A stretch of DNA of 41,486 bases. Origin: Chloroflexota bacterium. GTDB taxonomy: Bacteria; Chloroflexota; Dehalococcoidia; GIF9; AB-539-J10. This document shows, piece by piece, positions 1 to 41,486 of this stretch; the stretch's first letter is position 1, and every line of letters starts with the position of its first letter. The DNA lies in assembly GCA_030611015.1 (NCBI GenBank), contig JAUWQP010000003.1:1-41486 (forward strand). Reading direction: 5' to 3'. A program made the translations under genes and the position numbers. The notes beneath the pieces were generated by a model, which saw only the letters and a program-made list of their open reading frames with translations, was not told where the DNA came from and ran no database searches.

Positions 1-47
1 GCGGAATTGAATTTATCCCTTTGCGCTTAAAGGCGACTGGAAAACTG
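1..47 (+). repeat. 47-bp direct repeat, copy 1 (may extend beyond the window start)
   Basis: gcggaattgaatttatccctttgcgcttaaaggcgactggaaaactg matches 2379-2425 at 45/47 positions. Confidence 0.9.
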
Positions 48-121
48 CACACGTATATTGTTAGTGCCTCTTTAGATTAGAATTCTCTGTGAAGGTAATT
101 ATTATGGCTGGCTATCAGTCT

Positions 122-892
122 TTATCTTCGTTTCGTTCCCCACATCACAATGGCTGCACCTTTAAGCAGGGATCTTGTTTCTACCAGCGGAATTCCGTTG
201 CCACGCCATATTGCGGCGAGGCGATCAACAGGACACCGGTGACAGAAGCCCGAGATACTCGGACCTAAGAAACAGCCAACACGATGCCAACCTCGTGAAA
301 CGGGGATGGTCATTACTGGCATGACGACCCTATTGTAGATTTCCCATAGAGCTCTCACCCAAAGGGCTTCTGGAATGCCGAACTCAAGCGAGAGCAATTC
401 CCCGCCTGGTTTCAGTACGCGAGACAGCTCCCGTATTGTTGCATCAGGGTCTTGGACATAACGCAACAGGTAGGTGAAGACAACCGTATCGAAGGTCTCA
501 TCAGGAAATGGTAAATGCTCAGCGCGGCCCTGGATAAGTTGGACTCTGCCGTCCAGGCTTTGCTTCTCAACGGCGCGGAGGCCAGCTTCCAGCATCAAGT
601 GGCTAACATCAAGCCCCACGATTCGGCCATTATTGTGGCCGGCAATCTCAATGGCGACACCGGCTGTACCGGTACATACGTCAAGCACAAGGTTTCCCGG
701 CCGAAAAGCCATTCGCGAGACTAAGAACCTGCGCCAACGAAGGTACTGAAAGAAAGTCAGCACTTGCGCCCAGGTGTCGTACGAGGGGGCAATACCATCG
801 AACAGGTCTTGGGCAAGGGTTCTCCTTACTGGGACCGCAGGTTGGGATTCAGCTAGCGAAGCCCCTCGGTCCTCTCTTTTATTTGTCTTCAT
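122..892 (-). CDS. Class I SAM-dependent methyltransferase, UbiE/MenG family
   Basis: Motif I VLDVCTGTAG, GLDVS, AEHLPFPDETFD, RVLKPGG; N-terminal LFDGIAPSYD typical of UbiE-like proteins; aggag SD upstream. Confidence 0.85.
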   Translation of the reverse strand: MKTNKREDRGASLAESQPAVPVRRTLAQDLFDGIAPSYDTWAQVLTFFQYLRWRRFLVSRMAFRPGNLVLDVCTGTAGVAIEIAGHNNGRIVGLDVSHLMLEAGLRAVEKQSLDGRVQLIQGRAEHLPFPDETFDTVVFTYLLRYVQDPDATIRELSRVLKPGGELLSLEFGIPEALWVRALWEIYNRVVMPVMTIPVSRGWHRVGCFLGPSISGFCHRCPVDRLAAIWRGNGIPLVETRSLLKGAAIVMWGTKRR

Positions 893-1221
893 TCTTTATT
901 CTCCTTCGAGCTGTCTTTTCTGCACACTATCTCATAAAATTAGCAGCGCCAGGATGCTGCGGGCTTGGGTCATTCTTGATTGTGGATAACATATGTAATC
1001 TAGGTAAACAAATCCGGCAATTTTAGTTCGACCATACGCTGAAGTTGAACAATAGCATAAAGTTCTATCTGTCGTCCAGTACCGCCCACTTTACCCGACT
1101 TGAACTCTATTACATACCCAATTCTTGAGTAGTTCTAAACTACACGTTTAGTCAGACTGTTCACTTTGCCATCCACAACACCTGAGGCAGACGTAGACCT
1201 GGAATAGAGCCACGGCGGGAC

Positions 1222-1249
1222 TTGACAATCTTAATAATTGGTGTATGAT
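1222..1249 (+). promoter_or_regulatory. Sigma70-type promoter for the zinc-ribbon/RRM genes
   Basis: TTGACA (1222-1227), 16-bp spacer, TATGAT (1244-1249). Confidence 0.65.
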
Positions 1250-1362
1250 GTATTTAATAGTTTAAGTTTAGGTTATTACAATCTTCTTAGGATTCTGTTA
1301 GATTCATATCAAGTATTGGGTGACCCAAACCAGCTAAAAATTTTGAGAAAGGAGGTCATCCA

Positions 1363-1668
1363 ATGAGTTTTCAAGACAAAACGATCCAGTGTGCCGATTG
1401 TGGGACTGACTTCAGCTTCACCGCTGAGGAACAAGAGTTCTTTCAATCCAAGGGCTATACTAATGAGCCCAAGCGCTGTCCTTCATGCCGCCAGGCAAGG
1501 AAGACAGAGCGGTACGGAAGTCGTGGTAACAGCTACGGTCTCCCACGCCAAATGTTTCCTGCCATATGCGCCGAGTGCGGCAAAGACACCGAAGTGCCTT
1601 TTGAGCCTGTCAATGGCAGGCCGGTCTATTGTAGCGATTGCTACAGTAAAGTCAGACCGAGTAGATAA
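1363..1668 (+). CDS. Zinc-ribbon protein (zf-trcl-like N-terminal domain plus CxxC-x17-CxxC domain)
   Basis: CADC...FTAEEQEFF...EPKRCPSC, then CAECG...VPFEP...RPVYCSDC; strong SD aaaggaggt. Confidence 0.9.
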   Translation: MSFQDKTIQCADCGTDFSFTAEEQEFFQSKGYTNEPKRCPSCRQARKTERYGSRGNSYGLPRQMFPAICAECGKDTEVPFEPVNGRPVYCSDCYSKVRPSR

Positions 1669-1679
1669 TGCCGGTTTGA

Positions 1680-1727
1680 CCAGAGACATACACGGGCCGG
1701 GGATACGTGGCCCGTGTATGTCTCTGG
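1680..1727. repeat. Perfect 19-bp inverted repeat (stem-loop, 10-nt loop)
   Basis: ccagagacatacacgggcc (1680-1698) / ggcccgtgtatgtctctgg (1709-1727); no U-tract on either side. Confidence 0.9.
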
Positions 1728-1903
1728 AATGTGGCGACGCGTCATCTCAATGGGAGTCTCGACACATGAAGGTGAATTCCAAGATTCCCTGTTGTGTCGC
1801 TTTCAAAGGATGATGCAAATGAGTGGAATTCTGCGCGAGGCAAAGTCCCACAGCCATTTTCTATACAAGGATTACGAGATTAAGCGAAAGGAGGAGCACT
1901 GGT

Positions 1904-2221
1904 ATGAAGATTTACGTGGGGAACTTACCCTATGAGATAACTGAAGAGGAATTACGTCAGGAATTTGGGACTTTTGGAGAAGTGACGTCTGTAAACATTA
2001 TAACAGACAAATTCAGTGGGCGACCCAGGGGATTCGGGTTTGTTGAAATGCCAACAGTGTCTGAAGGTCAAGCCGCAATTGCCGGCCTCAATGGGAAGGA
2101 ACTGAAGGACCAGACGCTTAATGTTAACGCGGCTCGCCCACCTTCTGAGAGCAGAGGTGGTGGGTCTTACGGCAACAGAAGGCCTGGTGGACCTAGTAGA
2201 GGAAGGCAGAGAAGATATTAA
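1904..2221 (+). CDS. RRM (RNP-1) RNA-binding protein with Gly/Arg-rich tail
   Basis: RNP2 KIYVGNL, RNP1 RGFGFVEM, tail GGGSYGNRRPGG; start moved to ATG 1904 after SD aaaggaggag. Confidence 0.93.
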   Translation: MKIYVGNLPYEITEEELRQEFGTFGEVTSVNIITDKFSGRPRGFGFVEMPTVSEGQAAIAGLNGKELKDQTLNVNAARPPSESRGGGSYGNRRPGGPSRGRQRRY

Positions 2222-2378
2222 GCTCCTTCTCATTCATTATCCTTGAGATGTGTAACACTTAGCTAGATTGTTTGCTTAAGTTCCTCGAACCCCGTGGAGA
2301 GGTCGAGCAATTGCTAAGCCATTTCAGGAATGCATTAAATCTTAGCCCTTCGGCGTCTTGTGAGCCAGACTACCAAAG

Positions 2379-2425
2379 GCGGAATCGAATTTATCCCTTA
2401 GCGCTTAAAGGCGACTGGAAAACTG
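2379..2425 (+). repeat. 47-bp direct repeat, copy 2
   Basis: gcggaatcgaatttatcccttagcgcttaaaggcgactggaaaactg; 2 mismatches to 1-47. Confidence 0.9.
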
Positions 2426-2439
2426 AGCAATCCGTGTGA

Positions 2440-2468
2440 TTGTTCACTCCGCCATTTTGCTGTATAAT
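2440..2468 (+). promoter_or_regulatory. Putative sigma70 promoter upstream of the DUF5714 gene
   Basis: TTGTTC (2440-2445), 17-bp spacer, TATAAT (2463-2468). Confidence 0.45.
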
Positions 2469-2620
2469 CCAACTGTAAAGCATGTTCCGAATAAGCTTCA
2501 GCATCAACGATTCATAGGTAGCATGACATCTCCGTTCCAAATATGCGTTCATTGCTCTGCCATTCGCAAATCCACTTATACGGAGTGTCCTGGCTGAAAG
2601 GAGTTAACGCTTAAGAATCA

Positions 2621-3334
2621 ATGACCTCTGTGGCTAACTGTGTAATCTGCGGGCAACCGCTTGTCTATGCTACCGAAACCAGGATTAGGAAATGCGATTT
2701 TTGCGGACATGAAGATAATACTTTGATATACTGTGCCGCCGGACACTACGTCTGTGACCTCTGTCACAGCAAGAAAGCGGTGGAAGTTGCGAGGCAGTTG
2801 TTGGACACCACTGATTCGAAGGACACGGTCTGTATTCTTGAGCAAATTATGGCCCATCCCGCAATACCCATGCACGGTCCTGAGCATCATTCTATCGTTC
2901 CGGGTGCCATCATCGCCGCTGTCCGGAATGCTGGTTACCGGTGCCCCGATGGAGCTATTGATGAGGCTTTACAGAGGGCAACCGAGGTGCCCGGGGGATG
3001 GTGCGGGTCTTATGGTGCCTGTGGAGCAGCAGTGGGAGTCGGTATTGCGGTAAGCGTATTGACAGGTGCCACGCCGCTGACCGGCGGGCCACGCTCACTG
3101 GCTTTGGGAGCTACTTCGTTCGCCCTTGCTCGAATGCTTGACGGTCAACCGCGCTGTTGTAAGAGAGCGACAAGGCTTGCGGTCGCAGCGGCTGTGGATT
3201 ATCTGAGAGAGCATCTTGAAATCCAGCTTCCTTGCACGAGGAAGACCATTTGTACATATGTTCCACGAAACCAGGAGTGCCCGCGAACACTGTGCCCGTA
3301 TTATGATTCTGATACAGAGTTGAGCAGGACATGA
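2621..3334 (+). CDS. DUF5714-family Cys-rich protein
   Basis: N-terminal CxxC/CxxC/C-H-CxxC; PMHGPEHH, PGGWCGSYGACG, PRCCKR and C-terminal C...C...CPY motifs; SD aaaggag. Confidence 0.75.
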   Translation: MTSVANCVICGQPLVYATETRIRKCDFCGHEDNTLIYCAAGHYVCDLCHSKKAVEVARQLLDTTDSKDTVCILEQIMAHPAIPMHGPEHHSIVPGAIIAAVRNAGYRCPDGAIDEALQRATEVPGGWCGSYGACGAAVGVGIAVSVLTGATPLTGGPRSLALGATSFALARMLDGQPRCCKRATRLAVAAAVDYLREHLEIQLPCTRKTICTYVPRNQECPRTLCPYYDSDTELSRT

Positions 3335-3577
3335 GGTTTGGGGCTTAAGAAGTGGATACATTTGCAGGAATCGCGCCGCGTTTGGCCGCACATTCAGTTT
3401 TCCTGATTGATGCCAAGCCTCTTATTAGCCATTGATTGTAAGCCATCAGCGTTTTTGGAGCAGGATCATGCATGTTACAATACTACGGGATACCACCACC
3501 GATGTATGCATAGTCCTTTCAGGGAGAAGCGAAGCCGGTGTGAGTATTAAAATTCTAGAAAGAGGAGGTTCTTGTAA

Positions 3578-4150
3578 ATGCCGAAGATAGCAATTGGAGC
3601 ACGCACACTTCTTTACCCACTTCCCGCTGTTCTTGTCGGGGCCAACGTTGACGGAAAACCGAACTTCTCTACATACGCCTGGTGTGGGATTGTAAGCAGC
3701 CGTCCACCCACGCTCTCTGTTGCTTTCCAACACCAGCGCCATACCCTCAAGGGCGTTAAACAAAATGGCACATTCTCCGTAAACATCCCCTCCATTGAGT
3801 TGGTAGAGGAAACAGATTACTGCGGACTTGTCTCGGGGCGAAAGACTGATAAAGTGGCAGACTGCAAATTCAATATCTTTTATGGCGAACTTGCCAATGC
3901 GCCTATGATTAGCGAGTGTCCTGTAAATATTGAATGCCTCGCTCTGCACATCCTGAATCTGGGGAGTCATGAGATGGTAGTGGGACGAATTAAAGAAGTT
4001 TACGCTACAGATTCATGCTTGACTGATGGCGAGCCCGATGTAACCAAAATTCAGCCTTTCCTCTGGGTTACGGATCCGGAAAACCAATATTGGACATTGG
4101 GCAAGCCTATAGGCGAGGCATTCAGCATCGGGAAGCGGATGAAAAGGTAA
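3578..4150 (+). CDS. Flavin reductase-like / flavoredoxin family protein
   Basis: LYPLPAVLVGA, FSVNIPS, DYCGLVSGR, APMISECPVNIEC, GSHEMVVGRI; SD gaggagg. Confidence 0.9.
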   Translation: MPKIAIGARTLLYPLPAVLVGANVDGKPNFSTYAWCGIVSSRPPTLSVAFQHQRHTLKGVKQNGTFSVNIPSIELVEETDYCGLVSGRKTDKVADCKFNIFYGELANAPMISECPVNIECLALHILNLGSHEMVVGRIKEVYATDSCLTDGEPDVTKIQPFLWVTDPENQYWTLGKPIGEAFSIGKRMKR

Positions 4151-5398
4151 GCCGAAGTTGCAGCATAAGGAGCCTCCGAATCTCGCTGACTCGTGCTGAC
4201 TATGCGCAGCCACATTGCTCAGTTACAGGGCAGTATCTTACGTATGCTCCGGCTGTTTCCCGATTCATTGAACAAACTCGACTACTTTTCCGAGGAGTAG
4301 GGACTAGCTCGTAGGGCGTGGATCAGGGAAGGCTTTAGGAGAGCTACAGGGAAATCTCAGTAGGGATGTGGCATAGAGATAAATACATTATTGAGCCCAG
4401 CCAGTAGCGTCCACATTGTAAGCCGACTATGAGAACCGGCAATACATCTTGGGGATGCGTTGAGTTGTTGTGCCACAACTCCCCCCGGTTGCTGAGATCC
4501 AGTGAGCTATGACCACGCTCTAAGATGTGATTCTGTATGGGCAATCAGAGCGGTGGGGGTGGGGGATTCAGATCTTTGCTTCAGGAGGTCTTGCAGCCTC
4601 TTGGCTAGATGTCCGCTATGCTTCTGGCTTCTGTTCTCCTCACCGTGCTGGGCGTCCTAGCCAGTGAAGAACCCGGCTGTTTGCTTAATCTTGGCCACAG
4701 GGATATTCCCGGGTCGAAGATGAGTCCGTCTTTGACTACCTTGTCCCTGGGACTTGTTTCTTTCGCACTTATACTGAAGCTATCTTAATTGTAGTAGCCA
4801 AGACGCCCTGCGCTCTCTGGCGCAAGATACTTTCACTAGCGGCAATTTGAGCGGTATCTACAGATGCAGCCTTTTCAGGTTATCTGCTCGTTTGTATTTT
4901 ATTGCTTCTTTGAAAGTGGTCAGTGCTACCTGTTCTGCCATCTTGGTCAGTCCGACGACATCGTTCTGGTGCCTGAGTCAAGCTCCAATACCCGACGCAC
5001 AGGATGGATTCGTACCGCTCCAAAGTGTTCAACTTGCTTGCCGCTTTCAATACGCATTTTCTTGCAACAAATTAGTGTAAGCCAGTAACTCCGTTGTTTG
5101 CATTATATCGGATGTAAACCGATGCAATTGCTAGGAAGAAATGATAGATCGGTCTTTTTTTCAGAGAAGCATCGGAAAGGTGCGATTATGACAATTACTT
5201 TATATAAATCCTACCTGCAAGTGGCAAAGTGTTGATAGTGTATTACACTTCTTGTTATTCTGCTACTACTTCTCCTGCTTGATAGAATAGTTTATAATGT
5301 TCAACGGCTGAATCATAGAACTGCGCTAACTTAAGACCAAGGCGACAACTCCCACGGTGCAGTTATTTATGAACCGGGATAGATTAAGGAGTCGCGAG

Positions 5399-5965
5399 AT
5401 GAAAGTCATAGGTATAGTCGGCAGTCCAAGAGAAAATGGCAATACAGAATTGTTAACCAAGCATACGCTTAAAGCAATTTCTGAGGAAGGGTTGGATATT
5501 GAGCTCATACGGTTAGCTGGCCTGGAAATAAAGCCGTGCAATGCGTGTATGGCATGTAGAGAAGAAGAACATTGCCCTATCGAGGATGGCCTGTTTCCAA
5601 TATATCTCAAGATGAAAGCAGCCGAGGGTATAATTCTAGCCTCACCCGTGTATTTTGGCTCTGCTACGGCGCTGATTAAGTCGCTTATGGAGCGTGTTGG
5701 TTACATCTCACGCTGGAATGGTGACCCCTTCTGTGGGAAGGTTGGCGGGCCCTTAGTAGTGGCACGACGAGCCGGCAAGAACTTTACAATTGCTCAACTT
5801 ACCTGCTGGTTTCAGATTCTAGGGTTCTTCATTCCGGGTTCTACGTATTGGAATGTTGCTATCGGTCGAGAAAAAGGCGAAGTGGAACAGGATGAAGAAG
5901 GACTTAACACAGCCTGGAACTTCGGTAAGAATATGGCCTTTCTAATTAAGAAATTGAGCAGGTGA
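5399..5965 (+). CDS. Iron-sulfur flavoprotein (Isf)/NADPH-dependent FMN reductase (flavodoxin fold)
   Basis: GSPRENGNT FMN loop, CNACMACREEEHC compact Cys motif, ASPVYFG; start set at ATG 5399 after aagga. Confidence 0.88.
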   Translation: MKVIGIVGSPRENGNTELLTKHTLKAISEEGLDIELIRLAGLEIKPCNACMACREEEHCPIEDGLFPIYLKMKAAEGIILASPVYFGSATALIKSLMERVGYISRWNGDPFCGKVGGPLVVARRAGKNFTIAQLTCWFQILGFFIPGSTYWNVAIGREKGEVEQDEEGLNTAWNFGKNMAFLIKKLSR

Positions 5966-6188
5966 CAGAATCACGCGTTTAGCCAGATTGTTACCTTCAC
6001 GGTTAGAAGAGAAATGCTTGTATGCTCTTCCGCTGTCATACACTGGCTTTATGGATCTGCTAGGAAAGGCGGGTTCTAATTACAAAATTTACAAAATGTA
6101 AAGCTCCGGCAAGGTCAACCTGCTTCGATTGATTTCTGCTCCAATCTCAACGGTAATATAATGAATTTACTTGTGGGAGTACTGCTAA

Positions 6189-7244
6189 ATGGAAATAATT
6201 GATTTGCGTAGCGACACTATTACCCATCCCACGCCCGGGATGCGGCAGGCAATCTTCGAGGCGGAAGTAGGGGACGATGTTTATGGTGAGGACGCCACGG
6301 TCAATCGGCTTGAGATGATGGCGGCGGCGAGCATGGGTAAAGAAGCCGCGCTGTTAACCACATCTGGCACCCAGGGCAATCTTATCGCTGTGCTCACTTA
6401 TACCAATCATGGGGACGAGATTATTGTGGGAGATGAGGCTCACATGTTCTGGTACGAAGTAGGCGGTGCTGCCGCCCTCGGTGGTGTGACTATGCGCACC
6501 TTGCCCAACGATAGCTGTGGCCGTCTCAATCCAGATGATATCGATCGAGCAATTCGGGACAAGGATATCCACTACCCGGAGACCACGCTCCTCTGCCTTG
6601 AGAACACGCATAATCGCTGCGGTGGAACAGTCCTTACCACAGACTATACAAACGAAGTCTGTAATCTAGCCCACAGACGTGGGCTAAAAGTGCATCTGGA
6701 TGGGGCGCGCATTTTCAATGCCGCAATTGCTCTGGGCGTACCGGCGTGTGCACTTACCGAGAACGTTGATTCAGTATCATTATGCCTTTCGAAAGGACTG
6801 AGTGCGCCTGTTGGGTCACTGCTGTGCGGTAGCAAGGATTCTATTGAGCGAGCCCGCAAGTTTCGCAAGATGCTGGGCGGAGGCATGCGGCAGGCGGGGA
6901 TTATCGCAGCCGCAGGCATCGTGGCGTTGGAAACAATGGTAGATCGCCTGGGGGAAGATCACGCCAATGCGAGACGTTTAGCACAGGGGCTGGCAGGCAT
7001 CAAGGGAATCACGCTGGCCCAGGACAACATACCTACTAACATCGTGATGTTCAAGCTCTCGCCAGAGCTATCTGCCCGCGAGTTTATGGAAGGCCTTGAA
7101 AAGGCAGGGGTGAAGGTAGGCTTGCGGGACGGCCGTCCGTTCCGTGCGGTTACTCATTGCATGGTATCATCGTCAGATATTGACGAAGCGCTGACACGCA
7201 TCGAGACGGTTTGTCGCAGGCTCCGTCGTCGGGTTCAGAAATAA
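6189..7244 (+). CDS. ltaE: Low-specificity L-threonine aldolase (PLP)
   Basis: IDLRSDT, GDDVYGED, LENTHN, HLDGARIFNA, CLSKGLSAPVG (PLP Lys), GGGMRQAG. Confidence 0.93.
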   Translation: MEIIDLRSDTITHPTPGMRQAIFEAEVGDDVYGEDATVNRLEMMAAASMGKEAALLTTSGTQGNLIAVLTYTNHGDEIIVGDEAHMFWYEVGGAAALGGVTMRTLPNDSCGRLNPDDIDRAIRDKDIHYPETTLLCLENTHNRCGGTVLTTDYTNEVCNLAHRRGLKVHLDGARIFNAAIALGVPACALTENVDSVSLCLSKGLSAPVGSLLCGSKDSIERARKFRKMLGGGMRQAGIIAAAGIVALETMVDRLGEDHANARRLAQGLAGIKGITLAQDNIPTNIVMFKLSPELSAREFMEGLEKAGVKVGLRDGRPFRAVTHCMVSSSDIDEALTRIETVCRRLRRRVQK

Positions 7245-7557
7245 CTTTTGCATTACAGCAATTGTCTTGTCAATGCATTGCAAGCTGATTTATACAAATT
7301 CATGCAGGCGTCGGCTCTTATTTCCAGATAATCCTCGAAATCGAACACCAGGATGACAGAATTGGGTTACGTCACTTTTCATTGGAACGCAGTGCGGCGA
7401 GAGAATTTTAGCCAACGAAGAATTGGCTGTTTAACATTGGGAGTGTCGCGAATCGCTAAATCTGATAGCGTCAGTATAGCTTTGGCAGTGAGTGGGTGCT
7501 CACTAATTTTTCAATCGTAATTTTCTTAAACGCCAGACGCAATGATTTGGCATGGGA

Positions 7558-7566
7558 TGCTATAAT
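7558..7566 (+). promoter_or_regulatory. Extended -10 promoter element for the amidohydrolase
   Basis: TGcTATAAT about 50 nt upstream of the ATG; no clear -35. Confidence 0.5.
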
Positions 7567-7617
7567 CGGCCTGCCTAGGGGCCAGGTGGGCTGCAATCGT
7601 GACAAAAGGAGGTATCA

Positions 7618-8871
7618 ATGCAAGAGCTGCGTGTCAACGGAAAGCGACTCTGGGAGAGCATCATGGAGACGGCAAAGTTTGGTGCCATGTCTAGGGGTGG
7701 GGTGTCGCGCCTCTCCCTGAGCGATGAGGACCGTCGGGTCAGGGATTGGTTTGCGGAGGCATGCAAGGGGGCCAGGTGTGAGGTGACGGTGGACGACATG
7801 GGTAATATGTTTGCTCGTCGGTCGGGAAGGCATAATGCGGCGGTGCCCATTGCTATAGGCAGTCATCTGGACACACAGCCCGCTGGGGGTAAGTTTGACG
7901 GCATTGCCGGAGTGCTGTCGGGCCTGGAGGTAATACGGACACTGAACGATGTTGGCTACTGCACAGAGGCCCCACTCGAGGTGATTAACTGGACGAACGA
8001 AGAAGGATCGCGTTTCGCTCCACCGATGCTGGGATCGGGCGTGTTCGCCGAGGTCATCAGCCGGGATTTCGCCTATTCGCGGGAAGACCGGCAGGGAAAG
8101 AAGTTCGGCGAGGAGCTGGAGCGTATCGGATACCGCGGAAGCGCCAGGTGTGGTGAACACAGGCTGAGTACATATTTCGAGCTGCACATTGAGCAGGGGC
8201 CGATGTTGGAGATGGGAGGCAAGACAATCGGCGTGGTCACAGAGGCTCAGGGCCAGCGCTGGTATGAGGTGACCCTCACCGGTCAGGCGGGCCACGCGGG
8301 CAGCACCCCGATGCACCTGCGGAAAGACGCGCTACTCGGCTGTGCGCGGATTGTCGAAGGAGTGAATCGCATCGGGCTGGACCATGCACCGCTGGCAGTA
8401 TCCACAGTGGGGCTGGTGGAGGTGAGGCCCAACTCGCCCAACGTGATCCCGGGCTCGGTGTTCTTCACTGTTGACCTGCGCCACCCGGAGGATGACATGA
8501 TGGCGAAAATGGACGCCGAATTCCGGGAGATGATGAGCAGGGTGGCAGGAGAATCCGGGCTCGGGGTGGAGCTGTCGGAAATCTATGTAAGACCGTCGAC
8601 GGAGTTTGACAGGGCATGTGTGGAACAGGTGCGCGAGGCGGCCGAGAGGCTCAATTATAAATACAGGGAGATGGTATCGGGACCGGGGCATGATGCACTA
8701 TACGTGGCGAGGGTAGTCCCCGCTGCGCTGGTATTCATCCCCTGTGAAGGAGGAATCAGCCACGATGAGGCTGAGAACGCAAGACCAGAGGACGTGGAGG
8801 CGGGGGCCAATGTGCTGTTGCACGTGGTGCTGGCGCGGGATGCCACGACGTTTGAAGGAAAACACGTTTAA
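7618..8871 (+). CDS. Zn-dependent M20-family amidohydrolase (N-carbamoyl-amino-acid/allantoate/beta-ureidopropionase type)
   Basis: GSHLDTQPAGGKFDG, NWTNEEGSRF, ELHIEQGP, GHAGSTPM, SGPGHDA, GISH; SD aaaggaggt. Confidence 0.92.
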   Translation: MQELRVNGKRLWESIMETAKFGAMSRGGVSRLSLSDEDRRVRDWFAEACKGARCEVTVDDMGNMFARRSGRHNAAVPIAIGSHLDTQPAGGKFDGIAGVLSGLEVIRTLNDVGYCTEAPLEVINWTNEEGSRFAPPMLGSGVFAEVISRDFAYSREDRQGKKFGEELERIGYRGSARCGEHRLSTYFELHIEQGPMLEMGGKTIGVVTEAQGQRWYEVTLTGQAGHAGSTPMHLRKDALLGCARIVEGVNRIGLDHAPLAVSTVGLVEVRPNSPNVIPGSVFFTVDLRHPEDDMMAKMDAEFREMMSRVAGESGLGVELSEIYVRPSTEFDRACVEQVREAAERLNYKYREMVSGPGHDALYVARVVPAALVFIPCEGGISHDEAENARPEDVEAGANVLLHVVLARDATTFEGKHV

Positions 8872-8999
8872 GCGTCAAGCTCAACTTAGGCATTCTATCT
8901 TGAGGTGCAACTGAAGTCACCTTAACTTATCCTGCAAATGCGAATTCCTTGGCGCGGTCGTACTTTTACTAGGCACGGTTCGTTCCAACCACTCAGCCG

Positions 9000-10985
9000 T
9001 TACCCTGCCAAATCTTCCTGTGCTCTGTGGTACTCCAGCTGCAGCCGCTCCGCCACGACAGTTAGACCGTCCCATTCGTTGGTCAACCGCGCCACCTTTT
9101 TTCTCAGCACCGCATATTCACGATTCACAGCGACTATGTTTTGAGGATCTTCATAATGGGCAGGGTCAGCCATGATGGGTTCGATTTCTTTAATGCGCTC
9201 TGTAATCACAGTCACCTCCTGCTCTATTGCCGCGATACGTTGGTTTATCGGTGATATGACGCGGTAGTATTCGTTTCGGAGACGGGCTTCGAGCGCCTTG
9301 CGCCTGCGCTTTTGCACGGCGGGTGACAGGCCGTGTGGCTGCCGGCCGTGAGACCTGTTCTCTTCCGTATTTGTTACGGCATAGGAAGCAGCACTCTGCT
9401 GTAGATAATCGTCGTAACTGCCAAGGAAAACCGTTATCCGGCCGTCCCGTACCTCGATGATCTTGTTGGCGATCTCCCTGATGAGCATGCGGTCGTGGGT
9501 GATGAAACAGAGGGTCCCTTTGTAGGCATTCAGCGCGTCGGTCAAAATCTCGCGGGATGGTATATCCAGGTGGTTGGTGGGCTCGTCGAGAAGAAGAAAA
9601 TTGGCTGGCCTGATGAGCATCCTGGCGATAGCAACGCGGGTCTTCTCGCCACCGGAGAGCACCGATATATTCTTGGTGACATCGTCGCCACTGAAAAGAA
9701 ATGCCCCCAGCAGCCCACGCAGGCGCTGCTCCGGTTCGTCAGGCGCTGCACTGCGCAATTCTTCAATAATGGAGCTGCGTGGGTTAAGAGATTCTATGTA
9801 ATACTGGGCGAAGTATGCGGTGGTCACATTGTGACCGATTATGCGCTGTCCGCTTTCGAACGGCAGGACACCGGCCAGAATCCGCAGGAGGGTTGTCTTC
9901 CCTGCCCCATTTATACCAACGATGGCGGCGCGGTCACCGCGCTCCAGTGCCAAGTTAAGGTCTCGGTACACAACATGTTGCCCGTAGGACTTGTCAACGT
10001 GCTTGAGTTCGATTACGACGCGGCCGCTCCGTGGAGGCTCTGGAAAGTTGAACTTTATCTTCTTTGTTGAGCGGGGAACTGTAACCCGCTCCATCTTTTC
10101 CAGTTGTTTGATGCGGCTCTGTACTTGTGAAGCCCTGGTGTTTTTGGCGCGGAAGCGCTCAATAAAGCGCATCTGGCGGCCGATTTTGAGTTCCTGCCGC
10201 CGGGCGGCTGCCTGCTGCGTCTTGATATCCTTCTCCCGGGCAAGAACGTAGCTATCATAATTGCCTCGATAAAAGATAACGCCATCGTCCTCGATGGATA
10301 GGATTTTACTCGCAACATTATTGAGAAAAGCGCGGTCATGGGAAGTAACTAGGACTGCGCCGTGATAGCGTTTCAGGTAGTTTTCAAACCAGCGCTGCGT
10401 CTCCAGGTCAAGATAATTCGTCGGTTCATCCAGCAACAGGATATCGGGATTGAGGAACAGAAGCCTGGCCAATTCGATACGTGTCTGCCAGCCGCCACTG
10501 AACTCAGACAGCGCACGTCCGAAATCTGATTCGGCGAAACCCAGCCCGGAGAGGACAATCTTTGCCTCGTGCTCGGAATCGTAGCCGCCCTTCGCCTCGT
10601 AAAGGTGTTGCAGTTCGCCCAGTTCTTTGAGCAAACCGGTTACGGTTTCCTTGTCCTTTTCCTCAGCAAGGCCTTCCTGTATGAGGCGGATCTTGTGGGC
10701 AAGGTCGCTGACGACGTGGGATGAGCTGGAAACGTGCTCCAGCAAAGCCCGTCCCGACGATGTTTGGACATCCTGGCGGAGGTAGCCGATGGCGGTGTCA
10801 CGTCGCAGCGATATGCTGCCGGAATCCGGCATGATGTTACCGGCTATGATTTCGAAAAGAGTGGTCTTTCCGGTGCCGTTCCGTCCGATGACCGCAATGC
10901 GGTCGCTCATGCCGACGTTGAAACTGACCCCGCTGAAAAGTTCCTGATCGCTGTATGACTTGGAGATGCCAGTGACATTGAGCAT
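9000..10985 (-). CDS. ABC-F family ATP-binding protein (two ABC domains, C-terminal coiled coil)
   Basis: Two Walker A (GRNGTGKT, GINGAGKT), FSGGW/LSGGE signatures, two LLLDEPTN; no TM segments. Confidence 0.93.
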   Translation of the reverse strand: MLNVTGISKSYSDQELFSGVSFNVGMSDRIAVIGRNGTGKTTLFEIIAGNIMPDSGSISLRRDTAIGYLRQDVQTSSGRALLEHVSSSSHVVSDLAHKIRLIQEGLAEEKDKETVTGLLKELGELQHLYEAKGGYDSEHEAKIVLSGLGFAESDFGRALSEFSGGWQTRIELARLLFLNPDILLLDEPTNYLDLETQRWFENYLKRYHGAVLVTSHDRAFLNNVASKILSIEDDGVIFYRGNYDSYVLAREKDIKTQQAAARRQELKIGRQMRFIERFRAKNTRASQVQSRIKQLEKMERVTVPRSTKKIKFNFPEPPRSGRVVIELKHVDKSYGQHVVYRDLNLALERGDRAAIVGINGAGKTTLLRILAGVLPFESGQRIIGHNVTTAYFAQYYIESLNPRSSIIEELRSAAPDEPEQRLRGLLGAFLFSGDDVTKNISVLSGGEKTRVAIARMLIRPANFLLLDEPTNHLDIPSREILTDALNAYKGTLCFITHDRMLIREIANKIIEVRDGRITVFLGSYDDYLQQSAASYAVTNTEENRSHGRQPHGLSPAVQKRRRKALEARLRNEYYRVISPINQRIAAIEQEVTVITERIKEIEPIMADPAHYEDPQNIVAVNREYAVLRKKVARLTNEWDGLTVVAERLQLEYHRAQEDLAG

Positions 10986-11440
10986 GTATTCCTCTTACCG
11001 CTATTATTATAATTGGAAGAGTGGGATTAATAAAAGGGAGACTTAAAACGATCATCAGGTATAAATCCAGGTTGGAAACCCACACACGTACAGCGTTCCG
11101 CGAAGCGCCAATTTATCGCTCAACTACACTCGGACGCGTGACGAGAGTGGCTGCCACTTTCACAGTTTTGTGAACTGATAATCAGTCAGATCCTTGCCTA
11201 TAGCCTGAAGTTGACGTTCCCGGATGGGTTGCAAAGCTAAGATCGGAGGAAGCAACTCGGTATTCCTTGGTAAAATGGAATATTGTAGTGGAACGTCATT
11301 TCCTTTAGCGTTGACTTAGCTATGGGGTGTCAAATTTTGGGTTAAGGTGACTGGGAAATAGCGCAATCCGCGAGATTGTTAAGTTACAGAGCACTGCGTC
11401 GCTGTGATGCAGGACGAAGAGGGTAGCCTGCTAAACCTGC

Positions 11441-13324
11441 TTATTCTGCTTGCATTAAAGGTATTACCCACTCAATGCCTAACTCTGCCAGCTTACCCGG
11501 AGAAGGCGAGCCCTGAGGCCAGTCCATCATAGTGTAGTAAAGCTCCTTAGCTTTGCAGAAGGCTTCCCGGTCTGGAGCTACTCCCTGGAGAGGCCCGGAG
11601 GTATGGGGAGTAAAAAAGCGCCGGGGCATATTATCATCGTCGCTGGTGAAGCCCTCCCTTCGGTTAAAAGCTCGTGCCAAAGTGACGGCTCTTTCTCCTA
11701 CCGTCATCAATTCAGAGACACTGGTATTCCAGCCAGTCGCAGCGCTAACCAACTGGGCCGTCCTCTCAAATCCCACTAGACCACTAATCATAATAAAATA
11801 ACAACAGACGGCACAGTTTAAGAAGTGTCTCCATAGAGAATCATAAATGAGCAGCCGTATCTTTGCCGGAGAGAGGTCGCTGGTGGGCAGAGGCTCAAAT
11901 ATGCCTATAGCTTTAAATTGCTCCAATAGTGGGGTAAGACTGGTATAGGCTGAGTCATGCATATTATGCATATGGTCGGCGCCTGTTGGTGACATACTGA
12001 ATCCAACACCCATACCCTGCTTCCAACGAGGTTCATGCATCGGCAACTCTTGGCCCTTTATGTGGAGGGCGAATTCTTCAGTCGCTGGTCCTATTTTCTT
12101 CGCTGCCCGTGCTACACCCTCCGCCAGTAAAGCTCCCAGGCCCTGACGCAGAGCAATCTGCTCAATCATTTGTAGCAATGCCGGTCCATTGCCGAAGCGG
12201 AGGTCTAGTCCTCCAGTATCCCGCGGCGTCAGGAGACCGTGTTCAAAGCACTCCATAACAAAGGCGATAACACTGCCACAGGATATACTATCCAGGCCGT
12301 AAGCAGCGGTCAGTTCATTGCCTTTAGCGATAACTTTCAAGTCACCTATGCCACAGTTGGAGCCCAGAGCAGCTAGTGTTTCATACTCTGGACCTCCATA
12401 GTGGGGGTCAACTGTATAGGGCTTATCCACCTTTACTTCTCGTTTGCACTGAACAGGGCACGCAAAGCAACTTCTCCTCCTCAGCAAGATGGTGTCCCTC
12501 ATAGTTTCGCCACTTATACTGTCGGCTTTGTCAAATGAGCCCTTCTGAAAGTTACAGGTTGGCAAACCTCCCTGCTGGTTCAAAGGTGTAACAACCGAGG
12601 CTGTGCCTAGGTCCCGCATTCTCTTATTGTTTATTGGGGCGTTGTTCCTGATCCACCGAGCGATATCGGCCACGGCCTGTGAGTCGGCCAGAGAAAGACG
12701 CTGGTGACCTCGGCAAGCCACTGCTTTTAGGTTCTTGGAACCCATAACCGCCCCCATACCGGTTCTGCCAGCAAAAGCATCTAAATCATTCACCACGCAG
12801 GCGAAGCGAACCTGGTTCTCCCCGGCGGGTCCAATTTGAGCTACCTTTATTCCCGGGTCACCTAGCTCTTCACGGATGGCATTCTGGCACTCTAAAGTCT
12901 TTAGCCCCCAGAGGTGGCGAGCGTCCTTAATCTTAGCTTCTCCATCTCGGATGAAAAGGTAGACAGGCTTTTCTGCCTTACCCTCCACAATTATGGCATC
13001 GAAGCCAGCCATTTTGAGTTCGGCTCCCCAGTAGCCTCCGGCCTCAGCTTCGCCAAATCCTCCTGTGAGGGGTGACTTGCCACCCACGCTATGGCGGCCA
13101 CAGCCTCCTACTGGCACTCCTGTCAGCGGACCCGCGGCAAAGATGAGCTTATTGTTGGGACTAAGGGGTTCCACACCCCGCTGGAGTTCGTTAAGCAAAA
13201 AGTATCCTACAAAGCTCTCGCCGCCAAAATATTGGCGGTAGAAATTCTCTGGAGGCTCCTCAACAGTTAAGCTCTCCGAGGAGAGATTAACTCGCAAAAT
13301 CTTGCCGATATATCCATATGGCAT
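11441..13324 (-). CDS. aor: Tungsten-type aldehyde:ferredoxin oxidoreductase family protein
   Basis: GYIGKILRVNLS, KSPLTGG, GRTGMGAVMGSKNLKA, CFACPVQC, GPEYET, GLDSIS, GADH; start set at ATG 13324 (MPYGY) after aggag. Confidence 0.9.
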   Translation of the reverse strand: MPYGYIGKILRVNLSSESLTVEEPPENFYRQYFGGESFVGYFLLNELQRGVEPLSPNNKLIFAAGPLTGVPVGGCGRHSVGGKSPLTGGFGEAEAGGYWGAELKMAGFDAIIVEGKAEKPVYLFIRDGEAKIKDARHLWGLKTLECQNAIREELGDPGIKVAQIGPAGENQVRFACVVNDLDAFAGRTGMGAVMGSKNLKAVACRGHQRLSLADSQAVADIARWIRNNAPINNKRMRDLGTASVVTPLNQQGGLPTCNFQKGSFDKADSISGETMRDTILLRRRSCFACPVQCKREVKVDKPYTVDPHYGGPEYETLAALGSNCGIGDLKVIAKGNELTAAYGLDSISCGSVIAFVMECFEHGLLTPRDTGGLDLRFGNGPALLQMIEQIALRQGLGALLAEGVARAAKKIGPATEEFALHIKGQELPMHEPRWKQGMGVGFSMSPTGADHMHNMHDSAYTSLTPLLEQFKAIGIFEPLPTSDLSPAKIRLLIYDSLWRHFLNCAVCCYFIMISGLVGFERTAQLVSAATGWNTSVSELMTVGERAVTLARAFNRREGFTSDDDNMPRRFFTPHTSGPLQGVAPDREAFCKAKELYYTMMDWPQGSPSPGKLAELGIEWVIPLMQAE

Positions 13325-13737
13325 GCTCGTTCTCCTGGTAATCTCTATTGAGGCAACTGGCTCGAATGCCGTGCACCATATTTGTGAGCCGTCGGGAACT
13401 TTACTGTAATAAATATACCACAATCAAAGGTAATTTGCAGGGATTGAACAAAGAACCATTTTGTTTAGTTCCTCGTTCTGCATTAACTGAGACAAACGGG
13501 TGTACAATGCAGCAGGTTGTTAATTTTGCCTCTATGACATCTGAGGTTGATGTGGACCGAGAAATGGAGCCGCGGCGAGACTTACCCCTTAATAAGCTAC
13601 TTGACAATCTGAGCTCTTCTTTATACGGTGTCTTCCGAGCAAGATTACAAAGACGAAATTGAACTTATTAGTTGCCTGATTGATCAGGATTGGTTGCCCA
13701 CTGAGTCGGCCCACCCAATAGATTAGGCAGCCACATT

Positions 13738-15024
13738 TTAAGGGCACGTCTGGTCAACCGGTTGAACTGTGGCGCTGACTTGGGGAGTGGTTACCGCCAA
13801 TAGTATGGCGGCAACGGCAAGGCCGGTAAACACAAACCATATGGGCTGGTAACTATGCCACTTATCAAATACCCATCCGGCTAGGGGTGGGCCAGCTATA
13901 CTTCCCACCATCATTATGCCTATCACGAGGCCGTGGATGGCCCCGAAGTTGCCTCTACCAAAGAATTCCCTTATCGCAGAGCCCCTCAATGTGTTGTTGC
14001 CTCCGTAACCAATACCGAAAAGAATGAGGAAAGGCACAAGCAACCAGCTAGCTTCAGAGGAAGCAAATGCAAAACAGAGTAGGCCCCCACACATCATAGC
14101 GAAGGCAGCAGCCATCACTCGTCTCTTGTCAAGTCTATCTCCAAGCCAGCCCAAGCCAAGGCGACCGCCAATGCTTGTCAATGGGATAGCCATGGCTATA
14201 AGGCCGGACTTTGTCCTGGCGATGCCAACGCTGTAGAGATAGGGCATTACATGCATAACCACGGTACTTACCATCATCGTCTGACACAGCAATGCCAGCG
14301 CTATGTGCCAGAATGTGCGGCTCTTGAGAGCCTGCCTCGCTTTGATATTTACTTCGGCAGATTCGGCCGGAAGCGGGCAGTCATCCAATTTCAAATCCTC
14401 ATTTACTGCGCCATCAGGCTGATAGCCATATTGTTCGGGCTTATGCCTCACCAAAAGAGACAGCGGCAGGCATACAGCCAGCAGACCTATAGCGAGGATG
14501 GCGATCGTCATCCTCCACTCATACCTATCAATAAGATTAACCATGACTGGAACCAACAAGCCACTACATCCGTAGCCACAAATCATGATTCCCATGGCTA
14601 TGCCTATTTTCTTACGGAACCAATTGGCAACTGCCGTCATCAACACTGTACCGCTACAAGCACTCATGCCTGTGGCCAATAGTACGAAGGCTCCGTAGAA
14701 CATGCCCAGGGAGGCAACACGACTCAGGAGTATCAAACCCAGGCTGGTAATGATTGCTCCGCTGAATAGGAGTCTTCTTGGCCCCAACCGGTCAACAAGC
14801 ATCCCAACTAAAGGGGCAAGAAGGCCCGCCTCCAGGCCGCGTAGCGAGGCGGCAAGTGAAATTTGCGCATAGCTCCAACCAAATTCGTCCGCTAGAGGTT
14901 CAAAGATGGCAGTGAACCCATAGAAGATAACTCCACCCGTGTATAGTGAAATAAAGAAGCATGCGACAACAACCCACCATCCGTAGAATATCCGACGTGG
15001 CTTCCGATCTAAATCCAAAGGCAT
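13738..15024 (-). CDS. MFS transporter (oxalate/formate antiporter-like / monocarboxylate type)
   Basis: About 12 hydrophobic segments; IFYGWWVV, motif A GMLVDRLGPRR and GWLGDRLDKRR. Confidence 0.88.
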   Translation of the reverse strand: MPLDLDRKPRRIFYGWWVVVACFFISLYTGGVIFYGFTAIFEPLADEFGWSYAQISLAASLRGLEAGLLAPLVGMLVDRLGPRRLLFSGAIITSLGLILLSRVASLGMFYGAFVLLATGMSACSGTVLMTAVANWFRKKIGIAMGIMICGYGCSGLLVPVMVNLIDRYEWRMTIAILAIGLLAVCLPLSLLVRHKPEQYGYQPDGAVNEDLKLDDCPLPAESAEVNIKARQALKSRTFWHIALALLCQTMMVSTVVMHVMPYLYSVGIARTKSGLIAMAIPLTSIGGRLGLGWLGDRLDKRRVMAAAFAMMCGGLLCFAFASSEASWLLVPFLILFGIGYGGNNTLRGSAIREFFGRGNFGAIHGLVIGIMMVGSIAGPPLAGWVFDKWHSYQPIWFVFTGLAVAAILLAVTTPQVSATVQPVDQTCP

Positions 15025-15353
15025 AGCGTGAGGTTCTCTATCTTTAATGGTTCTGGAGAATAGTCCTTTGGTGCAAAGCTCTTCAAATGTAAATGCACCG
15101 ATGTAATCCTCGATGCTATCATAAATGTATGGAGTGTGTAAAATCCACGTTCCAATTGAGTAGGACAGGCTCTCCCTAGCCCCTACCTAGTCCGCGGGAG
15201 TTAAATTTGAGTGAAACCAGCGATGTTTGTGTAAATGACTGTGAAATTTCTCGAGATTCCTGATGTGTTTTGAGTGTAGTATTCCAAATACACCATCAAC
15301 AGAAGTGTAGCTCAGTACATCACCTTTGTTCTTGCTCCTGTACAAGCCTGGGC

Positions 15354-16016
15354 TTATTTTACTATAACTTTAATCAAGATGTCGCCGGGCGAGCCATCGC
15401 TTATCTGGCGAGCATTCCTCAATCTCACCACGCTGCCCGTCCTCACCCCGGCGGAAATCTTTACCTCCAGCCTTTTCCCTCTTCTTTTTAATATCTTCCT
15501 TCTCCCCTGCAAAGCCTCTTGCTGGCTAATTGCGAGCTCATAGCGAACATCCTGAGTTCTTCGAGCCTGGCCAAATATTTCATCCAGGTTGATTTCTTGC
15601 CCCGGCCAGATTTGAAATCTCACTCCGGCAGGCCTGCCACTGAAGCTTCTAAAGGAGAAAGAAGAGCCTCTGCCGTTCAAGAAATCGCCAAATATGTCGT
15701 CATGGAAATCAAATCTCAAGCCAGCTCCGCCGAAGTCCTTCATCATTTCCTCGAAAGTGGTTCGGGTGAAAGGACTGCTAAAGACGTCGCCTATTTCGCC
15801 TACAGTGCCAAATTGGTCGTACTGCTTTCTTTTTTGAGGGTCACCAAGGACTCCGTAAGCCTCGCTTATCCCCTTGAATTTCTCATTAGCCCATTTTTCT
15901 TTCCCGGGATTGCGATCGGGATGATATTGCATGGCCAGTTTCCGATAGGCCTTCTTGATTTCTGCATCCGAGGCGTTTCTTGGTAGGCCTAAAATCCCAT
16001 AATAATCCTTAGCCAT
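15354..16016 (-). CDS. J-domain protein (DnaJ/CbpA-like, short C-terminal domain, no Zn finger)
   Basis: [40 protein letters not shown]-rich linker, partial CTD. Confidence 0.88.
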
Positions 16017-16164
16017 TTAAGCTTGCTGTCCTAACCAGTCGGGAGTCTGAGGCAATTGCCAGAATTTTGCTGTCTATCTGCTCCCCAACATTCGTAAAAA
16101 TCATAGCAAAGCGGCGACATTAGCGTTGATTATCGCCTATTCTTTTCTCTGGAGGAAGGAATTT

Positions 16165-16194
16165 TTGACAAAACGATCTTTTCCTTGCTATAGT
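16165..16194 (+). promoter_or_regulatory. Sigma70 promoter of the Wood-Ljungdahl operon
   Basis: TTGACA (16165-16170), 18-bp spacer, TGc-TATAGT (extended -10, 16186-16194). Confidence 0.7.
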
Positions 16195-16242
16195 ACGTTG
16201 GTTTACTCAGGATACTGCACTGATAAACCGGAGGTGTTCGAT

Positions 16243-17130
16243 ACGGTTATCATAGGTGAAAACATACATGTAATAGCTCAGGCAGTTTCCACAGCGATAA
16301 GGGAAAGAGACGCCAAAGTAATCCAGGATTTAGCTAAAGCCCAAGCTGAAGCTGGGGCCGATTACATTGATTTGAATGTTGGCCCTATGAAGAAAGACCC
16401 TGAAGAAAATATACAGTGGCTTGTCAGCACTGTTCAAGAAGTTGCCGATTTACCTTTATCCATAGATACTATGAATCCTGTAGCTATGGAGGCAGGTCTA
16501 AAAGCTTGCCAGAAAAGACCTTTGCTCAACTCTGCTTCAGGGAAGGCTGACTCCAAAGAACAAATGATTCCGTTAGCCCGAAAATATAACTGCGATGTGG
16601 TAATTTCGGTGATGACGGATAAGGGGATGCCTCCCGATGTTGAGTCCAAGGTAGAGAGTATTATGGACACGGTGACCTATGCCAATGAATTAGGGATTCC
16701 CAGCGAAGACATCTGGGTTGACCCCATAATTCTTCCCGTGAGTACCGCTGGTGAGGGGCAGAGGTTTGCCGTAGCCTGCTTGGAATTTATGAAGATACTT
16801 GAGGATGTTTTGCCCGGAGTTAAATCCACAGTGGGGCTTTCCAATGTATCTAACGGAGTGCCCGGTGAACTCAGGCCGCTCCTGAACCGCACCTATCTGG
16901 TTATGCTGGAGAAGAATAAGCTTTATTCTGCTATCGCTGACCCTTTGGATAAGGAACTTATGAGCTTGACTAGGAGAGAGATACCGGAAATTGTCGAGCT
17001 TATTCATAAGACCATGGACGGGGAGGATATAGATCTCTCCGTCCTACCTCAAAGAGAACTCGAGTATGTTAAGACAGCTAAGGTTCTCATGGGAGAGACC
17101 TTGTACTCCGATGCCTGGCTGGAAAGTTAA
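16243..17130 (+). CDS. acsE: Methyltetrahydrofolate:corrinoid/Fe-S protein methyltransferase (pterin-binding TIM barrel); start uncertain (ACG 16243 or GTG 16234)
   Basis: IIGENI, ADYIDLNVG, LPLSIDT, LLNSASG, WVDPII, GLSNVSNG; first gene of the acs/cdh cluster. Confidence 0.85.
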   Translation, partial: TVIIGENIHVIAQAVSTAIRERDAKVIQDLAKAQAEAGADYIDLNVGPMKKDPEENIQWLVSTVQEVADLPLSIDTMNPVAMEAGLKACQKRPLLNSASGKADSKEQMIPLARKYNCDVVISVMTDKGMPPDVESKVESIMDTVTYANELGIPSEDIWVDPIILPVSTAGEGQRFAVACLEFMKILEDVLPGVKSTVGLSNVSNGVPGELRPLLNRTYLVMLEKNKLYSAIADPLDKELMSLTRREIPEIVELIHKTMDGEDIDLSVLPQRELEYVKTAKVLMGETLYSDAWLES

Positions 17131-17143
17131 GGAGGGGAAAGAT

Positions 17144-18061
17144 ATGGAATATAAAGCACCAGTTGAAGCATATACTGGGGTAGTTAGAGAGGTAACTATT
17201 GGAAAAGGAAGGAAGAGCTTGAAGATTGGGGGGGAGAATATCCTCCCCCTTCATTTCTTTGACCAGGGATCAAATCCTAATCCCGTAAAGTATGCCCTGG
17301 AAGTCCTTGATATGGAACCTCAGGATTGGCCGGAACACCTCATTCAGCCTTTCAAAGATGTGCTAGGCGACTCAGTAAGATGGGCTAAGAAATGCCAGGA
17401 ACTTGGCGCAGATGCAGTGTTTCTTCGTCTTGTAAGCACCGACCCGGCAGTGAAGGATAGTTCTGCGGACGGAGCGGCAGCCATGGCAAAAAGGGTGGCC
17501 GAGGCTATAAACATTCCCCTAATCATTTATGGCTCCGGGGATGATAAGAAAGATGCCGAGGTCCTGCCCAAAGTTGCCGAGGCTTGCGATGGCATGAATC
17601 TCCTTATAGGACCGGTTCAAAAGGAAAACTATGAGAAGGTAGGGAAGGCGCTCTTAGACCACGGACACAATGCTAGCGCTCTAAGTCCTCTGGACATCAA
17701 TTTGCTAAAGGAACTAAATGTGAAACTTTGCAAGTTTTTCCCCGCTGAAAAGATAGTTATTGATCCTGAATCCGCAACAGTAGGCTATGGTATGGAATAC
17801 GCCTTTTCTCTGATGGAAAGGGTGAAGCAGATTGGGATAATCACCAAGGATAATATGACAATGATGCCCATTATCGCTGACCTAGGGGGGGAGTGCTGGA
17901 AAACAAAACAGGCTAAGGAAAACAAAGAACAAGGGTTGCTTTGGGAAGGAATAACAGCGCTATCGCTTCTCCTGGCGGGGGCAAATATCCTTGTCTTAAG
18001 ACATCCCGAGAGCATAAACTTAGTCAAAGAAACCATAGGAGGTGAACTATGGCAGAAGTAA
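17144..18061 (+). CDS. acsD: Corrinoid Fe-S protein small subunit (CODH/ACS delta)
   Basis: IGGENILP, DINLLKELN, IVIDP, GYGMEY, WEGITA, LLAGANILVLRHP; start set at ATG 17144 after ggagggg; 305 aa. Confidence 0.92.
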   Translation: MEYKAPVEAYTGVVREVTIGKGRKSLKIGGENILPLHFFDQGSNPNPVKYALEVLDMEPQDWPEHLIQPFKDVLGDSVRWAKKCQELGADAVFLRLVSTDPAVKDSSADGAAAMAKRVAEAINIPLIIYGSGDDKKDAEVLPKVAEACDGMNLLIGPVQKENYEKVGKALLDHGHNASALSPLDINLLKELNVKLCKFFPAEKIVIDPESATVGYGMEYAFSLMERVKQIGIITKDNMTMMPIIADLGGECWKTKQAKENKEQGLLWEGITALSLLLAGANILVLRHPESINLVKETIGGELWQK

Positions 18062-20355
18062 AAGAAATAACACGGAGATTAGAAGAAATTCACGAAAAGA
18101 TAAAAGCGGAGATTCCCTGGGAGCCAATAGGTCCCACTCCGATGCCGGAAATTCCAGACCTCAGACAGTGGGACATGAGGTTATTGAAAACGTATGCGCC
18201 TTTTTACGCGCCATTCTGTGATTTGTGTTGCTTTTGTACCTATGGTAAGTGTGACCTCACTGAGGGAAGAAGAGGCGCCTGTGGTATTGATATAGCTACC
18301 CAGCAAGCAAGGTTTGTACTTCTCGCCTGCTTGATGGGATGCTCCGCTCATGCTGCTCATGGCGGGCACATTCTGGAGTTCTTGATTGAAAGGCACGGCC
18401 CGGATAAGAAGATAGACTTGGGAACATTCATCGACGTGGAAGCACCAAATATAAGGACAGTTGTAGGCCTAAAGCCTGAGACTCTGGGAGACCTTCAAAT
18501 AGCTCTAGAGTATGTCTTCAAAGAGATTGCTCATCTTCTTGATTCTTGCCATACGGGGCAAGAGGGGAGTGCTCTGGACTATGAATCCAAGGCCTTGCAT
18601 GCCAGCATGCTGGACCACGTTGGAATGGAAATAGCTGACATCGCTCAGATTGTAGGATTTGATTTTCCCACTTCCGTTGCTGATACGCCATTGGTGGATA
18701 TGGGATGGGGTGCAATAGATAAGAGTAAGCCCGTGATCCTGCTATCGGGGCATAACCCAGCTACCGCGACGGTGGTAATTGACTACCTCAGGGAGCACAA
18801 CCTTGAAGACCAGGTGGAGGTTGGCGGCCTGTGCTGCACTGCACTGGAAACAACCCGGTATTCGAACAGAGCCAAAATACGCGGTCCTCTTTCCCGTGCG
18901 CTGTTCTTCATGAGGGCAGGCATCGCCGATGTCATAATGACTGACGAGCAGTGCATCAGAACAGATACGCCTCAGGAAGCAGCCAAGGTGGGTTCAGCAG
19001 TTATCGCCTGCCTGGACAAGGCTATGTATGGACTTGAGGATGCCACAGAAATGGATACAGACGAGATAGTAAGGCGCATGGTGGATAACAAGGAACAGTT
19101 CGCCATCCTGGACTCCCCCAAGGCGGCCGAGGTGGCGGTTAGAGTCGCCATGGCGATAGCTCCCCAGAGAAAGAAGGGATGGGTAGCGGAAGAAGAAGCC
19201 ATAGAGCTGGCTAAGAAATGCACTAACTGTGGCATATGTGAGCAGGTGTGTCCTAACCTCTTTAGTATTGGCGATGGTATAACCGAGGTCGCCAAAGGGA
19301 ATTTTGATCTGATAAGGAAACAGTTCAATCTTTGTATTGGCTGCGGCAAATGTGAGCAAGAGTGCCCTAACAAGGTTCCTATCTTTAAGATAATGCAGAT
19401 AGCAGCGAGCATGGAGACCTGGAAATGCAGGGCTGGACGCGGTCCGGTCATGGATACCGAGATAAGGAAGGTTGGTGCACCTATAACTTTAGGCACAATC
19501 CCGGGAATTATCGCCTTAGTAGGCTGTTCTAATTACCCCGATATAGATGATATTGCCGACATGGTGGATGAGTTCGCCAGGAGAAAGTATATCGTGGTTC
19601 TCACAGGTTGTGCTGCTATGGTTGCCGGAATGAAAAAGGATAAGGATGGCTTGACAGTTTATGAAAAATACCCTCCCGACTTTGACGGCGGCGGCGTAGT
19701 AAACATTGGCTCCTGTGTTTCCAATGCTCACATCTCTGGAGCAGCAATAAAAATAGCCAATATCTTTGCTGCTCTTCCCTTGAGAGGCAACTACGAGGTC
19801 ATGGCCGATTATGTCCTTAACCGGGTGGGCGCCTGCGGTGTAGCCTGGGGGGCAATGTCCCAGAAGGCGGCTTCCATTGGCACAGGGTTTAACAGGCTGG
19901 GTATTCCTGTTGTTTTGGGACCTCACTCCTCCAAGTATAGAAGACTATTCCTCTCCAGGAAGGAAGAGGACGACTGGAAGGTTATGGATGCCAGGAAAAG
20001 GGAGATTGTGGATACGGTGGAGCCAGCACCTGAGCACCTGGCCTATGTATGTGAGACTAAAGAGAAAGCCATGCCCATGATTGCCAAGCTTTGCATAAGA
20101 AGAAACGATACCCCTCAGGGAAGAGCGATAAAACTGAACCACTACATTTCCCTGTCTAAGAAATATATTGGAGGCGGTCTCCCCGAGGACCTTCACCTCT
20201 TTGTCCGCAGGGATGCCGATATTCCTCTAGTATATAAAAAGGAGGTGCGGGCGTATCTACAGGAAATTGGCTGGCAGCCCAGGGAGCCCATTGGATTGCC
20301 TACCCTCATTGGCACCTATCCCACTAAGGTTCCTGTGGATGCGGTGATACATTAA
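18049..20355 (+). CDS. cdhA: Archaeal-type CO dehydrogenase catalytic (alpha) subunit
   Basis: GPTPMP, CDLCCFCTYGKCDL, C-cluster ligands (GHN, LCCT, DEQC, GCSN, TGC, GSCVSNAH), inserted 2x[4Fe-4S] CTNCGICEQVCP / CIGCGKCEQECP. Confidence 0.96.
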   Translation: MAEVKEITRRLEEIHEKIKAEIPWEPIGPTPMPEIPDLRQWDMRLLKTYAPFYAPFCDLCCFCTYGKCDLTEGRRGACGIDIATQQARFVLLACLMGCSAHAAHGGHILEFLIERHGPDKKIDLGTFIDVEAPNIRTVVGLKPETLGDLQIALEYVFKEIAHLLDSCHTGQEGSALDYESKALHASMLDHVGMEIADIAQIVGFDFPTSVADTPLVDMGWGAIDKSKPVILLSGHNPATATVVIDYLREHNLEDQVEVGGLCCTALETTRYSNRAKIRGPLSRALFFMRAGIADVIMTDEQCIRTDTPQEAAKVGSAVIACLDKAMYGLEDATEMDTDEIVRRMVDNKEQFAILDSPKAAEVAVRVAMAIAPQRKKGWVAEEEAIELAKKCTNCGICEQVCPNLFSIGDGITEVAKGNFDLIRKQFNLCIGCGKCEQECPNKVPIFKIMQIAASMETWKCRAGRGPVMDTEIRKVGAPITLGTIPGIIALVGCSNYPDIDDIADMVDEFARRKYIVVLTGCAAMVAGMKKDKDGLTVYEKYPPDFDGGGVVNIGSCVSNAHISGAAIKIANIFAALPLRGNYEVMADYVLNRVGACGVAWGAMSQKAASIGTGFNRLGIPVVLGPHSSKYRRLFLSRKEEDDWKVMDARKREIVDTVEPAPEHLAYVCETKEKAMPMIAKLCIRRNDTPQGRAIKLNHYISLSKKYIGGGLPEDLHLFVRRDADIPLVYKKEVRAYLQEIGWQPREPIGLPTLIGTYPTKVPVDAVIH

Positions 20356-20367
20356 AAGGAGGAGAAA

Positions 20368-20919
20368 ATGAGTGCAGTAATACCACGCCACAGAGTAAAT
20401 GTTTTAGCGGGAATCAAATCGGCCAGGCTAATCGAAGACCCCGTGGAGTATGCCAATTTAATTAAGAAGGCCAAAAGGCCACTTCTTGTAGTTGGCCCTC
20501 TTTTGCTAGCATCTACGGCTGATGGCAAAATTCTTATGGACTATGCCTTGGACATCGCTAAGAGCTGCAATATTCCAATATGCGCGACAGCACAGACTAA
20601 AGGGAAGATCGTGGAGTTGGGAGTACAACCAGATTCCGTTTACGATACCGTCGAGATAGTAAATGCTCTTAAAGACCCTGACTGGCAGGGAGTTAAGAAG
20701 GAAGGAAACCATGACCTGGTGATTTTATTTGGCATAAGGTCTGATCTTGGTAACCAGGGCCTTTCTACGCTCAAACACTTCGCACCTCATTTAAAGACTA
20801 TGACGCTGTGTAAGCATTACTTCCCTCATGCCAATTACTCACTTCCTAATTTCAAGAAGGATGCGAAGTGGCAGGAGTTCTTAGAAGGATTGATAGCCAA
20901 TTTAAAGAAAGGAAATTAG
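20368..20919 (+). CDS. cdhB: CODH/ACS epsilon subunit
   Basis: IKKAKRPLLVVG, LKDPDWQG..G.HDLVILFG, LSTLKHFAP.LKTMTL; immediately after cdhA. Confidence 0.92.
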   Translation: MSAVIPRHRVNVLAGIKSARLIEDPVEYANLIKKAKRPLLVVGPLLLASTADGKILMDYALDIAKSCNIPICATAQTKGKIVELGVQPDSVYDTVEIVNALKDPDWQGVKKEGNHDLVILFGIRSDLGNQGLSTLKHFAPHLKTMTLCKHYFPHANYSLPNFKKDAKWQEFLEGLIANLKKGN

Positions 20920-20924
20920 GGAAA

Positions 20925-22172
20925 ATGGAAGGCGAATTTCATGTAGATATAGGACCTCAGTATGAAGGCGAGGTGATAAGACAGGAAAACCTGTACATCG
21001 AGTTCGGTGGGCCAAAAGTAGCACATAAATTTGAATTAGCAACAGTTAAAAGTCCTGATGAAATAGAGAATGAGAAAGTAGAGATTATCGGCCCGGACAT
21101 AGGTGATTTGAAACCTTACGATGAAGAGAAAGGCGGTGGTAGCTATCCTATTGCCGTTCTGGTAGATGTTGCCGGAGGGGAATTGGACAAGGATGCCGAA
21201 GCAATCATCGAGAGAAGGATTCATATGTTCACTAACATGATTGAGGGTTGGTATCACATGAATCAGAGGCAGGATGTATGGATGAGGATAAATAAAGACT
21301 GCTATAAAAAGGGCTTTAATTCCCTGCGGGAATTGGGAGAAATTTATATCTTGCTTTATACATCAGAGATGTCAATCATTGAAAAAATCCAAGTCACTAT
21401 TATCACCGATGAAAAGAAGATAAAGGAGCTTCTTCCCCACGCTTTGGAAGTTTATGCCGCCAGGGATGAACGGGCAAGAACCTTGAATGATGAGGATGTG
21501 GATACTTTCTACGGCTGTGTTCTATGCCAGAGCTTCGCCCCAACCCATATCTCCATCATAACTCCAAATAGAATTGCCAACTGCGGAGCGATAAACTGGT
21601 TTGACGGCAGAGCTGCCGCCAAGATTGACCCTGATGGGCCCATATTTGCTATACCAAAGGGGGAGCTTATAGATGCTATAAAAGGTGAATATTCAGGAGC
21701 GAATGCAATTGAAGCTGAAAAGTCTCTGGGAACTTACGATAGAGTTTATCTCTACAGTGCATTTGAGCACCCCCATACATCTTGTGGCTGTTTCGAAGCA
21801 AATGTATATTACATTCCTGAAGCGCATGCCTTTGGGGTAGTGCACCGAGACTTCCAGGGCGAAACTGTAATTGGAGAAACATTTTCCCACATGGCTGGTG
21901 AAACTTCTGGAGGAAAACAAATAGAAGGAAGATTAGGAACCGGACTGGAGCAACTAAGGTCGCCCAAATTCATCCAGGCGGATGGTGGTCTGGCCAGGGT
22001 AGTGTGGATACCCAAGGATATAAAGGAAAGGTTTAAAGATGTCTTGGAAGCAAAAGGACTCTACGATAAAATAGCCACAGAGGAAGATGTTAAAAACGTG
22101 GATGAGCTTCTAGCATTCCTGGACAAGGTAGGACATCCTTGGCTAAAAGGGGAGGTAGAACTTCCGACATAA
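20925..22172 (+). CDS. cdhC: Archaeal-type acetyl-CoA synthase (beta subunit; lacks the bacterial N-terminal domain)
   Basis: VDIGPQYEGEVIR, FYGCVLCQSFAP, CGAINW, HTSCGCFE, SPKFIQADGG; start set at ATG 20925; 415 aa. Confidence 0.94.
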   Translation: MEGEFHVDIGPQYEGEVIRQENLYIEFGGPKVAHKFELATVKSPDEIENEKVEIIGPDIGDLKPYDEEKGGGSYPIAVLVDVAGGELDKDAEAIIERRIHMFTNMIEGWYHMNQRQDVWMRINKDCYKKGFNSLRELGEIYILLYTSEMSIIEKIQVTIITDEKKIKELLPHALEVYAARDERARTLNDEDVDTFYGCVLCQSFAPTHISIITPNRIANCGAINWFDGRAAAKIDPDGPIFAIPKGELIDAIKGEYSGANAIEAEKSLGTYDRVYLYSAFEHPHTSCGCFEANVYYIPEAHAFGVVHRDFQGETVIGETFSHMAGETSGGKQIEGRLGTGLEQLRSPKFIQADGGLARVVWIPKDIKERFKDVLEAKGLYDKIATEEDVKNVDELLAFLDKVGHPWLKGEVELPT

Positions 22173-22237
22173 ATACAAGATAGAATTAAAAGATGAAATT
22201 CATAATCCTATCTCAGTTTTAAGAGAGGAGATTTGTT

Positions 22238-23602
22238 ATGCCAATTGCAGGTTCTCAGATTGTAAAGATGCTTCCCGGAAGGAAACCATGTAGGGACTGT
22301 GGCTTTCCTACTTGTTTTGCTTTTGCCATGAAGCTGGCGTCAGGTGGAACCACTGTGGACAAATGCCCTTACCTTTCCGAGGAGACGAAAGCCAAGCTGC
22401 TGGATATTCTGGCACCGCCCATAAAGCTTGTTACCATAGGTTCTGAGGAGAACGCTGTTAAAATCGGGAATGAAGAAGTGATATACCGGCACGAGAAGAC
22501 ATTTGTCCATTCACCAGGCATTGCCCTCCTTATCTCAGATAAGGAAGACAAAGCTAAAACCGAGGAGAAAATAAAGAAGATAAAGGAATTGCAATTTCCC
22601 TGGGTTGGCGTAAATCTAAAGGCAGACCTCCTGGCACCTTATTGTGAATCGGGGGACAAGGCTAAATTTTTGGCTTTGGTGAAGAAAGTTTATGATTCAA
22701 CAGACCTAGGTATGGTCTTAATCTCAGAAGACATGGACGCCTTATTTGCGGCACGGGATATATGCGTGGATAGGCATCCACTTATTTACCCTATAACGAA
22801 GGAAAACATTGATGAGGCTATTCCAAAGATGAAAGCGAATCTTACTCCTGTTGGCCTTCGTGGGGAGAGTATTGAAGAACTTGTCCCCCTAACTACCAAG
22901 TTAAAGGATGCTGGGATTGAGGAATTGGTGTTAGACCCGGGTTCTAAAAATTTGCTGGAGGCAATAAGAGACCAGACTTTCATCAGGAAGGCAGCGCTAA
23001 AGCAAGGTTTCAGGCCTCTTGGCTATCCCACTATTGCCTTTCCTTGCTTCATGGCCAAAGATGGGCTGAAGGAAATGCTAGTTGGCTCGACATTTATAAA
23101 TAAATGGGCCGCTATTATTGTCTTTTCTGATTTCGACCAATATTCCCTGCTTCCTCTTCTAGTGCAACGGCTTAACATCTATACCGATCCTCGCTTTCCT
23201 ATGGCGGTAGAGGAGAAGTATTATGAAGTGGGAGAACCTGATGAATCCTCCCCGGTCCTTGTCACTTCAAACTGGGCTTTGACCTACTTCCTTGTCTCAT
23301 CGGCTGTTGAGGCTACCAAGGTTCCCGCCTATGTTTGTGTTAAGGATGCGGAGGGACTTGGTGTTCTTACTGCTTGGGCAGCAGGTAAGTTTAGCGGCGA
23401 TTCTGTAGGAACATTTATTAAGAAATGTGGCGTTGCGGATAAGGTGAAACATAGGAAGCTAGTTATCCCGGGGAAAGTGGCCAGAATCAAAGGTGAGCTT
23501 GAAGATGCTTTGAACCTTGAATGGGAAATAATAGTTGGACCCAAGGAAACGACTGGAATAGGGGCCTTTTTGCCTGGATTTGCTAAGCAACTTAAAGGAT
23601 GA
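22238..23602 (+). CDS. acsC: Corrinoid Fe-S protein large subunit (CODH/ACS gamma)
   Basis: CRDCGFPTCFAFA...CPY, YRHEKTF, NIYTDP, VTSNWALTYF, VLTAWAAGKF. Confidence 0.95.
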   Translation: MPIAGSQIVKMLPGRKPCRDCGFPTCFAFAMKLASGGTTVDKCPYLSEETKAKLLDILAPPIKLVTIGSEENAVKIGNEEVIYRHEKTFVHSPGIALLISDKEDKAKTEEKIKKIKELQFPWVGVNLKADLLAPYCESGDKAKFLALVKKVYDSTDLGMVLISEDMDALFAARDICVDRHPLIYPITKENIDEAIPKMKANLTPVGLRGESIEELVPLTTKLKDAGIEELVLDPGSKNLLEAIRDQTFIRKAALKQGFRPLGYPTIAFPCFMAKDGLKEMLVGSTFINKWAAIIVFSDFDQYSLLPLLVQRLNIYTDPRFPMAVEEKYYEVGEPDESSPVLVTSNWALTYFLVSSAVEATKVPAYVCVKDAEGLGVLTAWAAGKFSGDSVGTFIKKCGVADKVKHRKLVIPGKVARIKGELEDALNLEWEIIVGPKETTGIGAFLPGFAKQLKG

Positions 23603-24114
23603 TTACAGAGAAACAAGCTAGCCAAGCAATAGCTGCGATTTTAAGCTCGCATAAAAAAGAAGAGAGAAATTTAATTCCACTATTGCAAGAAGTCCAGACA
23701 AGCCTGGGGTATCTCCCCAGGAAAGCGCTGCAAGAAATTGCTGGCTTCTTGGGGATGCCAGCGGTTGAGGTTTGGGGAGTTGCCACCTTTTATAATCAGT
23801 TTCGTTTTGTTCCGTTAGGAAAATACCATACCATGGTTTGTATGGGAACTGCCTGTCACTTAGCGGGGGGTAAACTTATTTTAGAAGCCCTGGAGCGTGA
23901 GTTAGATATCAAAGTAGGCGAGACTAGCGAGGATGGTAACTTCAGCCTGGAAAGGGTGGCTTGTATCGGGTGCTGCATGCTGGCCCCTGTCGTAGTAATA
24001 AAGGATAAAATTCACCCTAGGATGACACCCTTTAAGATGGAGGAGGCTTTAATACCGTATAAGCAAGAAGCTCAAGGCGAGCCTAAAGAAGGGAAACCAA
24101 AGAGCAAAAGTTAA
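23599..24114 (+). CDS. NuoE/HydC-family [2Fe-2S] thioredoxin-like subunit
   Basis: LIPLLQEVQ...GYLP, VATFY, CMGTAC...ACIGCC; ATGA overlap with acsC. Confidence 0.92.
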   Translation: MITEKQASQAIAAILSSHKKEERNLIPLLQEVQTSLGYLPRKALQEIAGFLGMPAVEVWGVATFYNQFRFVPLGKYHTMVCMGTACHLAGGKLILEALERELDIKVGETSEDGNFSLERVACIGCCMLAPVVVIKDKIHPRMTPFKMEEALIPYKQEAQGEPKEGKPKSKS

Positions 24115-24203
24115 AAATCAAAATTACAATTCAAAATGCAGAAATGTCTTATTTTCAATGCTTGCCCTATCACTTTGCATTTTTACCTTTGAATCTTGAT
24201 ATT
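24098..24203. repeat. Imperfect inverted repeat built of A-rich/T-rich ~7-nt units
   Basis: caaaagt-taaaaat-caaaatt-acaatt-caaaatg-cagaaat ... ctttgca-tttttac-ctttgaa-tcttgat. Confidence 0.6.
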
Positions 24204-24210
24204 GTTTAAG

Positions 24211-26115
24211 ATGACTTTCGAGGAAATTACTAATAAAGCGAAGTCGGAATGGGAAGCTCTGCAGAGGGGTAGCTGCATTCTTATCGGCACAGCTACTTGT
24301 GGGCGGGCAGCCGGCGCCCTGGATGTGGTTGACGCCTTTAAAAAAGAGCTAACGCGGCAAGGGCTGGAAGTCCCGACTATCCAGGTTGGCTGCACGGGTC
24401 TCTGCTACGCTGATCCTTTGGTCGTTATATCCAAGGCTGGCTCTCTTCGTGTCGTGTATGCCAATGTGACTCCGGAGATTGTACCCCGCCTCGTGGAAGG
24501 TTATGTTGCCGGCGATGACCCGTGCCTTGAGCTTGCCTTAGGCACTCTTGAAGGAGGTGGTGGGGAAGCAATCTACATTCCCGAGCTTCCCAGATTTGAG
24601 CGTGAGCTTCGTCTTATACTATCCCACTGTGGCTACATCGACCCTGAAAATATAAATCACTACATTGCCAATGGTGGATATAGCGGTTTGGAGGGAACGT
24701 TAAAGATATCGCCTGATGAGATAATTGAGGAGCTGAAGAAATCTGGGCTGCGAGGACGAGGAGGGGCTGGATTTCCTACCCATCGGAAGTGGGAGCTATG
24801 CCGTAAGGCTGGAAGCACACCAAAATATGTCATATGTAATGCTGATGAAGGAGACCCAGGTGCTTTTATGGACCGGGTCGTTTTGGAAAGCGATCCGCAT
24901 CAAGTTATTGAGGGTATGATTATTGCCGGCTACGCCGTAGGTGCCGAACAGGGCTATATCTACGTCCGTGCTGAATATCCTTTGGCTATTGAGCGTATCC
25001 AGATTGCTTTAAAGCAAGCCGGGGAACTAGGTTTCCTGGGGGATAATATCTTAGGGAGTGGTTTTGGTTTCCATATCGAGATAGCAGCCGGGGCTGGTGC
25101 TTTTGTCTCTGGTGAAGAAACAGCACTGATAGCGGCCGTTGAAGGGAGGATGAGCACACCTAGACCCAGGCCACCTTATCCTGCCGAGCTTGGATTATGG
25201 GATAAACCTACTCTATTAAACAATGTGAAGACCTTTGCTTATGTTCCTTTGATAATTGAGCGAGGGGGGGATTGGTTTGCCTCTATCGGCACTGAGGGAA
25301 GCAAGGGCACAGCAGTGTTTACCCTGGCAGGCAAAGTGGTTAATTCGGGATTGGCTGAAGTGCCTATGGGAACAACACTTCGTGAGCTTATTTATGACAT
25401 CGGTGGTGGCATTGCTAAGGACAAGCAGTTTAAAGCAATACAGATAGGAGGGCCTTCGGGGGGTTGTCTCCCCAAGACTTTGCTTGACATCCCCATTGAT
25501 TATGATTCCCTTCGAGAGGCTGGCTCGATGATGGGTTCGGGTGGTATGATTGTCATGGATGAAGATAATTGCATGGTCGATGCTGCGAGGTTCTTTCTTG
25601 ATTTCTCAACCAAGGAGTCTTGCGGCAAGTGCACCATGTGTCGCTTAGGGACTTTGCAAATGCTACACATTTTGGAGGACATCACAGCTGGCCGAGGCAA
25701 AATAGAGGATATCGACCTGCTCCTTGCATTAGCTGAGGATGTTAAGATGGGGTCACTTTGTGGCTTAGGAAAAACAGCTCCTAATCCTGTCCTCACAACT
25801 TTGCGCTATTTCCGAGACGAATACGAAGCTCATATTCTGGAGAAGCGCTGCCCCGCCAGAGTATGCCCCGAACTCACTGCTTACTATATCTTGCCAGATA
25901 AGTGCGAAAGAAGCTGTGAGCATTGCGTCCTTACCTGCCCCACTGAGGCAATTAAAGGTGAGAAAGGGGAGATAAAGGTTATTGATCAAGAAAAGTGCGT
26001 TAATTGCGGCACTTGTATGGATGTTTGCCCTCCCGAGTATGATGCAGTGGTGAAGCTATCACCTGTTAGCTTGCTGCCTTCCTCGAATTTATCTGAAGAG
26101 AGCGCAAGAAAATGA
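24211..26115 (+). CDS. NuoF/HydB-family FMN/NADH-binding subunit with C-terminal 2x[4Fe-4S]
   Basis: GLRGRGGAGFP, CNADEGDPGAFMDR, GEETAL, GGPSGG, SCGKCTMCR...LCGLG, terminal ferredoxin motifs; start probably ATG 24211 (TTG 24196 possible). Confidence 0.93.
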   Translation: MTFEEITNKAKSEWEALQRGSCILIGTATCGRAAGALDVVDAFKKELTRQGLEVPTIQVGCTGLCYADPLVVISKAGSLRVVYANVTPEIVPRLVEGYVAGDDPCLELALGTLEGGGGEAIYIPELPRFERELRLILSHCGYIDPENINHYIANGGYSGLEGTLKISPDEIIEELKKSGLRGRGGAGFPTHRKWELCRKAGSTPKYVICNADEGDPGAFMDRVVLESDPHQVIEGMIIAGYAVGAEQGYIYVRAEYPLAIERIQIALKQAGELGFLGDNILGSGFGFHIEIAAGAGAFVSGEETALIAAVEGRMSTPRPRPPYPAELGLWDKPTLLNNVKTFAYVPLIIERGGDWFASIGTEGSKGTAVFTLAGKVVNSGLAEVPMGTTLRELIYDIGGGIAKDKQFKAIQIGGPSGGCLPKTLLDIPIDYDSLREAGSMMGSGGMIVMDEDNCMVDAARFFLDFSTKESCGKCTMCRLGTLQMLHILEDITAGRGKIEDIDLLLALAEDVKMGSLCGLGKTAPNPVLTTLRYFRDEYEAHILEKRCPARVCPELTAYYILPDKCERSCEHCVLTCPTEAIKGEKGEIKVIDQEKCVNCGTCMDVCPPEYDAVVKLSPVSLLPSSNLSEESARK

Positions 26116-26879
26116 CTAAAACAATTGCTATCGCGGGGAAAGGGGGTACGGGCAAGACCACTGTTGCCGCCCTGCTCGTCAAGTTCCTTTTTCAAAAGGG
26201 GTTGGTCCTGGCTGTGGATGCTGACCCCAGCACTAATCTTAACCAGGCACTGGGGCTGCCTCTGGATGATCGTAGAACTGTGGGCAAAATACGGGAAAAC
26301 ATGTCTGAAGACGTCTCGAAGGGTCGTTTAAGCTCCACTATTCCCAAGCAGGAATATCTGTTTGGCAAGATAGTGGAATCCCTGGTAGAGTCCAAGGGCT
26401 TTGACCTTTTAGCCATGGGACGTCCTGAGGGGCCTGGATGCTATTGTGCGCCCAATGAGTTTCTGCGTGCATCCCTCGATAAGCTGGTGAAGGATTATAA
26501 GTATAATTATATTGTCATGGACTGTGAGGCAGGCATGGAGCATATCAGTCGACAAACAACCAGAGACGTGGATGTCTTGCTCATTATGTCTGACCCCACA
26601 ATAAGAGGCATCACCACGGCGGCTCGAATGAAGGAACTCATTGAGGAATTGAGAACAAAAGTGGGCAAAGTTGGGCTTATAGTTAATCGTGTCCGAGGAG
26701 AATTATCTCCAGAGATAAAAAAGGCAATTGGCGAGTCTGGCCTTCAGATTATTGCTCTGATTCCAGAAGACCCCGATATGGCGAGGTTGGAAATGAAGGG
26801 AAGGCCTGTAACTGAGCTCCCCCAGGAATCCCCCATCCAATTAAAGGTCAAGGAGATAGCTGAAGGCTTACATTTATGA
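26112..26879 (+). CDS. cooC: CODH/ACS nickel-insertion ATPase (CooC/AcsF)
   Basis: GKGGTGKTT, VDADP, MGRPEGPGCYC, DCEAGMEHISR; ATGA overlap with the upstream gene. Confidence 0.93.
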   Translation: MTKTIAIAGKGGTGKTTVAALLVKFLFQKGLVLAVDADPSTNLNQALGLPLDDRRTVGKIRENMSEDVSKGRLSSTIPKQEYLFGKIVESLVESKGFDLLAMGRPEGPGCYCAPNEFLRASLDKLVKDYKYNYIVMDCEAGMEHISRQTTRDVDVLLIMSDPTIRGITTAARMKELIEELRTKVGKVGLIVNRVRGELSPEIKKAIGESGLQIIALIPEDPDMARLEMKGRPVTELPQESPIQLKVKEIAEGLHL

Positions 26880-26951
26880 TTGAGGAAATATCCTCCCTGA
26901 TGGATGTTTTGCCCGGATATGTTGAATTTTATAGAAAGGCGGTGAGGGCTT

Positions 26952-27815
26952 ATGGATACAAAAGAATACCCGGCGATATGGTTACAAGCCGCTGGATGTA
27001 CCGGCTGCTCAGTCTCTGTTCTCAACGTTATAAATCCCTCTATCAAAAACCTTTTAGTTGACGAAGTACTCCCGGGCAGTCATATAAATCTGAGGTTCCA
27101 TCCTACTGTTATGGCAGGGGCGGGAGCGACTGCCATCGAAGTTATGGTGGATACATCACGGAAGAAAAAGGGAGGTTACATCCTGATTGTGGAGGGGGCT
27201 ATACCCACCGCTAAAGGTGGCATTCATGGGGTGGTTGGGGAAAAGGATGGTAAGCTAATGACTATGAAATCGTGGGTTGAAACATTGGCCGCGGATGCGA
27301 TGGCGGTTATTGCTTTGGGTAGCTGTGCTGCTTTTGGGGGCATTCCCGCTGCCTACCCCAACCCTACTCAGTGTCGCAGCATCAGTGAGGTTCTTCAAGC
27401 CAAAGGCATCAATACTCCATTGGTGAACATCCCTGGTTGTCCACCACACCCTGACTGGTTTGTAGGCACAGTGGCAACCATCCTGCTTTCCGGTCTACCG
27501 AAGCCGGAGGATTTGGACGAACACAGACGCCCCAGGGCTTTCTATGGGCAAACAATCCACGAGAACTGTCCACGGCGAGCCTACTATGATGAGAATAAGT
27601 TTGCCAAAAAGTTCGGCGACCTTGGGTGCAACTATGAATTAGGATGTCGGGGACCTATAACCCATGCCGATTGTTCTCTAAGGTTGTGGAACAATAAAGT
27701 TAATTGGTGTGTCGGTGGTGGTGCCACTTGTATTGGGTGCACCGAGCCAGGGTTCTTTGACATATCCCCGCTTTATGAAAAAATTAGCGAAGCTGCTCTA
27801 CCAGAGGAGGTTTGA
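26952..27815 (+). CDS. [NiFe] hydrogenase small subunit, group-1 type, no Tat signal
   Basis: IWLQAAGCTGCS, VEGAIP, GSCAAFGGIP, PGCPPHP, HENCPRR, LGCRGP, WC...CIGC. Confidence 0.93.
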   Translation: MDTKEYPAIWLQAAGCTGCSVSVLNVINPSIKNLLVDEVLPGSHINLRFHPTVMAGAGATAIEVMVDTSRKKKGGYILIVEGAIPTAKGGIHGVVGEKDGKLMTMKSWVETLAADAMAVIALGSCAAFGGIPAAYPNPTQCRSISEVLQAKGINTPLVNIPGCPPHPDWFVGTVATILLSGLPKPEDLDEHRRPRAFYGQTIHENCPRRAYYDENKFAKKFGDLGCNYELGCRGPITHADCSLRLWNNKVNWCVGGGATCIGCTEPGFFDISPLYEKISEAALPEEV

Positions 27816-27819
27816 ATTA

Positions 27820-29379
27820 ATGGGCAAGATTATTATTGATCCGGTAACTCGTATTGAGGGACATCTTAAAGTTGAAGCGGTAGTCGATGATGGCAAGGTA
27901 AAGGAGGCTAAGAGTTCGGGGATGCTGTTCCGCGGTTTAGAGCTTATTATGAGGGGCAGGGACCCCCGTGATGCCCAGCGGATAACTCAGCGTATTTGTG
28001 GAGTTTGCCCAACAAGTCATTCTATTGCCGCTGCTTTAAACCTGGATAGCGCTTTTGACATCGCTGACAAAATTCCCGACAACGGCAGAATTATCCGCAA
28101 TCTAATTCTGGGGGCAGCGCATATTGCCGACCACATCCTTCACTTCTATCACTTGGTGGCTCTTGATTATGTAGATGTGGCTAGATTAGCAAAGTATGAG
28201 GGAAATAATCCCGCCTTAAATTCAATAAAGAGCTTTATTGCCCGTGGGGAACTAGGCCCGTTTGTACCTCGGTACGAAGGTGATTATCGCTTGCCCGACG
28301 AAGTTAATGAACAGGCAATAGCGCACTATGTCGCGGCATTTGACATGCGTCGTAAAGGCCAGGAGATGCTTGCGTTGTTCGGTGGTAAGATGCCTCACAA
28401 TATGGGAGTAATGCCTGGCGGAGTTGCCTCCGTACCCACGGTTGATAATATAACGTCTTTCCTGTGGAGGTTGAAGGAGCTTCAAGAGTTTATTGATAAT
28501 GTCTACCTGCCTGATGTACTGGCTGTAGCCGGGGTTTACTCAGATTATTTTGAGATTGGTCGTGGCTGTGGAAACCTGCTTGCTTATGGTTCCTATGAAC
28601 TAGATGGAAGAGAAGCAGACCTCACCAAGAGAAGCAGGTTTTTCAAGCCCGGGACCACCTCTACCAGTCTTAAGTTTAGTGAATTCGATCCAGCTAAAAT
28701 TACTGAGGAAGTGAAGCATTCTTGGTATGCTGATTCTATCAGTGGCAGACATCCCTCCCATGGAGATGTTGTTCTTGACGAAGAGAAGAAGGGGGCTTAT
28801 TCCTGGCTAAAATCACCTCGCTATGGTAGGGCGGTTTTTGAAGTTGGTCCCTTGGCTCGAATTATGGTCAATTATGCCGGTGGGAATCCCAGAGTCAAGA
28901 GCTTGGTTGACTCCACTTTGGAGCAAGTAAATCTAAAACCAAAAGATATGTTTTCTGTCATGGGGCGTAATCTTGCTCGAGCCTTGGAGACTAAACTCAT
29001 AGCCGATGCTATGGTCGACTGGGTCTTAGAGCTCAAGCCCGGTGAGCCAGCTTATATAAGCTATAAACTCCCTGAGGAGTCTACTGGAATGGGACTGGTC
29101 GGTGCAGCGAGGGGTGCCCTGGGTCACTGGATAGAGATAAAAGAAGGCAAGATTGCTAATTACAAGGTCATCACCCCTTCTACCTGGAATATTTCTCCCA
29201 GGGATGATAAAAACCAACCTGGACCCTTGGAGCAGGCTATCACTGGAACTAAGATAAAGGATGAGGCTAATCCCTTTGAGATAGTGCGCATTGTGAGGGC
29301 TTTTGACCCTTGTCTCGCTTGTTCTGTACATTTGCTCAGTCCCAAAGGGCGTGACCTGGGGGAATTTAGGGTTTGTTAG
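27820..29379 (+). CDS. [NiFe] hydrogenase large subunit (group 1a-like, Cys form)
   Basis: IDPVTRIEGH, L1 QRICGVCPTSH, L2 AFDPCLACSVH plus cleavable tail; start set at ATG 27820 after gaggagg. Confidence 0.95.
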   Translation: MGKIIIDPVTRIEGHLKVEAVVDDGKVKEAKSSGMLFRGLELIMRGRDPRDAQRITQRICGVCPTSHSIAAALNLDSAFDIADKIPDNGRIIRNLILGAAHIADHILHFYHLVALDYVDVARLAKYEGNNPALNSIKSFIARGELGPFVPRYEGDYRLPDEVNEQAIAHYVAAFDMRRKGQEMLALFGGKMPHNMGVMPGGVASVPTVDNITSFLWRLKELQEFIDNVYLPDVLAVAGVYSDYFEIGRGCGNLLAYGSYELDGREADLTKRSRFFKPGTTSTSLKFSEFDPAKITEEVKHSWYADSISGRHPSHGDVVLDEEKKGAYSWLKSPRYGRAVFEVGPLARIMVNYAGGNPRVKSLVDSTLEQVNLKPKDMFSVMGRNLARALETKLIADAMVDWVLELKPGEPAYISYKLPEESTGMGLVGAARGALGHWIEIKEGKIANYKVITPSTWNISPRDDKNQPGPLEQAITGTKIKDEANPFEIVRIVRAFDPCLACSVHLLSPKGRDLGEFRVC

Positions 29380-29404
29380 TAAAAATTTGGAGGAAAGTTC
29401 AGGA

Positions 29405-29875
29405 ATGCGAAAATTTGTTCTGGGAATAGGGAATGTCTTGTTGGGAGACGAGGGAGTTGGTTGTCATGTGGTACATGCTTTGGAGGGAATCCCTCTACCC
29501 GATGTAAAAATAATAGACGGGGGGACGTGCCCCGATGCATTTCAGCTTCTTGAGGACGCTGATAAATTGGTCATAGTGGATGCTGTTAAGGGTGGGGGAA
29601 CGCCTGGACAAATTTACCGTTTTCACCTTGAGGATATAACTCTGGAGCAAAAGCCATTTCTATCGCTTCACGATGTAGGCTTGGTGGATAACTTAATGCT
29701 AATGAAGCTGTGGCGTAACATAGGTGAGGCCGTCATTATTGGAGTCGAGCCCAGGGAGATTAACTGGGGGTTAGAATTATCGCCGGAGCTTCAAGAGAAA
29801 ATGCCTCAGATAATAGAGACCATCTTGGCAGAGCTTAGTACCTCAGCTAACCTCTCCCTTGAGGGAGAGGAATAA
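29405..29875 (+). CDS. Hydrogenase maturation protease (HyaD/HybD family)
   Basis: LGIGNVLLGDEGVG, IDGGT, IVDAV, SLHD; start set at ATG 29405. Confidence 0.93.
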   Translation: MRKFVLGIGNVLLGDEGVGCHVVHALEGIPLPDVKIIDGGTCPDAFQLLEDADKLVIVDAVKGGGTPGQIYRFHLEDITLEQKPFLSLHDVGLVDNLMLMKLWRNIGEAVIIGVEPREINWGLELSPELQEKMPQIIETILAELSTSANLSLEGEE

Positions 29876-29900
29876 GGTGAGGGTTTAAAGGAGAGATGAA

Positions 29901-30557
29901 ATGTTGATTTCAAAGCAAAAACCACTTGAAGAAATCCTAAGCTATCTTGAGGGGGATAAGAGTGTCTTTCTAATTGGCTGTAAGGGTTGTGCCGAGGGGT
30001 GGGGGAGTGGAGGAGAAAAACAGGTAGCAGAAATGAAAAGCACTTTGCAGGAAGGGGGTAAAGCTGTCTCGGGTTCAGTAGTTGTTGATATGCTATGTGA
30101 TAGCACATTAACCAAGTTGAAATTCAGATCTTATAAAGAGGAAATTGCTGCTGCCGATTCTATCCTGGTTCTGACCGATGGGGCTGGAGTACAGACTGTA
30201 GCGGAAGCAGTGGATAAGGTAGTACATCCTGGCTGCAACACTCTGTCCTCAGGTGGTGCTCATGCCGAGTGGAAAGAAGCGGAGCGCTGCCTTGAGTGCG
30301 GTGATTGTATGCTGGAGTTTACTGGTGGCCTCTGTCCCATTGCCCGATGTTCCAAGCATCTGCTCAATGGTCCCTGTGGTGGCTCACAAGGTGGTAAATG
30401 TGAAGTTGATCCGGATATACCTTGCGTCTGGCAACAGATTGTCGATCGCCTTGCCAAACTGGGACAACTTGATAAATTGGAAAGGCTTGTGACACCAAAG
30501 AATTGGAGTGTGAGCCTTACATCAGGGCCGCCGGTCAAGAGGCTTTCCAAAATATGA
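29901..30557 (+). CDS. metV: Methylene-THF reductase Fe-S subunit (MTHFR C-terminal-domain protein)
   Basis: ERCLECGDC...GLCPIARCSKHLLNGPCGG...CEV...CVW; directly upstream of metF. Confidence 0.9.
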   Translation: MLISKQKPLEEILSYLEGDKSVFLIGCKGCAEGWGSGGEKQVAEMKSTLQEGGKAVSGSVVVDMLCDSTLTKLKFRSYKEEIAAADSILVLTDGAGVQTVAEAVDKVVHPGCNTLSSGGAHAEWKEAERCLECGDCMLEFTGGLCPIARCSKHLLNGPCGGSQGGKCEVDPDIPCVWQQIVDRLAKLGQLDKLERLVTPKNWSVSLTSGPPVKRLSKI

Positions 30558-30583
30558 CTATATGCAAAAAAATTGGAGGCGCA

Positions 30584-31501
30584 ATGAAGACGAAAAGCAA
30601 TTTAGAACGGGTACTGGAGGCTGGAGAGTTTGCTGTTACAGGTGAATTGGGACCGCCACAGAGTGCTGATCCGGAAGTAATCCGAACTAAAGCTAAGATA
30701 CTGAAAGACTATGTAGATGCCGTTAATGTCACCGATGGGCAGACAGCCGTAGTGCGCATGGCATCCTGGGCAGCTTGCCTTATAGGTAAGGAGGAAGGGT
30801 TGGAACATATTGTGCAGATGACCTGTCGTGACCGCAATCGCATTGCTCTTCAAATGGATGTTCTAGGTATAGCAGCGCTAGGCATAAATAACATATTGTG
30901 TCTCACGGGCGACCACCAAAAATTCGGCAATCATCCTATGGCTAAAGGTGTTTACGATATTGATTCTATTCAATTGGTTAGCATGGTGAAGGACATGCGG
31001 GACGAAAAGAAGTTTCAATGTGGCGAGGAAATGGCGGTTGAGCCTCGTATCTTCGTCGGGGCTGCTGCTAATCCCTTTGCCGACCCTTTTGAGTTTAGAG
31101 TGGCACGTCTTGCTAAGAAAGTATCAGCCGGGGCAGATTTTATTCAAACTCAGATTGTCTACAATGTGGATAAGTTCGCTGAATGGATGAAGATGACACG
31201 GGACAGAGGATTACATGAGAGGGTAAAGATACTTGCTGGTGTTGCTCCTATAAAGTCAGTGGGTGCTGCCAAATATATGAAGACCAGAGTGCCCGGAATG
31301 GATGTGCCTGACAGCATTGTTGAGCGGCTCCAAGGAGTGCCTAAGGAGCAAGTGTCCAAGGAGGGCATCAAGCTCTGCATTGATATTATCAATCAGGTGC
31401 GGGAAATTGAAGGTGTGGCGGGTATTCATCTCATGGCTATTGAGTGGGAGGAAGCAGTGCCTGAGATAGTGGAGGCGGCAGGCCTTTTGCCTCGCCCCTG
31501 A
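30584..31501 (+). CDS. metF: 5,10-methylenetetrahydrofolate reductase
   Basis: FAVTGELGPP, NVTD, QMTCRDRNRIALQ, LTGDH, KKVSAGADFIQTQ, GIHLMA; start set at ATG 30584 after ggagg. Confidence 0.94.
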   Translation: MKTKSNLERVLEAGEFAVTGELGPPQSADPEVIRTKAKILKDYVDAVNVTDGQTAVVRMASWAACLIGKEEGLEHIVQMTCRDRNRIALQMDVLGIAALGINNILCLTGDHQKFGNHPMAKGVYDIDSIQLVSMVKDMRDEKKFQCGEEMAVEPRIFVGAAANPFADPFEFRVARLAKKVSAGADFIQTQIVYNVDKFAEWMKMTRDRGLHERVKILAGVAPIKSVGAAKYMKTRVPGMDVPDSIVERLQGVPKEQVSKEGIKLCIDIINQVREIEGVAGIHLMAIEWEEAVPEIVEAAGLLPRP

Positions 31502-31512
31502 TTTGTCCCATA

Positions 31513-32160
31513 ATGAAAAATCGTCGTTCTTCACCACATGATTCCCGGGAGCACGGTTATGAACTCTCCTATAAGCTTGCTCGTGAGCAGTTGGCTAAAA
31601 GCAGCGATATACAAGAACAATGCCGTAAAAGCGGTGCGGAGTACGTAGAGCCCAACGAGATAGTTATTAATTATCTAAATCAGCCATATTACATTACCCT
31701 TCCTGATGTTGAAATATCGTTGCAGGATAGCAAAGTGAAAGTTCCTCTGAAGGACAAAATCCTGATACTTCACTATTTCACTGAGGCGAAGGGCACCCCG
31801 GCTACCGGTAAATTGATTACCTATAAACAGCTACCGGGAGGCGTTAGCTATTTCCCGGCATTTTCCCGAAGAGCGATAGCCCCTTTAGTAAACCACTTTG
31901 GTAAAAATCCTGAGCTGCTAATAAAGGCGGCAGCAAAGTTAGGAGAGCGTGGAGCAGACTACGGGGATGTATCTGTGAATGTCAATGCTTTCGACCATGT
32001 GCCGATAACCTTGGTTTTGTGGAGAGGCGATGAGGAGATTGCTTTCAATGGAAATATATTGTTCGATGCTAATATTTCTGATTATCTTTCCACCGAGGAT
32101 ATAACTGTGCTTAGTGAAACTATCATCTGGAAGCTAGTCAGAGAGATTTCCTCTGCTTAG
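31513..32160 (+). CDS. DUF3786-family protein (commonly found with acs/corrinoid clusters)
   Basis: ILILHY, ITYKQLPGG..YFPAF..RA, LWRGDEE, ILFDANI..YLSTED. Confidence 0.85.
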   Translation: MKNRRSSPHDSREHGYELSYKLAREQLAKSSDIQEQCRKSGAEYVEPNEIVINYLNQPYYITLPDVEISLQDSKVKVPLKDKILILHYFTEAKGTPATGKLITYKQLPGGVSYFPAFSRRAIAPLVNHFGKNPELLIKAAAKLGERGADYGDVSVNVNAFDHVPITLVLWRGDEEIAFNGNILFDANISDYLSTEDITVLSETIIWKLVREISSA

Positions 32161-32225
32161 CCGTTTTGGAGATGATAAGCAAGACATTGAGCATGCCAGA
32201 AGAAGCTTGCGAAAGGAGTTAGGCA

Positions 32226-35200
32226 ATGTTTGCGCAAGGTACGATTACGTTAAATGTTGATGGAAAATATATAGAAGCCAGACAGGGGCAAACGTTATTG
32301 GAGGCTGCCAGGGGTGCGGGAATTTATATTCCCAGTCTTTGCTACTATCCCGGTCTGAAACCTCTACCCAAGGTAATCCCTGACGAGGCTTGCCAGCTTT
32401 GTATAGTGGAAGCGAATGGTAACCTCGTCCTTTCCTGTGTAACTCCTGTCTCTGAGAAAATGGTAGTTAAGACAAAGACACCAAAGATACGAGAGCTACA
32501 GAAAAAAAATCTGCTTGCCATTTTAGTTAGACAACCTACCAATATATGCTTTGAAAAAAGGGATTGCGAGCTTCAAAAAGCCATCGACTATATTGGTTTA
32601 AAGGAGATACCTGTCCATGTTCCGAGATCTTTAGCTCCTTTAGAGGATAATCCCTTCTTCGCCCGTGATTCCAGTTTTTGCATTTTATGCAATCGCTGTC
32701 TTCGGGTATGTGATGAGATAAGAGGACTTGGGGTGATTGAAACTGCCTTTCCTTGTCAGGTAGCTTGTCCTGCCGGCATAGACATTCCTCGCTATATTCG
32801 TCTTATTGGAAGAGGGAAACCAAGTACAGCCTTGGCAGTAATAAGAGAGAAGGTTCCTTTTCCTGCCGTACTAGGTAGAATATGTGCTGCCCCGTGCCAG
32901 GAGGAATGCCGACGTGGCCGTGATGTGGATAAAGCATTACATATAAGAATGCTCAAGCGCTTTGCCGCTGATAAGGGTGATGATAGCTGGAAGAAGCAAG
33001 CGAAGTTGCTTCCGGCAACTGGTAAAAGTGTAGCAATAGTGGGGGCAGGACCGGGAGGGCTCACCTGTGCTTACTATCTGGCTAAGCTGGGACACAAGGT
33101 AACTGTGTTCGAAGCTCTCCCCGAGCCGGGTGGGATGATGCGGGTGGGGATTCCTGAGTATCGCCTTCCGCGGAATGTACTTCGCGATGAGATTCGAGAA
33201 ATTGAGACGCTGGGTGTGGAAATCAGATTGAACACTCGAGTTGAGTTCCTGGATTCCCTTTTTGAACAAGGGTACCAGGCGGTGTTTCTTGCCATCGGTG
33301 CTCATGAAGAGATGAAGCTTGGCGTTGAAGGCGAAGAATTGCCCGGGGTAATCGGCTGTGTGGAGTTCCTTCGTCGGTTTAATCTTAGTGAGGGAGTGGA
33401 GGTAGGCGATCGAGTGGGAGTGATTGGTGGTGGGAATGTTGCCATAGATTCTGCACGTGCTACTTTGCGGCTTGGTGCTAAGAGGATAACCATTTTCTAT
33501 CGCAGGACGAAGAATGAGATGCCGGCCCAACCGGAAGAGGTGGAACAAGCGCTGGAGGAGGGAGTTGAAGTCATCTTTCTAGTTGCTCCTTCGAAGATTC
33601 TCACGGAGGATGGTAGCCTGAAGCTGGAGTTGATCCGTATGAAGCTGGGAGAATCTGATTCCAGCGGTAGGCGACGGCCTGTTCCTATTAAGGGAAGCGA
33701 GTTTATTGCTGAGCTTGATACTTTAATTGCTGCCATCGGCGAACGACCAGAGGTTCCTGCCGACTTCCATGTCGAAGTAGGACGGGGAAATATCTTGAAT
33801 GTTAATGAAGACCTAAGTACGAGTCGAGAGGGTGTATTTGCCGGAGGCGATTGCGTGACTGGCCCGGCTTTGGTTATCAATGCTATTGCTGCGGGAAGGA
33901 AGGCAGCTCAATCCATTGACCGTTATCTTGGCGGCAAAGGAGATATTACAGAACATCTTGTTCCTGCTGAGGAGGCAACGGCTTGGTTAGAAGATTTAAC
34001 AGTAAGGGAAAGGCTGGCTACGCTGTCTCACCTTCCACCTGAAACACGTGTTAAGAGCCTTGCTGAGGTGGAGTATGGTCTGACCCGGGAAATGGCGGTT
34101 GCTGAAGCCCAACGCTGTCTCCAATGCCATGTTATTGCTCCTCTGGAAGGGCGAACCCTTCGCGAGGTTGACTGTAAGTTCTGCGGTGCCTGTGTTGACT
34201 CCTGCCCCACAGGTGCCCTTGCTGATTTGGCTACTCGCGGGATTGTCAAGCCCGACCGTGTGGTTACTACTATTTGTCCCTATTGTGGTGTCGGCTGTCA
34301 ACTCAAAATCGAGGTCAAGGATGAAAGGATAGTAGCTTCCAAACCTGATCCGGATGGTGTAGTCAATCATGGGCAGGCCTGTGTCAAAGGCCGGTATGGC
34401 ATCGCCGAGTTCGTCCATCATCATGATAGGTTGACCACTCCCCTGATAAGAAAGAAAGGAGAGTTGAAAGAGTCATCCTGGGACGAAGCACTGGAGCTGG
34501 TGGCGAAAGAACTGAAGCACTATACACCACAGGAAGTAGGGGTAATTACCTCAGCCAAGTGTACCAATGAAGAAAACTATGTTATACAAAAATTCGCCCG
34601 GGCCGTGCTGGGTACCAACAGTGTTGATCATTGTGCCCGACTATGTCACGCGCCCACTGTGACTGGCCTGGTTCAGAGCTTTGGCAGCGGAGCTATGACT
34701 AATTCCATCAGCGAAATTAGCGACGCTGCCTGTATTCTGGCTATCGGCACCAATACTACGGAGGCCCATCCTGTGATTGGCCTTGAGCTGAAAAAGGCAG
34801 TAAACAAGGGGGGGAAACTCATTGTAGCTGGCCCCCGAGAGATTGACCTCTGTCGCTTTGCCAGCCTCTGGCTCCGACATAATCCTGGCACAGATGTTGC
34901 TCTGCTTATGGGGATGATGCGAATTATAGTGGAGGAGAAGCTAGTTGACTCAGCCTTTATCGAGGAAAGGTGTGAGAACTTCGATGCGTTCAAGGAAACA
35001 TTGAAGTGTTTTGACCTTGATTTTGTCGAACAGGTTACCAAAGTACCAAAAGGCAAGATAATAGAAGCTGCTCGTATGTTTGCCAGCAATACTCCTGCCA
35101 CCATTCTCTATTCCATGGGTATTACTCAGCATTCCCATGGCACTGATAATGTGCTGGCTGTTGCCAACCTGGCAATGCTCACCGGGAACATAGGCAAGCC

Positions 35201-36275
35201 CTCAACCGGTGTTAATCCTCTCAGAGGTCAGAACAATGTCCAGGGTGCGTGCGATATGGGCGCCTTGCCTAACGTCTTTCCCGGCTATCAGGCAGTAAGT
35301 GATTCAGCTATCAGAGAGAAGTTTGAGGCTGCCTGGGGGTGTTCCTTATCTCCGTCTCCGGGGCTGACCCTGGTTGAGATGATTGAAGCTGCCTACCGTA
35401 AAGATATAAAGGCGGTTTACCTGGTTGGTGAGAACCCGGCATTAAGTGATCCTGATGTCCAGCATGTTCGGGAGGCATTATCGCAACTTGAGTTTTTGGT
35501 AGTCCAGGATATATTCCTTTCTGAGACAGCAGGATTTGCCCATGTTGTCCTGCCAGCGGCAAGCTTTGCCGAAAAGGATGGTACCTTCACCAACACTGAG
35601 CGCCGGGTGCAGCGAGTGAGGAAAGCTATCGAGCCAATCGGTGATTCCAAGCCCGATTGGTGGATTGTTTGCCAGATAGCCAAAAAATTAGAAGCCAAAG
35701 GCTTTGACTACAGCCATCCATTTGACATAATGGAAGAAATTCGTGATCTTACTCCTAGCTATGGTGGCATAGGTTACCAGAGATTAGAGAATGGTGGACT
35801 CCAGTGGCCTTGCCCTGTTGATGACCATCCAGGCACGCCGATATTACACACGAATATTTTTGTCAGGGGGAAAGGTAGATTCATTCCACTAAAATACATT
35901 CCGCCGGGGGAGATGCCAGATGAAAATTATCCTCTGATTCTCACCACAGGGCGCAGCTTGTATCATTTCCACACCGGGACTATGACCCGCAAGGTAGCTG
36001 GACTTAATACTATGGAGCCTGAAGGTGTAGTGGAAATCAGCCCCGAGGATGCTACGCAGCTTGGCATAGCCGAGGGTGATAAAGTTAAAGTCAGTTCCCG
36101 GCGCGGTGAAGTTATTGCTAAGGCCAAAGTAACTAAGGCAGTGCCCCCAGAAGTGGTGTTCATGACTTTCCATTTTGCCGAAAGTGCTGCTAATATTCTC
36201 ACCAATCCCGAACTCGACCCGGTAGCCAAGATTCCCGAGTTCAAAGTTGCAGCAGTTAGAGTGGAGAAGGTCTGA
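32226..36275 (+). CDS. fdhF: Formate dehydrogenase alpha subunit (Mo/W-bisPGD, Cys ligand) fused to N-terminal [2Fe-2S]/ferredoxin and GltD/NfnB-like FAD-NADP(H) domains
   Basis: [2Fe-2S] LC...ACQLC...SC; GltD-like PCQVACP, GAGPGG, GGGNVAIDSAR, YRRT, AGGD; Fdh CPYCGVGC, DHCARLCH, RGQNNVQG, FAEKDGTFTNTERR, LTTGR, KIPEFK. Confidence 0.93.
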   Translation: MFAQGTITLNVDGKYIEARQGQTLLEAARGAGIYIPSLCYYPGLKPLPKVIPDEACQLCIVEANGNLVLSCVTPVSEKMVVKTKTPKIRELQKKNLLAILVRQPTNICFEKRDCELQKAIDYIGLKEIPVHVPRSLAPLEDNPFFARDSSFCILCNRCLRVCDEIRGLGVIETAFPCQVACPAGIDIPRYIRLIGRGKPSTALAVIREKVPFPAVLGRICAAPCQEECRRGRDVDKALHIRMLKRFAADKGDDSWKKQAKLLPATGKSVAIVGAGPGGLTCAYYLAKLGHKVTVFEALPEPGGMMRVGIPEYRLPRNVLRDEIREIETLGVEIRLNTRVEFLDSLFEQGYQAVFLAIGAHEEMKLGVEGEELPGVIGCVEFLRRFNLSEGVEVGDRVGVIGGGNVAIDSARATLRLGAKRITIFYRRTKNEMPAQPEEVEQALEEGVEVIFLVAPSKILTEDGSLKLELIRMKLGESDSSGRRRPVPIKGSEFIAELDTLIAAIGERPEVPADFHVEVGRGNILNVNEDLSTSREGVFAGGDCVTGPALVINAIAAGRKAAQSIDRYLGGKGDITEHLVPAEEATAWLEDLTVRERLATLSHLPPETRVKSLAEVEYGLTREMAVAEAQRCLQCHVIAPLEGRTLREVDCKFCGACVDSCPTGALADLATRGIVKPDRVVTTICPYCGVGCQLKIEVKDERIVASKPDPDGVVNHGQACVKGRYGIAEFVHHHDRLTTPLIRKKGELKESSWDEALELVAKELKHYTPQEVGVITSAKCTNEENYVIQKFARAVLGTNSVDHCARLCHAPTVTGLVQSFGSGAMTNSISEISDAACILAIGTNTTEAHPVIGLELKKAVNKGGKLIVAGPREIDLCRFASLWLRHNPGTDVALLMGMMRIIVEEKLVDSAFIEERCENFDAFKETLKCFDLDFVEQVTKVPKGKIIEAARMFASNTPATILYSMGITQHSHGTDNVLAVANLAMLTGNIGKPSTGVNPLRGQNNVQGACDMGALPNVFPGYQAVSDSAIREKFEAAWGCSLSPSPGLTLVEMIEAAYRKDIKAVYLVGENPALSDPDVQHVREALSQLEFLVVQDIFLSETAGFAHVVLPAASFAEKDGTFTNTERRVQRVRKAIEPIGDSKPDWWIVCQIAKKLEAKGFDYSHPFDIMEEIRDLTPSYGGIGYQRLENGGLQWPCPVDDHPGTPILHTNIFVRGKGRFIPLKYIPPGEMPDENYPLILTTGRSLYHFHTGTMTRKVAGLNTMEPEGVVEISPEDATQLGIAEGDKVKVSSRRGEVIAKAKVTKAVPPEVVFMTFHFAESAANILTNPELDPVAKIPEFKVAAVRVEKV

Positions 36276-36289
36276 GCTCTTTCACTTCC

Positions 36290-36387
36290 TGTCATTCCGA
36301 ACGCGTTGGCTGGTCTCCACTCAGGCTAAACTCCGCAAAAAAGAAACGACGAGAAATGTCATTGTCAACGGCAGGGAAAGCAATCTC
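36290..36387. repeat. Degenerate REP-like element between convergent genes
   Basis: Two tgtcatt heads (36290, 36357), cactcaggctaaactccgc and terminal aagcaatctc, resembling the gtcattgcgag...gaagcaatc REP class; recognised by eye only. Confidence 0.35.
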
Positions 36388-36397
36388 TTGGACTGTT

Positions 36398-37885
36398 CTA
36401 ACTACTGCTCTCGGTATAAAGCTTTGTTGGCGCTTTGACTATTATTTTGGTCCCCTTTCCTATTTGGGAACTAACCTCAAGTTCCCCGCCTATTAACCGG
36501 GCTCGTTCCGCCATACCGGTAAGCCCCAACTTACCTCGACCGGCAAAAGCACTTAGCTGCCGGGGAAGCTCGAAGCCCTTGCCATTATCGCTAATGGTTA
36601 CCCTGACCTCAGCTTCCTGGTACTCCACGGTAATGCTGGCTTGAGATGCCCCAGAATGTCGGTGAACATTATTTAAGGCTTCTTGAACAATGCGGAACAA
36701 AACTAGCTGTGTTTCTGGAGGGAGTGGTGGAACGGCATCTGTTTTGACCTGAATTTCGATTCCACTAAAGTTGTGTGTTTCCTCAGCCAGCCATTTGATA
36801 GCCGCCACCAAACCTAAGTCGTCCAGAATGCCTGGCCTCAGAGCCTGGGCATAGTGCTTAATGCCTTGGTAGGTTTGCTGGGACAGTTCATATAGTTTCT
36901 CCAACTCTTTTCTTAGTTCTTGAGGCAAATATCTCTCGGCTTTAGAGGCAAGGTTATCTACGCCATGCGTTAAAAGTAATATTTGCTGAGAAGCATCGTC
37001 ATGAAGTTCACGAGCAAGGCGTTTGCGTTCTTCTTCTTGAGCTTGTAGAACCTGCCTGAGGTAGAATTGCAAGTTATCCCGTAATCCTCTCTCCTCAGTG
37101 ATGTCACGAGCCAAATTTTGAAAAGCTTGAGGCTTGCCATCGCTGAGAACAAGTCGGGTGGCCAATTGCACGATTGCTTCAGAACCATCTTTCTTAATTA
37201 ATCGCTGCTCATAGCGCTGTTCCATAGCTTCGCCTCTCAGTAGCCTATCTCTCACCTGTCTCACTAAAGGTAGTGCCTCCGGTCTAACAAAGTCGCGGAC
37301 ATTTTGGTCGGTTAACTCCGAGACCGAGTAGCCAGTGAGCTTTTCACAGGCTTTATTAGCCAAAGTGATATTGCCCTCTATATCGTGAATCCAGATAGCA
37401 TCGCTGGCGTTAGCAAATAACTCTTCATAGTTTTGCCGCGCTAATTCGCAAGCCTTCATGGCTTCTTCTAGTCTCTTTTTTTGCTGTCTATTTTGACGGT
37501 AGGCTGCCATAAGTGTAATGGTCAAAGCGCCAATAGCAAGGCTAGCGAGACTTTCCAGGAGCGCGTCTTTGAAATTGGGGGAAATCAAAAAAGCCCGAAG
37601 TAACATTGCCACAGCGCTTGATAGCCATAGTGTGGCACCCCCGATTATTCCCAGTGTCCAGCCCCCATATAACACCAACAAGAGATAAAGAAGTCGCTCC
37701 AAACTGTGTCGTGAAAGCCCTAGAACTGCAGGCATCGAGATCTCGCCCAAGACAGGTATTTGAAATAGGAGCTGGGTAAAATGGGATATAGTTAGGAAAA
37801 CGAATAAGACGATTATAATCCAGAGGTGTGGGTTTCTTAACCCGGGAACTTGTCCTCGGTATTCTCTAAGGTAACTAATCCCCAT
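36398..37885 (-). CDS. Membrane PAS-domain sensor histidine kinase (HisKA_3, NarX/UhpB type)
   Basis: N-terminal hydrophobic helices, PAS ([13 protein letters not shown]...[10 protein letters not shown]...ARDITE), [36 protein letters not shown]; start uncertain, overlaps the regulator gene. Confidence 0.92.
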
Positions 37886-38520
37886 TTTAATCCTTTGACT
37901 ATTGCCTCGCTGCGTGAGGCAACATTCAATTTGTTAAAGATATTAGTCAGGTGAGCTTTAACAGTGCGCTGGCTGAGAAACAATTTTCCTGCTATCTCTT
38001 TATTGCTCATTCCCAGGGCGACTAATCTGAGTACCTCCGATTCTCGCTCGCTCAGCAGGTCCGATGCTTTGCGCTCCTCAACCGGTGCTATCATAGCTCG
38101 CTTTAACAGCTTGGCGATAATTTTGGGGTGGAGCACCGATTTACCTGATTTTACAGCTCGAATAGCTCCAGCCAAATCACGTCCCCTGGCGCTTTTCAAG
38201 AGATAGCCGGCAGCTCCAGCATCAAGCAATCCCAATACATACTCGTCGTCATCATAAGCAGTGAGGATTAGGATGGCTATGTTGGGAGCAATCTGTTTTA
38301 TCTTTCTGGTGGCTTCGATTCCATTGAGTTTGGGCATGACGATGTCCATCACCGCCACATCGGGTTTTAACTCCGAGGCAAGCTTGACTGCTTCCTCACC
38401 ATCACCGGCCTCAGCCACAACCTCCATGTCCCTCTCACCAGCTAGTGCTTGATGTAGCGCTTCACGCACCAAGGGATGGTCGTCAGCAATCAGGACCGTT
38501 AATTTGTCTCTTGCCTTCAA
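37837..38520 (-). CDS. NarL/LuxR-family response regulator
   Basis: [27 protein letters not shown]...GMSNKEIA...[13 protein letters not shown]; TTG start. Confidence 0.94.
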
Positions 38521-38689
38521 ATTTCCAGCCTTTGAAGCAATTATAAGCTCATATGCACTTTAGGGCAAGCCAATTGTCCTTTTGGCCATAACCAAAGTGC
38601 TATTGCAAATTATAACCTACGGACGATGGCAGGCGAACAGACAAATGTTAGATTTCTATTGCGAAATAAAAAAGAAGGGAGGGAGAAAA

Positions 38690-38974
38690 ATGACTAGAGC
38701 GCTTGCAGCAATAAAAGGAAAGGTTGGTGGGGAGGTAGTGTTTGGGAGAGAGGAGTTGTTTGCTGTTTTGAAGAGAGCAGCTACTGAATCGGAATTCCTG
38801 GCACGATTAGCCGATGACCCACATGAGGCTCTTAAGGAGTATTACTCTTTGACCAGTGAGGAGAGAGCTGCCTTAGCCAGTGGCGACATCAAGAAAATAG
38901 AATCCTGGGTGGGCAAGCTAGACAAAGAACTGACTACCTGGCTATGGTGTCGGCTGTCACAAGAAAAATATTAA
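38690..38974 (+). CDS. Small hypothetical protein with an NHLP-leader/LigA-like helical motif
   Basis: 94 aa, strong SD gggaggga; RAATESEFLARLADDPHEALKEYYSLTSEERAAL. Confidence 0.75.
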   Translation: MTRALAAIKGKVGGEVVFGREELFAVLKRAATESEFLARLADDPHEALKEYYSLTSEERAALASGDIKKIESWVGKLDKELTTWLWCRLSQEKY

Positions 38975-38989
38975 TTAGTGAGGCATGAA

Positions 38990-39508
38990 ATGGCGAATCC
39001 TTCAATAGCGCAAGACACCCAGGTGCTTCCACGGGAGCAAGAAGAGACTAATGAGAAGCGCCTAAACGAGATTTTATCCTCCTATCAGGGTAAGGAAGAG
39101 GAGCTTATTCCCATCTTGCAGCAAGTCCAGCAGGCTTTTGGTTATCTGCCAGAGCCAATGATGAAAAAGATAGCCAAATTCCTCCAGTTGCCAGAAAGCA
39201 CCGTCTTTGGGATAGGTACATTCTATGCCCAATTCAAGCTTGTCCCTTCAGGGCGGAATATCATCAGGGTTTGTCGTGGCACTGCCTGTCATGTGCGTGG
39301 TGGCGCCCGCATCCTCCGAGAAGTGGAAAAACATCTGGGCATTAAGCCCGGGGAAAGTAGTCTGGATCTCGAATACTGCTTGGAGACAGTGGCCTGTATC
39401 GGTGCCTGTGCTCTAGCACCAACAATGGTGGTAAACAATGCGACCCATGGGCAAATGACAACTAAAAAGGCAGCCGAGGCTTTAGAGCAATTTAGAGGGA
39501 AGAAATGA
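38990..39508 (+). CDS. NuoE/HydC-family [2Fe-2S] subunit (second paralogue)
   Basis: LIPILQQVQQAFGYLP, TFYAQF, CRGTACH, ACIGAC; start ATG 38990 (GTG 38978 possible). Confidence 0.92.
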   Translation: MANPSIAQDTQVLPREQEETNEKRLNEILSSYQGKEEELIPILQQVQQAFGYLPEPMMKKIAKFLQLPESTVFGIGTFYAQFKLVPSGRNIIRVCRGTACHVRGGARILREVEKHLGIKPGESSLDLEYCLETVACIGACALAPTMVVNNATHGQMTTKKAAEALEQFRGKK

Positions 39509-41486
39509 TGGAGAAAAAGCCCGGTATTCATTCTGATGGGCACCGCAAGGTGTTGGTCTGTCAGGGCACTGGCTGTACTTCTTCGAGGTCGGAGGAAATT
39601 CGGAGGGCACTCGAACATGAAGTAAATCGGGCAGGATTGAGCAATGTCGAAGTGGATTTTACTGGCTGCCACGGCTTTTGCCAGCAAGGACCAATAGTGG
39701 TTGTCGAGCCTGAGGGCACTTTCTACGCCCATGTCAAGGTAGAAGATGCTACCGAGATTGTCTATTCACATTTAAAAGAGGGTAAGTCGGTAGAGCGTCT
39801 CTTCTATCGGGACCCTGTTACCGGTGAAGCAATACCTACTTATCAAGAGATAAACTTCTATAAGAAACAAACCCGCTTGGTACTACGTAACTGTGGACAC
39901 ATTAATCCCGAGAGGATTCAAGATTACATTGCCACTGGCGGCTATAAAGCACTGAGGAAGGCATTATTACAGATGACTCCGGAGGAGGTTATCAGCGAGA
40001 TTAAAAAATCAGGGCTGCGAGGTCGTGGTGGTGCTGGCTTCCCTACGGGAGTAAAGTGGGAATTTTGCCGTAAGTCACCAGGGGAACAGAAGTATATGAT
40101 CTGCAACGCTGATGAGGGTGACCCTGGTGCTTTTATGGATCGGAGCACCATGGAAGGTGATCCACACACCGTTATCGAAGGGTTGATTATTGCAGCCTAC
40201 GCTATTGGGGCCAGCGAAGGCTACATTTATTGCCGCGCTGAGTATCCTTTGGCTATAAAGCGTTTGTGTATTGCTATTAAACAGGCTGAGGAGAGAGGAT
40301 TCTTGGGCAAAAATATCCTCGGCTCACAATTCAACTTCACTGTGCATATTAAAGAGGGTGCTGGCGCTTTTGTCTGTGGTGAAGAGACAGCACTTATGGC
40401 TTCCATTGAAGGTAGAAGAGGCATGCCCCGCAGTCGCCCTCCCTTCCCAGCACAATCAGGTCTGTGGGGAAAGCCAACTACTATTAACAATGTGAAAACC
40501 CTTGCCAGCATCCCTGTGATAATTAGCAGGGGTGCAGACTGGTACGCCAGCATTGGCACTGAGAAGAGCAAAGGGACTGCGGTTTTCGCCTTAACAGGCA
40601 AGATTGCCAATGCCGGTTTGGTAGAGATTCCTATGGGCATTACCTTGCGTGAACTTATCTTCGAAATCGGCGGAGGAATCCTTGGCGGCAAGCGCTTTAA
40701 GGCAGTACAGACTGGTGGACCATCCGGAGGTTGTCTACCAGCAAGCTTGCTTGATTCGCCAATTGATTATGAATCGTTGGCGTCGGCAGGGTCAATTATG
40801 GGCTCTGGGGGTATGGTAGTGACGGATGAGGATACTTGCATGGTTGACATGGCGCGCTTCTTCCTTTCTTTCACGCAACTTGAGTCCTGCGGCAAGTGCA
40901 TACCATGTCGTTGGGGTACTAAACAGATGTTGGACATACTGGAGGATATAGCCAATGGAAGAGGTAGGTCCGGGGATATTGAATTGCTTCAGGAATTGGC
41001 TGAATCGGTCAAAGATGGTTCTTTGTGTGGTTTGGGGCAAACAGCTCCTAACCCGGTGCTTACCAGTATCCGCTACTTCCGTGATGAGTATGAAGAACAT
41101 ATCAAAAAGCATCATTGTTCTGCTGCGGTGTGCAAAGGCCTGGTCAAAGCGCCGTGTAGCCATACTTGCCCTGCTGGTGTAGATGTTCCTCGCTATCTCC
41201 GCTTTATTGGCCTGGGGCAGGTTGACCAGGCATTAGCTGTAATCCGGGAAAAGATACCCTTCCCCTCGATTTGTGGACATGTTTGTCCTCATCCTTGTGA
41301 AGCCAAGTGTCGGCGAGGACAAGTTGACGAAGCTATCGCCATAAGGGCACTCAAACGCTTTGCCGCAGAAAAGGGAAACGGGCTTTGGAAGATGAAAGCA
41401 AAGATGGCTGCAGCCACAGGTAAGCGAGTTGCCATCATTGGCTCAGGTCCAGCAGGACTCACTGCAGCTTATTACTTAGCTAAGCG
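39505..41486 (+). CDS. NuoF/HydB-family subunit fused to a GltD/NfnB-like domain (3' end truncated by the window)
   Basis: Absent from the ORF track because no stop lies in the window. Manual translation: CQGTGC...GCHGFC, GLRGRGGAGFP, NADEGDPGAFMDR, GAFVCGEET, GGPSGG, SCGKCIPC, then APCSHTCPAG...CGHVCPHPCEAKCRRG...IIGSGPAGLTAAYYL. Confidence 0.92.
   Translation, partial: MMEKKPGIHSDGHRKVLVCQGTGCTSSRSEEIRRALEHEVNRAGLSNVEVDFTGCHGFCQQGPIVVVEPEGTFYAHVKVEDATEIVYSHLKEGKSVERLFYRDPVTGEAIPTYQEINFYKKQTRLVLRNCGHINPERIQDYIATGGYKALRKALLQMTPEEVISEIKKSGLRGRGGAGFPTGVKWEFCRKSPGEQKYMICNADEGDPGAFMDRSTMEGDPHTVIEGLIIAAYAIGASEGYIYCRAEYPLAIKRLCIAIKQAEERGFLGKNILGSQFNFTVHIKEGAGAFVCGEETALMASIEGRRGMPRSRPPFPAQSGLWGKPTTINNVKTLASIPVIISRGADWYASIGTEKSKGTAVFALTGKIANAGLVEIPMGITLRELIFEIGGGILGGKRFKAVQTGGPSGGCLPASLLDSPIDYESLASAGSIMGSGGMVVTDEDTCMVDMARFFLSFTQLESCGKCIPCRWGTKQMLDILEDIANGRGRSGDIELLQELAESVKDGSLCGLGQTAPNPVLTSIRYFRDEYEEHIKKHHCSAAVCKGLVKAPCSHTCPAGVDVPRYLRFIGLGQVDQALAVIREKIPFPSICGHVCPHPCEAKCRRGQVDEAIAIRALKRFAAEKGNGLWKMKAKMAAATGKRVAIIGSGPAGLTAAYYLAK

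Follow-up and report, generated by a model that had tools for sequence, protein, structure and literature searches.

Does the Wood-Ljungdahl operon described here encode one electron-bifurcating complex built on a [NiFe] hydrogenase, as the initial annotation of this DNA had proposed, or a set of separate redox enzymes? The window, 41,486 nt in length, is the whole of contig JAUWQP010000003.1 of a Dehalococcoidia metagenome-assembled genome (completeness 88.6%, contamination 6.7%). The host is an uncultured sediment Dehalococcoidia bacterium. The region in question is the 3' two-thirds of a ~20-kb, 16-gene operon, whose co-directional genes form one tight block with gaps of 96 nt or less. Domains of the window genes were assigned with Pfam, and the features are listed below.

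16126-17130, plus strand: acsE-like methyl-THF:corrinoid methyltransferase gene, which opens the operon (Pterin_bind, 2.4e-23)
17144-18061, plus strand: cdhD, delta subunit (CdhD, 8.6e-40; relatives 301-306 aa)
18049-20355, plus strand: cdhA, archaeal-type CODH alpha subunit (Prismane, 1.5e-63)
20368-20919, plus strand: cdhB, epsilon subunit (CO_dh, 2e-30)
20925-22172, plus strand: cdhC, acetyl-CoA synthase subunit (CdhC, 1.3e-53; ACS_CODH_B_C, 9.5e-77; ORF opens at 20868)
22238-23602, plus strand: cdhE/acsC, large corrinoid Fe-S protein subunit (CdhD family, 7.7e-87; FeS, 1.1e-09)
23599-24114, plus strand: hydC, BfuC/NuoE-like, [2Fe-2S] cluster C1 (2Fe-2S_thioredx, 1.6e-48)
24211-26115, plus strand: hydB, BfuB/NuoF-like (Complex1_51K, 6.1e-48; NADH_4Fe-4S, 1.3e-31; SLBB; C-terminal Fer4)
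26112-26879, plus strand: cooC, CODH Ni-insertion ATPase (CbiA/AAA_31)
26952-27815, plus strand: hydS, [NiFe] small subunit (Oxidored_q6, NiFe_hyd_SSU_C; 1cc1_S, 1.2e-79)
27820-29379, plus strand: hydL, [NiFe] large subunit, Cys-type (NiFeSe_Hases, 3.1e-153; 5jsu_B, 6.7e-129)
29405-29875, plus strand: hydD, hydrogenase maturation endopeptidase (HycI, 9e-23)
29901-30557, plus strand: metV (DUF5981, methylene-THF reductase C-terminal, 2.5e-33)
30584-31501, plus strand: metF, start at 30554 or 30584 (MTHFR, 2.4e-46)
31513-32160, plus strand: DUF3786 protein (DUF3786, 1.3e-53)
32226-36275, plus strand: 1349-aa NfnA/StnA-like protein (Fer2_4, Fer4_20, Pyr_redox_2, Molybdop_Fe4S4, Molybdopterin, Molydop_binding)
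36398-38520, minus strand: PAS histidine kinase and NarL/LuxR-type response regulator
38978-41484, plus strand: second NuoE gene and a NuoF::GltD fusion gene (Pfam), cut by the contig end

The gene content is far more than chance would give, because strong family matches run throughout a single co-directional block, and Pfam and the translations confirmed the genes and motifs that had been annotated. The real start of the acsE-like gene is probably downstream of its TTG, and its relatives are 292-309 aa long; we infer that cdhD starts at 17144, though its ORF opens at 17066. CdhA appears intact, as its residues 20-743 match the ACDS alpha chain 8riu_A (4.5e-268) and the Cys motifs align. A promoter and terminator scan revealed no convincing internal terminator in the 16-gene block, and with the tight spacing this makes co-transcription of all modules possible. 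The scan overall was at chance level, its best promoter-like site being 16165-16194. With the operon divided into 30 bins, RNA-library contigs from one study covered 27 of them, a count that stands without a silent-region control. ATGA overlaps were found at cdhE/hydC and at hydB/cooC. The overlap also annotated between hydC and hydB is absent; a spacer of 96 nt separates the hydC stop from ATG 24211 (81 nt to TTG 24196).

Next, we examined the HydC-HydB pair. HydB has an FMN/NADH site, the B1 cluster, a His/Cys site and, in its C-terminal part, a pair of [4Fe-4S] motifs. Its translation contains the annotated motif set (DPGAFMD, GAGAFV, GGPSGG, H541...C547-x4-C552 and, C-terminally, a Cys4 motif twice) in residue-for-residue alignment with the HydB of A. 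mobile and the NfnB of C. saccharolyticus. Conservation extends to 39/39 aligned sequences (the window and 38 relatives) for the His, both Cys of the pair and all eight Cys of the C-terminal motifs, and to 35/35 (window included) for C81, C86, C122 and C126 of HydC. Over its full length HydB matches 7t2r_B (4.2e-226), 9n5u_B (7.9e-224) and 8oh5_B (4.2e-213). Judged from these alignments, the HydBC pair makes up a full core of the Bfu (HydABC) type, in agreement with the initial annotation.

We then surveyed 38 HydB-anchored loci (40 source genomes with 13 family labels), in which gene neighbourhood was taken as a sign of common regulation or a common pathway and not of binding; because the loci are kin, this and all other locus counts overstate independence. 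Of the 38 loci, 30 have CdhE or CdhC no more than four ORFs away from hydB, and five contain the hydrogenase. HydCB thus travels with archaeal-type CODH/ACS genes. Two loci carry a second NuoE-NuoF-HoxU-like trio between cdhA and cdhB, five of the 38 have hydC-hydB-HoxU-like triplets, and in L140-L143 the order Fhs-HoxU-like-acsE-cdh...hydC-hydB is contiguous. In the present genome a free-standing 210-aa HoxU/BfuA-like gene adjoins fhs on another contig. The HydC-HydB core would therefore belong with the archaeal-type CODH/ACS genes (cdhDABCE and cooC), the 210-aa protein being its likely adaptor, and the two together probably connect CO dehydrogenase with both NAD(H) and ferredoxin, in a Cdh-based counterpart to the predicted Codh-Bfu. 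It speaks against this role that, with CO2/CO at -520 mV, a bifurcating core has no clear energetic advantage.

The [NiFe] hydrogenase appears to be of a different kind from that of the bifurcating enzymes. HydSL resembles Group 1 periplasmic enzymes, unlike the Group 3 type of NiFe-HydABCSL, and only 114 N-terminal residues of HydL (3-116) match A. mobile HydL (7t2r_D, 1.8e-27). HydS starts six residues ahead of the conserved EYPxIWLQ, without room for a Tat signal, and a genuine Tat signal was found in 0/71 small-subunit orthologues. An RR motif in one orthologue was rejected as a Tat signal, since it sits in an upstream TTG extension. A cytoplasmic hydrogenase, as annotated, is supported by these sequences. 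As read from the sequence, HydS holds three clusters and its medial site comprises four Cys, an arrangement we take to be that of [NiFeSe] enzymes.

The hydrogenase locus survey comprised the best 80 of 298 relatives, five of them with labels not of Chloroflexi type (Actinomycetota, Thermodesulfovibrionales, Latescibacterota, Desulfobacteraceae and one 'bacterium'). Among these best 80, metV follows hydL within three ORFs in 66/69 loci, MetF lies within five ORFs of hydL in 62/64, and the pairing persists down to 61% identity and across several phylum labels. A DUF3786 gene, a frequent companion in Wood-Ljungdahl clusters, is downstream in 24/44 loci of the same survey. In some genomes of the same genus a 671-aa MetV-like protein with RnfC_N, Complex1_51K and Fer4 domains is encoded upstream of metV-metF in place of the hydrogenase, and genomes with this RnfC2-like NADH module retain cdh-hydCB. 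Another relative has an MvhD-like Fe-S protein upstream of metV-metF, and the present genome holds three MetV-MetF sets, with HydSL, GltD::MvhD and HdrA/MvhD as their upstream modules. We propose that hydS-hydL-hydD-metV-metF encodes a soluble H2:methylene-tetrahydrofolate oxidoreductase, in which a Group 1-resembling [NiFe] hydrogenase would have lost its export signal and electrons would pass from H2 through the three hydrogenase Fe-S clusters to MetV and on to the MetF flavin. Our literature search found no published description of a [NiFe] hydrogenase as MetVF donor.

The last gene of the operon encodes, in this order, a 2Fe-2S N-terminal domain, a GltD/NfnL-like FAD-NADPH module and an intact Cys-type formate dehydrogenase. 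The N-terminal half matches 9bov_A (2.8e-141), 9n5u_A (2.5e-127) and 8oh5_C (1.3e-122), and the C-terminal half 9t1s_L (2.3e-235) and 7qv7_S (3.9e-224); split forms of ~800 + 540 aa occur among the relatives. The protein, laid out like NfnA/StnA, may have a functional pterin domain and act as a formate dehydrogenase linked to NADPH; it presumably also resembles the two-subunit, NADP-dependent formate dehydrogenase of Moorella thermoacetica. The histidine kinase and response regulator genes adjoin the operon in close relatives, following the fusion in, for example, five of the surveyed loci. The second NuoE + NuoF::GltD pair belongs to a separate formate dehydrogenase/Bfu-like set; in L031 such a pair is followed by a NuoG-type FdhA.

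On balance, and with moderate confidence, we read the operon as three separately inherited redox modules: an H2:methylene-THF reductase, a Bfu-type NADH/ferredoxin module of CODH/ACS, and an NADPH-linked formate dehydrogenase. We infer the contacts, electron paths and substrates of all three from the gene content, motifs, family assignments and genes travelling together. The main competitor concerns the partner of HydCB. The fusion carries the only NuoG-like N-terminus of the operon, as annotated, and of the whole window; the 210-aa gene adds another in the genome. Both BfuA-type docking domains are without a BfuBC pair of their own and hydCB is the only BfuBC pair of this genome without an adjacent BfuA gene, so HydCB could serve the fusion instead of, or besides, CODH. 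HydC-HydB with the fusion as BfuA would then form a four-substrate enzyme joining formate/CO2, NADP(H), NAD(H) and ferredoxin, an NfnABC/StnABC with its 'dead' Fdh branch alive, and hydCB would sit in the cdh block through shared regulation only. The N-terminal half matches Nfn-Bfu BfuA subunits at 1e-122 to 1e-141, and according to the accessible text of PMC11829005 NfnA has an N-terminal, an NfnL-like and an Fdh-like domain, and connects to B1 in the BC core through its 2Fe-2S cluster A1. The same domain set is present in NuoE + NuoF::GltD + FdhA at the window end and in L031, and in two loci (L174, L175) a similar fusion adjoins NuoE-NuoF-FdhA. However, only 1/38 HydB-anchored loci has the fusion in the fetched stretch, and three genomes (G340, G292, G078) have cdh-embedded hydCB with the fusion N-terminal half unmatched at E <= 1e-120. 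NuoEF genes are absent beside 8/10 fused or split relatives, the L061 fusion lies downstream of a cdh cluster without hydCB, and in six loci hydCB remains part of the cdh block even though a separate NuoEF accompanies FdhA. We consider this assignment rather unlikely.

Direct feeding of MetVF or CODH, also suggested by the initial annotation, fits the comparative data. For MetVF, one could argue that the hydrogenase is only co-regulated with it and serves to reduce a free carrier, for instance ferredoxin, or to recycle H2, since reduced ferredoxin is reported or proposed as donor of two-subunit MetVF in the accessible parts of PMC8760232 and PMC8515935. This we regard as improbable: the block has no ferredoxin gene in the Pfam annotation, the pairing is nearly constant among the best 80 of 298 relatives, and the known donor modules (RnfC2-like, MvhD-like) occupy the hydrogenase position in relatives. 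Least probable, to a degree that leaves it little standing, is the single soluble hub of the annotation, a supercomplex in which HydBC and HydSL, together with the Fdh fusion and possibly with MetVF or CdhA, would couple H2, formate/CO2, NADH, NADPH and ferredoxin. The tight block, its two ATGA overlaps and the complete set of Bfu-type motifs in HydB speak for it, as does the whole gene order at HydL identities of at least 82% (HydB upstream in 20/22, Fdh downstream in 19/20; best 80 of 298). But in the same best 80 HydB is upstream of the hydrogenase in 21/48 loci overall and in 0/22 at 60-75% HydL identity. Relatives thus carry the modules apart from one another, a separation seen also among members of the genus. 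NiFe-HydABCSL has a Group 3 hydrogenase docked on HydA, a type that HydSL does not resemble, and no HydA-like connector with an A3-type site is encoded in the operon; [FeFe] HydA is absent from the window, as annotated, and the only Fe_hyd_lg_C match of the genome is a histidine kinase fusion. A dedicated NiFe-HydABCSL-like cluster (NuoE-NuoF::GltD-HydA-like-HoxY/H-like) lies on another contig.

The hydrogenase-MetVF and HydCB-CODH modules suggest putative entry routes for H2 and NADH into the Wood-Ljungdahl pathway, and each part has known counterparts. HydB and HydC match the BC core of the BfuABC family over the full length (7t2r, A. mobile NiFe-HydABCSL; 9n5u, C. saccharolyticus NfnABC; 8oh5, S. 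ovata StnABC; family described in the available text of PMC9304861 and PMC11829005), whereas here both genes lie inside an archaeal-type CODH/ACS operon, preceded by cdhE and followed by cooC. As in NfnB, where the site holds Zn (PMC11829005, in part), the HydB N-terminal domain keeps three invariant Cys. The fusion shares with NfnA/StnA the 2Fe-2S domain, the FAD-NADPH module, Fe-S clusters and the Fdh-like domain. The pterin site of NfnA is incomplete and its branch is termed remnant in the same text, whereas the Fdh domain here is of genuine Cys type (F420-dependent FDH 2.3e-235 versus StnA 5.2e-45). The Type 2 Bfu enzyme Codh-Bfu, predicted in Firmicutes (Acetohalobium arabaticum, Clostridium cellulovorans), likewise has Bfu genes interleaved with CO dehydrogenase genes and a minimal BfuA-type adaptor without a catalytic domain, as far as PMC9304861 could be consulted. 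Its partner is a CooS-type CODH; here it would be the five-subunit Dehalococcoidia Cdh-type CODH/ACS with an unlinked bfuA-like gene, and both versions are putative. The best matches of both hydrogenase subunits are Group 1 periplasmic [NiFe]/[NiFeSe] uptake enzymes (Desulfomicrobium baculatum 1cc1, Desulfovibrio 5jsu and 1frf), from which HydSL differs in its missing Tat signal, its active-site Cys in place of Sec, the lack of a cytochrome partner and the adjoining metVF. Sporomusa ovata membranes reduce methylene-THF with H2 via MetVF, using Tat-exported hydrogenases with a cytochrome b anchor and a quinone + MvhD-HdrABC route that yields a proton gradient (available portion of PMC9430772). 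H2 electrons are proposed to reach methylene-THF via MetVF here too, but from a signal-less, soluble hydrogenase in a block without cytochrome, quinone or Hdr genes. The MetV + MetF core whose donor module is encoded right next to it is also that of A. woodii MetF-MetV-RnfC2 (NADH) and Moorella HdrABC-MvhD-MetVF, next to the two-subunit C. ljungdahlii MetVF (PMC5736913, in the text available); in this operon the donor would be a [NiFe] hydrogenase.

The window spans one entire contig, C84, of the source MAG, G000, which comprises 1.79 Mb in 116 contigs and is 88.6% complete with 6.7% contamination. Window ORFs and Pfam searches placed 16 genes on the + strand between ~16.1 and 36.3 kb, with gaps of no more than 96 nt, in the following order.

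Gene order of the operon
~16.1 kb onward, + strand: acsE-like, cdhD, cdhA, cdhB, cdhC, cdhE, hydC (NuoE-like, 23599-24114), hydB (NuoF-like, 24211-26115), cooC
continued to ~36.3 kb, + strand: hydS and hydL ([NiFe] small and large subunits), hydD (HycI-type protease), metV, metF, a DUF3786 gene, the gene of a 1349-aa NfnA-like/formate dehydrogenase fusion (32226-36275)

CdhA matched the archaeal ACDS alpha subunit (4.5e-268) with its Cys motifs aligned. The gene content described in the initial annotation was borne out by Pfam, the ATGA overlaps are present at cdhE/hydC and hydB/cooC, and every HydB motif listed there was found in the translation; the ATGA coupling claimed between hydC and hydB was mistaken, the two genes being 96 nt apart. 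This AT-rich spacer (24115-24210) lies inside an otherwise overlapping block, and hydC-hydB spacing in relatives ranges from an overlap to ~97 nt. The spacer gave no Rfam match, and Rfam and tRNA scans of the whole window gave none either. Between 15800 and 35799, promoter-like sites (32 versus 25.9 ± 5.1 expected) and terminator-like sites (24 versus 19.1 ± 4.9 expected) occurred at chance level, and none marked a module boundary. In the RNA libraries of one study, assembled contigs covered 27 of the 30 bins across 16400-36399, with 93-99% likeness and without a silent-region control; a few bridge junctions, such as one from RNA set X17 over hydB/cooC and one from X15 over hydD/metV. With assembled contigs of this kind a single transcript is not provable, and nothing can be read from the bins left uncovered in X15, X16 and X17. 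The minus strand upstream of the operon (11441-13423) encodes an MFS transporter and an aldehyde:ferredoxin oxidoreductase of the tungsten type (AFOR_N/AFOR_C).

HydB has a NuoF-like FMN/NADH domain with the B1 [4Fe-4S] cluster (Complex1_51K, 6.1e-48; NADH_4Fe-4S, 1.3e-31), and HydC is NuoE-like with the C1 [2Fe-2S] cluster (2Fe-2S_thioredx, 1.6e-48; four Cys kept in 35/35 sequences). When the window HydB was aligned with 38 relatives, the B1 ligands C471, C474, C477 and C517 were kept in 39/39 sequences, as were H541, C547, C552 and eight Cys (565-606) that align with 7t2r_B and 9n5u_B; the first C-terminal [4Fe-4S] motif is spaced C-x3-C-x2-C-x3-C. The N-terminal domain has invariant C30, C61 and C65, with C105 in 37/39, a pattern resembling that of NfnB, in which this site binds zinc (PMC11829005, excerpt). 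Full-length matches were A. mobile NiFe-HydB (4.2e-226), C. saccharolyticus NfnB (7.9e-224), 9bov_B (1.3e-222) and S. ovata 8oh5_B (4.2e-213). B1, FMN and C1 (B1-FMN-C1) make up the minimal site for bifurcation (PMC11829005, excerpt), and non-bifurcating NuoF homologues lack the BfuB C-terminal His/Cys site and extra [4Fe-4S] clusters (PMC9304861, excerpt). We concluded that HydC-HydB is, by published criteria applied to the predicted proteins, a genuine BfuBC core of the HydABC-type bifurcating (Bfu) family, whose enzymes reduce NAD+ and ferredoxin in tight coupling with a third substrate. Virtually all HydB sequences, in a set of 1558, have a bfuA homologue in their operon (PMC9304861, excerpt). 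Here no separate bfuA adjoins hydCB; the fusion, 6 kb downstream, has a BfuA-type N-terminal domain, and a HoxU-like protein of 210 aa is encoded on contig C47.

We searched 401 Dehalococcoidia-class genomes for HydB and retrieved as much as 20 kb of sequence surrounding every one of the 40 best orthologues (63-90% identity); the counts cover the 38 stretches in which a HydB ORF could be called, and genome G244 enters the tallies only. In 30/38 loci cdhE or cdhC lies within 4 ORFs of hydB. A HoxU-like gene is adjacent to hydCB in 5/38 and occurs in the stretch, beside either hydCB or the cdh block, in 9/38; a NuoG-type FdhA adjoins HydB in 2/38. The gene order of L140-L143 is Fhs, HoxU-like, acsE, cdh genes, hydC, hydB, while L155 and L156 (genomes G243 and G169) carry a full NuoE-NuoF-HoxU-like trio between cdhA and cdhB besides hydC-hydB after cooC. 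In other families, hydB is followed by genes for proteins resembling ADP-forming acetyl-CoA synthetase (three paralogues in L156, two in L155). The cdh-hydCB clusters L149, L150, L154 and L157 have a ~232-aa gene between cdhA and cdhB, identified as DUF166 (1.2e-56) by a Pfam scan of the L150 copy only.

HydL best matched chains of Group 1 periplasmic [NiFe]/[NiFeSe] enzymes (5jsu_B, 6.7e-129; 1frf_L, 4.9e-128), as did HydS (1cc1_S, 1.2e-79). The match of HydL to A. mobile HydL (7t2r_D) was confined to residues 3-116 (1.8e-27), and no Group 3 chain appeared among 43 small-subunit matches. HydS starts six residues before the conserved EYPxIWLQ; a genuine Tat signal was found in 0/71 orthologous small subunits, the lone regex match (L097) being located in an upstream TTG extension, and Pfam detected no cytochrome or anchor gene in the operon block. 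Judged by its sequence, the operon hydrogenase is of a kind other than the Bfu-associated one. MetF (MTHFR, 2.4e-46) and the Cys-rich MetV (DUF5981, 2.5e-33), with invariant Cys, form a MetVF-type methylene-THF reductase pair. Neighbors of hydL were counted in the best 80 of 298 relatives, 75 of which have Dehalococcoidia/Chloroflexi-type record titles.

Genes around hydL in the best 80 of 298 relatives
MetV within 3 ORFs of hydL: 66/69 loci with at least 1.8 kb downstream (misses L065, L082, L093)
MetF within 5 ORFs of hydL: 62/64 loci with at least 2.8 kb downstream
HydB upstream of hydL: 21/48 loci with at least 4.5 kb upstream
GltD-Fdh fusion downstream of hydL: 14/44 loci with at least 8 kb downstream
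HydL identity of at least 82%: HydB upstream 20/22, fusion downstream 13/20
HydL identity 75-82%: HydB upstream 1/4, fusion downstream 0/3
HydL identity 60-75%: HydB upstream 0/22, fusion downstream 1/21

The HydB-upstream and fusion-downstream associations with hydL vary with closeness of the relative. Complex prediction for HydS (65-row alignment) with MetV scored 0.01 against a mark of 0.32, which is evidence neither for nor against an interface. The potential of H2 is -414 mV (PMC9304861, excerpt) and that of methylene-THF about -200 mV (a single literature passage), and the reduction step is therefore strongly downhill. A direct chain from the NiFe site through three HydS clusters to the MetV Fe-S clusters and the MetF flavin is plausible; no energy would be conserved along it, in contrast to the chain of S. 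ovata, whose membranes carry out H2-dependent methylene-THF reduction (PMC9430772, excerpt). No paper on a hydrogenase-MetVF pairing was found, the main-text portions of PMC5736913, PMC7325909, PMC9586279 and preprint 10.1101/2021.08.23.457424 included, and the same portions do not describe hydCB inside cdh operons; the supplements may bear on the novelty of the pairing.

The gene set hydS-hydL-hydD is missing from the block in the same-genus genomes G364, G340 and G240. Before metV-metF, G364 encodes a 671-aa protein (MetV-like, RnfC_N, Complex1_51K, SLBB and Fer4 by Pfam) with the layout of the RnfC2-type NADH donor of A. woodii, and BLAST labels indicate a similar protein in the same place in G340 and G240. 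An MvhD-like Fe-S protein takes the donor place before metV-metF in L143. G000 itself has three MetV-MetF sets, preceded by HydSL on the window contig (C84), by a GltD::MvhD fusion on C27 and by HdrA/MvhD with HdrA::GltD on C13. The C27 set (L185, 2822-6328) stands behind a GltD::MvhD fusion of 708 aa and has its own HK/RR pair; the C13 set (L186, 2-5163) is within the HdrA/MvhD/HdrA::GltD cluster. The idea that HydBC delivers NADH electrons to MetVF, in the manner of A. woodii RnfC2, was rejected, because hydCB stays in the cdh block of the same-genus genomes despite the RnfC2-like protein before metV-metF.

By Pfam, the 1349-aa fusion runs Fer2_4, Fer4_20/Pyr_redox_2 (GltD-like) and formate dehydrogenase domains (Molybdop_Fe4S4, 8.6e-83; Molybdopterin, 1.3e-36; Molydop_binding, 1.4e-18). 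Its N-terminal half matched the BfuA subunits of Nfn-Bfu (9bov_A, 2.8e-141; NfnA 9n5u_A, 2.5e-127; 8oh5_C, 1.3e-122). The C-terminal half matched working formate dehydrogenases (9t1s_L, 2.3e-235; T. kivui HDCR FdhF, 3.9e-224; FdsA-type, 3e-195), and the values against StnA and 9bov_A were 5.2e-45 and 3.5e-49. The sequence holds a Cys-His pair at the presumed position of the catalytic Sec/Cys-His and also contains the stretch RGQNNVQG. With these domains and a putative catalytic Cys, the fusion is predicted to belong with metal-dependent formate dehydrogenases of the FdhF/FdsA type. NfnA consists of an N-terminal, an NfnL-like and an Fdh-like domain; the pterin site of the last is incomplete, and the A2-A4-A5 branch of NfnA is a probable evolutionary remnant (PMC11829005, excerpt). 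We concluded that the fusion has the NfnA layout with a predicted live Fdh domain, because its N-terminal half is BfuA-like and its C-terminal half resembles working formate dehydrogenases. It could act alone as an NADPH:CO2 reductase, and its A1-type N-terminal domain may dock on HydCB. The N-terminal half had matches at E ≤ 1e-120 in 131/401 genomes; among the matches listed, at least 9 of the 131 genomes have full fusions (ORF 1350-1410 aa) and others have split forms of ~800-840 aa. Genomes G340, G292 and G078 have cdh-embedded hydCB, yet no match to the N-terminal half at E ≤ 1e-120. Ten fused or split loci were fetched; two (L174, L175) adjoin NuoE-NuoF-FdhA and eight do not. Three arrangements occur 3' of the DUF3786 gene in relatives: the fusion, NuoE-NuoF-FdhA with a NuoG-type N-terminus, or NuoE-NuoF::GltD-FdhA.

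The HydC-HydB pair is one of four NuoE/NuoF pairs in G000.

NuoE/NuoF pairs in G000
Pair 1, window: hydCB
Pair 2, window end, 38978-41484: NuoE and NuoF::GltD
Pair 3, contig C64: NuoE, NuoF::GltD, a 663-aa HydA-like protein and HoxY/H-like proteins
Pair 4, contig C107, 8235-11848 (L019): NuoE, NuoF::REC and a Fer2_4 protein

The C64 cluster is the candidate for a real NiFe-Bfu/Hox-like enzyme of this organism, by its predicted gene content. The C107 trio, in which a 761-aa NuoF-like::receiver protein is followed by a 209-aa Fer2_4 protein, may represent a Bfu-like module that senses redox state or is itself regulated. Ahead of the second NuoE gene, a small ORF (38582-38974) had a sub-threshold Frankia_peptide match (29.5 bits, cut-off 48), probably without meaning. 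Among six Fer2_4 (BfuA-type) domains in G000, three are beside, or plausibly part of, pairs 2-4 (window end, C64 and C107), and those of the fusion and the HoxU-like protein (C47, next to fhs) have no NuoE/NuoF pair of their own. The sixth, in a C23 protein, was rejected as another BfuA; this protein has Fer2_4 plus Pyr_redox_2, its gene is next to that of a DAO-type oxidase, and it is read as an oxidase subunit. The initial annotation was right that there is no FeFe HydA: the single [FeFe]-hydrogenase-like match in G000 is fused to HisKA/HATPase_c (C68, 4911-6905, L020), beside a sigma-54-type gene, and is probably an H2 sensor kinase. Contig C13 ends (28166-31655) with a GltD C-terminal fragment and then a 987-aa NuoG-type formate dehydrogenase. 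Since the window ends inside NuoF::GltD and L031 has NuoE, NuoF::GltD and FdhA contiguous, C84 and C13 probably join.

A single [NiFe]-based bifurcating hub, as first proposed for this locus, is unsupported: HydSL is Group 1-like, the window encodes no HydA connector, and the modules occur independently in relatives, with HydB upstream of hydL in 0/22 loci at 60-75% identity and HydL in 5/38 (the fusion in 1/38) of the HydB-anchored stretches. Long co-directional operons are no evidence of a single complex, and comparative synteny can resolve the real units. We concluded that the locus combines, as a mosaic, three predicted modules, each a variation on a known type and with a predicted function. 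HydCB with a minimal BfuA-type adaptor would link NAD(H) and ferredoxin to CO dehydrogenase. For Codh-Bfu, bifurcation was argued to be useful where very low CO raises the effective CO potential (PMC9304861, excerpt), and we infer that channelled CO in an ACS-coupled enzyme could stand for very low CO. An arrangement that we consider improbable is one BfuBC core, HydC-HydB, serving two alternative BfuA-type adaptors: the HoxU-like protein, leading to the Cdh CODH, and the NfnA-like protein with its live Fdh domain. If the core were shared in this way, the two steps at which the Wood-Ljungdahl pathway reduces CO2 would both draw NADH and ferredoxin (plus NADPH) at one bifurcating flavin site, and H2 would feed the methyl branch directly via HydSL-MetVF; the result would be an acetyl-CoA pathway that spares ferredoxin and fits life close to the thermodynamic limit.

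Which electron donor serves MetVF-type methylene-THF reductases is under debate (PMC8760232, excerpt), and with it the energy balance of acetogenesis. A hydrogenase encoded next to MetVF (66/69 loci, among the 80 best of 298 relatives in public genomes) is a testable alternative, as is a bifurcating-type NADH/ferredoxin core in CODH/ACS operons (30/38 loci). Dehalococcoidia are abundant in anoxic sediments. Near-identical sequence was present in sediment-, subsurface- and cold seep-labelled DNA runs from several studies, so models of H2 and CO2 turnover there could be affected by these couplings.

Both HydSL subunits are close in sequence to Group 1 periplasmic or membrane-bound uptake hydrogenases, which have a Tat signal and a cytochrome or anchor partner, whereas HydSL has no Tat signal and no such partner gene in the operon block. 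NiFe-HydABCSL of A. mobile differs in its Group 3-type HydS/HydL and in its NuoG-like, H-cluster-less HydA connector, which is encoded with HydBCSL there and has no counterpart gene in the window. The S. ovata route begins with hydrogenases that are Tat-exported and contain cytochrome b, and continues via quinone and MvhD-Hdr-MetVF (PMC9430772, excerpt), whereas HydSL is signal-less. The fusion shares with NfnA/StnA the 2Fe-2S N-terminus, the NfnL/GltD-like FAD-NADPH domain and the Fdh/NuoG-like domain in the same order; their pterin site is incomplete and they are transhydrogenases only, whereas the Fdh domain of the fusion is predicted to be intact. Codh-Bfu has been predicted in Firmicutes only, with different, CooS-type CODH genes (PMC9304861, excerpt); the likeness lies in the interleaving of CODH genes with bfu genes, here with hydC-hydB between cdhE and cooC, and the difference in the Cdh-type CODH.
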